A stretch of DNA of 64,000 nt from Lytechinus pictus (GCF_037042905.1 NC_087258.1:8122001-8186000), one strand, 5' to 3'. Positions 1 to 64,000 are shown, counted from the first letter of the stretch. Translations and numbers: made by a program. The notes: a model not told the origin generated them from the letters alone.

Positions 1-24
1 CTACTATTATCATTTCTGTTAAAA

Positions 25-710
25 TCATCATCATCATGTACCTCTATTATTATTTGTACTTTTTTGTCATTTGTATTACCATTATATTACTACTAGATTT
101 ATCATTAATATACATTATCATTATTTCCATCACCACCATAATTATCATCACCACCATCATCATCATCACCACCATCACCACCATCATCATCATCATCATC
201 TACATCGACATCATCGTCGTCGTCATCACCATCATCGTCGTCATTATTATCATTGTCGAACTCATTATTATTATTATCATCATAATCATCACCATCATCA
301 TCATCGTCATCATAATCCTTATTATCATCATCATAGCCATCATCATCATCGACATCATTATCATCACCAACATCATCTTCATCATCAGCATCATCTTCAT
401 CATCATCACCACCATCATCATTATCATCATCATCAACATCGTCATCATCGTNNNNNNNNNNNNNNNNNNNNNNNNNNNNNNNNNNNNNNNNNNNNNNNNN
501 NNNNNNNNNNNNNNNNNNNNNNNNNNNNNNNNNNNNNNNNNNNNNNNNNNNNNNNNNNNNNNNNNNNNNNNNNNNNNNNNNNNNNNNNNNNNNNNNNNNN
601 NNNNNNNNNNNNNNNNNNNNNNNNNNNNNNNNNNNNNNNNNNTCATCTTTTTCATCATAAGTATCATCGTCATAATCTTGTTCCTCCTCCTCATCATCAC
701 CACCATCATC
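25..710. repeat. Degenerate (ATC)n microsatellite spanning an assembly gap (N 452-642), in intron 3 of paralog A
   Basis: Direct reading. A shorter homologous tract lies at 17616-17768 in paralog B. Confidence 0.95.
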
Positions 711-725
711 CTTGATAGCACTTAC

Positions 726-3700
726 CTGAGATGCTTTGACGAGCCCCACAATGCCCAATGGTAGGCAGAACATCATTGTGACGATGACAGCAAATCCAGT
801 ATAATCTCGAATAGGTTGCTGCGAGGGAGCCTGTCTGACCATTCCCTGGTTATGTGGAACATTTTAAATGGGATGGGGGAAATATGATGGAGCAATAAGT
901 TTTGGCATTCATAAAAACCACTTCTTTCTCTTCTTTTGCAATGGAAAAATCTTTTTAAAATAAAATTTGGTGAGCAAAATAGGATCCCGTTTCGTAAACG
1001 AAAGTTACAATTTTGGCAATCATGGCATTATCATGGTAAATACCGTGAAAATTTGAGGTTTTAAATAACTTTTGGCATTTTTTATAGCAGGAATTTTTAA
1101 GCAACGATGGCTTTCTTTTAGCGTGTACTACACATTTATGATGTGAATTCCACATATCAGCAAGCTCTAGCTAATTGATCACACAGAGAAATTGAAATGA
1201 ATTCAGTTAACATAATGTACTTACGGTAACAGTTGCAACAAACAATTACATGGGCGGATCAAGGGGCGGCCCGAGGGCCCCAGGCCCCTCCCCCCCCCCC
1301 CTATTGGCGGAGCAACAAAAAAAGAAAAAAGGGGAAAGAAAGAAAAAAATAAAAAGAAGGGGAAAGGAAGGAGGACAAAAGAAGAGGAAAATAAGAGGAG
1401 GGAGACGAGTGAATAAAATAAGGTCAGGGGAAGACTTGGAAAATGATTTGAAAATATACATTTCATGTCACTTTATAAAATTTTCGCTCGCGCTTCGCAC
1501 TCGCATAGCCTGTTCGATAAGATACATATCTTGCTCAATAGGCTGATATGTAGCTAAAATACCAAGTTTTGAAGTCAATGCATATTTCAGCTCGGACAAC
1601 GAGCTCTTATTATTTTGATTGATTTACAAATTAATTTTTTAAAGTGCTCTGTAAAATGTCCGTTTTATGGTGTAATTATCATTTGCAGCTTTTTGCGCTT
1701 TGTGCTTGCATTATTTGCTTTGCCAAGTCGGCCTACATATTGACTTTGTTTATTCCATAAGATTCTTTATATGTTAATTCTATAACAAACTACTTAAAAT
1801 CGCCCTTTTACGACAGTTTAAAAAAAAATCGTCTCGCGCTTTGCGCTCGCATTAATAGTTAAAGGACAAGTCGACCTCAACAAAAAACGATTTGAATAAA
1901 AAGAGAAAAATTCAACAAGCATAACACTGAAAATTTCATCAAAATCGGATGTAAAATAAGAAAGTTATGACATTTTAAAGTTTCGCTTAATTTCACAAAA
2001 CATTTATATGCACATCCTGGTTGGTATGCAAATGAGGAGACTGATGACGTCATCCACTTACTATTTCTTTTGTATTTTATTATATGAAATATGATATGCT
2101 AATTTTCTCTTCATTGAGAAGTGAAACAGTGATTAATTCCTCCCTGAACATGTAGAATTAGCATTGTTTAATACTACATGGTTCAGACGAGCCGGTCCCT
2201 ATTGTCAAATCTGTAAAAGATGGAATATTGTATAATTCAAACAATAAAAAAACAAAAGAAATAGTGAGTGATAAACATCATCGACTGACTCATTTGCATT
2301 ATACTGAGTTGTACAGATCACTATTTTGTGAGAAATAAGCGAAACTTTAAAATGCCATAACTTTCTTATTTTACATCCGATTTTGATGGAATTTTCAGTG
2401 TTATGCTAGTTTGATTTTCCTCTATTTATTCAAATCAACATTTTGCTGGGGTGGACTTGACCTCTAAAAATATATCAACTCATAAATCTTATTCGTGATT
2501 ACAAAAGTGCTTTAAATATCCAGTCTTCAGGCCATAAATGTCAACAAATTTTTACTCACTAATTAGGCTTATTAAATTTATAAATATGATGATAAAATTT
2601 TAATGAATTCCTAATAACTAAATTGTCCATTTTTTCAGAAAGTTTCATATCGCGTTTAGGGAGAGGAATAGGAAGATATTCATCATTTTCATATGATGAC
2701 AAAATGTCCTTAGGCCTAGAATGTCCAGGTCCTAGGTCAGAATAATAAAAGTTATCAGCTAGTGCTTCGCACTCGCATCATTTATTAAGTGTTATCCACA
2801 TACACTTCACAATTTCCCTACACAGTGCTTTAGATAGTGCTTGAATTCACCCTTTTATACCGGAATATCAAATATTTTCCGCTCGCGCTTCGCGCTTGCA
2901 TTATTGATTTTCATGATATTATTGTATATATTTTACCTTGTACAGAATTTCGCAATTCAGCCTTCGGCTGCGATGAAGTTTTCTTAATAAACCATTTCAA
3001 TTTCAATAAAAATGAAATGTATTCTGAATGCCAAGATTAAATCTAACTCTAAAACACGCGCACACATGTTTATTGATATATGCAGCTTGATCTTTATTCA
3101 AAACGTGCTAAAATTATCCAGTTTGCGCTTGCATCATTAATGTAGGAAGTTCTTTTTACATGATTTAGAAAAAAAATGAATAGTGTCCCATTTTTAGGTC
3201 TGAAATCTCAATTTTTCCGCTTGTCCTTCGCGCTCGCATCAATTGTTTACATTTACACCTATACCGCTTATTTCAAAGAGTGCTTAGAATGCCAATTTTT
3301 TTAGGTCGGAATGTCAAAACATTTTCAGCTCGCGCTTCGCGCTCGCATTATCTAAAAGTTGAAATATGTATCGTCTTAATGGCTAACTGCAAATCGGTCT
3401 TAACATGTCCTTTCTCGATCAAGCCAGAACCAATATTAAAAATTTCTGCTCGCGGTTCGCGCTCGCAGTAATTTGCCACCTTTCGCAATCATCACGGACG
3501 CTAATATTAGGGTCCCCTAACACAAATGTTGACGCTTAATCATACACTTGATTTTTAAGATTGATTGTACATGATAGTCAATAGAATCAAACGTAGAAAG
3601 CTGCTCTACATTCAATGCTAAGATTTGTGTTACAGGGGGGTTACAGGCCCTACAGATCTGCTTTTCGTTTGCAAAATTCTTTCCCGCGACACCCGCGCGC

Positions 3701-5373
3701 CATACATGCATGTATTACGACTGATGGCTGGAGATATTCGAAATGCAGGACCTAAAATAGAATATGAGATGGATAAGAAAGTGGTTTTTCAAACAAATCG
3801 AGTACATATTGAGTGAGGAAAAACTTTCTAAATTAAGGCTTAGATATAGATCATTACAGTCCATCGAATCGATATTGCATTTAATGTGGATTATTGGTGG
3901 ATCTCTGGCAATTGATTCCATGGGTCAGATTACCTCTCTAGCCGAACCATTTCGCATATGTACACAGCGTATGCAATACGTTTGCATGCGGGTTTCTTTT
4001 GTTTCTTTTGTTCACTCCTTCTACACAAACGATACGCCTCTAGCACACGATGTAAAGGGTATTATGTTTTACTTTCCCCAGAAATGGGGGTTAGATTCAA
4101 ATTCCGGGGGGACCACTTCCATTGATGAGTGGATACCAGGCACGACCATGGGGTTTCGAAAAGTACCCTAAACAAGGGAAGCAAGTCTTTTCCCGATTAT
4201 GAAAATGCATCTTTTAACAATTATTTGGCTTGTGAAACCCTACAAGTATTGGAAATATTTCCTTTTTTCAGTATTTTAATCATCGTTTTTGACACCTTTA
4301 TAACGTTACATAGGCCTATACGTAACGTACTTACCCACTCTTTCCCTTTTTACGCGTTGTTGCGCCTGGTATCCACTCTTCAATGAAAGTGGGGCCCCGG
4401 GCGGCCTCTCGAGCTCTGGGAGGAACCAAATGTGGATTTGGAAAGTCGTCCTAAATCGGATACATCGCTGTTACCATAGTAGCAACCCGAATTTTGCACA
4501 CGAAACGCAAATTGAATGTTTCCGTTCCAGATGCGAAACGAAAAAAAATATCATGTCACACAATTTGCATTGCAGGACAGAGTTTTAAGACCATGACGAC
4601 GGGCCCAAAAGTCTCTTCTAAAATCAACTAACGTCGTAAATAAGCGTTCGCGTTCTTCCAACGAAAGGTCGGGATTATCTAGTTACATACGCATCTTGTT
4701 CAGGTTCACAAACATTGCCCAGAATATTCAATTTTCAGGACAAAATACATGAAATTCCAAAAAATTTCAGCTCGCGCTTTGCGCTTGCACTATTCAAATA
4801 GGGCTTATAATGAGATTATTACACTTGTTTATGTTGTTTTATAAGAATAAAGCTAAGAAATGACCGTTAGGACATCGGCGTTTTGCCCCCCCCCCCAAAA
4901 AAAAAAAAAAAAATGGAGGGAAAAGGAAAGGGATAAGTGAAATATATGCCTATAAATTGTCAAATGTTATGTGAAAATCTATCATAAACTTTGATTTTTG
5001 TGATCAAACCCCCTCAAAATTTTTGGCTCATTACGCCACTGAGACAACCCCTTCAAAGAAACAAACAAAAATCAACATTGAGCGGCCGATCGGGGAAAAT
5101 ATGGGTGAAACAAATTCGCCCCCCCCCCCCTATTGGCTGGGGCTGGATCCGCCCTGCAATAATATATCATTATTAAAGGACTAATACATCAAAATAACAT
5201 TGTAATTAAAAAAAAGTCAAAAGGAATATTACATAGGAATGTATCGAAAATGAATATAAAAAGAAAATTATTTTGATATCACTTTTGCTTACGATGAGAT
5301 AGAAGGAGGGGATCATTATGAATACAGAGTTCTGTGTTGTTGCAAACGGTACCACATTTATGTAAATGATTAC

Positions 5374-5406
<33 letters not shown>

Positions 5407-8400
5407 GTGATATTTCATTTAGCGCGCACACCGTCCAGAGACGCTCATGGCGCTAGGCCAGCAACAGTTCCTTTAGATAACAAATATTATATACACGTTC
5501 ATTACAAACAGCTACTTAGATATAAATAGAAATCTTGAGTCACTACAAGTATCATCCTGGAAATTCCCAGCTACATGCCTTTGCATTATCCTCATCGCTT
5601 ATATAAAGTTCTTGTCGAAGCCATGGAATTATCATTATCATCATGTTTTCCGATACGTGAAAAAACGAAGAAAAAATTCGAAGAATTTGATTAATGAAAT
5701 AGGTCTGCTATTAGTGGCCCCTCTCTGTTCACGAAATCCCGTCAGAGACAAACAATAGATATTATTTTATATGGGGTATTTTATGCAGTTTGGCAACAGT
5801 ATATTCATAGAGCTATATTGAACTCTTTCATTGAATACATGATACATTGAATAGAAAATCCTTTCTGAGTGACTTATAGCAAGCAATTCCATTAACATGA
5901 CTTAATACCTTAATACCAGTGAGATTAAGGAATGTATGACGATTGGAATTATAAGATATTCCAACTCACGTGATCCACTAGCTGTGCGGTATTATCGGTA
6001 TCAACTGATTGATTAGAAGGCGGGACTCCGGTTGTGACGTAATTCTTTCGTGGAGGGTAGCCAGAAGAAACTGGGTATCCATTACCGGTAATGGGCATTT
6101 TCCTGTCATTTGTCATGTTTACTTCCGTGGCTGTAAAATATGACAAATTGCAAAATGCTTCACTATTATTGCAAACATTGAAATGTGAGACCAAATGATT
6201 GCACTTGTTGAACAGAATACAAACAAGAATATGGAAACAATTTAAAGATATAGGGTGAATAACAAGACACAACTACGAACTACATTATATTAATCAAAGT
6301 TCTGAAAGTACTAAAATCTAAATGATAAATCTAAATCAAAATCTAAGACTCGATTTTTAGCAAGTGCTTCCCTGTCGTACAATTGGCAGCTATAGTTGCC
6401 CAATAATTTGTTATGTTTAACCAATTTACAGCCAGAAAATCAACTTCATATTTTTTTTCACGTTGTTGTACTGGCAAGGAATCCACAATTCGTTTGATCA
6501 TATAAAAAATTGTGGTTAACATAGACATTTTTTAGTTGTATTTTTGCATCAGTTGTATTTTTGCATCAGTCTTTTAAAGAGTTGATTTCGGATATTGCCG
6601 CGAGCAGAATCAATATTTCCCCCATAAAACACGCGTGATATAGCGGTTGTGTGTAGTAATACACGTACTTCTATGGGTCGAGCAAAATGCGAGTGTGCGA
6701 GGGCATTCAGCTCAGAATTGACCAATGACAGAACGGTACGATGTCTCTCGCCGAGCTATCACTAAACGCTACTCGCCCATTCGCTATTGTTATATGAATA
6801 TTCAAGAAGCAATATACCTATCATCAGGGAAATCCGTTTATGCAAAATAAATTGGATTACTGGGTGGTTTAAGATATTTTAGAAGAGAAAGTGTTGAATT
6901 GTAAAATAATAATAATAGTAATAATAATAGAACAGTTTTTGTATAGCGTATTACACCTTTCTAAGGTCTCAATGCGCGTTAGGAAAAGAAGAAAAGGTGA
7001 GGGGAAACTGCTGAAAATGCTTTGATGATATTATTTTCAGTTAAATAAATATGTTTTCAATGCAGATTTAAATTGCCCAATTCTATCAATTTGCCTTAAA
7101 TTTAGTGTGATACTATTCCAGAGTTCCGGCGCTGCGTGCGCATACCCCCGTTCGCCATAAAACTTTGTCTTAACAACAGGTACGCTACATAAATCCTTAT
7201 GAAGTGATCTAAGATTTTGAACAGATTCATATTTTACAAGTAACTCAGACCGATAAGATGGAGCCATTTTGTCGAACACACTAAAATGAGAGTAGTAAGA
7301 TCTTGAACTTAAAGGGATGGTCCGGGCTGAAAATATATATGTCTAAATAAATAGAGTAAAATTCACAGAGCAAAATGCTGAAAATTTCATCAAAATCGGA
7401 TAACAAATAACAAAGTGGAAATTCGAAGTTTTACTAGGAAGTACTCAAAGAAAAAAGCAAAAGAAAGAAAAGAAAAGATTACAAGGTTAGAAAAAGAAAT
7501 TGTAAATTAGAATAACTACAACAAAGACCAGGTAATAAGAATAGGGGTTCAATTGACATCTTAACAAGAAAAAGAAATGAATTAAAAACAATATATACTA
7601 TTATGTTAATGACGGTAAAAAAAATCAGATCTCGAGCGCCGTGGTTTGAAAGTGGGGAAAAGGAAGCTGCATATTTTTAACAATTGACAGATTCTAATTA
7701 ATGGGAAAAAATGTGTAATTAAAAACTTAAGGTAAATTAAAATATAATCAGTGATGAAAATAGTATTTTAAATGAAATTCGAAGGTTTTATTCATCGTTA
7801 TACGCTAAATCAGAGGCAGGATTATGCAACAATAAATTTTATGTTTTTTCCCCAATAGCTTACCCGAACTAACAAAAAATCGAAGCAATCACTGTGAAGG
7901 AAAAATAAACCAAGGTGATTGTATTGAAATTTTTAGAGAAATGCAACTTAATAAATCCCCGGGGAATGATGGACTGAGCGTCGAGTTTTACATTACATTT
8001 TGGCATGTTGTAGGCGATTTGGTTATTAATGCGCCTATTGTTAGTATGCTATATTAACATGATAAAGAATTATCTCCCTCTCATGGGCAAGCAGTAATTA
8101 CACTAACACTTCAGGGAGATAAAGACCCAATAGTCATTAGCAACTAGAGACCCATTTCACTTCTCAATGTAGATTATAAAATTCTCACTAAGATACTTTC
8201 TAAAAGAATATAAGGAGATTTTGAGTAACATTGTTTCAGTTGACCATGTAGGTTATTGTAAGATTGATTAATGACATGATATTTCATACCTCAAATGTAA
8301 ATAAATCAGGTTATTTATTAGCAATCGATTTTGAAAAGGCTTTCGATTCTATTTCACACGCTTTTCGTCAAAAGGCACTTTGTAAAAGAAAAGTGCAATC

Positions 8401-11400
8401 AGTCCAGGATAGGCCCCATAGAAAAGTGGCTAAATCTTCTTTTTTTTTCCTTTTTTTTTCTTTGGACGGTTCTCGTCTATTCGAGGGTGCTGATTACGAA
8501 TCTGAATGATGCCACTCGTGTAACCTTGAGCATTTTCCGCAAATTGGCAAAATCCAATATGGCCGCCAAAATATGCAAATTACCCATGAAAATCATAAAA
8601 TTGCCCGTGCATTGTCTATAAAATTGTGGTGCAGGAGTGAAATAATCTCGTAAAAAATGATTTGTGACAATTTTTTTATATTCAAAATGGCCGCCATAGA
8701 CGCTTGTTAACTCTATTATGTACAATATGAATGGACTCATTTTTACAAAATTGAGCACTAAAATGCAAGTAATTCTTAGAGTGAAGTAATAAATGAAAAC
8801 ATGATTGCTAACGAAATGTATCATTTGTTATGTCATGTATATGATAATTGATGTATTTTGATATTCAAAATGCCACCAATCCCCCTATTATGTACAATGT
8901 TAATGGGGACAAAAAAAATCACAAGATTGAGTACTAAAATGCATATTATTAACTAGTGGAATACTGAATAAATACATAATTTTTATTTTATTAACAGCCA
9001 CAATTATATATCGTAATATGAATGATAGTTGTAGTGATATTAAAATTAATCAGGAGACTTTTTGATAACCCAATATGCGAAATAGTAGGTCTCACTTAAA
9101 AAAAATAGTGCAGGTATTCTCGTAATTACCAGGCATGCCAGGGTGCCGAGAGAAAACCTAAGACGCTCCATCTCGCACTTAAAATTCTAGCCTTCTAAAG
9201 AATAAAATGAGACTAACTCTGTATATATATATATATATATGCGTCAAATGTAGCACTCAAAGAAGTAATCCTCTGAGTCAGTTAATAAACTTAAACCTTT
9301 ATAATATCTATTGAGGTTAATGAAGTAAAAGTTCTGACACATAAGATTGCGGCGTTAATTTTATTTGCATGTATGTATGTGTTTGTATCTATTACAATTT
9401 TCATCAGACGATTATAGTTTCTCGTTGACTAGTTAATTGCGATCATGCAGTCCATTTCCAAGCTCCCCAACTGTGATCTGTTTGTAATCAAGTAAAGAAT
9501 CGTTACTCCATGTTAAAAAATAAATCATATTTTAAAGCACTTCATAATCGGCACATTCCGAATGCATGATTTATAAATAAGATGAGAGAAAGGCGCTCGG
9601 TTTCAATATTGCAACACGAGGTTAAAACAAATCGTCAAAAAAATAATACTTAAATACCTAAAAGAATATTTAGGTGATAAAGGTGTTTTTAAACAGAGAC
9701 AAGCAGGATGTGTAGGACCGAGGTAGGACTTAAATTGGCAATGGTACTGAAAACAGTGTTTATCAAGACTTTCAGCGTAATACAATTCTTACAGAGCAGG
9801 GTACAGATAAGTTATAAGTTTAAGTTATTACATATCGGTTTTCCAGCTCAACTTCACATTTAAATCATTTAATTTAATGTTATGACCATTTTTTTTTGTA
9901 TTAAGTAGTTTTTATTGACAACTTCAATTCATATACAAAATAAAATATATATAACAAATAGAAGTTTGATGTCTTTACAAATTGATAAATACCTTGACAA
10001 CTTATGAATTTAACATCATTTTTTTTCTTGAATGTTACAATAAAACACAATCATATCAGACATCTTCTAAAACATAATTATAAATAACATTGATAATAAT
10101 AATATGATTAAGAATAAACTTCTACAATAAATTCAACATATTGAAATTTTTTTTTCAGTGTCAAATACACAAAAATAAATCATTAATAAAACCTAACGAA
10201 TTGAAGCCATCAGCATATTTTAAAAAAAAACCCATTGCCTCGGCCTCTTCACTCAAATAAAATCAATCTCAACAACAAACCCAGCCCTGGACCCTACCCC
10301 CATCCCCCCGACCCTCCCTAAAACACCCCCATCCCCTATCCGGTGGAGAGCTGGCTCTGGGCTCCAATAAATGGTCTAATAGTTAAGTTTTCCCATTTAG
10401 AGAAATGGATTGTAAGAGTCCCCCTCTTTGTTGCTAAATTCTTTTCTTCTCTTTGATCCCCCCTAATACTATTTTTTATTTCATTCAATGAAGGAGGTTT
10501 TTTTAATTCTCGGTTTTTGTAAATAAGATATTTAACTAAAATCAAAACATGATTAATTAACTGATATTTACCTTTACTTTTCTCCTGCTTCCCGAAAAGA
10601 ATTTCCTGCCAACTAAATTTATTTATTTCAAAATTTAAACTTCTTGCACACATATCCCAAAGTGATTTTGAAAATTCACAAGTATAAAATAGATGTTCAT
10701 ACGTTTCTTCTTCCTTTTCACAAAATGAGCATAAATTGGTCGAAACAAGACCAAAACGGAAAAGGTGGTGATTAGTGTATATAATATTATGCAAAAGTTT
10801 ATACTGAAACTCCCTTAATCGACTATTCAGTGTGCAATATCTTAGTCTTAAAAATATACTTTCTACTTCCTTATTGGTAAGATCATAATTCGTTCTAATT
10901 TTGTCGAGAATAGAAGGTTTAATGTCATTTTTATTCAACAGCTGTTCGTATATTTCTTTTGATTTTAAAGGAATAAATTAGTTGTTTTCTTACCCAAATT
11001 TAAATCGATTCCAGAGTTATGCTTTGCATTTATTTCGATATTGTTCTTCCAACTAACGGGTAAACAGGCATATATATGCTTGATCTTTTTAACATCATTT
11101 GCATCTAAATTCAAATTAAGAAAATGTGTATCACATTTTAGTTTACCATTATTATCCAAAATATGATGCAATTTATAAACCTCTTTATCGTATAGAATCT
11201 TATCAAATATACAACTACCTTTATATCGAATAAGCTTATTATTAAAAATCACCACTTTCCCAAACTCTGTACTTCTAATATGTCTTATATTTACCCACTC
11301 TTCTAATAAGTCCATGTAAAATTTGGAAGCTGTTACTTTCAATAAACCTGGTATATAGTCACATGAAAATATCAAATCTCCACCCAAATGTTTAGTGGCA

Positions 11401-13908
11401 AAATTAAAGTACTGTTTCCATTTCATATCTTCATCTTTAATTTCGCGATAGCCATGATCGCCTTGGTTGTGTGTCATCTATTCAATATTTGTCACTTTAA
11501 TGTATTTCCTGCACAAAATAATTATCAAACAAGTCACTAGAATTCAGATAAACGGCATTCAATTCAATAAATTTGCAAGCATAACCATTTATCCGCATGT
11601 AGGTTCATTATTTCTGCAAAACATTCTTCAAATGAATAACCTGATTTTTTTTTAATAAAAAGCATTAAATTTAAGGAATGGGCATTCAAAGTAATTTATT
11701 CCATATGTGAGTTCATTATACTAGCAACATTTTTTTCAAATATGTTATTTATGTGTTAAGTAGGTACATGGAAATTAGAAAATGGGCATTCAAAATCAGA
11801 TATTGCATGGCGTGGCAGCTGATTAGTCAAACGAATTTTCGTACAGGCAAGCAGTTTTTTTTTTAGATAAGTGAATTAATTTAAGATATTAAGCAGCAAC
11901 TCACTAAAAAATATGTTGGTTATTCGGCGATTCTATTTCATGTAAAGGTATACTTTACCTGTTAGTAGTATTTGAAATAATGTTATAAATGTACTACATG
12001 TAGAATAATATTTTGTTTTTAATAAAGGCACTGGTTGGTGGTATGGAGCCACCCTTCCACACAGCGAAAACTGCGGTGTTAACCGGTGTACATAGAGGAC
12101 CACACCAGTTATTTTACACCGGTGTTAAATTGACAGTGTTAGTTTAGCACCTATAGGTGTTATTGCAACACCTTTGGTTGTTACATGTACACTCTTTGGT
12201 GTTATATTCAATCTCTAGGGTGTAATTTTAACACCAGAGGGTGTGGTCCTCTATTAAAACCCACTGGTGTCAGTTTTAACACCACAGTTCTTACAGTGCG
12301 AATCCACCATGGTTTACATACAGAGTATGACCCATGAAATTGAATAAATTTGAAAATATGTATAAAAAGGGACATGTCAGTGGCGGATCCACTTTTGAGA
12401 GGCTAAAAAAATGGGGGGGTAGTGGAAGTCCTGGATCCGCCCCTGGGACATGTAATAAAGTTGAAAAGAACAAAAAAGTTAAACAGTAATGAAAATGCCC
12501 ACACGGCACTGTCAGCTGAAAAGGAAGAATATAGAATTGTCCTGAACACCTTTGTAAACAAAACGCAAAACCCTTTGCAAAAGACGCAATGTAAATCATA
12601 CATGGGACCCGGTGCATTAAAAAATGCCATAAAAACTCTAGCTAACAAACTGATGCCACTGAAATGTACACATTAAAAAACTGTGGCAAAACAAAATCCC
12701 AGAATTTTGTTATGGCAAATGTTTTATGCAACGGGTCCCTGATTAATTTTTTTGTGATGAAACCTAAGGACAATGTGGAAATTCAAATTTGAGCTAAACA
12801 AATATCTAATTTAGCCACAATGCATAACAATTCTAATTTTATTATAAATATGTTTATACATTCACTTATCATACACTTATACATTCATACATATGTACAT
12901 ACAGATGCCACACACGAGTTACACATCATTAGTTTGAACTCTCAGAAACGAAATTGGTTGCTCAAGCACTCCTATCGGTCACTGATGAAATTGAATGCAC
13001 GATTCCTAAATTTCATTGCCCACAATTTAGAATTAAAAAGTACATTCGTTAATTTGTAAGACCATTAACAAACATCTTTGCCCTAGAACGAAATCAAAAG
13101 CACATGACAAATATTGAAATTATCAAATTTGAAATAGTCTTGATCATAAATGTTATTATCATTCAATGTACTGGGAACTACTACTCACAAGTTTTTATTA
13201 ACTTTTCTGTAGTTTCCCATTTTCTCTGATATTATTTGTCATTCCTGTACATATTGTATATATATATCATTTCTTTTTATGCTGAGAAAATAAAAAAATT
13301 ATATTTAACTGAACTGAACTGAATTTATTTGAATGGTTATAAATGAATTATAGTGTCTTAACTTGATCCCATTGTCTGATTTTAAAATTTGAATGACCGA
13401 TATCTCCGGGAAAACGATACCGCGTGAATTTGAATGCACACTAATGAATTCAAGTCACTCCTATATGAAATTGGACGGGAAAACCTATATAACCCAAGAG
13501 GTAAAGTTGAAAGGTCTACGTCACATCGATCATAATATAAGAATAAAACAAGCATACAATGTACAAAAAATGACATGTTTGGCTTCCCATAATTTTGATA
13601 CAGAGTTAGACCATGTCCATGGCCTAAGTTAAACCCGACTTCGGAATACGGGTCATTATCTCAATGGTTTATCATATTACTTTTTTTTACAAACCCTTCA
13701 AAAAATTATATTAAAAATAATCGTCATAAATCAATTCCTTCCAAAATATCAACCTTCTTATTTATATCAACAGGAGTAAGCTATCAGAATGATGGTTCTG
13801 TAAAACGACCAATACTGTATATAGATCCAGAATTAATATCGCTAGATTCTATGTCTTTTGGATTAACAGCGACAACTAGGAATTCAAAGGAATCTACTTA
13901 CTGGACAT
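726..13908 (-). CDS. CD225/dispanin (IFITM/PRRT1-like) membrane protein, paralog A, 3'-partial (last exon left of the window)
   Basis: Exons 13902-13908 (ATGTCCA|GTAAGT), 5970-6130, 726-845, all GT-AG and in phase. Translation MSTTEVNMTNDRKMPITGNGYPVSSGYPPRKNYVTTGVPPSNQSVDTDNTAQLVDH/GMVRQAPSQQPIRDYTGFAVIVTMMFCLPLGIVGLVKASQ. The DY...FCLPLGIVG pattern is the CD225 intramembrane segment. Collinear with paralog B. Confidence 0.85.
1863..2463. mobile_element. Kolobok-like MITE (AGGACAAGTC termini), nested in 1249-5156
   Basis: TTAA|AGGACAAGTC...GACTTGACCT|CTAA with long imperfect inverted arms. Same family as 26037-26624 (opposite orientation) and 63797->64000. Confidence 0.8.
4103..4400. mobile_element. 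MITE with CCGGGGGG-CACTTCCATTGA.GAGTGGATACCAGG termini
   Basis: Inverted ends CACTTCCATTGATGAGTGGATACCAGG / CCTGGTATCCACTCTTCAATGAAAGTG. Same family as 46112-46570 and 52418-53076. Confidence 0.7.
6906..7308 (-). mobile_element. 3' end of an L2/CR1-group LINE
   Basis: ORF 7037-7279 ends YGERGYAHAAPELWNSITLNLR...FKSALKTYLFN, the typical C-terminal motif of this group, followed by a short 3' UTR and (TAT)n tail. Confidence 0.75.
7415..8382 (+). mobile_element. Decayed L1/Tx1-like LINE ORF2 fragment (linker + N-terminal RT)
   Basis: Reads KSPGNDGLSVEFY, RPISLLNVDYKILTK and YLLAIDFEKAFDSISH, with stops and frameshifts. Confidence 0.85.
9888..11443 (-). mobile_element. 5'-truncated L1/Tx1-like LINE 3' end (zf-RVT region, 3' UTR, polyA)
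   Basis: ORFs 10965-11477 and 10336-10938: LREFQYKLLHNIIYTN...CSFC...ETYEHLFYTC. G-rich tract after the stop, AATAAA near 9910, A-tail near 9888-9897. Confidence 0.85.
12060..12298. mobile_element. ~240-bp palindromic MITE (CACAGC.AAAACTG.GGTGTT family)
   Basis: Near-identical copy at 18543-18780; imperfect terminal inverted repeats. Confidence 0.8.
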
Positions 13909-13974
13909 TCTGAAAATGTAACAATCTTTTTTTAACTGCCTAAAGGAACACCTGCACTCTCGGATTGATCTTCT

Positions 13975-14180
13975 AAAGTGAATCAAAATATTTTGAAGAC
14001 ATTCTGATTTATAGATTTTTGTGTTCATTTCTATCACTTGCCTCATCTACGTAATACTATTCTTCCCTGGTTTCATGTCGTCATGAATACTTATATCGAA
14101 CATCGAAAGTAAAATAAAATAAAAATCCATTCCTAACTTCCCGGGTAACCTGGCACAATTTCAAATAGGAATCACAATAA
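13975..14180 (-). promoter_or_regulatory. Putative core/proximal promoter of dispanin paralog A
   Basis: Minus-strand TATAAA at 14008-14013, about 30-34 nt upstream of an Inr-like ATTCACTT (~13979-13983). The block is conserved with 20860-21088 of paralog B. Confidence 0.5.
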
Positions 14181-16694
14181 GTGTTCAGGGGGTTTCACAC
14201 CGGGATGTGCGTAGAGTTGCGTAGAGACTACGCAACACTATGCCGCCGTTCGTTTTGCCCAAGCAACTCTACGCAGAATGGGTACGCGGGGGCGCAAAAA
14301 ATAAAAAAGTTATTTTTTGCGCACTCTTGGCGTAGAACCAGGTCTACGCAAGCCTACGCAACTGTCCGCCACTTTTACGCAACACTACGTAACTGTACAC
14401 CGCTCCTACGCAACACTACGCCAAAATGATATTTCTCACTTCCTCACTTGTAAAAACTTGCGCATTGAATGAAAATAATTACATGTAAATAAATAGAGTA
14501 AGATTCACTGAGGAAAATGCAGAAATTTTGATTGAAAAAATAGCAATATTTTGCAAAAACAGTTATATGCACTTTGTCATGATTATTGATTAGGCGGGCT
14601 GATGATTAAATATCCCCACTTTCTTTTTGCTTGTCATTACATGATATCATAATCATTCCATATTTTCATACATGTGTGTACGATCTGGACATAGTAACTT
14701 GGACATAAGGGTATTAAAGTATTACTAAATGTAGCCCGAGTTTCAGATTACATAACCGGGATCAAAAGACATTTAAGGTCAATGAACTTTTGCCATTTTG
14801 GGGGAATCGACATCGAAATTTTAACCAAGGTTAAGTTTGTCAAATGTCTGCATTTAGATAATTTGCTCCAAAAAATTTCAGCTCGCGCTTCGCGCTCGCA
14901 TTATTTGATCATTGAGATACAAATCCGTTTAATGACACTGTCCCTAAAATATTTCTATTATGTCAGTTTACCTGGCAACTGAGCGCGCTTCGCGCGCTCA
15001 CTAAGTGACTCAAAATTCTTGCTAGTACCCCCCCCCCCCAATGCTGTGACCCACGGTACGCCACAGCTTGATGCCGCAGTAAATCTAAATTCCAACATGA
15101 TGAAGTTGTTTGGTTGAGTCAGATAATCAACTTAGTGCTAAGTTCCGAAACCCCCAAATCAAAATTTTCTTAATTGCTATTAACCCTTTTATTGAAGGGC
15201 AAATTTGATCAGATTTGAGTTCTGCACATTGGTAACACAGGCATTTTCTTTCTTTGCTACACACGTTCAACAAAATTAATGTCTCTAAAACTCCTTTACA
15301 AATAAATTAACTTAATTTATATTTAGTATTATGTTCGCCAATTCATATGTGAAACTTTATTTATGTGTGATGAACAAAATACAAATGTAGTATGACTGCC
15401 TACTGAATCATCGTGTTCTAATACATTTTTCCATTTCATAGTTAGATTCGGATTTTACTCTGTAATGATAATTGAATTTCTTTCTCCCGTTCAACCCAAG
15501 ATTCTTAACTTAATTGAACCTCCTATCTAAATTAATTGAAAGAGAAGTCTGCTATGAATCAGTTGTTTACATATATTTAATCAATAAACTGCTTGGCTTT
15601 CAGTGTGAATAGGCAGTCTAGCTGTACATACATGTCACCCCCCCCCCCCACACACACACACACACACACCTTGATAAAGAAAAATAATATACCCCCTGTG
15701 CTGCCACGGGTAATTGCTGTTAGTATTTATAAGAAACTTAATACTTTTCTTTCTTGTATCTACATGACAAAATATTTCGTTCTTGTACCTTAACAAATTT
15801 AATTTACAAAACGTTAAAGCAAGTCAAATGTACGAAACTCCAGGTAACACTCACTGTTTCTCCTCTCTCTGCCCACATCCTTCCTCTCTCCCTATCTACC
15901 CCCCCCCCTCTCTCTCTCTCTCTCTCTCCATCACTTTCCTCTTCCTCCCCCCCCCCCCTCCCCTCCTTCATCACTGATTCGGCAAAGCGTTCTGCAAAAT
16001 TTCAGCGTTTTTTTCTTGCATATCAATACAATTTCATATCTGACCGTTTTCTAACGAGGATATAAGACTACCGCACCCAATAATAGTCAGCCACTGTAGC
16101 TAATTTTACCACCTGTTAACAGGTGTTTTATTGACATGAATTATTTATAACAAAATATACATCTAGAAAAAATAAAAACATTTTATTATTAACAATAGAA
16201 ATACAATGATTTTTATACTATTGCATTGTAAATCAAGTTATATTCATACAAACTTTCATATCATTTTTATCATTAATATCTTTTGTCATGATCACATGGA
16301 CAATATTATTCTTGGCCTTTTTGATCAGGAAGCAATTGGGAAATTAATGCAAATTTTGGTCAATCACTAGTGACCAATTACTCTTGAAAAGAGGAGAAAG
16401 CTGTTAACTTTGAATAATTTTATTATAAGTTGTAGTACGGAAGTTGGAAAACGGAAAACCATTCATCATGCTTTCTCTTCCTGAGAATGAGTCGCCATAA
16501 CGCAACCATGGCTATACCACCATGCCATATATTTAAGATAAGTCAATGACATCTAAGCTATAGTTAGTCCTGTTAGTACCTCAGACTTCTTAGATCTTCT
16601 TTATTCGAATTTGTCTACCGATTGGTCGGTAAACAAATATCATCAAGGGATATATGGCCAAGCTACGTCCTTGAACATAACAGATGAGGCCATC

Positions 16695-19600
16695 TTAATA
16701 TGAAAAGTCAATATATTGGGACTGGATAACTGCATAATAGACTATGACAATCACCAGAAAAATAGATCCAATAATGAGACCGCTCAAGGACCATCTGAAT
16801 GCACTCTGAGCAGCCTCTCTGGCGCCCTCATCGTCTCCTATGTTGCGCCTGTTTCTCGCCTGGATAAAAATGAATGATAAAAGGTAGATTTATTTCCAGT
16901 AATATGATTTGATAAACGAATGAGTGAATACAAAAGCAAGAAACTGAATACATCAATCAATGAACTTAGTTGATTTTTTTCATGATGCACGAATGAACTT
17001 AATAATCAGTAAATATGGTAAATGGCATGTATATGACAAAAAAATATGTGTCTTAAATAAATCGTGACATGGAAAGGGAGGATGAATAAATAAGAGAGAA
17101 AGGAGAGGAGAAAGGAAATTAAAAAAAATTATAAAAGAAACACAGAAAGGGACGTATTGAATGACAAACATAAGTTAGAGCGAAAGAAAATTATAAGTCA
17201 GAAAAAAATGGAACCAGTGGGACTGAACCTGCCATCTTTACTGCTTTCCGGACAGCGACTTTCATTACAGATCGAGCATGCGATTCTACACACATAGGAG
17301 TAATGCCGAAAATTTGTTTACAAATTAAAATTTCCTCCTATTAAAGCCTCTTTATTTACTAATCTTTGTCCACGGCTGACTGCATTTGCATATTAATGAG
17401 TCAGAAAGAAGAGGACGAGGGTCTTTGAATTCCAGCTCATCGTGACTAGTAGCCGTGAACCAGAATAGCCTGGTGGTTAAGTCGCTGCCAAGAAAGCATT
17501 AGATGGCAGGTTCGAATCCCACTGCTTCCATTTTTTCTGACTTATAATTTTCATTACAGATCGAGCATGCGCTCTTAAATACTTAAAAGTAATGTCGAAA
17601 ATGTGTTTACAAATTATCACCATCATTATTATCAACATCATTATCATCGTCATCACCATCATCATCATGATCATCATTAACATCATCCTCATCATCATCA
17701 TCTTCATCATAACTATGATCATCGCAATCTTCTTCCTCCTCCTCCTCCTCATCATCAGCACCATCATCCTTGATAGCACTTACCTCAGATGCTTTGACGA
17801 TCCCAACAATGCCCAATGGTACGCAGAACAAGATTGTGACGATGACAGCAAATACAGTATAATCTCGAATAGGTTGCTGCGAGGGAGCCTGTCTGACAAT
17901 TCCCTGGTTATGTGGAACATTCTAAATGGGATGAGGGAAAGATGGTGGTGCCATAAGTTTTGCCATTAATAAAAATAATAATATTAATAACAATATGTCC
18001 ATTTATATAGCGCAGTTACTATGTGCATACTCAACTGCGCTTTGATACTTGGTATCGTATTATTACACCGGCTTTAGCTCAGCCGCCATATTAATAGGCG
18101 CTAAAGCGTTCAAGGAAAAATCCTACCGGGTACCCATTCACCTCACCTGGGTCGAGTGCAGCACAATGTGGATAAATTACTCCATGGCTGGGATTAGAAC
18201 CCACGACCCTCTGTTTCAAAGTCCGGAGACTAATCCACTGGGCCACAACGCTCCATATTCAAAATTTAGTTCCTTTTTTTCTTTATCTTCTTTTGCAAAG
18301 GATATTTTGTTTTAGAAAATAACATTTGGTGAGCAAAATAGGATCCCGTTACATAAACAAGACTTATGATTATGGCAATTGTGCCATTATCATGGTAACT
18401 ACCATGAAAAATTGTGGTTTTAAATAGCTTTTGGCAATTTTTTTTCAGCAGGACTTTTTAAGCAACGAGGGCGGTGGTATTATTTTAGCGTGTATTAAAC
18501 GTTTATGATGTGAATTTTATATATCAGCAAGGTCTAGCTTAACACAGCAAAAACTGTGGTGTTAACCGGTGTACATAGAGGACCACACCAGTTATTTTAC
18601 ACCGGTGTTAAATTGATGGTGTTAGTTTCACACCTATAGGTGTTATTACAACACCTTTGGTTGTTATATTTACACTCTTCGGTGTTACGTTCAATCTCTA
18701 GGGTGTAATTTTAACACCTCGGGGTGTGGTCCTCTATTAACACTAACTGGTGTCAGTTTTAACACCACAGTTTTTACAGTTAATTATCATAGAGCTAAAG
18801 CATTGTAAAGTGAAATAAATTGAATTAACATAATTTACTTACGCTAGAAGTTGCAACAACAGTTATCCATAAAAAGATTATTACATTAGTTTAGCATTGT
18901 AATTTAAAAACAAAATGGAATAACAACAAAGAAAATGTACCTAAAATGAAAATAAATAAACATTCATATCATTTTGGATTACATTGAGAAAGAAGGAGAG
19001 AGTGTTATGAACACAGAGTTCTGTTCTTATTATAAACGGTATTGTATAAAAAGATTACTATTTTTAAGTAAACGGTAAATGTGGGCATTAAGATGCTATC
19101 CACCTTGCTTGATATAAAGTTCTTGTCGAAACCATGCATGTATCATTATCATCTTGTTCTCTGACATATTAAGGAAATTTAGTAAAAACAAAAAGTTGAA
19201 GAATCAATCTTATGAAATAGGTCTGCTATTAGTGGCCTCTGTTTTCGAAATTCTTTCAAATTTAGCAAAGGGACAAACTATAAACAGCATTTTATATGAG
19301 GTAATTTATGCAGTTTGGCAACAGTAAATTGTACACGTTCACTGAATACAGGATGTATTCAGTAGAAAATGTTTTCAGAGCGTCAGCAAGCGATTTTATT
19401 AACACAAATAAAGCCCTAATTCAAATGAGATTAAGGAATTCATGACGATTGAAATATGAGATATTCCAACTTACGTGATTCACTACAACAGTTGTGGGCT
19501 GTGCGGTATCGACTGGTTGGTAAGAAGGCGGGGCTCCGGGAGTGACGTAATTCTGTTGTGGAGGGTAGCCAGAATAAACTGGGTATCCATTACCGGTAAC

Positions 19601-19934
19601 GGTCATTTTCGTTTCGTTTGTCATGTTTACTTCCGTGGCTGTAAAATATGAAATATTGTAATATGCGTCACTTTTTATGGCATTTATGGCAAAATATGAC
19701 TTGAGATCAAACTGATTGCACATGTTGAACAGAATACAAATAAGAATATGGAAACGATTTGAAAATATAGGATGGATAACAAGACACAACTAAGAGCTAT
19801 ATTAATCAAAGTTCTGAATCAAAATAAATGAATTAAAATTAATCTAAATCTAACTCTAAGACTCGATCTTTCATCAAGTTCATATGTTTCATGTTCTCAG
19901 TTAGGTGGAATTCCTTTCCCCAATATTGTCGTTT

Positions 19935-19974
<40 letters not shown>

Positions 19975-20790
19975 ACACGTTACAAAATAAGTTATAATCA
20001 AACAAAGAAGAAGGTTCTATTGAGAAAAAAATAATAAGTGATCATGGCTGAAAAAGTATTCTGCAAGATCAAGCATTATAGGTAAGAAGACATAATAAAA
20101 TACATAAAAAGTGTTAATATTAATTGAGTCATTATCATCCCTATATTTAATGTTGTCATTATCAGTATTATTATTTAATTGATATCATTACCAGCTGTTA
20201 TCATTTCAAAGTCATTATAATTTTCTTGATTAATTAAACACAAATTTCACAAATATCCATCAGGTAAGAAGAAAAGCGTGAACATTTATAAGCAAATAAA
20301 ATCCGCAGAAGTTGAATTTATTGCTTAGCTACTTCAGTAAACTGTGACCTGGCTGTACTGCGTTGACAGGTCGTGAAAAAAGTATGTGACATGAAATGCT
20401 TTTACGTTATTGAACCTAAATCAAGTTGAAACTTAAAATAATCAAGGTAAACATGGTAAAGCAGTTGAATATTTATTAAGAAACCACAGTTCCTTCAAAT
20501 ACAATTGTTCTTGAAACCGGGTATATGGAAGTGATATAATGAATGATATGTGAATAAATTGAAACACAAAGAAGCAATTTAATTGATTAATCAATTAGCT
20601 GAATTAGGAACCAAACTCTGTAAGTCACATTATCTCAATGGTTTATCATTCTCACTTATATCAACAAGAGTAATCTTTAAAATGTTTTTTTTTTAATACG
20701 AAAACGATACATTGATCCAAAATTAACATGGCTAAATAAAAAATCTGTCGCAATAACAAAAAATTCAAAGTCTATCTACTTACTGGCCAT
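16695..20790 (-). CDS. CD225/dispanin (IFITM/PRRT1-like) membrane protein, paralog B, complete, 151 aa
   Basis: Exons 20784-20790, 19475-19638, 17784-17903, 16695-16859 (456 nt, in frame, ends TAA). Pro/Tyr-rich N-terminus with PPSY; IRDYTVFAVIVTILFCVPLGIVGIVKASE; ARNRRNIGDDEGAREAAQSAFRWS (GxxxG loop); C-terminal TM helix LSGLIIGSIFLVIVIVYYAVI. Confidence 0.9.
17968..18254 (-). mobile_element. tRNA-derived SINE
   Basis: Minus-strand head GGAGCGTTGTGGCCCAGTGG...GGGTTCTAATCC (A/B boxes), core GACCCAGGTGAGGTGAATGGGTACC, (TAT)n tail. Absent from the homologous intron of paralog A. Confidence 0.8.
18543..18780. mobile_element. ~240-bp palindromic MITE, same family as 12060-12298
   Basis: Sequence identity with 12060-12298. 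Empty site CTAGCTAATT in paralog A at ~1167. Confidence 0.8.
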
Positions 20791-20859
20791 TCTGAAAATA
20801 TAACAATCTTTTTTTTAACTCCCTAAAGAAACACCCGCACTTTCGGATTGATCTTCTAA

Positions 20860-21088
20860 AGTGAATGAAAAACCGTTGAAGGTATTTTAATTTATAAACA
20901 TTTTTGTTCATTCTCACTTGCATTATCTCCATAATTACATTCTTCCGTGGACTCATGTCGTCATGGATATCTAAATCGCAAGTAAAATTTCTGAAAACTT
21001 CCCATTCCTAAATTTCCGGGAAACAGGAAGAGAACTCTTGGATGGCAATGATGACAAAATCTGGCACAATTTCAAATAGGAGTCACAT
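20860..21088 (-). promoter_or_regulatory. Putative promoter of dispanin paralog B with TATA, Inr and a GAS/STAT consensus site
   Basis: Minus-strand TATAAA at 20891-20896; Inr-like TCATTC/TCACTT at ~20862-20866; TTCCGGGAA at 21014-21022. Confidence 0.5.
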
Positions 21089-21683
21089 GCAGCAATCCGT
21101 GTTCGTGTACTGTCAACTAGGTCATGGCATATGAAGTCTTATCCGGTTCAGCTAAAATGATAACTTGGCGAAGGTCCAGGGGGCACATGGGCATATGCAG
21201 CCCCCCCCCCCCCCCCCCGCCTCACATTGGCTCAAGTTCACAGAATTACCGTTAGCCATCCTGTGATGAGTGGTGTACCCCCACTTTAAAAAAAAAATGC
21301 ACAGTGATCTATTAAATGTCTAACCCTTTCTTAAAAAGAAATAAATAAATCGAGACATAATCCTGTAACATTTCGACTTCACTCATTGAATAACAAAGCA
21401 GTATACAGTATATTGTATATAAAAGTATATATTGTATATAAAATATTTGAATTGTAATTGCGATTTGGATACCCCCCCCCCCCCCCCCTCATTCCGAAAA
21501 AAAAATGTTCCGTTTCCTCTCCGAGTCAAATATACATCTGCAAATAATTTTTCGTAGGCAAGGTCTCACAATACCAGATTTCAGCACAACCTGATTACCC
21601 AAGTCATACCGTGTTATATATACACTTAACATAGTCGGGCAAAAAATAAAAATGCCGAACTTTGAACCAACCCTGGGCAATAT

Positions 21684-24112
21684 ACTTCTTCTTCTTCCTC
21701 TGGAAACAGTACAGTCCACCGTCTGGTGTATTGTCGTACTGGTGAAGTGCAGCGTGCAAGTGTATGTACATTATCCGATAAAAAATTGCTTACAGCGTGC
21801 AAGTAAAAACAACCAACGTTATTAACGGAGCTGGGTCTTTTGTACCTCTTGTTTAAAGATGTGTAGAGAGGTACAATTAACTGTGCTGTTGGGGAGGAAG
21901 TTCAAAAGTCTTATCGAATCTGGGAAGAAGCCCCGGGAAGAAGCTCCTCTGGTAGACAAGTGTTCTGGCAAAGGTAACAAAGATCTTTTGAGAATGACCT
22001 CTATGCATGGATGTGGATGGAGTGAGGAAGGTAGGTGGGATGTCAATGAGTGAGTTGGTAATACAGTAGATCATCACCAACTTGGCCTGTGCCCTACGCT
22101 CTTGTAAAGTTGGCCATTTGAGCTGGTTCAGCATGGCTGCTACACTTCTTGTTCTACAGTGATCATTACAGACGAAGCGTGCATAGCGTCGCTGCACCAT
22201 TTCAAGCTTTTTCATATTTGCTTGCGTGTGAGGGTCCCATATTATGCTGGCATACTCCATGATTGGTTGCAGGATATCTTTGTAGCACAGTTCCTTGACC
22301 TTTCTTGGACATGGCCGGATATCTCTCTGGAGGAAGGCACGTGTGGAGTTGGCCTTTTTGGTTACAGCATTTATATGTTGATTCTAGCTGAGGTTCCTCT
22401 GCAGCTCAACTCCAAGATACTTCGCTGTACTTTTATCAGATATAGTCTGTCCATGGATGAAGTAAGGCTTGATGATAGGTTTGCGCTTATTTGTGACATG
22501 AAGTACTTGACACTTCTGTGGATTGAATTCCATCAGCCAATCATGCTCCCATCGTTGCAAGGAGTCAAGGTCCTCTTGGAGATGAATGGCATCTTCTGTC
22601 TTGACGTTGGCATAAACCATGCAATCATCAGCAAAGAGCCTTACTGTTGAGTTGTTGGAGAGATACTCTGGCAGGTCATTGATGAAGATGAGAAAGAGCA
22701 TTGGCCCGAGGACACTGCCTTGCGGAACGCCTGATGTTACTTGGCTGGTGTTGGAGATGGATCCGTCCAGTACAACGCGTTGGGTCCTATTACTCAGAAA
22801 GTCAGCTATCCAATGGTGAGTGTGATCTCGGATTCCATGAAATTGAAGCTTGTGTAACAGGCGTCCATGCGGTACTTTGTCAAATGCTTTAGAGAAGTCA
22901 AGGAGTATCATATCCAGTTGACCCTTGTCATCAATGGTTCTAGCAACATCTTGAACGGCAAGAATCAGCTGAGAAACACAGGATCGTTTCTTGCGAAAAC
23001 CGTGTTGAGCATCAGACAATACATTGTGGTCTTCAAGGTGGGTCATGACGCCACTAAAAACGATGTGCTCTAGAATCATACAGGTCACAGATGTCAGAGA
23101 GATAGGCCTGTAGTTCTCTGGTTTACTACGGTCGCCTTTCTTGAAGATGGGGACAATGTTAGCCGTCTTCCATTCAGCAGGGATGATACCTTGATCTAGG
23201 GAGGCTTGAAAGAATATGGAGAATATTGGTGTCAATTCGGTGGCAAGTCCCCTTAAAAGTCTGGCAGGAATTTCGTCAGGACCAGATGCCTTATAAGATA
23301 TCAAGCTCAGACAGAATCTTATGGACCCCTGGGGGAGAGATGATTATGATCCATTGATGGGTAAGGACTAGGCCCTTTGTCTCTCAGGCTGGTCATATCT
23401 TCATCATGGTTGAATACCGATGAGAATTGTTGGCTTAAAATGTTGGCCTTAGAGAGACTGTCAGCAGTAGTCAGACCATCATGAGACTTTAATGGTGCTA
23501 CACCTGAGGCATCATGGCGCTTGCTGTTTACAAAACTCCAGAAACGCTTTGGATTACTTGTGGTGTCTGGACTGACAGTATCTGTCAAGTACTTGATGTA
23601 AGCTTGTTTGCAGGCAATTCTGGAATGTCTCTTGACCTGCTGGTACTTCTCAAAGTCAGCTTGGTCATTGCTGGTCTTCGCTCTGTTATAGTACATTTTT
23701 TTCTTTCTTGAGAGCCGTTTGACAGAGCGAGTTATCCAGGGCTGGTTGTATCTAGTTGATGACATCTTTGAAGGTACATGCTTATCCAGCAGCTTTGTCA
23801 GATTTGTTTTTATGTCAAGCCACATGTCTTGTACAGAGCTAGAAGTACAGTATTGACCAGTAAAGCTGTTCTGGAATAGGCAATCCTTCTTCAGGTTCTC
23901 TTAGTCTGCCTGCTTCCAAAGGTAGATCTTTCTCTTCACGGGTTTGCGTCTGCTAGCTTTAATAGAGGACACCACATACACAATATCGTGATCACCAATT
24001 CCAGGAAGGGGAGAACACTTGTCAACAAGGGTAGGTCTATTCGTAAAGAAGAGGTCAAGAAAACTGTTCTGCCTTGTTGGAAAATCTACAATTTGTTCAA
24101 GCCCACACAACT
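21684..24112 (-). mobile_element. 5'-truncated, frameshifted CR1/L2-group (jockey-like RT) LINE
   Basis: APE end LDLFFTNRP...GDHDIV; RT KASGPDEIP, NYRPISLTS, LDFSKAFDKVPH, GVPQGSVLGP, LFADD; broken into five or more ORFs; (GAA)n 3' tail near 21685. Confidence 0.92.
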
Positions 24113-24282
24113 AGTGGTTAAAATCTGTCCAAATTGGGTAATAAATACTAATAATTGGGTAATAAATTTGCTTAAAGTGATAATAATTGCCCGGACTATA
24201 TATATTTTTTAACCAACATTTTAAGTGTGTAATCAAAATGCCAAGTTTCCCTATTTTGCCCCCATGGTCTATCACTCACATA

Positions 24283-24956
24283 CACGGTAAAAACGCTGTT
24301 TAAGATTTTATACAACGCTGTTTACTATATAAACCTTACAGTATTTGTTCAACCGTTTAAACAATCATGTTTAATTTATTGAAGATTAGATATTGAAAAT
24401 TAATCTTTGTTGCTTAAGATTTAAACACTTGTTTAAACTGTTTAAACAATTACTTTAAAGCGACCTTTAATTGACAAATCATGGGGAAATCAAGGCTAAT
24501 CTCGGAACAGAGAAGGGATTCAAGTCTTTCACTCGGCCGCATGCCTGGGGGTGTTATGTAATAGACGCCGGCATGTCTGGGAGGTCTATAGGAGAGCAAT
24601 TAGTTAGTAGACTAACCAACCAGAAGTAAACTGCGTGTTTTCACTTTTGAAACATGTAACTTCACAGAGGTTATTTATTTTGGTTTAGCAATCAAGAGAC
24701 ATGCTATGAGTCTAGGAATTGGGATTTTTGGAAACTGGAACTGCGATGATCCGAAGTAAATAACCATTAAGAGTTCGGTCAAATTCGTGCTGTACGAACT
24801 TTTATCGCATTAGTCCGACGGGCGCTCATGACGGACAGATTATATTATGCAAGTCAATTGGCCTTTTGCAAATTTCAATTTCCCCATGATTTGTCAGTGG
24901 CTGGGCCCTTTAAGGTTCATATAGTAAACAGCGTTGTATAATTTTTTTTTACTGTG
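24283..24956. mobile_element. TA-flanked MITE containing a nested TTAA-flanked element (24459-24909)
   Basis: Outer TA|CACGGTAAAAA...TTTTTACTGTG|TA. Inner TTAA|AG...TGACAAATCATGGGGAAAT / ATTTCCCCATGATTTGTCA...CT|TTAA. Confidence 0.7.
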
Positions 24957-26036
24957 TACAACTATTTCACGGATGAGGTTACAGAACCCAGCCACTAAAG
25001 CTCGCGAGTCGCTCTTTTTTTTTTGGGGGGGGGGGTTGATGGGGGCTATACATGTGATTTTTATTCCTCTTGCCAACACCCCACCTCCCCTGCCCCAAAA
25101 CATCTGATAAGATTTTTTTTTCTTCCCATCGATTTCTCCCCCGTACACATGGTACATACATGTAAATCATGGTTCCATGCACTTCGGACCTCAAGTGGTT
25201 TTAAAAGACATTTCATATAGTATCCCATCTTTGGAATGCACCGAACCACCCGGACTTTCATTATTACATCCGATCTTCAAACTATCGTCTTATCCGTCCA
25301 ATGAAGCGGATTTTGAAGGTGGAAGAAATAACAGCTCAATAGAGTCCTCGATCAGATCTGTCTATAGGTCAATAACGTTGTTTTTATCGGAAGACGAAAA
25401 ATCAGACAAGTACATGGGTGAAAGAAAGCTTTGACAAAATCAGACAAACTAGGGGAATGTTATGATTTTTTTTAAGTTGTAAATAAAAATAATGGTAATC
25501 GCTATACCCATGGAGACTTCAAATTTGCCGTAAAAGGTGATGTCATAAAGTGACGTAAGGACTACTCTCCAATTTACGATTTCATTTTTTTTCTTCAATG
25601 AAGATATAAAGCATTATGCTACATTGGTTGGATTACTGCCCCGGGAAATAGGTACTTAAGAGAAAACCACAAATCCTTTATATATTAAGTACATGTTCTA
25701 TGGGAACGTTGTCCTTCCCACTTGTCATAATTTACTTACCCAGTTGCCAATTTTACACTTACATAGTTTCAGGGATCTCAATTTCAAAATAGTCATAACT
25801 ATCATACAAATTGCGTTGAGGGGCAGTTTCAATTTTTGCGACGGGGCTAAAAGTCTCTTCCAAAACAACAAGCGTCGTAGAAGTCTGTTTCAGTCAATTG
25901 AGCGAAAAGTGTCTATTGATAAGTTTACATCGCCAACGCCGGTGTTAAACTATTGATGGTGTCGGTCAGTACTGTTTGTAGATCAACATACATTGGGCTA
26001 TTCACATAATCCATCATGTCCATGGTGTATACTTAA

Positions 26037-26624
26037 AGGACAAGTCCACCCCAGGAAAATGTTGACGTGAATAAATAGAGAAAAATCAAACTAGCATAGT
26101 GCTGAAAATTTCATAAAAATCGGATGTAAAATAAGAAAGTTATGACATTTTAAAGTTTCGCTTATTTTTCACAAAACAGTGACTATGCACGACTATGTGA
26201 GTCAGTCGATGATGTTCATCACTCACTATTTCTTTTGTTTTTTATTGTTTGAATTATACAATATGTCATTTTTTATAGATTTCACAATGAGGACCAACTT
26301 GACTGAACCATATAGTATTAAACAATGCTAATTCCACATGTTCAGGGAGGAATTAATCGTTGTATCACTTGACAATGAGGAGAAAATTAGAATTATATTT
26401 CATATAAAAAAATACAAAATAAATAGTGAGTTGATGACGTCATAGTCTCCTCGTTTGCATACCAGCCAGGATGTGCATATAACTGTTTTGTGAAATTAAG
26501 CGAAATTTTAAAATGTCATAATTTTCTTATTTTACATCCGATTTTGATGACATTTTCAGTGTTATGCTTGTTGGATTTTTATCTTTTTATTCAAATCAAC
26601 TTTTTGTTGGGATGGACTTGTCCT
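26037..26624. mobile_element. Kolobok-like MITE with intact TTAA TSD
   Basis: TTAA|AGGACAAGTCCA...TGGACTTGTCCT|TTAA. Confidence 0.85.
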
Positions 26625-26964
26625 TTAAAACGCGTTAGGCTGTGGTCCTATTAGAACACTGACAGATATTGTTCGTAACACCATACTTTATATAGTCTAG
26701 AATGGGAGTTTTTATAGGGAATTGCGTTCAGTAATAATGTGAAGATAATGATAGAGTAGCAGATTTTTCATATTATCAATATAAATTATATTGATTATTT
26801 TGTTCGAAGCGCTATAGGATACTGAGATGATAATTTGATGGCGATGTACGTGATATCAGGAGAGTGAGAGACAATTGGATAGGCATGATAGGGGAGGGAG
26901 GGAGAGAGAGTGAGAGGAGATGAAGAGAGGGGGGAGAAGTGAGAGTAAAAGAAAAACCGAAGTA

Positions 26965-27162
26965 GCGACACGACATTTGCTCCGGCGACAATTGCTCCTG
27001 ACTTTATTTCGTCTAAGATATAGGGTTAGGGTTGCAATATGGTATTACGTTAGGTTTGGTGTTAGGTTTGAGATGGGGTGGGACGAAGGGATGAAGTTGG
27101 TCATTCCATTAGTGTGTGGAATTTGCAGCAGAGCAATTGTCGCCAGAACAAATGTCATGAAA
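26965..27162. mobile_element. Small MITE with internal TTAGGG-like repeats
   Basis: Ends GACATTTGCTCCGGCGACAATTGCTC / GAGCAATTGTCGCCAGAACAAATGTC; internal TAGGGTTAGGGTT. Confidence 0.6.
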
Positions 27163-28639
27163 CCACTGAATTATGGGAGCCGTGACGTAATGAGCCAATA
27201 ATCTTAAAGGAGGACAGATAAGGCATATCGGGGAAAAATTATAATAAAAAATAAATAATATAATTATAATAATCTATTACAAACAGCTAATTTTGTGATA
27301 AATTTTGACATAATATTCAGAAAATGATATAATATTTCAACCTTCTCTTTTTCCTCTTCTTTCCTTTTCTCCTTTTTTCGGGGGGGGGGCGCCCCAAGCC
27401 ACTCATCTGTACGTCACTGATGGGGAGGGGCATTATCGTACAGATGGCACTCGTCAGGGGAACTCGACGGGCAACAATCCACGAAAAAATCCTTTCTTCA
27501 TTTTTCCTAATAGAAACCCAAACACGCGTTCGAAAAGTGATAAAGATTCCATATCAAAATTTTCATTTCAAATTGATACAAACAATAACATGATGCAATT
27601 CATAAGAAGTACTTTACTGATTAGTGATATATTCCTTGGTTATTCAATGTACATGTCTTATCTAAATTAGTGAAGTGTTTTGTTTTTAAATAACTTTTCA
27701 TTCTAGTTTATTTTTTAATTTCCTTCCACTTTCTTGTTTACAATCTAGTTTTGGATCGAGTGATTCTTTCAAAATTTCACGCTGACTTCAACAATACAAA
27801 TACTGTCCTTTAGATTGTGCTTCTTTTCAAAATTGGAAACTGGGAATAATCCAGAAAATATGGTTTCCAGTCGATAACTAAAACTTGAAAACTTAAATAC
27901 CTGAAAGCTAAAACAGCATTCGTGCTCCCCTATTCTATTACCCCCCCCCCCCACACACACACACACACACACACGCTAGTCTGCTGGGCAAACCCTTCAC
28001 TCGAGTTACGGGTCTGAATGTTTAGCCTACTCATGCCTTGTGTACTGAAGGCCTGAAGTGAAACATCATCAAGTTTTTTTTTGCGCTAGTCTTTGCGTGT
28101 AGACACACTTGTTGATCAAAGTTTCAATCAGAGTCTGTACCTGCAGACAACACACACAGACACACCCTAACACCCTCACTTTCTCCCCCCCCCCCACTCT
28201 GTCTTTCCCTCTGCTCACAGTCTCCCTCCCCCTCTCTCTTTCTCTCTCCCTCCCGCTCTCTATCACCTCTCACCTCCCCCTACATGGCACCCACTCTATT
28301 TCTCATCAAAAGTTCATATTTTCAAAATAGGGTCTATTTTTTAATGAAATTAATATCATGACTATAAAATAGACATGTTGACATATTACACACAGTATGT
28401 AAAACGAGAGATTATATTTTTAAATTTTGTTTTATTTCTTTTCCAATAATTACAGAATCTTCTATTTTTAAATACGATATACAATACACACTAACGAATG
28501 CAGATACAAATACAATATACAGTATATAGCAAAATGTCACATAAACACGACCGACCTTGTTTTCGATCGGCATACTGGACACATTAGCAATTAACCATTC
28601 GGAAAGCAAATTTTAAGCAGGGAGGGTCCGTGGTATAAG

Positions 28640-31600
28640 CATAGGCGGAAATCCCAGGGGGGACGTGTCCCCCATACCAAAAATAGTAGGGGGGGACACA
28701 ATATCAAATGTCCCCCCTACTATTTTTGGTCTTTTATGATGGAAAAAATGCATCATTCACATTCGAAATAATACATGTATTTTGGACTAAATTACTTTAC
28801 ATTTTGGGTGCAAACTTTTTTTTTTTTGCTTGTCAAATTTTCCAGAGTGAATAAAATAAGATGAGGGGAAGACATGGAAAAAAAAAAGAATCTTTCATGT
28901 CACTATATAAAATTTTCGGTCGCGCTTCGCGCTCGCATTGCCTGTTAGGTGATTGTTTAATATGGATCTTAAATATCAAGTTTGGAAGTCAATATACACT
29001 CAGCAAAAAAAGTTCTTGGACACTTAAAAAGTTAAAATATTCCATATAGATATTTGATTAAAGGCAAATTATTGTATGTCAACATGACCAGACAATATTC
29101 CTCTTCCAGTATGACATGACATTTTCATGTGAACAGTCATGCATGAGTGGTTAAATGCTTTAAACAATAGCAATGTCATTAAAAGAAAATTGCAAGAAAT
29201 GGACCATTCAAATGCTAATGATCTTGGCCATCCTGTAGGCATACATTCAGCAATTTCAACATGCGTTTATCATTTGAATTGAATGCTTAGGGATGCATCA
29301 TGAGATGCATAATGAGATGGATAATTTGGACACTCACTTTCAAGATGAAGCTTTCCAACCAAGAGCATGCAAGACCAATAGGAATGTTGCGGTCTGGGCA
29401 GTCATTTAGACAAGTGGCTCGATATTTCTAAGTTTCACCAACAATTTTAAATTTGAACCAGCGGTCTTTGGCTACTAATGAAGTTAGAGATTGTCCTAGG
29501 AGTGGTCGACTTAGGGCCACCACCCCTGCAGTAGATAGGAGGATAAGGATAATTTTCTTTTGCTTATGGCAAGATACTGAAATTTGACATTTTGTTCATC
29601 GACTAACTTTGACTTAAAATTCCAGTGGAATAGTGATGCATCCAAGGTGGATAACTTTTTCTTCACTATTAGAGTGGTATTTGACTTTAAGTTTGCTTTT
29701 ATCGTTTAATGGATATTTATGCCACACAAACTTTCACAACTGAAAGAATGACTGATCGTTTGCTAGTAATTTTCTTTTACTGACATTGCTCTTGTTAAAT
29801 GCCTGTAACTAGCCATGCACTGACTGATCCATTTCTTGCAATTTTCTTTTACTGACATTGCTATTGTTTGAAGCATTTAACCACCCATGCATGACTGTTC
29901 ACATGAACATGTCATGTCATACTGGAAGAGGAATATTGTCTGGTTATGTTGACATACAATAATTTGCCTTTAATCAAATATCTATATGGAATATTTTAAC
30001 TTTTATAAGTGTCCAAGAACTTTTTTTGCTGATTTTTAAAAGGTGCTCTGTTAAAATGACAGCTTTATGGTCTGAATATTGAAATTTTCTGCTCGCGCTG
30101 AGCGCTCGCAAATTTCGATTTATTAAGTACCTATTGTTTTGCGCTCGCATTAATGGTAAAAAATATTTTAACTGATGCATTCTATTCATAATTACAAAAG
30201 TGCTTGAAATGTCCAGTTTTCAGGCCATAATATCATCAGATTTCTCGCCCTCATTAGGCATTGATAAATAAAGATAATAATTTAATGATTAAATTGTCCC
30301 TTTTTTTTCATCTCGCGCTTAGCAAGAGTGATATAAAGAAAGTCATCATTTTCATATGACATGTCCTAAGGATGTCCCGGTCCCATGTCAAAACTCAAAT
30401 AATAATGAAAAATATCAGCTCTTTATTAAGTGTGATCCATATCCACCTCACAATTTTCCTACAGAGTGCTTGAAATAAATAGCTGAAATTGATTCTTTTT
30501 TCAAATTGGAATATCATATAGTTTAAGCTTCGCAGTCGCTCTGATTTTTCATGATAAAAGATGTGTAGAATGCCTAGATTTTAGGTCTGAATATGAAACA
30601 TGCGCGCGCATGTTTATTCAGATACTCAACTTGTTCTCTATTTAAATCATTATCCAGTTTCAGATCACAATACCAAAAAATTTCTGCTCGCGCTTTGTGC
30701 TCGCATTATTAATGTAGGAAGACCCCATTACTCATCCTTTTGATGATTTACAAAACATGAATAGAGCGTGCCGTTTTTAGGTCTAAATCTCGATTTTTTT
30801 CCGCTCGCGCTTCGCGCTCGCATCAATTGTTTAGTTATATACCTATCTGTTTAAATTACAAAAAGTGCTTAGAATTTTCTTTCCTTAGGTAAAAATGTCA
30901 AAAAATTTCAGCTCGCGCTTCGCGCTCACATTATTTGATTTTTAAAATATGTAACGTCTTCATGGCTAACTGCAAGCAGTCTTTTAACAGGTACCTTTTC
31001 CATCAGTTCATTTCTGCTCGCGCTTCACGTTCGTAGTAATTATTCATTTACATACACATCTTTTTCAGGATAGCAAACATTGCCCAGAATGTTCAAAATT
31101 TTAGGAAAAAATACATAAAATTCCCCCAAAAAAAAATTTGCTCGCGCTTCGCGCTCGCATTATATAAATAAGGATTATGATATTATATATTTAGATTTAT
31201 TCATAAGAATTAAACTAAGAAGTGACTATTAGGACTACCCCTTCAAAGAAACCAAAAATCATCTTCGAGCGGCCGATCGGGGAGAATATGGCTGAAAAAA
31301 ATCCGACCCCCCCCCCCTATTGGCGAAGGCTGGATCCGCCCCTGCTTAACAAGTACCTTTTCGATCAGTTCAAATTAAACGTATGTAAACATTTTCTGGC
31401 TGCACTTTGCACTCGCATTATTAATGTAAGGAAGACCTCCAATTAATCATCCTTTCCATGACAGAACATGAATAGAGTGTCTCGTTCTTAGGTCTAAATC
31501 TCAAAATTTTCCGCTAGCGCTCCGCATCAATTATTGTTTAGTTATATACCTATTTATATACCTATTATGTTTAAATTACACAAAGTGCTTAGAATTTAAA

Positions 31601-31867
31601 TTCTTTAGGTAAAAATTTCAAAAAAAATCAGCTCGCGCTTCGCATTATATAAATAAGGATTATGATATTATATATTTATGTTGATTTATAAGAATAAAGC
31701 TAAGAAGTGACCATGAAGACTACCCCTTCGATGAAACAAACAAAAATCCTCTTCGAGCGGTCGATCGGGGATTAACATATGGCTGAACCCCCCCCCCCCC
31801 CTTATTGGTGAAGGCTGGATCCGCCCCTGTGGTCCCCCCTACCTTTCGGGACAGATTTCCGCCCATG
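28640..31867. mobile_element. Composite TIR element: outer CATRGGCGGAAATC termini enclosing a GCTCGCGCTTCGCGCTCGCA-family element with a duplicated right end
   Basis: CATAGGCGGAAATC at 28640 and GATTTCCGCCCATG ending 31867. GGCTGGATCCGCCCCTG occurs twice (~31344, ~31829). Interior aligns with 1410-5156. Confidence 0.7.
28997..30032. mobile_element. Foldback/MITE with ~205-bp terminal inverted repeats
   Basis: 29000-29204 is the near-perfect reverse complement of 29828-30032. Left end TA|CACTCAGCAAAAAAAG; right terminal bases missing. Confidence 0.85.
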
Positions 31868-32119
31868 GGTATAAGGAACATAAAGAATTAAATTCATTAG
31901 TGGAGTATCGAGGGTCTTCCAAGTGAAATTTAAACCATTATTCGTTATAAATCTCCTTGACTTCATGTAATACCCAGTTCCCACCCTGACGATTCGTGCT
32001 ACGATTGAAACGGCGGTCTTAATCGTGGAGTAATCGTGATGATCGTATCAAATCAGTCGAGGCAATCGTATTGATCGTAGACAAATTTTGAATGGTTCAA
32101 AAATTTTCGCGATAAGTTA

Positions 32120-32362
32120 CACTGCAAAAAATCCGGTGTTGATTTAACACCAGACCGGAATCTATATATGCCCACACCAGAGAAGTATTGAAACAACACC
32201 AGTTTGGAATCAAACCGATCCTGTTTTAATACTAATTGGTGTTGTATAAACACCTATCTGATGTTAGACCAAAACCAAACTGGTGTTGTTTAACACTTCT
32301 CTGGTGTGGACATATATAGATTCCAGGCTGGTGTTAAATCAACACCGGAGTTTTTTGCAGTG
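32120..32362. mobile_element. TA-flanked palindromic MITE
   Basis: TA|CACTGCAAAAAATCCGGTGTTGATTTAACACCAG...CTGGTGTTAAATCAACACCGGAGTTTTTTGCAGTG|TA. Confidence 0.85.
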
Positions 32363-33443
32363 TACGAAAGGCCAATCGTGGTGTTCGTAACTGGTCGTGC
32401 ATGGGAGCGAGGTACTGTCGTGTTGGGATCGGTAATTATAAGAAGGGAAGCGTAATAAGGAAACTTTGGAGAAAGTTATACAGTTGAAATCACTAGGTAT
32501 TTAATCATCAATATTCAGCTACAGTTCGAAGTACATGAAGATTCAGATATCATAGGAGACGATGAATATACAATAATTTAGAAGTATCAGATTGAGATTG
32601 TGAAGTTAAATTAATATTCGATGGACGTCTAAGTCTTGAAGTCAGTCAGTCTCTATCTGGGTGAGTGTGGGTCTAGTATTTCTTTTGTATTCTATATTCT
32701 CTAATAATCAAGAAGTCTTATTTATATCATTAGTTTTGGGGGTGTAACAATTTAAGGTGGGAGTGATCTCTAAACTTGATCTGATTGGTCTACAGGTAAC
32801 TGTCTATCAAACTTTCTCTGGTATAAGGGGTGTGGTGTTGCTCTGTGCAGGTGATTGGGGCTGGAAGTGTGAGTCATACTTCTTCCTTGAAGTTAGCTTA
32901 CGTCACTGAGGGTTGGTCTTTTTATGGTCAAGGTTTAGGAGTTAAATGGTATTGGTGGTTTGAGAATGCTTAGATGACATTGGGGGAGTTTGTAAACAAG
33001 TGAAGGTGAATGACTGAAAGGATAACAGGAAGTTAAATACATACTACATAACAGTACTATAATCTAGCTCGATTTGATCATGTTGATAACCATTTCGACA
33101 TCGTCAGTTCAATGCTCATTATAGCATTTCCATAATGAGTTTCGGGATAAATTATCCAACGAAACATCATTTTCAAAGACAGAATTATTTCATCATCTGA
33201 TATGACAAAGCAATAAAGTCTGATAACAGGAAGTTAAATACATACTACATAACAGTACTATAATCTAGCTCGATTTGATCATGTTGATAACCATTTCGAC
33301 ATCGTCAGTTCAATGCTCATTATAGCATTTCCAGGTGCACAGGTCAAATCCTTCCGTCAGTCACGAGTATATCACGATTATCCTTGTCATATAGACTCCA
33401 TGGTTGATCATGGCGGTTTGCGGATCTCAACGCATTGATTTAT

Positions 33444-36400
33444 TCAGTATACCCCAATGAGTACAAAATAATATATTCCCGCCAACGCGGAAACGATGCA
33501 TCCACACACTATCCCAGCTATGGCGAAGCCTAGGGCGCAGCGAGACGAAGAACGAGCACCATCGTCATCTCCATACAATTGCTTGTCCTGTGCCTGTGAA
33601 GGTAGACAAGGAGAGAAAAATATTTTAATACCCTTACTTTTCAACATGTTCAATTTAAGCGAATGTCTATTGGCCACCGAATTATTTCATAATCCTCTAA
33701 CCATTTTAGCATGAGTTTCGGGATAAATTATCCAACGAAACATCATTTTCAAAGAAATAATTATTTTATCATCTGATATGACAAAAGCAATGAAGTCTGA
33801 CTAAATGCCAGATTATAAATATGAAATTCGAAAAAAAAGCAGAAAATGATATCATATAAATATTTCCGTCAACACCACCCCCACCCCTAAATTAAAATTT
33901 ATAATTCAATAAATAAGTAAATAGATATTTCAAAAAGTAAATAAATAAATAAATTAATAAATTAATAGATTAATGAATGAATAAAGTTAGATGAATAAAT
34001 ATTAATTAAAATTAATAATAAAAAACTTTTATTATGTTACTATCGTAAAAGATCATGACCAAAATAGTTTACCTCTTTTTAATTTGATTGTTGAGGCATA
34101 ACTCTCAAATCAAATCCCCTACTTGAGTTAGTCTGCAGGCACAGACCCTTGTTTCTCGCGATTCTCATAGTGTATAACGCAGAGTCTTAATAAGTGAGAC
34201 TAGATTCACTATGTATTGAGACTGGCTCTTAGACAAAGACATAGGCCCGTATTCTGAACTCGGGTTTAAATTAAACTCTGGTTTAAAGTTGTGGTTTAAC
34301 TATGGAGAGCCAATTGGAGCACAAATCCCTTACAATACACATTCAATAACTTTATTAACTCATATGACACCCAAATTTTTCATAATTGTCTAGAAATGAT
34401 AACTTAAGTATTTTTCTTCATTATAAAAGCAAAAAGGAAACAAAATAGTAAACATAAAAAATATACAATATTAAGAGAATTTTTGAACTTTTGGCTCCCC
34501 ATAATTTTAGCACAGAGTTAGACCATGGTCTAAGTTAAACCTGACTTCTGAATACGGGCCATAGTCTTGGGAGTCTAGTCTTCACTCTAGACCTGTTATT
34601 GGTTGAAGTGTCAAAAACAATATGAGCCTGTGTCTGCATACTAAACTTGAGTGGCGAATCTGTTTAATGTTGATATCATTTGTTGTGTTACTTTCTTGCG
34701 TGTATCGAACCCACAACTCACTCTTGAATTCATGAAATAGGCAGTTAGACCGAACGGGAGACAACAACACAATGTGACCATCAGAGCGAGGCGGGAATAG
34801 TCAGGAATGTGCTGCCTGGGAGCTCCCGAAAACGCCTTGGTTGATCGAGGTGCAGTCTAATGAATAAAACAATTTAAAGTATTAAAAATTCAATCAAATT
34901 AGATGTAAAACTTGCGGAAATGCGGTTGTGCCTTTGAAGTCCTTTATATATGGACAGAGTAGAGCCGCACTTTCATTGTATTGGTCAAAGAAATTGGCCG
35001 TGACAGTTCGTCATATACAGAAGAAACCTTCTGGCACAGTTATACCCCTATACTTATTGCATGTTTTGATGGGTTGAAGGGGCAACCAAGGCTCATTATT
35101 ATAATGATTACGGGATTTAGATTATGATAAAACTTGAAACAGAATGCTCTGGAATTTTAAAGTGATGGTGCGGGCTGAAAATATTTATATCTAAATAAAT
35201 AGAGTAAAATTCAGAAAGCTAAATGCTGAAAATTTCATCAAAATCGGAAAACAAATAACGAGTTATTAAATTTAAAAAAAATTGTGAAAACAGTTTAATG
35301 CAAATCGTCATGAATATTCATTAGGTGGGCTGATGATGTCACATCCCCACTTTCCTTTTTCTTATGTTATTACATGAAACCATAATTGTTTCATTTTTTC
35401 ATACATTTGTAAATGATGTGTCTCCATTATGAAATAAGTTGCGGCAATAAATAACTAATGCACTTAATCAGTTGTCAATCCCATTGTTTTAGTTCTTGAA
35501 AAAAAAATCATATAATAAAATACAAAAGGAAAGGTTGGGATATGACATCATCAGCCCACCTAATGAATATTCGTGAAGACATGCCTAGAACTGTTTCACC
35601 GGAATAATGCGAAACTTAAAAATTCAATAACTTTGTTATTTCTTATCCGATTTTGATCAAATTTTCAGCATTTTTACCATCCCTTTAACACAAATCGGAC
35701 GCAAATAAGTGAATATGCAACGACCAAGCTAATACCATTTCCCCGTTTGTTTTAATCAATAATGTTTAGTTTTATGGAATGATGATTAGTCATATTTCAT
35801 GCCCAAAGGACGCAAAATATGATTGAATACTGATATACTGCTCAAAATCACTACTGATGAAATTTAATCGTTTTAAGGGAGATTTACATACACACGTATG
35901 AAGTTATTATATCATACAGAAATCCGAGACGTATCATCATTACCTTTATTGCATATTAATTTTTGCTTGCTTTATTCTTATGATACTATATTCTGATACT
36001 GTATTATGATACTGTATTCTTATTCGTATTCTTATGATACTATTCCAACCTAGCATGGGTGCCGTTTTAAGCGGCAATGTTGTTGATTACTACTTATAAT
36101 TCAATTATTCCACTTACGTGTACAACTGTCACCTGTGATTGTGGGGGCTGGACCGGGATGTGATTGGTCGATTGTGCGTAAGAAGGCGGAGCTCCGCTCT
36201 GTACCCCATGTCCTTGTGTGTATCCATGTAATGCTTGATCTCGTGATGGCGTGTGCATCATCGCTTGTTGTGAATCCAACCTCACCTCCACCATGCCAAG
36301 ATGCTGCTTTTCTGCTTCAGACATTTGAACCTCTGTGGCTATACATCGAACAGAAATAAATTTTCGGTTTCATTTTATTTTCATTTCAATGTGTGTTATA

Positions 36401-38381
36401 TTTCAAAACCATTATGTAATATGAAATTAGGGAATGATACATCATTTTACAGTTATTCCAAACAGACCGTTCCTACACAGAGAGGTATAAGGACTGGGAT
36501 CAAGCTTCACTCCTTTGATGCTATGCTCAACACCGCCGATAACCTATGCGCTAATCTGCATCTTTTAGCAGGTGGCTTGATAATAGAAAAGTGTTTTTTT
36601 TAATAGGTGTTAAATAAAGGCATCATGTAATTGTATCTTGGCATCTGTTGGCTGATATCTTTAATGATTTCTCATCAAGTTTCAGATGTAAAATGACTTT
36701 CACGAGCGAACGCAAATTTTCGAAATTCCATACTATTTTCTACTTTAAAAAAAAAAGCAAACACACAAGCAAAATACCTTAACATCGAATATTGGAAAGC
36801 ATCGAGTGACATGACAGGACCTTAAAATGTATGCAAATTATCAATGGAACACACTCAAATATTGAATTTGTGAAAGGATCTAATTTATTTTGTTCTAATC
36901 CGACACACAGATAATCAGATGGGCATAGTGCGAAACTTGATAAACTGTTTGGTGTCCTGTTTATAACACAAGCCATTAGTGAGCTTCATGATTTTATCTA
37001 CAATTTGTGTTTATTAGTTTGAAACTGGTACTGGGCTTCTGAAAATCACCGCAGCAGGAAAACAACTTTCCGCATGGAAGTGCAATGCCAGGTGGTATGT
37101 ATGGTATGGTATTTATTAAATCATGCATCGCAGTTACAAAGACTGAATTGCACATGGATATACAATATTAAAAATGTACAGCCTCAAAACAGTGGAATTA
37201 TTTACATAATTAAAAAGTAAACATATATCACAGACTGAATGCAATAAATAACATACTATTGCGTATTAAACCATACATATTATTTACGATAAAAGAGTAA
37301 TGTAAAACACACCCATAATTAAAACAAAGAAGAGGAAGTAGAATAAGAAGAAGAAGAAGAAGAAGAAGAGAAAAAAAAGGAGAAAAAGAGGAAGAAAAGA
37401 AGACGAAGAAAAAGAAGAAGGAGAAGGGAAGAAGAAGGAGGAGGAGAAAAAGAAGATGGAGAAGAAGAAGACAATGAAAAAGAAAAAAAAAGTTGAAGCA
37501 GAATAACAAGAAGATAAAGATCATATAATATATTGCAAAATGAGAATACAGAATACTGATATGTAAAAGGTAAAATTTTTAATTTGGTATTCATGGAAAG
37601 GCAATTATAAAATTCATTTTAAAAATTCAAATAGACATGTTTAGAAATAGAATTATTACGTAAGGGTAAAGTTCATTTACCAGTCAGTTTTTCTTGATCA
37701 GTATAATTTAGAAATTAGTTGAATCGCAGCCGGTACAAAGATTGGTATCTACTTTTGAATCATGTTGCCTATTTCATTAATGAATTATGGTATACACATT
37801 GTTAAAACATTATAGACCGAATTTCAATATGAAAAATAGTTTGACAAACATAAGCAGAAAATAGAATATGGCAAAAAAGTATAAATGGTATAGCCCTGCA
37901 AGATGTAAGGACATAAATACTAGATAAGTAATCATAAATTTAAAAAGTGGTAAAAAATTGAAATATTAAGATTATGTTTTATCATTGCTGGTTTAAAAGC
38001 CTTACCAAATAGGGTAAGGCGCTCTTTTTATAGCGTTCTGAAATATCCCATTTTAAACTTTGAGACCATGAATATAGGCCATAGATTTTAACCCCCATCT
38101 AAAGATTTGTTCACATGTTCAATCCGTTACCATGTTCACGATTCCGATCTCCATATGATTAGAATATACAACATTGTCATGTGATTAAAATCAACAACTA
38201 TAGAAAAATGATAAAAACATAGAAAAGATGAGACGATAATAAGACAAATAAGTACATTGTCTCTAAATGTGAAAATAAAAGTGTTTGGATTATAAAACTA
38301 TAATAATCGGCTATAAGAAATGAAAATATGTACACAAATTTGAAATAAGCGCACTTTGAAATTATGATACTTACATGTCAT
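33444..38381 (-). CDS. CD225/dispanin (IFITM/PRRT1-like) membrane protein, paralog C, complete, 170 aa
   Basis: Exons 38375-38381 (ATGACAT|GTAAGT), 36118-36338, 34722-34856, 33444-33593 (513 nt, in frame, ends TGA). MTSTEVQMSEAEK...GAPPSYAQ...; HIPDYSRLALMVTLCCCLPFGLTAYFMNSR; AQDKQLYGDDDGARSSSRCALGFAIAGIVCGCIVSALAGIYYFVLIGVY. Same intron phases (1,0,0) as B. Confidence 0.9.
34243..34560. mobile_element. MITE with GGCCCGTATTCTGAA termini
   Basis: GGCCCGTATTCTGAAC...CTTCTGAATACGGGCC; right-end fragment also at 13578-13653. Confidence 0.7.
35161..35684. mobile_element. Kolobok-like MITE (AGGGATGGT family)
   Basis: TTAA|AGTGATGGT...ACCATCCCT|TTAA; related fragments at 7313-7415 and 14480-14680. 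Confidence 0.75.
37321..37520. repeat. Purine-rich (GAA/GGA)n low-complexity tract in intron 1 of paralog C
   Basis: Direct reading. Confidence 0.9.
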
Positions 38382-40794
38382 TTTGGAGATATTTGTCTCG
38401 TTTTAAAATTTCTGCTGTGAATCCCTTTAGAACTCTTGGCAATTAAGTGCTGATATTTTTAAGGTATAATGCTACAGGTTCATTTCATTTTTTTCATTTA
38501 TAGTGCGAATGATGATAATCGTTTGGCCATGTACGGTGTACGCCCTCCTCCGTCACCACCATTGTGACGTAACGGCGTTGTATCCGCGTCTTCATGGTCT
38601 TTCTTCGTACTTCGGATTCGCGCCTACACTTTTGTCAAAATGCAGGATTTCCTTTCCCGTTCCTTCTACAAGACGATGGGATATAATGTGACAGTAAACC
38701 AAATATGGTAAGATGCTAGAGATTCCGTATTATTACTTTACAGGATGGTTTTCATTCTTTTAAAATTATTCATACTGGTAGCAAGCATACTTACTTTGGC
38801 CGCGACTACTGCTGACATTGGCTGGTGGTTAGCATGTCAAGTTAGAAGTTTTATTGGGCTATGTATCAATGTGTATAAAAGAAAAATCTGCATGATAAGC
38901 CTATTATATTCAAACATATCTTTTTCATCTTCAATCGCATTTAATTTATATCATATCTACTTTATTTGGATAATTTGTTAGCCACTCAATTAACTTTTTA
39001 AGAGCGAAGCAAGCAATATCTTCTTCAGAAGTCTTCGTCCCCATTTATACTTCCCTCGCCCTACATCTTTTTGTGTAAGATTTATGATTAGTCAGACTCT
39101 AATCCCCCATGTTAACTCATCCCTTGCAGTAATAGCATTCATCACTTCTCAGATAATTGAATGTGTTGATTGCCAGAAAAACAACACGGATGACAGGGTG
39201 CGGCAGGGAAAGATTGTCCTTTCTGCGAAGCCCGGAATATTTAATTAATCATGAACTTTTTTATGCTGTTATGGGGCCGAGAGAATCGAATAACTTTTTT
39301 TTCATTGTAAAACATATATTCACATAAAGAACCACCATGCTTGTGAAAACAAATTCGCCGGTTTGATGTTTAACCCTTTCTCTCCTCGCCACCCCTACAT
39401 ATTCCAACATCCCATACCACTAGTTGACAACGGCAAAGAGGATAAAAGTATGGTTATAATACGAAACTCAATGGAGAACACAATACGACATAGTACTACA
39501 GATTCAGGGACAGAGACCTATTAAGCGATTAGTGGCTCTAATCTTTTGTGAATTGATAACCATTTTGTGTCATTTCTCAATAAGATGAGAACAAAATAAA
39601 TTTATCAAGTTCCTTAAACATTTACTTGACCTTGATTACGTAGGCCTACATGCAGCGATATAGATCATGTCGGTATAGACAGAGGAAGCGGACTTTGGCC
39701 AAAACGCATATTCGATTTTCTGAAGAAAACCCGGATGTATGCGGTCAGTATATCTGTTAAAATTTTTTAAAGAAATAATACGAGTGAGGCGTGGTGGAGG
39801 GGTGTAGAGTGGTTTTCTTTTGTGTGTGTTTATTTGTTTTTTAATTACAACTTTCTCAATTACTTAATTTAATTGTTTTGTAAAGGAAAAAATATCATAT
39901 TAACTTGAGATTTATCTAAAGATTATAAGTATGTTTGTGTTAAATTATTATATTCAGAGAGATTATGGAAGTTGTAGAAGATGTTTTTTTTACTGTTTTC
40001 TGTGTGATTATAAATATGTTTATATTGAATCTTAGTTTACTTTTCGAATAATTATTTAAATTTTTTGTATGAATTCTGATGCAATTACGTCAATTATTTC
40101 GTGTCACTCATTATGTTCATATGTTTTATACATAATGAGAAAGAAATAAAATATGATTTTAAAACAAAAATATGAAATGAAACCGAGAAAAGAACAGCGG
40201 TTTGAGGTTGAAGGATTTGAAATTTGATCTACCTTTTTATAATATTGTTCATGTGACAGGTGACAGTAGCTTTTCGTTTTATATTGTAATCAAGATCCGT
40301 AAGATCTACCTGCTTTATTGGCACTGATTGGATCTATATATAATGCAAGAAGTGGCCCACAGTGGACCGACATGACACTTCTTCACTAATTCTCATTCTG
40401 AATTTTCCCAATATGATTGTTGGACTTTTAGAAATAATTGTTAATTTTCCTGGCATTATTATGCTGTTAAGGTTATTGTGGCGTAAGGACTGATTTATCT
40501 TCCCTTCTCTTTGTCCTTCACCCCCCCCCCTCCCCCTCTCGCTCAACCCCCCCCCCCTCCCATTCTCTCTCTCTCTTTATCTATACCCCCTCTCCCTTTT
40601 TCCTCTTTTCTCTCTTAAAGGAATGGCATGAAACTGTAAAGTCCCGTCGAGACATTTGGGTTTTTTATTTTGAACTCTCAAACTAGTCTGCAGCTACAGT
40701 GTGTATAATTTAAATAATTTCATAATATATATTGTGTCTCATGCGGACCCGATATTATCTTAACATTTCCCATTAAATTTGACTGGTTTTTAGA

Positions 40795-42282
40795 AGGGCC
40801 CTGGGAACGATTTTTTCAGTGGGGGTGCTGACACGGGCTGAAATCTCTCCTAAAGGCGGGGGGACACACAATTGAGTTTTCCATAGTTCTTTTATATATA
40901 CTCACACATGCAAGGGCACCCATACACATACACACACACACACACACGCGCACCCTCACTCACCCACACACACACTCACATATATAAATACATGTATATA
41001 TATATGACCGTCAATATTTAGCTTTATTCTTATAAACATGATAAGAGCATAGATATCAAATAGACGAAGTGCGAGCGCGAAGCGCGAGCCAAAAAATTGT
41101 ATTTTGTCCTGAAAATTGAACATTTTTAGCAATGTTTGTGATCCTGAACATGTAATATAATAATAATATGTAACAATTAATTACTGCGAGTGCGATCAGC
41201 GCGAGCAGCTATTTTTTATATATGTTCTGGCCTGATCGAAAAGGAACCTGTTCTAAAGACTCTTTGCCCTTTACCCATGAAGACGATACATATTCCAACA
41301 ATCAAACAATGCGACCGTGAAGCGCGAGCTGAAAATTTTGTCATTCCGACCTAAAATCTGGACATTCTAAGCACTTTTTGTAATCATGAACAGGGTAGGT
41401 ATATAACTATGCAATTGACGCGAGCGGAAACAAAATTGAGATTTCAAACCTAAAAACGGGACATTAAAGCACTTTTCTAGTTATGAAGAGGGTAGGTATA
41501 ACTATATATATGATTGATGCGAGCGCGAAGGGCGAGCGGAAACAAAATTGAGATTTCAGACCTAAAACCGGGACATTCTAAGCACTTTTCTAATCATGAA
41601 CAGGATAGGTATATAATTGTACAATTGATGCGAGTGCGAACGGAAACAAAATTGAGATTTCTGACCTAAAAACTGGACATTCTAAGCACTTTTCTAATAA
41701 TGAACAGGATAGGTATATAAGTATACAATTGATGCGAGCGGAAACAAAATTGAGATTTAAGACCTAAAAATGGGACACTCTATTCATGTTTTGTAGATCA
41801 GGAAAAGGATGGGTAATTGAGTATCTTCTTACATAAAAAAATGTGAGCGCAAAGCGCGAGCACCAAATTTTTGACATTCTGATCTGAAACTTTATACTTC
41901 AAGCACGTTTTAAATAAAAAAAAACAAGTTGTGTATTTGAATAAATATGCGTGCATGTGTTTAGATTTATACCTAGAATAGGGCATTTTAAATGCATTTT
42001 TTATTATGAAAATTAACAATGCGAGCTAGAAGCGCGAGCTGAAAATATTTAATATTCCGATCTGAAAAGGGTGAATTCAAGCACTATTTCAAGCACTGTG
42101 TAGGAAAATTCTGAATGGGAGGTTCCTACTGAACGTCTTTCATTTTCATTACATTTCTGTCATTCGTCAAACCTACCAGATTTCCAGTGGGTGCTGCCTA
42201 TGAAAAATAACACACGCAGCACCCCAAGGAAAATTTGGGGGGAGCTGCAGCACCCACAGCACCCCCGCTTCCCAGGGTCATG
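40795..42282. mobile_element. GCGAGCGCGAAGCGCGAGC-family element with an internal ~110-120-bp tandem array (41340-41790)
   Basis: Four units of GCGAGCGGAAACAAAATTGAGATTTCAGACCTAAAA..GGACATTCTAAGCACTTTTCTAA. Imperfect ends CCCTGGGAACG...GGGGGTGCTG / CAGCACCCCCGCTTCCCAGGG. Confidence 0.65.
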
Positions 42283-42300
42283 GTTTCTATAGACCTTTTT

Positions 42301-43134
42301 TTGTCTCGCCTGCATAGCAGAGCGAGACTATAGGCGCCGCTTTTCCGACGGCGGCGGCGGCGGCGGCGGCGTCAACATCAAATCTTAACCTAAGGTTAAG
42401 TTTTTGAAATGACATCATAACTTAAAAAGTATATGGACCTAGTTCATGAAACTTGGGCATGAGGTTAATCAAGTATTAGTGAACATCCTGCTCGAGTTTC
42501 AGGTCACGTGACCAAGGTCAAAGGTCATTTAGGGTCAATGAACTTTGGTTAAGTTGGGGGCATTTGTTGAATTACTATCATAACTTTGAAAATTTATGGA
42601 TCTAGTCCATGAAACTTGGACATAAGGTTAATCAAGTATTAGTGAACATCCTGCCTGAGTTTCAGGTCACATGACCATGGTCAAAGGTCATTAAAGGTCA
42701 ATGAACTTTGGCCGTGTTGGGGGTATTTGTTGAATTACCATCCTAACTCTGAAAGTTTATGGATCTAGTTCATAAAACTTGGGATATAAGAGTAATCAAG
42801 CTTCACTGAACATCCCCTGTGAGTTTCAGGTCACAAAACCAAGTCAAAGGTCAGTTAAGGTCAATATACTTAGGCCATGTTGGGGTAATTGTTGAAGTGC
42901 CATCATAACTTTGAAAGTTTATGGATAGAGAATGAATGAAATGTGGACATGGGTGTAGTTGACAAGTCTTAAGTCACCGTTCAAATGTCATCTATGGTCA
43001 ATGAACGTGGTATTATATCATTATATGAATGGTGTTTTTGTGAATGATTATTTTATAGTAGTTTTCAAAGTTAGCACTGCTGCTATGTTAAATTGCGTAA
43101 TGCAGGCGAGACTGCCAGAGGCGTTCCACTTGTT
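42301..43134 (+). mobile_element. Non-autonomous Helentron/DINE-1-like element
   Basis: Subterminal inverted repeats GTCTCGCCTGCA (42303) / TGCAGGCGAGAC (43101), a short 5' partner GCGAGAC, a (GGC)n microsatellite, ~3.5 copies of a ~175-bp unit, and T-rich flanks. Fragment at 14683-14840. Confidence 0.7.
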
Positions 43135-43751
43135 ATATTAATGTTTCATATGCCAGATTCCACAATATATACATATTTCCCAGAAATTTCCCAAATACTA
43201 ATTTAATGTTTGACGAATAAGGTAACTACTGAAAAAAATAAACATAGGCTCCTAGGGATATTTTTGTTTACACTAAACCGCATATGTATCATTGGATAGG
43301 GATTGTGAACATTCATTGTTTGTTGCACAAGTACAATTAGTGTTCTCATAGACATAAACATTATCAATCGAGTACAAAGTCTAATATTGCGTAGGAATGC
43401 CGAATTCGGAGCGAACAGTCTTAGAGAGACCGTGGCGCTTTGGTCAACAGTCTCCAAAATTCATATTATCTGTAGCTTTGGTGCTTTTCAGGATTCAAAT
43501 AATCACATTTTAATAATCAATTCTGATAGGTAAAAAATATGCCTAATGGATGCTAATAATATAGATGTGGGGGCTAAAAATTGAATAAAGTAATTTTGCC
43601 CGAAAATGCCAGCTATGGTCAATTTTAAAAAGAAAACGATAGTTCCTTTTTTTCTTGCGGGTTGCTATCGTAGATTTGGGATAAAAGACAATGATTTGAT
43701 ACTTGAATTGATATTTAATAAACGAGTTAGTACATTGATTGGTATTACTAA

Positions 43752-43784
<33 letters not shown>

Positions 43785-43786
<2 letters not shown>

Positions 43787-44720
43787 GGCCAGGCATGTTA
43801 AATGTAAAATTTGAAGAATCATCTGCTTTTAGGAACCTACAGAGAATTTATGATTTTTCTGAAAACGATATTCGTACAATATTCTTAAGACCTCGGAAGT
43901 CCACGTTAAACAGTAGGTTGAGGGAATTTCAATTTAAAATGTTGTATGAGCTTACATACACTAGAAAATATTTATATGCATTTAAATTTACTACTATCAA
44001 TGCTTGTGCCTTCTGTGATAAAAATGAAGAAACATATTAACATTTATTTTTCAAGTGCAAAAAAATAAGATAGTAATCTTTTAAACTTAATTGATATAAG
44101 AAATATAAATTGGGAGGGAATTCACATTGGTGTAAAGATATATAATGTAGGAAACGAACAGTTGGTTAATCATATAATACTGTTAAATACATGATCTTTG
44201 TTTATAGTAGGAATAAAAATAACCCCCCCCCCCCCACCTCAAGAAATAAAACAAAAATTATAGAAAATGATGATGAGGAGAAAAAAAACTAGCTGAACAG
44301 AGGGGCACTTTAGTGCACCATCTCAGAAAATGGGGAATTTTCACCAATAGAGGTGGCGAGGCAGGCACGGATATCATGCATTGATATGATAGTACAGGGG
44401 ATGTGCACTTCCGAGGGTGTGTGTGGGGGCTGTGCTGGTGTTAGTGTGTGGTGCAGGTGCTGGGGTGGTGTGGTGTGCGATGTGGGTGTGTTTGTGTGTC
44501 TGATTGTGTTTTGTTTGTGATTGTGCTTTAGATGACGGGGAAGGGGGTGTTTTGAAGACAGATTAAACTTCTCTTAGACCTTCAGTTAAATTATGTTGCA
44601 TGTTCATTATGTTTAAACAATTATCAATGCTGTATTCCTTTTTATATGAAAAGTGAAAATGTTTTGTTGATTGTAATGTGCTTTTTTATTTTGGAGAGAA
44701 ATAGAATATTACTTTTAAAA
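43785..44720 (+). mobile_element. Decayed L1/Tx1-like LINE 3' end (zf-RVT region)
   Basis: IFLRPRKSTLNSRLREFQFKML...CAFCDKNEETY*HLFFKC, homologous to 10336-10938; (GT)-rich 3' UTR; begins right after a (TA)n tract. Confidence 0.8.
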
Positions 44721-45145
44721 ATGTACACATATATGTGTTCGGTTATATGTTGACCAGAATACCTTTACAGACCCTGGTTGTAAAACAATCCGTTATAACT
44801 ACTCTCTTTTTGTACAATGTGAAGCTTAGAGGGCGGAATACATACAGGATATTGTGAAACATTTATTTCGAAAGGCAAGTTTGATAATTGTTATCTATAA
44901 CCAAGACAACTATATAGCAAGTTCATTATAACATCTCTTCTCGATACATTTATCGACCCTTTCCCCCTTTTCTTGTTTCCTTTTTTTAATACTTGGGGTT
45001 AATAATTGCGAACGATTATCCCTCGTTCTCCTTAGGGTAGCCGCTGGAAGGTTTATAATATCATTTTTTTGGCAGTACATGCTTATAGGCTGGCCTCTAA
45101 TTAGTTTACATGAAGAGGATGGAGATTATTTGGTTGCTTCTTAAC

Positions 45146-48100
45146 CTATGTCAGCACGGATTTTCCGACATGTCCGACTGAGAAGTAGACGGTGAGGGCA
45201 ATGGCCATGGTTGAAAAACTTGAAGATATAGTGACGCCACCAGAATGAGAGCGAACACAACCACGTTTAGTGCTTGGTGCATCTGTGTGAACCGGTGGTG
45301 CGTCTGTGAGAACCGCTACATCTAATGGCAAATAAAAAAGAAGAGAATAAAAGATGAAAGAAATAATAATTGCAGAAACTAGGTATAAGAGACAGACACT
45401 CTTGGAAAGACTGATCAGCTTTTAAAGCTGTCACCTAGCTGCAAATGTATGATAAAGAACCTCTGTGCCATTTCATTTGCCGTGATGCAAAATTCATGTT
45501 GCTCTTTCAATCCGGGGGGGGGGGGCACTCAGTATATAATGCATAGTGGGTATGTGCCGCGGAGGGGACCCCCATTTTTACGCTCAAATTTCCGTTCCGA
45601 GGCATAGCATTTTTGTCTTATTGAGAAAAAGAACAAAGAAAACCGCTCCAGAGTATAGCATTTTCTTCTTCTCGAGAAAAAAGAAAAAAAAAATCCGCTC
45701 CAGGGCTTCGCATATTTTCCGTTACGCCGTTCCGGTCGCAATTTTGGTGAAAAGCGGCCGCAGCTCGCTGTCCGACCATCGCCTCTGCGCTAGCGCGCCC
45801 GTCAGTCGTGCCGTCGGGCTAGCTGCATGTACGTTCCATAGGGATGCATACGCACTCGCACGCAGGCGACCCGTTCCAAGGACCCCCGTTTTCACAAACA
45901 TTTGTAGTTCCGAAGCCCGTTCCGAGGACCCTCCTTTTTACAATGAGCCCGCTCCAAGGCCCCCGTTTTTTGTCTCGCCTGCGGCACACCCCTACCACTT
46001 TTTTGGTCGAGTGCCCCCCCCCCCGGGCTTTCAATGCTCGAATGTCCGCAGGTGTGGTGTTCTTTCCATCAGTGTTTCACCACCTCTTACCATGCTTACT
46101 GCTGAGGTTCGTCCGGCGCGGGGGGGGGGGCACTCACATTGACGAGTGGATACAATGCATGACCAAAAAACACGTAAAGGGATCTCTTTTTCAAGATAGG
46201 GCATGTTACGCCGGTAACGTAATAAGGGTGTCCAAAACACTAAAATAACATTAAAAAAGGGGGGTATCTATTTCGCTAGGAAAGCTACGTGTTCAGTGTC
46301 AAATCAGCAAGGGTATAAACAAGACTAAAATGTTTTATACAGGATGTTCTCTAAACACTCCGCGTTTAGAGTCCGATTTGCGCCAGGTGTGGGAGGTGGG
46401 GTCGTACCCACCCAATGATGTACATGTAGGTAAAGGTAAAACTGACGTCCGTGACATATTACAATTAAAATATCGCGGTATTTTTTTAGGGGTTCGATTC
46501 AGGGAATACTTGCCAAGGGTATCGTTTTTATTCCAATACTTTTTAAGGGTAGGGTTTCACATCAATACAGTGGTAGAGCGTACGCCCATGAACGAAAGGT
46601 CGTACGTTCATCCCAAAGACATACAGTAGAAAAGGGACATTCTGCCTTATTATAATTAGTATTAGGGTGCTTAATGTCGTTAACTACATCCTAACAGGTG
46701 CACGAATGAGCGTAATTCCACTCATTAACACCATTGGGGTGCTGATATTATACCAACCCTTAGGTTTCAAAGTTCAGCACCTTTTCTTAGTGCGTATCGT
46801 AGGTTTCATGGACACAGGGGCATAAAACTTCCTGCATTTTCACAGATGATGATGATGATGAATGATGATGATAATGATGATGATGATGATGATGATATCA
46901 GATTATATTTTTTTGCAAACTAGGCCTACAACGACAGCAATGCACTTCCGTGTATACATCCACTTCTAAGCTCCTAAAACGACTTTGAGTGACGACACTT
47001 GGGGTGTTGCCAGAACTTTGTCCCTTAATTTAGGTGTGCAATTTCATAACTGTATATTGTTTTTATTCAAATTAATAGTAATATGAAAAGTTATTTCAAT
47101 GATAATGATAATAACACCAATAAGAAATTGCATTGATTTGAGAAGAAGAACATACCAGAGCCCCTTCGAACCGTCACTATAAATGTGCATCTATCGCTGT
47201 TTCCTGCCGCATCTGTTGCTTGATAGGAAACCTCGGTTATGCCAACAGGGTAATCCCCGCCATTAGTTCCTGGTCCTAGGAAGTTCATTATAGGACAGCT
47301 GGACCAACTGTTCAAAACAGGTTCAGTCCAGTTGACCGACGATGTGTTAACGGCGTTTGTGGCGTTGTCGTCAATCACAGCTACGATGTTCTCAGGACAT
47401 CCTTCTATGGCAACTGGTTGGTCATATGGAGCTGTTTGAAAAGTAAAAACAAATCAATTGCCTTAACACTACACACGTACTTGTTTGGCTAGAAATTCCA
47501 TCTTTATGAATTGGCAAGACCTTATAAAATTCCGGCAGATAGACCTACCAGTCATTTAAAAATGCATTCTACAAGCGATATACAGATTACGATATGGACC
47601 TTCAGTGTCGAAGCTCATTTGGTCAACAGACCTACATTGCAGCCTATAATTTGAACTTTGTTTTGTAACATAAATAAATTGTAACTCTGAATCAAAATTT
47701 AATTCTAAAATAGAATTCGGATTTGGTGAGTGTCATGAATGACATGTTTGCATGAGACTTTTCCACGCTGAACAGAACACGGTGTTCCAGAACTTGTGAA
47801 ATATAATGATATATTATTTAAGCATCTTATGATAATAATAATGATAATTCATAATAATTTATAATAATAACACTTGCTTATATACTGCTTAAAACTAACA
47901 TAATCAGGTGCCTCTAAGCGCTCTGCAGTAATGATGCATTGTAAATCGCATTTTCGCACAGTCTAATACGTGAACACATCGTTAACACTAACACTGCCCA
48001 TGCGGGTGTCCACGGTGTTTAATTACATTAATACAGTTAGTTTCAACATTTTAACAGCGTAGATTTCCATAGTCCTGTATGTGAACAAACTGGGTCACAT

Positions 48101-51100
48101 TGTCGAGCAACATTCCCCACCCACCGGCTAGTACACCCCTTCCCTCTAGCCCCCCCCCCCCCCTTCTGCATCAGCAGCGTCATTACCCAAGGGCATATTG
48201 GGGGCAGACATTTCTATGGGGCATAATTTCAAGAGCTGCGAGCGAGGGAATCGAGAGCAAAATTTTAACATTTAGAATACAAAAATTTGAATTTGTGATA
48301 GATTTTGATGTAATATTCAGAAATGATATCCTTCCTTTTCATCCTTTTTTCTCATTTTCTTTCTTAGTCGTGAAACTTGGGGGGGGGGGTCTGTGGTCCC
48401 TTTGCTCCCCCCCCCCCCTCCCCTGCCATTGCTCTGAACAAACCATTGGCCTTACTGTTTGAAATGACCCGTAATGTTCCTAGAGATTTGATGGTATATG
48501 AACTGCCGTCATGTAGAGTCACCGACGTGTTACGTAGGGTGAGAGAAGAGAACTTCAGATCGTACTCGTATATGCTGAACTCTTGATCGAATCCCATACC
48601 CACCCAGAGTAGCTTGCTTCCATACTTGCTAATGAGGGATTCGCCCAGAGATGGGGTGGAAAATACCTCGATTGTGTGATCCTCGCTCCCGTCAGCATTG
48701 ATGACGCCCAATTTAGTGTAATTCGTGTAGTAAAACAAACGGGCTGTTCGAGAAAAAAGAAAAAGAAGAAATATTAAGTTCAGATAAATAGTTTGGCAAA
48801 GATACGTTAAATGAAAGCTTTACGACTAACGTGGACAATAAGGCCTTATTGCCATCATAAACAATTTACACAAATCAAATTAGTGAAGTGAAGTGAAGAA
48901 TTTGATAGTGAATTCATTGCGGTCAAGAGCTAAAATGTGACAATTTAAACTCCTAAAAAAACAGGCCCGTCGAAAATTTGAGTAAAACCTAAAGTATGTA
49001 TTGGACATGTTCTTTATTTGTCACTGTTATTTTTATTATCTTGTTGGAGCCAATACGTTAAGCTGTAAGATTTCGTATAAGCTATAGTTGTATGGATAAT
49101 GCAGGAGAATTCTGTTATAATCTTATCAATAAAATCTGTGGAAAACATGAATGAAATAATATTCCTTAATTTTTAAAGCAGAAGAATAATGGTAAATGAT
49201 CACCATGAAGAGTGAAACCAATAAAATAATTGTAAATTTATATTTATAATAATATTGGAATGTACCCGTAATTGGTACTGCCACTTTGAATTGGAAACTT
49301 CAGATGGACCCGCTTCGTCGTTGCTGGCGTTGTTGGTGGTGCAGCTACGACAAAGGTCTGACGAAGATTGCAGCCAACAAGCATGACAAGAAAGAGCTTA
49401 CCAAAACGGGTAAATTTTCGTGATTGTGTAATAAGGAAATTTTCTAAAGATCCTCCCTAATTTACCGACAAAAATTAAAAGAAGTATATACCTTCCCTTT
49501 TGGAATTCTCGTTTTCGTCATACATTGTCATAAATGTTTTCTATTCCAAAGAAAAAGATATAATAACCACTGTTATAGAACAAGGCTCACGAATTCGAGC
49601 AGCTCCAAATTTAATTCGGCTCCAATTTTAAATCGATCCCATTCCAAGAGGACTCCTTTGACTCTTTGCGTTTGCCATTGGTTGCAAATCACTTTGCGTT
49701 TGATTTGATCTACATGTACTTGTTCTTGAATGCAAGTTTTTGTGTAAAGGCCGATGCACACCTTATGACTGTTCGCGATCCGATTTGGAACATATCACAT
49801 TTTGCACATTTTCTGAAAATGTGAATGGAACAAATCATTTTATTTGGGGTTGAAATTAATTGAAAGAATACTAATATAACAATTTTGAAAGATTGCAGGC
49901 CTATATTTTGGAGGGAAGGCCAAATTAGTTTCAAATCGTAGCCAATCGTACGACTGCTATTACGGCATTACGACTAGATATTAAATTCGCTTTTATTCTA
50001 ATAAGAATGAGAGCGTAGTCACAGATTTGAAGATAGGTATTCGTATGATGATTTAGAACATTACACAGTCAGATATTCCAAGTCTCAATATTAGCATTAA
50101 ATTCTACTACATTTTATTCTAAAAATCGGGTCGCAGACCAGTCGTAAAGTGTGCGGTCGCCTTACGAGACCCAGAAGCGACAGCTATGACTGAAGTTCTC
50201 AACCATTTTTTTCAAGATCTGTGTTATTGCTTACTAGTATCATCAGCACACCGCTCCAGAGCCATTGCTTCTGCAGTAACGGGTATCACCACCCCCGTGT
50301 CGTTGGAATTCTGGTGTAATTTCGCAACTTCGTTAGCGAAGCGTGCCGTCCAGAAAACGTACCTTTATGAAAGAAAACAAATGAAGATGTTAATTAGTAG
50401 TCATGGTCGTTAAAATGAAAATAAAGAGAGGACCTCACTCATATAAAAATCAATATGAAAGCTTGTGCGTTCATGAGTGGGGTGGGGATGGATGTGCGTA
50501 AGTGTGGGTGGGTGAGTGTGTGGGTATATGTGGGTGTGTGCGTGAAGATGTTCACGTTAGATTGGAGAATTCTCGATAGATGTGCGTGTGCACTAAACAC
50601 ACTGGACACATATGGGACTTGCGTTGACTGACTTTCTTGTTATTTTTGCTAATATCCATGATTACTGAACAATTACCGATTTCTATCAAATACATTTGCC
50701 ATAATAATGCATTTAAACTACATAAACATATTATTCTAATTTTGTTGGATTTGCCAAAATTAATTTCGTTATAGTTAAGACACCATCCATTATAAAAAAA
50801 GAAATGGTCTACTTACTCAGAGAAGGGGTCCCACATGATCAAAGTAGGTTGCTTAAATCCTTCATAAGTGTAAATTGTATCTACGGAGCTACCGTCTAGA
50901 TTGGCCATTGAGAGAGATGCGTCATTGTACATCGACCAGAAGATTTTCCCATTCCCAAGATCAAGAGCGATGGTATGTGGACCTGGAAAACAATCACAGA
51001 TCAGACCTCTTTGAAGATAACATAGTTCAGCAACCATTGTTACCATGGTTACTAAAGAATATTTTACACAGTCATGCTTATCAAAAGTTACTTCAATACT

Positions 51101-54100
51101 ATTACGGCAACTTTGCCATTATTTGCAATATAACCAAAGTAAGAGGGCTCAGGGCGGAAAATTAACCATTGATGTAATCGTAAGCCTTTCCGAAATGAGG
51201 TTCTGGATAGCGTTTGATTGAAATTTGTTAATTCTGACAAGTTGTCAGATCTGGACACTTTCTTGAAAATGACAATTTATTCAATGGTCCCCTGGTTACT
51301 CAAACTTTATTTATTTACGCAACTTGTGGGGCGTCGCGACGTGGTCTGATGGTTAAGACTCTCGTCTTTCAAACTGAGGGACGTGGGTTCTATTAACAGC
51401 CATGGCATGTGGCGTGTTTTCATTCAGCAATAAATTAACCCACATTGTGCTGCACCCAATCCAGGTGAGGTAAATTGGTACCGGCAGGAAGTAATCCCTC
51501 AAAAGGCTGTGAGCACCGGAATCAGTAGACTAGCTAAGCCGAGGTAATATAGAAGGGCCTTGAGCACCCATAACAAGGTGGATACGTGAGCTATACAAAT
51601 CCTATACTATTTATACTATTTTTATATATTCCAAGTCCAGAAACCAAGAGTTTTTTTAACTACCAGTATATGGTAAAAGATAATATTGGCATGGACCAAT
51701 AGTTCATCCCGATTTATTCTCAAGACCCCCTGCGGCGCCACAAGGGGGTATCACTCAACCTCAATAGGGAGTTGCCGCAACCACTACGCGGATGCTTTCT
51801 GGAATGCAGAGTCTATTGTCAAAAGCACTTCATGACAAAGAAGTCTTTGTCGAAAATCGGTGAATCAAAACAGTTGTGCTGTCCTGGGTCCCGTAACACA
51901 AAGCTTATTAGCGATGAATAGCAAATGTGAAAGAACACTTCTGATTGGTTCCTGGTCAGTGTTTTGAACCAAATGCGCGTTTAACATTGATCTTGATTGG
52001 TCAATCCATTTAGCGATTGATCGCCAATCTTTGTGTTACGGAGCCCAGACTCTGAATACGACATACTTGCAGTTTTTCGTCAGCTCCGAATCTTAAGACA
52101 ATCTGCTGTCCCGGTTCACCGGTTTTCGACAAAGACTCTCTAAGCTCTTCATTGTGATTTGACAGGCATTTTCAAAAGATTTACTATGTTTTAGGATATG
52201 TGTGCCCGTTGCATTTGCGAAAACTCGTTATTAGAAACATAGCCAAGTGGATAAGCCATGGGTGAGTGGTATAAAGCATCTTGCTAGACGGACACGGCAA
52301 GGCATATGCCCTGCTCTTTCCTCAATGCTTATCCTAGACACAATAAAAAGCAAGTCTATTAGGAACCAGCTAAAAAGCAATATGTTATAAAATATAATAT
52401 ACATGTAAATGTGGATCGGGGGGGGGACACTTCCTTTGACGAGTGGATACCAGGCGCGACCAAAGAAACGCGTAAAAAAATCTCTTTTTCAAGATTGGTC
52501 AAGTTACGTACGTAACGTATTAAGGCTGTCGAAAACACTAAAGTAGTGAAAAGGGTATATGTTTTGCTAGGAAAGCTACGTGTTTACGGTCAAATTTGCG
52601 AGGGTATAAAAAGACTAAAATTTTTTTAAAAAGAGGTACCTTTTGCCCCAACACAACGTGTTTAGAGTCCTATTCAGTGAGCGAGGTGTGGAAGGTGGGG
52701 CGCCACACTCTAAAAACACTGAACAAAATTTTACCCAATATTATAGGTAGAAAGGGAACATGCATGTTTGCTGGGTATTTTTACCCGATATTGGGCTATT
52801 TTAATCAAACATCATTTTACCCAACCAACATGCATGTTGATGTTTCCATTTTACTCAATATTGGGTAAACTTTTTTTTAGAGTGCAGGGCGGTACTAAAC
52901 CCGATCTAACGAAAAAGCCGACGTCCGTGTTCACGTCCGTGACATAACAATTAAAATATCGCTGTTGACCCCTACTTGTTTAGGGGATCAATTCAGGGAA
53001 TACTTGTCAAGGGTACCGTTTTGTCTCTGGCCCTGGTATCCACTCGTCAATGGAAGTGCCCCCCCCCCCCCTCCGGAATGTGGATATGGATTAATCTAAG
53101 GAAATTGGATGGAAACAGACAGTATAATAATGTCTAACAATTAACAACAAAAAAGACAGTCATATCATGCATATAGCTCACATTTATCACAATGAATAAA
53201 GGAAAATTGCATACGCTATTCATACGTTATTCCAAGCAGACAGGCAGAGGTCTTTTTCAAAAGCAAACGTTTTCTTATATACTCACTGGATGTCGATATT
53301 ATTACTTCTTGGGGACTCTCTCCATCAGTGGGGATCCGACATATCTGATCATTGCTGAAATCGCTCCAGTATACCATATCATTCCCTGGGTCGTAGTCGA
53401 TCCCCGATACGGTGCTGTCATCAGCAAGAGGTATCAGAGTAAAGCGCGACTCCAAGATGTTGTTGTCATCCCTGGGTTCCGGTAGTGGAGCATAGAGAAT
53501 TCCCGGTGAGGTGTTATCACCGATGAATATCTGAGCAACATCTGTATCAGGATAATAATTCTTTAAATACATACAATTTCAGGCAGTTGATGTAGTCAGC
53601 CAAAGATTTGATCTAGCGTGGCGTACGAGGCAAAATTCCTATCATCACACTTAAATACTAAAAAAAAATTATCATCACGACTGAGTGTACAAAAATATAT
53701 ATATCTATCAGAAAAAAAAATGAAAATCTAACTTTGTGGTAGAACTGGTCATCATTTTGAAGAAATACTCTACACCTTTCATTTGTTTCTTGGTCGTACT
53801 ACTTGTGGGACAACTGCCCCCCCCCCCTCTGATTACAGGCATAAATCACAAGACTATATATAATACAGAGAATACAAATACAAATGTGTGGAATTTTCAC
53901 TGGAACAAGCGTATCGACGGCTTTTCCCAAACATTTAATAAAGTTGAAGAATAATAGTAGTCAAAACAGAGTTAACCTCGACCAATTTGGAGTGTAACAT
54001 AGGAGTCCGGATACTGATATGTAATAATGAATAAAAATAATGGTGGATTTATATATCACTTTTTTGCCTGAGGATGCAAAGCGCTTGCTTTATATTATTA

Positions 54101-57100
54101 CCCCGGCTTTAGCTCGAGCTACCATCACCGGCGCTCAGTGCAAGCAAGGAATTAATCCTGCCGGGTACCCATTCACCTCACCTGGGTTGAGTGCAACGCA
54201 GTGTAGATACATTTCTTGCTGAAGGAAACACGCCATGGCTAGGGTTCGAACCCAGTACCCTCTGTTTGAAAGGCAAGAGTCAGAACCACTAGACTATGAC
54301 GCGCCCATGCACATGCGTTTTAAAAATAATAGTTTTACTATGTTTCGTTTTCTGATAGATTAAATCCATTTCAGAAAATGCTCATTTTTTTATTTAACAC
54401 ATGTATGCCCTGTCTGTGTCAGTTATGTGACATTGTCCCGGACTCTCTTTTCTTATGTCTAATTCGTTGTATTAAATGTATCTGAATTTCATTTATATAC
54501 TGTTCCTTTATTGCTTTTCGTTCAATAAAATGATGCAAACAATTAAAAAGGACCATAAAATCACCGTGACAATGATTACTTCGTAATTATTTCATATTTG
54601 CTTATCAGTATTCTCATTTTTGTTGTCTCTTCCACCCCCCCCCTTTTAGATGTTTTTAATCTACATTGATAAACCTAGCTTTGTCTTCTCCCCCCTCCTC
54701 TTATCAAAACATATAACATTTAAAAGGTTTTTTTATGGAGGTCCGTAAAAATTTTGAAAGGTTTGTTATTATTATTTTATAGCATTAGAATAACAACGAT
54801 TTACAAAATGTATATTTGAAATGTATTTAAAAGAACGAAAACCTGACAGAAACGGACGTCCTAAAAATGTTCAATAACAAACTGTTTCAAGAACGTTCAG
54901 AAAAAAAATCAAATTGTTAGCGGGGCTTGGACCCCACCTTTTTTACCTTATAGTCAACAGAGCCACCCCCCCCCCCCCCACCAAGCCCACAGCAAGAAAC
55001 TAGAATAAGCCATAGATTTATCATATTTCGGTTTTCATGGTGAAATAAAAGTTAGAAAGAAAGATGAGGGCACCGGCATGGTTCTGGAATGTCACTTATT
55101 AGTATAACAAGTGGCTGGAAAAAGTATGCGCGTCACTCGGTTCAAAAATTATCCTTGTCATAATGATGATACTAAGGTATGTATTACCTTTTTTATGACA
55201 AGTGTTCTGGCCTAGAGAGAGATATGCCATATATCGTTAAATATTGCTATCTTATCACATGCTGGTATATTAAGACTCGTTCAATCGATTGTTATTATAA
55301 GCCAAGGTCAAACAAAGATGTATTACAAATTACAATCGTGCATTTTATCTTGTAATGTTTTGCTTTCTGCGTGTGCTAGATTTTTTTTACAGAGAATTAT
55401 CTACAAAGATCTCCTTGCATGGAAAAGAAAACATTTTTTTTTTACCCTATGAAATGTAAAATCATCCACTATAGAACAAAATAACCCTACCGTGTTTACA
55501 CTAAATCGGCTTTTGCATCGGCTTTTTCATAGCGTGTAAACGCGATTAACTTGCATCGGCTCGCGGTTCAGAACCGACAATTTTGCACCACCAAAGTAGT
55601 AGGTTCAGAACCGCGAGCCGATGCAGAATCGGCTTTGTTACTACGTGTAAACAGAAAGCTGATTCTGCATCGGCAATTGGTGCGCATTTCATTTACTTTA
55701 CTATTGTGACGTAATTGTAAGCGCACGGATCCAGCGTTGTCTTTATTATGACGTATATTGTTGGTGTGCGTATCATTTCAGGTTTTTGCATTAGTTCGCG
55801 GTTCTGAATCGCGAGCTGTAAAAGCGTGTAAACGCAGTGCAAGATAGATCAAAAGCCGATTCTGCATCGGTATTTGGTTCTGAACCAAAATCCGATCAAG
55901 TGTAAACACGGTAATATGTTTGATGTGGACAGAATTACGCGCAGTTTAAGGACGTTCCACAGTTATGTTTGTGCGCATCATGATCTGCACTTATTTTACA
56001 CTCTGCGCGCTGACGTCACAATGGATGAACTGGTGATTAATCAGCTGTAGGTTATGTGAGCTGATTTTTCTCCTTATCTGCACTAACTGCAGATCCGATG
56101 TGTTATTTTATGAAGCTAATAAACTTGAATTATTCCATGGACCATTTTATTTATTCCTCTACAATTTCAAAATAGTTTCTCTGTAGTGCTGCAAAATATG
56201 ATGAATAAATGGAAAAGTGGTTCGGAATTTTTCCTCACATAATTATATAGATACAAAGCTTTTGGCGCGTTTTCGGGTGTTTTAAGAAGCAAATTGCTCT
56301 AATAAGAGTGCTGATAGTTTGAAAACAAGCACATGAACCCATATTTTTTAATGTTTGCCCCTCTAAGGTATAGCTTCCTCTACAACTTGGGCAAAGTTTG
56401 GTGAAAATGACATGGGTTTTGACTAAAGTGCAGCATTTTTTTACTTCTCAAGTTTGTTATTGAAATTTGAATTTTTTGAGGTTGAATATCTTTCCCGCAA
56501 TTTTTAAGAACTGAGAGTGTTGTAAGACTTCAATGAGCAAACAATTGAAAGCAAAATAAATAAATGATCCATCTTACGGATACAATTATTAATCATATTG
56601 CAAAATTTGATGAAATCTTCATGGATTTTGACTGAGTTATAGAGCTTTAAACTCATTATTATCGTGATCTCGTGAGGTCTAAAAATGCCAAATTCTTTTG
56701 GACGCGCAATTATTAAGAACATCATTCATTTTGGGTTAACTTTGAAGCTCTATAGCAAAAAATCAAGCACATGGACCCATGTAAATTTTTGTATATTTGG
56801 AATATTCAGATGCTAAAGTATCTATGTGCAAAGTATGATGAAAATGACATGGATTTTCAATGTTTGGCAGCAAGACTACGGAACCATTCGCATTTTATAC
56901 GGTATTAACAGACATTATTTTGCTTGTTTTCGGCGCATTTTGGGCTGTTTCAAGCCAACCCACAATATTTTGGACACTGATAATTTGAAAACGAGCACAT
57001 GGACCCCATAGTTTAAATATCTTAACTTATTCAAAATATATTCCTCTACAAATCTAGAGAGTATGATGAAAATGACATGGATTTTGAATGTTTGGGAGCA

Positions 57101-60100
57101 AAACTACGGAACCATTCTTATTTTATACATTTCGGACGGTATTATAAGACTTGTGCGTGTTTTTGGCGCATTTTGGGCTGTTTCAAGCCAACTCGCAACC
57201 GTTTAGACACTGATAGTTTAAAAACGAGCACATGGACCCCATGTTTTCAATATTTTAATGCCTTAAGAATATATTTCTCTACAAATCTAGAGAGTAGGAT
57301 GAAATTGACATGGATTTTGAATGTTAGGGAGCAAAACAACGGAACCATTCACATTTTAAACGGTATTATTAGACTTTTGCACGTTTTCGGCGCATTTTAG
57401 GTGGATTTCAATATTTTCAAGCCAACTCGCAACACTTTGGACACTGACAGTTTAAAAACGAGCACATGGACCCCATATTTTTAATATTTTAATGCCTTTA
57501 GAATATATTTCTCTACAAATCTAGAGAGTATGATGAAAATGACATGGATTTTGAGTGTTCGGGGGCAAAACTACGGAACCATTCGCATTTTAGACGGCAT
57601 AATTATACTTTTGCACGTTTTGGGCGCATTTTTGGCGATTTTCATGCCAACTCGCATCACTTCGGACACTCATAGTTAAAAAACGAGCACATGGACCCCA
57701 TATTTTTAACTTTCCTACACCTCCGATATGCATTCTTCTACAATTTGGATGAATTTGATGAAGATGACATGGATTTTGAAAAAAGTGCAGATTACAAAAT
57801 ACTTTTTTAATTTTTGAGTATATTCACGTCTTTGAAGATTTGCTTTTTCCGAGTTTTTGCACAATTCTTGCCAAATGAGGGCGCTGATGACTCCAAATAG
57901 ATATAGTTTTACCACTTAAAAGACTTTCTCTTACTTTGGTATACACTTTGTAATATATCTTGAAAATTTGATGAAGTTTGATGCGGTATCCACTCAGTAA
58001 AGATGATTTAAACTCATTTGAAAATTCGTGAGGTCTAAGAGAGGCATAATTCTCTTGATTGCACAAGATTGCATATCATTCAAATACGGCGAATTTGGAG
58101 ACCCGTAGAAAAAAAAATAAGCACATGAACCTATATTATTTTTTGCATTTTCATAATGCATAGATACCAAAGTAACTCTCTGCAAAATTTGGTGAAAATG
58201 ACATGGACTTCATTTTAACTGTGGAACGTCCTTAAAATGAAAAGAACTTTGCTAGTATAATTTTATCAAATAATTACCGCGTTTACATGTGATCGGCTTT
58301 TGGTTCAGAACCAAAAGCCGATGCAATGTAAACGCGGTAATTATTTGATAAAATTATACTAGCAAAGTTCTTTCCTTTCCTTTCCTATCGTCAGAGCGAC
58401 TAAAAATCTATACATTGAGACCAAAAAAAATCAAATTTTATGGAAAATGGATCTAACCCCTTTAACAAAATAATGAGGTCTTCAGAAGAGTTTGTTTGCA
58501 AAGGTGTTAGATCCAATTTAGACCAATCCAAGAAAATCATGTTTTTATTCTCCCATATTGAAATATTCTTTATCAGAAACTGAATTGTCATGATACCCTA
58601 CCATCTGACCATGTGAACATAAAATTTGGTATAAAAGAAATCTGCCTGTCTTCATATTTCTTTTTAATATTTTTCCCCAAAAATTACCTATGTGGATCTA
58701 GCCCCTTTTGAAAACGGATCTAACCCCTTTTAGTGAAAAAAGTGATAGTTATTTGCCATTTTTGTTCACTTTTTAATGGAAATTTCAACTTTTCTTTGGT
58801 ATCATCTGAGAGTGTCACTAAAAATCTAGTTAGACAAAGAAAATGATGTAAAGTGGATCTAGCCCCTTTTGCAATTGAGCTCTTCAAATACAAATAGTAC
58901 AGTGGGTTCTTAGCGTAAACATGATATTAAAAAAAGTGCAAAGCATATTAAAAACTTGGGCATTTTAACCTCGTGCAACTTAAATTAGCTCTTTCACCAT
59001 ACATATTCATCCTATGAAATGCAGTATTGAATCTTGACTGTCTTACAAGCGATTAGAAGTCAACTGCTAGTGATAACATGCATTGAATTACAGACCAATA
59101 GCAGACTGCTACTGGTCTGTAATTCAATGCATGGGATCGATATGATTGGTGACTTCTTTCATCATACTCCTCGCACGAGGTCATCAGTTCAAACTCCAAA
59201 ATAAATATGTAAAGTCTAAACATGGCCCTGGAAAGCGGGGTGCTGCGGGGTATTCGGTATGTTATAGGCCTACACCATGCATGCATGGCCGGCAGCACCC
59301 CCTGGAAATCAGGTTGGCGTGCTAACTAATGTAGAAATTAGTCATCACCTTTTTGGAGCAAAACTTCTTTTTGCGTTTCATTTTTTTTTTATCAAAGCAG
59401 CACCCTCATCAAATAATCGTTCCTATACCCCTGAATCCAAACTTTATAGGCAGTGCTCTTTCACAAAGAGATATAACGGAATAGAACCGTCAACCATGAC
59501 ATGAAATAGAAAATCTATCTTAACCATGTCAACCCTAATGCTAACCTCTAACTTAAAAATCGGGTCACTTTTAAATGAAGAAATACAAGTATTATAATCA
59601 TAAAAAATGAAGAAAATACTGAAGTGTCCAGGGCCTGAGTCCTTTACTGCAAAGCACCTAATATATGTCAGTCATGTCAGTATAGTCTCTAACTATTTAA
59701 AGCTTATCATTAGTTTTGGTAAATACCCCCCAAAAGTACATATCACTATTCCATTTCATTAACTAGATTATATTAGTGAATGTGACCCCAAAATGGATTT
59801 TGCGTGAAGGATATAAACTAGAAATGTTTTGTATTGGGTAAAATTACCGATATACATTCTAATGGGTCAAAATGCATTTAATGTCTATTCATTTTTTATC
59901 ATGTTTTCATGAACCGATGATGTCACACACCCACCTGAAATAACGGTAGTGTCAGTTACTTTGACGATAACAAAAAAAAATCTCCATTGCGCCAGTAAAT
60001 TATGATAATGATGTGTTAAATGCTTCTTTCATTAAGTTTGTATTCCAAATAATATAATATCGCAGGAATAGTGAATGTATACCGTCTTTGATTCTTTCAT

Positions 60101-60690
60101 CAGCGTTAAGACAACAATTTGAATAAATTATGCATTAATCTCTAGATATGAAAGAAAGTTTAAACCGTCAGTCTTTCTTATTCTAAATGTCTTTCTGGTG
60201 TAATTGAGAGTGTTAACCTTTTCTCAATTTATTCAAATCAAATTTTCTTTGTGTTGGACTTGACCATTCAGTTTAAATCTTGACAACACAGCCTCCGACA
60301 CTGTCATAAAAAAAACATTGTCTATATAGCGACGAAAATTCACTTGATTAAAAAAAACGTTTGCTATTCCACGAAATTGCTTTCACCATCTTCCATCGGC
60401 AAAAATCAAGTTGAAATGTTTGCATGTAATGATACAACGGTGTTGTTTTATATAAAAAGCGCATATTTCGCCCATAGAAGCTCTTGAATAACGTCCTCAT
60501 GATTCTTTTCAAATGAAATGTTAATCATTATATAAATTCAATCAATGTCTCTTAAAATGTGTCACAACAGCTAATTAGAGCAACTGAAATAATTGTTTTA
60601 ATCTGTTAATGAATGTACAAACTTACTCGATTGAATAAATGATGAGAGGATGATGAGCACAAAAATATGCCAAAATCCTTTAACCGTCAT
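45146..60690 (-). CDS. Secreted/cell-surface protein, 450 aa: signal peptide + LDLR class B (YWTD)-like six-bladed beta-propeller + HYR domain + GPI-signal-like C-terminus
   Basis: Exons 60627-60690 (ACCATG; MTVKGFWHIFVLIILSSFIQS), 53287-53541, 50817-50982, 50235-50362, 48456-48743, 47156-47431, 45146-45321. All GT-AG, phases compatible, 1353 nt total. Blades include GIDYDPGNDMVYWSD, TIALDLGNGKIFWS, IMWDPFSEYVFWT and LFYYTN. HYR: CPENI...VNWTEP...GGDYPVGITEVSYQATDAAGNSDRCTFIVTV. Small extra exons cannot be excluded. Confidence 0.82.
45512..46027. mobile_element. MITE with CCGGGGGGG-GCACTC termini
   Basis: CCGG(G)nCACTC...GTGCCGC / GCGGCAC...GAGTG(C)nGG. Confidence 0.7.
51328..51620 (+). mobile_element. 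tRNA-derived SINE
   Basis: GGGGCGTC...GTGGTCTGATGGTTAAGAC...GTGGGTTC head; core CCAGGTGAGGTAAATTGGTACCGGCAGGA shared with 17968-18254 and 54022-54306. Confidence 0.75.
52418..53076. mobile_element. MITE (CACTTCC.TTGACGAGTGGATACCAGG termini) with a nested palindromic MITE (~52706-52884)
   Basis: Inverted ends match. Inner CACTCTAAAAA...TTTTTAGAGTG is absent from the related copy at 46112-46570. Confidence 0.75.
54022..54306 (-). mobile_element. tRNA-derived SINE
   Basis: Minus-strand head GGGCGCGTCATAGTCTAGTGG...GGGTTCGAACCC; same core as the other SINE copies. Confidence 0.8.
55488..55913. mobile_element. MITE with TACCGTGTTTACACT termini and internal GCATCGGC/GGTTCAGAACC motifs (PIF/Harbinger-like ends)
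   Basis: 15-bp perfect terminal inverted repeat; superfamily call is tentative. Confidence 0.7.
55950..58231. mobile_element. 2.28-kb non-autonomous Kolobok-like transposon with an internal ~235-240-bp tandem array
   Basis: TTAA|GGACGTTCCACAGTTA...TAACTGTGGAACGTCC|TTAA (perfect 16-bp TIR and TSD). Array 56760-57780 with recurring AAAACGAGCACATGGACCCC and GATGAAAATGACATGGATTTT. Confidence 0.88.
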
Positions 60691-61887
60691 GGTACACTTC
60701 ATTCTTCAGTGGCAAGCTTGCAGAATGACCTCTTCGAGTTGGGCGTTGTCTTAAATACCTGCACATTTTTTTTAGAGGACGTACGATCATTCTTGTATTT
60801 ATGAATTATTTGTTTGAAGAAGATTTATCGAGTAGGCCTAACCAAAACAATAAAATTGTAAAAGGCCTTCCAAGACAAGAACCCTTCTACTAAAGAAGTT
60901 TTTGCGATGATTACCCACTAACTCTCACACCATTAACATATAATCTAATCTATCAATTTTCCATTCTCTCTCGTTCTATCTTTCTTTCTCCCCCTCCCCC
61001 TCCCCCTCTCTCTCTCTCCCCCCCCCTCTCTCTGTCTATCTCTTTATCTCTCTCACACACACACACACACCCCAACACAGATTCACTCACTTTCCTTCAT
61101 AATGCCCTACATTATTTTGAGTGTATTGCACGGTAACTTATATGCCATTTCGACATTATAATAATAGTCATAATAATAATAGTAATAATAATGATGATAA
61201 TAATAATAACGATAATAATGATAACAATAATAGTATCAATAATAATAGTAATGATAATATTAATGCAATAAGAAGAAGAAGAAGAGGAGGAGGAATAATA
61301 ATAAGAAGAAGAAGAAGAAAAAAAAAAGAGAATGTCATTTTACTCAAGGTAGCCACTTCAGCTTTATAAGCATGATAAGGGGGGTTATAGCCTACATGTA
61401 CTTTTTTCCCTGTGAGCCGTTTAACGTTTAGCACGGCTACTCTGATCAAGTGCTCGGTAGTGCGCTGCGTCCACCGTTGCGTTGCGTCCCAAAATAGTCA
61501 TCTGCGGATCTCCGCTGATCACTTCCCATCACCATTTTTTTTTTCATTATCCGCAAGTGGACGGAAGAATCCGCATCTAGACGTATCTATACGTATCGTC
61601 TGCATCTTTTTCCGTAGGTATATAATAAAATTATAAAAAAAAGTGATGGGAAGAGATCCGCGCGAAACCGCAGGAAATTTGACCTTTTTTTGGACGCAAC
61701 GGTGGACGCAGAGGCTTTACAACCCAAGGTAACAATAACAACAAAAGCATCGAACATTCAAGGAATTTCTTCCTACCGGGTACCCATACTACACCTGGGT
61801 GTAGAGTAGGAATGAATGCCCTGCCAACGGACTCGAGTGTTGCGTTGGGATACGAATTTGGGACTTTGTGGTCCAGGTTTATGATCA

Positions 61888-62282
61888 ATTGGTCTAACGC
61901 CAATTCGTCCAATTACCAACTCGTCTACTATAATTTGGCCTAACATCAGTTCGTCCACTATCCACATGATCCTAATGCTATTTCGTCCATTCATCATTTC
62001 GTCTAATAGCCAGTTGGTCCATTAGCCATTCAGTCAAAATCCCACTTGGTCTAATTGGACTAAGTGTTAATTTGGCGAAATGAATGAAAATAAAATGGAC
62101 ATTAGACCAACTGGTTATAAGACGAAATTATCATAGACGAACTGGTGATTAGATGAAGTGACGATTGGACCAAATGGTTGCTAGACAAAATGCTGATGGA
62201 CGGACTGGCATCAGACTAAATGAATAAGACCATGACTTGTGATGAGTGGACGGGTTGGCAATAAACAAATTGGCAATTTACC
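61888..62282. repeat. MITE-like block of short degenerate TTGGTCTA/TCGTCCA units, inverted between its two halves
   Basis: Left half repeats TTGGTCTA/TCGTC.A; right half repeats TAGACCAA/TGGACG. Confidence 0.65.
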
Positions 62283-62313
62283 GTGGTTCATATCTTATTT
62301 TGTCATATATATA

Positions 62314-63301
62314 AAGTGCGTATCAAAAAAAAGTTTACACTTTGAAAAAGCCCTGGGAATTCATAAATATACAACATGTGGGTAATTTTTTCACATATCA
62401 TCTTAGGTTTGGGTCTCATCTATCCAATGAAAGTAAAAGTTTTAACAGAATGTTATACTTGAGTGAGCACTGTCTATTTTTGTAATGCTCGCAGAAATCT
62501 GTTTGCGCAGAAATGCTAGTTTTTTGCACGCTGTGTCAAGTAAGGGCGAAATCAAACTTACCCTGTGAAACATTTCTCATACATTTCCCTTGCACTTTTA
62601 GTCAATTGAAATAAAACGGATACATTCAAGCATTTTGTAACAATTTTGCCTACCAAATTGAAATTTTAACATTTAGTAAGCACAACCTTTACCCTTTTTG
62701 TGCCAGCTGGATCTGAGGACATAACTGAACCTGAACAAAAGTTTATATCAGACATCTCCAGCATTTTTTTCACTGAGTTTTTATCATTTAAAGTGGGTTT
62801 ACAATTCATTTTTTATGTAATACTTGTTTGTCCACACTTTTGCCAAGCTTGACAATGATTAACAAAATTAAAATCAAGCCTAAGCCATTTCATGTAAATC
62901 ACAGCTCAGTGCAAAGCAAATATTGTCTCGATGGCCTCGGTGTGTGGGGGAGTGGGGTGGGGCGCAATGCACTCTTCGAAGTGTTTTGGGCAAGGAAACA
63001 AGTTTAAAAAGGTTAAAGATATCTTCAAATCAATTTTACTAGCTAAATTCCATGTTTTCTTCATGATTAAGGTCTACTTTTATTTGTATAACTATTTCAA
63101 AGTTCTGCGCAAATCATTTTTCACTACATTTTCAAAAGTAAGTGGTGCTCGCTCAAGCGGAAATATGTTTCTACAGTTATATCGTCATTTGCTTAAATGG
63201 ATCTGTACCAATGTTAAAATGTGGAAAAATCTTCAAGATATTACAAATGTATAATTTTACAGGATTTTTTCAAAGTGTAAACTTTTTTTTGATACGCACT
63301 G
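62314..63301. mobile_element. Tc1/mariner-like non-autonomous element
   Basis: TA|(A)AGTGCGTATCAAAAAAAAGTTTACACTTTGAAAAA...TTTTTCAAAGTGTAAACTTTTTTTTGATACGCACTG|TA; no transposase ORF. Confidence 0.82.
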
Positions 63302-63796
63302 TATATATCTTTTTTACAAGTATAAAAACCTTGATTTATTTTACTTACGGCAGACACCTGGGGCAGATAGTTATCTGCCCCAGGTGTCTGCCGTAAGTAC
63401 TGTAGCATTGTATCACACTGTACACGTGCGAAAAAAAATGTAGGCCAACGTGATACATAATACAAGGATGAAAATTATGCTGATTTAGAAGAGTTTGCGC
63501 CATAAACTTATCTTGCTACCAAAATATTTCTTCACGAAAACAATGTAAATTATATAATGAAGTTTGCTTTAAGATGATTTTTTTTTTACACGTTTTGCCA
63601 TTTTCGTTAATTTTTTGCATGGTAGTATATATAGTTTTTGTTACAGATGACTAAATTTATTTCTTAGAAAATAAAAATTGCTCTTAATATAATACGCTAC
63701 ATTGCCCAATGAAAGTAAGCATGGTGAAATAAAAGTCTTTTAATCGCCATTCGACCGTTCCCACAAAGCGAAAAAGTGTTATTCGAAATTCCTTAA

Positions 63797-64000
63797 AGGA
63801 CAAGTCCACCCCAAGAAAAAGTTGATTTGAATAAAAAGAGAAAAATCCAACAAGCATAACACTGAAAATTTCATCAAAATCGGATGTAAAATAAGAAAGT
63901 CATGACATTTTAAAGTTTTGCTTAATTTCACAAAAAAGTTATATGCACATTCTGGTGGGTATGCAAATGAGGAGACTGATGACGTCATCCACTCACTATT
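63797..64000. mobile_element. Kolobok-like MITE, left part (runs off the window)
   Basis: TTAA|AGGACAAGTCCACCCC; aligns with 1863 onward. Confidence 0.85.

What the first reader, a model, noticed from the sequence alone, without database searches (positions are those of the whole stretch)
726..38381. Tandem cluster of three IFITM/dispanin-like genes in an invertebrate, diverged at the family's regulatory motifs
Seen: three same-strand CD225 genes with matching exon phases; B and C carry a GxxxG loop (GDDEG, GDDDG). They differ at functional sites: the cysteine cluster is FC in A and B but LCCC in C, and PPxY is present in B and C but is PPSN in A. Known: vertebrate IFITMs are tandemly expanded antiviral fusion inhibitors regulated by S-palmitoylation at these cysteines, by NEDD4 binding to PPxY, and by GxxxG oligomerisation. 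Inference: an independently expanded, IFITM-analogous membrane-fusion-control or innate-immune locus in an animal probably lacking interferons. This is the best candidate for an undescribed system here.
Basis: partly seen in the sequence, partly recalled or inferred. Interest (0 to 1): 0.72.

Follow-up and report, generated by a model that had tools for sequence, protein, structure and literature searches.

The report
Sea urchin CD225/dispanin gene cluster
Three neighbouring genes in the painted sea urchin encode small CD225/dispanin membrane proteins; they are already annotated, belong to a sea-urchin-specific branch of a known family, and one matches a purple-urchin gene recorded as switched on by bacterial challenge, so they are a reasonable but untested immune candidate rather than a new system.

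Summary
The window is Lytechinus pictus. On the minus strand lie three CD225 (PF04505) genes, in transcription order C, B, A, each with a 7-nt first coding exon and then phase-0 introns. A spliced RNA contig confirms every junction of C. The GDDEG/GDDDG loops, FC versus LCCC, and PPSY versus PPSN are all as described. A's last exon is off the window.

- The genes are not undescribed. A and B are RefSeq LOC129275948 and LOC129276297, and sea urchin dispanins were catalogued in 2012.
- C belongs with S. purpuratus "DD186 protein, upregulated upon bacterial challenge", a cDNA that has a GenBank entry and a RefSeq record. This is the only immune evidence, and it comes from a record name.
- In my tree the C and A/B clades are sisters within echinoids, so the expansion is independent. 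The same C-B-A order occurs in L. variegatus, and S. purpuratus has at least five copies.
- The genes are not IFITM-subfamily members. Their exon structure is that of DSPC/DSPD1, and their nearest named or solved relative is PRRT1.
- PPxY, the Cys cluster and GxxxG are the consensus of their relatives. C keeps the consensus, A and B have lost cysteines, and A has lost the PPxY tyrosine and evolves almost neutrally (dN/dS 0.91).

Verdict: new members of a known kind, moderate interest.

The parts
33103..38468 (-). Gene C, in the clade of S. purpuratus DD186. 170-aa CD225 protein. Exons 38468-38375 (ATG at 38381), 36338-36118, 34856-34722, 33593-33444 (stop), with 3'UTR reaching at least 33103.
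   Evidence: Spliced 740-nt RNA contig in run X1 with exactly these junctions. Translation. Pfam CD225 on exons 2 and 3. 88% identical to L. variegatus LOC121428195 and 69% to S. purpuratus LOC115924685 (P0013), which shares a 90%-identity cluster with DD186 NP_999653.2.
16695..20790 (-). Gene B = LOC129276297 (P0001, 157 aa). Coding exons 20790-20784, 19638-19475, 17903-17784 (alternative acceptor at 17921 adds NVPHNQ), 16859-16695.
   Evidence: Pfam CD225. RNA-type runs X1-X4 hold 16-17% of the sampled words of 16000-21999; this is suggestive only.
726..13908 (-). Gene A = LOC129275948 (P0003, 147 aa), incomplete in the window. Coding exons 13908-13902, 6130-5970, 845-726. The last exon (loop GDNEG plus second helix) lies beyond the left end.
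   Evidence: The A/B homology blocks are 643-917/17695-17975 (89%), 5587-6365/19097-19879 (77%) and 13881-14089/20762-20969 (83%).
36178..36189 (-). PPSY (PPxY) in the disordered N-terminal region of C. The equivalent sites are PPSY in B at 19531-19520 and PPSN (tyrosine lost) in A at 6023-6012.
   Evidence: PPxY is present in 35 of 47 aligned relatives.
34761..34772 (-). LCCC cysteine cluster in the first hydrophobic helix of C. A and B have a single Cys (FC) at the same place.
   Evidence: The alignment shows CC or CCC before LPFG as the consensus of relatives.
33558..33572 (-). GDDDG (GxxxG) in the loop of C, just after the conserved phase-0 intron. B has GDDEG at 16838-16824.
   Evidence: G111 and D112 of B are nearly invariant in 47 relatives.
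10339..11477 (-). Retroelement fragment (zf-RVT) inside intron 1 of gene A. It is not part of the genes and explains the long intron.
21880..23825 (-). Retroelement fragment with a reverse-transcriptase domain (RVT_1) between B and C.
   Evidence: E 4e-39.

Best explanation
This is a tandem, same-strand cluster of three CD225/dispanin genes of Lytechinus pictus, in transcription order C, B, A. It belongs to an echinoid-specific branch of the family.

Shown or predicted:
- Each protein has a roughly 75-residue N-terminus with no predicted structure, proline-rich and usually carrying one PPxY. This is followed by the CD225 domain: a first hydrophobic helix kinked at a proline and carrying 1-3 cysteines, a short charged loop with GDxxG, and a second long helix.
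- C is the older type. It belongs to the clade that holds S. purpuratus DD186, which its RefSeq record calls upregulated upon bacterial challenge, and it keeps the consensus CCC and PPxY.
- A and B are a younger pair that lost two cysteines.
- A has also lost the PPxY tyrosine and evolves almost neutrally.

Inferred mechanism, from what is published for IFITM3, PRRT2 and TUSC5: the proteins oligomerise through the loop GxxxG and sit in endomembranes or the plasma membrane, anchored by S-acylation of the cysteines. They would modulate vesicle trafficking or fusion, possibly through SNARE contacts. They would be sorted and turned over through NEDD4-type WW-domain ligases that bind PPxY. Under this reading, C at least would be used by coelomocytes during a response to microbes.
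For: - Identity: Pfam CD225 on exon pieces; RefSeq proteins of A and B with precomputed PF04505.
- Gene model of C: confirmed by a spliced RNA contig.
- Family anatomy: the AF2 model of B has no predicted structure in residues 1-78 (pLDDT mostly below 55) and helices at 79-89, 91-110 and 113-156.
- Conserved intron between the two helices plus an extra N-terminal exon, as PMC3282796 describes for S. purpuratus and for DSPC/DSPD1.
- Clades: C + L. variegatus LOC121428195 + the S. purpuratus DD186 group, support 100/100. A/B + L. variegatus + S. purpuratus copies, 96/90. The two clades are sisters (92/74), with a Diadema sequence outside them (87/89).
- Same C-B-A order in L. variegatus. At least five same-strand copies within about 130 kb in S. 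purpuratus.
- Immune hint: the RefSeq name of NP_999653.2. The DD185 clone number is attributed to Rast et al. 2000, which suggests the same screen.
- Selection: L. pictus versus S. purpuratus dN/dS 0.18-0.25. L. pictus versus L. variegatus: B 0.39, C 0.46, A 0.91. A versus B: 1.05.
- Mechanistic precedents: GxxxG oligomerisation in IFITM3 and PRRT2; SNARE-like loop in CD225 proteins; the CC motif as the palmitoylation site.
Against: - No functional or expression-by-condition data exist for L. pictus.
- The immune link rests on a record name for a S. purpuratus paralogue group, and I could not read the source paper.
- Two rRNA-depleted RNA runs showed almost no reads on C's exons, so expression is not general. 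The tissue of the positive run is unknown because the ids are coded.
- The C clade lacks the arginine six residues before the GxxxG that most relatives have. That is the position I take, from my own unverified recollection of the IFITM3 sequence, to match the central arginine of the SNARE-like motif. SNARE binding may therefore not apply to C.
- No NF-kB or ISRE-type motif excess upstream.
- Palmitoylation, NEDD4 binding and oligomerisation are all inferred from vertebrate homologues.
Confidence: 0.6

Rival explanations
1. These are ordinary trafficking or neural dispanins of the PRRT1/SynDIG type with no role in immunity. The cluster would be a neutral local duplication, and the DD186 label an incidental differential-display result.
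For: - NCBI names the echinoderm relatives PRRT1-like, PRRT1B and PRRT2-like.
- The only solved structure matched by sequence is PRRT1, 9zks_M, E 3.9e-9.
- Atlas neighbours are PRRT1 and SynDIG1 clusters.
- Purifying selection at long range, dN/dS about 0.2.
- PMC3282796 finds invertebrate dispanins closest to DSPC/D.
Against: - No one-to-one orthology with any vertebrate member. The one vertebrate sequence obtained (fish SYNDIG1L) falls elsewhere in the tree.
- Copy number changes between urchin genera.
- The RefSeq record states induction by bacterial challenge.
- C is present in one RNA run and nearly absent in two others.
Confidence: 0.25
2. These are true functional analogues of IFITM1-3: restriction factors that directly block fusion of enveloped viruses, with the paralogues tuned by palmitoylation and NEDD4.
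For: - Shared CD225 domain, GxxxG loop, cysteines in the first helix and N-terminal PPxY.
- Tandem lineage-specific expansion and elevated dN/dS between young paralogues, about 1.
- Immune-induction label on DD186.
Against: - All of those motifs are the consensus of the relatives or are shared across the family, not IFITM-specific.
- The exon structure differs from the two-exon IFITMs.
- The recorded stimulus is bacterial, not viral.
- The segment before the cysteines in B is uniformly hydrophobic on inspection, not amphipathic like the helix that IFITM3 needs (for that requirement). I did not quantify this.
- dN/dS near 1 rests on few substitutions (6-28) and fits relaxed constraint equally well.
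Confidence: 0.1
3. The motif differences mostly reflect decay of a redundant copy. Gene A would be on its way to becoming a pseudogene rather than being a regulatory variant.
For: - A versus its positional orthologue in L. variegatus has dN/dS 0.91, against 0.39 for B and 0.46 for C over the same species pair.
- A alone lost the PPxY tyrosine, while its L. variegatus counterpart keeps PPSY.
- A's introns are swollen by retroelement and repeat insertions.
Against: - The reading frame and all splice sites of A that lie in the window are intact.
- RefSeq predicts a full 147-aa protein with GDNEG and a second helix.
- Only 92 codons could be compared.
- This rival explains A only, not the cluster.
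Confidence: 0.35

Closest known systems
S. purpuratus DD186 (NP_999653.2; cDNA protein AAF78206.1/Q9NC83) and its paralogues LOC115924685 and LOC589896
   Same: Same clade as gene C (100/100). Same exon structure, CCC cluster, GDDDG loop and PPxY (PPAY). It also sits in a same-strand CD225 cluster next to A/B-type genes.
   Different: S. purpuratus has three or more C-type copies and L. pictus has one in this window. Overall amino-acid identity is 64-66%. Induction by bacteria is recorded only for the S. purpuratus gene.
PRRT1/SynDIG4 (dispanin DSPD1) and the SynDIG1/TMEM91 group (DSPC)
   Same: PRRT1 is the only PDB match by sequence (9zks_M, E 3.9e-9, over the CD225 domain). The extra N-terminal coding exon and proline-rich N-terminus match. 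NCBI's automatic names for echinoderm relatives point the same way.
   Different: Much shorter N-terminus (about 75 versus about 200 residues). No orthology shown. Vertebrate members act at synapses with AMPA receptors, for which nothing speaks here.
IFITM1-3 (dispanin DSPA)
   Same: CD225 domain, cysteines in the first helix, GxxxG in the loop, N-terminal PPxY, tandem lineage-specific duplication, and a possible link to infection.
   Different: IFITMs have two coding exons, and in PMC3282796 they form a subfamily (DSPA) found only in vertebrates. The shared motifs are family-wide. No interferon system is known in echinoderms (my own knowledge). I could not obtain an IFITM sequence from any tool, so there is no direct tree.
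PRRT2 and TRARG1/TUSC5 (DSPB)
   Same: GxxxG-dependent oligomerisation and a SNARE-like loop are documented for them. A and B keep the arginine six residues before the GxxxG.
   Different: DSPB genes have two exons and are tetrapod-restricted. The C clade has Q or K instead of that arginine.

Membership tests
CD225/dispanin superfamily (Pfam PF04505) | Significant match to the CD225 profile | tested here: met
   Exon 2 pieces of A, B and C score 27.2, 30.1 and 26.8 bits. Exon 3 pieces of B and C score 25.0 and 19.6 bits. The cut-off for a whole protein is 27.1. Whole RefSeq proteins P0001 and P0003 carry PF04505.
CD225/dispanin superfamily (Pfam PF04505) | Two hydrophobic helices separated by a short loop | tested here: met
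   The AF2 model of B has helices 79-89/91-110 and 113-156 with a break at G111-D112. Model confidence is moderate (pLDDT 64.7).
CD225/dispanin superfamily (Pfam PF04505) | Conserved splice site in the loop between the two helices (PMC3282796) | tested here: met
   A phase-0 intron sits between ...KASE|ARN... in B and ...NSR|AQD... in C. The junction in C is confirmed by RNA. The feature is described.
CD225/dispanin superfamily (Pfam PF04505) | Cysteine motif in the first helix, and an aspartate flanking that helix | tested here: met
   DY precedes the helix in all three genes. C has CCC. A and B have one Cys, a reduced form of the motif.
IFITM subfamily (dispanin DSPA) | Only two coding exons (PMC3282796; definition discussed in PMC3424830) | tested here: not met
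   Each gene has four coding exons, including an N-terminal exon as in DSPC/DSPD1. Literature.
IFITM subfamily (dispanin DSPA) | Falls inside the vertebrate IFITM clade in a phylogeny | not testable with these tools
   No IFITM sequence was returned by any search. Indirect evidence: the nearest named relatives are PRRT1/SynDIG-like, and the literature places invertebrate dispanins nearer DSPC/D.
IFITM subfamily (dispanin DSPA) | Amphipathic helix before the cysteines, required for antiviral action | not tested
   The corresponding stretch of B (YTVFAVIVTILF) is uniformly hydrophobic on inspection. No hydrophobic-moment calculation was made.
IFITM subfamily (dispanin DSPA) | Induction by interferon or infection | not testable with these tools
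   The only evidence is the RefSeq name of S. purpuratus DD186, 'upregulated upon bacterial challenge'. No ISRE or NF-kB motif excess upstream. The run ids are coded, so tissues are unknown.
DSPC/DSPD1-type dispanins (SynDIG1, TMEM91, PRRT1) | Additional exon coding for the N-terminus | tested here: met
   described for S. purpuratus dispanins.
DSPC/DSPD1-type dispanins (SynDIG1, TMEM91, PRRT1) | Orthology to a vertebrate member | tested here: inconclusive
   PRRT1 is the only PDB match. The single vertebrate sequence available (fish SYNDIG1L, P0267) groups with an Asterias protein, not with A, B or C. The alignment is short and several branches are long.
Echinoid DD186 group | Monophyly with NP_999653.2 and shared cluster context | tested here: met
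   Gene C sits within a 100/100 clade. CD225 clusters with the same strand and order occur in S. purpuratus and L. variegatus.

The most novel reading that the evidence does not exclude
Echinoids, which have no known interferon, independently built an infection-responsive CD225 cluster. In this reading it acts like IFITMs, controlling fusion or maturation of pathogen-containing compartments in coelomocytes. The paralogues would be set to different turnover and membrane anchoring by gain or loss of the PPxY tyrosine and of acylatable cysteines. The near-neutral dN/dS between young copies would then reflect diversifying selection by pathogens.
Probability: 0.15. Interest if true: 0.65.

Novelty: new member of a known kind. 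Interest (0 to 1): 0.35.

Why it matters
CD225 proteins regulate membrane fusion in antiviral defence (IFITM3), neurotransmission (PRRT2) and glucose transport (TRARG1). What the ancestral protein did is an open question. An echinoid-specific cluster whose members differ naturally at the cysteines and at PPxY, and which includes the counterpart of a bacterial-challenge-induced transcript, would be a convenient natural series for testing those motifs. L. pictus can be genetically manipulated (my own knowledge). As it stands, this is an annotated member of a catalogued family with one old, unverified expression label.

Tried and rejected
- **Tree with IFITMs.** The profile search of 1.84 billion representatives returned only its best 150. 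The 19 I checked by name were all echinoderm or unnamed, and none was more than about 57% identical to a PRRT1 fragment. A broad-profile word search returned mostly bacterial CD225 proteins and one fish SYNDIG1L. No IFITM sequence could be obtained, so direct placement was not possible.
- **Structure search.** Foldseek of the AF2 model of B against the PDB gave nothing below E = 2. A helical hairpin is uninformative there.
- **Literature.** Searches for DD186, for the phrase in the RefSeq name, for IFITM plus echinoderm, and for PRRT plus coelomocytes found no relevant paper.
- **Promoter scan.** A scan for NF-kB, ISRE, GAS, GATA and Ets motifs in 1.5 kb upstream of each gene showed little: only GAS-like sites upstream of B (4 against 0.85 expected from simple shuffles) stood out, and I give no weight to that.
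- **Raw RNA reads.** Runs X19 and X20 gave almost no coverage of C's exons, so they say nothing about its splicing. The high depths in its introns are repeats.
- **Left flank of gene A.** I did not fetch the L. pictus assembly around gene A, because that stretch would overlap the N run at 452-642. I used L. variegatus and S. purpuratus for context instead.
- **Extra copies in the window.** Rejected: tblastn finds none.
- **Acidic ORFs at 105-842 and 17610-17921.** Rejected as coding extensions. They are translations of an intronic trinucleotide repeat that follows a GT donor.
Full report
**Source and gene models**

A word search with B's exon 2 returned RefSeq proteins of Lytechinus pictus at 100% identity: LOC129276297 (P0001), which is gene B, and LOC129275948 (P0003), which is gene A. 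All three genes lie on the minus strand.

By translation and splice-site inspection the coding exons are:

| Gene | Coding exons | Note |
|---|---|---|
| A | 13908-13902, 6130-5970, 845-726 | last exon off the left end |
| B | 20790-20784, 19638-19475, 17903-17784, 16859-16695 | RefSeq uses an upstream acceptor at 17921 |
| C | 38381-38375, 36338-36118, 34856-34722, 33593-33444 | 5' exon runs to 38468 |

Every border is AG/GT. The 7-nt first coding exon ends in phase 1, and the other introns are phase 0.

A 740-nt contig from RNA run X1 joins 38375|36338, 36118|34856 and 34721|33592, which confirms C's model. A second contig carries the 3'UTR to 33103.

**Family assignment**

Pfam CD225 (PF04505) matches the exon-2 and exon-3 pieces of the genes even when each is scanned alone. 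tblastn with A, B, C and a L. variegatus relative finds no other CD225 exon in the 64 kb. A's off-window exon has GDNEG according to RefSeq.

**What is already known**

- PMC3282796 (2012) defined the dispanin family. [quoted passage not shown]
- The same paper found that the classified S. purpuratus genes share the extra N-terminal exon of the DSPC/DSPD1 subfamilies, whereas IFITMs (DSPA) and DSPB have two exons.
- It also found that invertebrate dispanins resemble DSPC/D more than DSPA/B.
- GxxxG is shared by IFITM3, PRRT2 and TUSC5, and it mediates oligomerisation.
- A SNARE-like loop has been described for several CD225 proteins.

**Relatives**

A profile of the A/B group, searched against 1.84 billion representatives, gave 4059 hits. 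The representative closest to C is P0027 (L. variegatus LOC121428195, 88% identical). The next is P0013 (S. purpuratus LOC115924685, 69%).

P0013's 90% cluster also holds NP_999653.2, named "DD186 protein, upregulated upon bacterial challenge". The related cDNA protein AAF78206.1/Q9NC83 is in the same clade. The neighbouring clone number DD185 is attributed to Rast et al. 2000 in PMC3342357. I infer, but could not verify, that DD186 comes from the same screen of challenged coelomocytes.

Other echinoderm relatives carry automatic names: PRRT1-like, PRRT1B, PRRT2-like, TUSC5-like, and once IFITM3-like. This inconsistency fits the absence of clear vertebrate orthology. The only solved structure matched by sequence is PRRT1 (9zks_M, E 3.9e-9). 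Atlas neighbours are PRRT1, SynDIG1 and echinoderm or mollusc CD225 clusters.

**Phylogeny and synteny**

I built an IQ-TREE tree of 26 proteins with 157 aligned columns and bacterial CD225 proteins as outgroup.

- C groups with L. variegatus LOC121428195 and four S. purpuratus DD186-type proteins (support 100/100).
- A and B group with three L. variegatus and two S. purpuratus proteins (96/90).
- The two clades are sisters (92/74), with one Diadema protein just outside them (87/89).
- Asteroid, ophiuroid, holothurian and crinoid proteins, and the one vertebrate sequence I could obtain (fish SYNDIG1L), lie elsewhere.

L. variegatus has the same three genes in the same order and strand: C-type, then a 157-aa B orthologue, then P0002 at A's position with a similarly long intron. 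S. purpuratus has at least five same-strand copies within about 130 kb. Their order is A/B-type, DD186, then about 75 kb on, C-type, C-type (P0013), A/B-type (P0006), followed by an FMN-dependent dehydrogenase gene. The expansion is therefore echinoid-specific and still changing in copy number.

**Motifs in context**

In an alignment of 47 relatives:

- PPxY is present in 35 of them, and the first proline of B's motif is at least 90% conserved.
- The consensus of the first helix is CC(C)-LPFG.
- GDxxGA is nearly universal.

C therefore shows the consensus state. A and B have lost two cysteines. A, L. variegatus P0005 (PPSH) and S. purpuratus P0006 (PRTY) have each lost PPxY.

Most relatives, including A and B, have an arginine six residues before the GxxxG. 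From my own recollection of the IFITM3 sequence, that position matches the central arginine of the published SNARE-like motif. The C clade has Q (Lytechinus) or K (S. purpuratus) there.

**Rates**

Nei-Gojobori estimates:

| Comparison | dN/dS |
|---|---|
| L. pictus vs S. purpuratus | 0.18-0.25 |
| L. pictus vs L. variegatus, gene B | 0.39 |
| L. pictus vs L. variegatus, gene C | 0.46 |
| L. pictus vs L. variegatus, gene A (92 codons) | 0.91 |
| A vs B | 1.05 |
| S. purpuratus C-type paralogues vs each other | 0.98-1.21 |

For the L. pictus versus L. variegatus pairs, dS is about 0.08-0.12. Substitution counts are small (6-28). These numbers show elevated rates in young copies and in A, but they cannot separate relaxed constraint from positive selection. 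dS between S. purpuratus copies (0.03-0.08) is within that species' known heterozygosity (my own knowledge). Part of its copy number could therefore be haplotype duplication in the assembly.

**Structure**

AlphaFold2 on B with the 47-row alignment gives pLDDT 64.7. The N-terminus (1-78) has no predicted structure, and the helices are 79-89, 91-110 and 113-156, with the break at G111-D112. Foldseek against the PDB found nothing meaningful.

**Expression**

- C is assembled as a spliced transcript in run X1 at a word depth of about 11.
- C's exons have almost no reads in the two rRNA-depleted raw runs X19 and X20 (about 6% of each run was read).
- X15 holds unspliced contigs with no mismatches, so it looks like DNA.
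- Runs X1-X4 hold 16-17% of the sampled words of the B region.
- Run ids are coded, so tissues and treatments are unknown.

**Conclusion**

The finding is real and well observed. The locus is a lineage-specific cluster within a known, catalogued family, and its genes are already annotated. It fails the testable IFITM-membership feature, exon structure.

The idea that it works like IFITMs, or serves immunity, is open. It is supported only by the record name of a S. purpuratus member of C's clade and by the birth-and-death pattern of the cluster.

The scan holds one other note of a CD225 gene on another piece of this genome (s1-325083), which I did not examine.

Noticed in passing
window 17903-17921 (B) and 845-863 (A), minus strand: B has two usable acceptors 18 nt apart. 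RefSeq uses the upstream one, which adds NVPHNQ. In A the upstream AG is destroyed (TTTAAA instead of TTTAGA), so only the short form is possible, as in its RefSeq protein.
   Followed up: partly
window 36118-36133, minus strand: C's exon ends ...CAG|GTGACAGTTGTACAC|GTAAGT, giving two donors 15 nt apart. L. variegatus isoform X2 lacks exactly the five residues VTVVH. The X1 contig uses the downstream donor.
   Followed up: partly
window 128-449 (+ N run 452-642) and 17616-17768: A trinucleotide (CAT/ATC) repeat lies just inside intron 2 of both A and B. It creates long stop-free Asp/Glu-rich frames (ORFs 105-842 and 17610-17921) that look like coding extensions but follow a GT donor.
   Followed up: yes
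window 19520-19531: In B the PPSY is followed by QPV, so the tyrosine also fits a YxxPhi sorting signal overlapping PPxY, as I recall for IFITM3's PPNYEML (my own recollection). C (YAQS) does not fit. This could be chance.
   Followed up: no
window 33575-33593 (C loop) versus 16841-16859 (B loop): The C clade has Q or K where A, B and most relatives have Arg, six residues before the GxxxG.
   Followed up: partly
window 10339-11477 and 21880-23825, minus strand: Retroelement remnants: zf-RVT inside A's intron 1, and RVT_1 (E 4e-39) between B and C. Other dispersed repeats shared with 26-31 kb, 41-42 kb and 63.8-64 kb.
   Followed up: partly
window 34200-34600 and 35200-35800: The introns of C contain repeats with very high depth on both strands in all four runs. 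These are expressed or abundant transposable-element families, not C transcription.
   Followed up: no
window 42413-42926 and 56832-57709: Tandem repeats of 163 bp (3.2 copies) and 234 bp (3.8 copies).
   Followed up: no
window 45146-60690: Another first-stage note (s1-329315) describes a beta-propeller + HYR + GPI-like gene upstream of C. I did not examine it. No CD225 exon lies there.
   Followed up: no
L001 and L003 (S. purpuratus AAGJ06000016.1, 16.81-16.94 Mb): The RefSeq DD186 protein matches exon 1 of the L001 gene best (96%) but exon 3 of the P0013 gene best (94% against 78%). This suggests allelic or paralogue mixing, gene conversion, or haplotype duplication in the assembly.
   Followed up: partly
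(protein searches): A broad profile built from the eukaryotic hits scores many bacterial CD225 proteins (Actinomycetota, Bacteroidota; often fused to zinc-ribbon or GYF_2 domains) as highly as animal ones. This fits the bacterial presence noted in PMC3282796.
   Followed up: no
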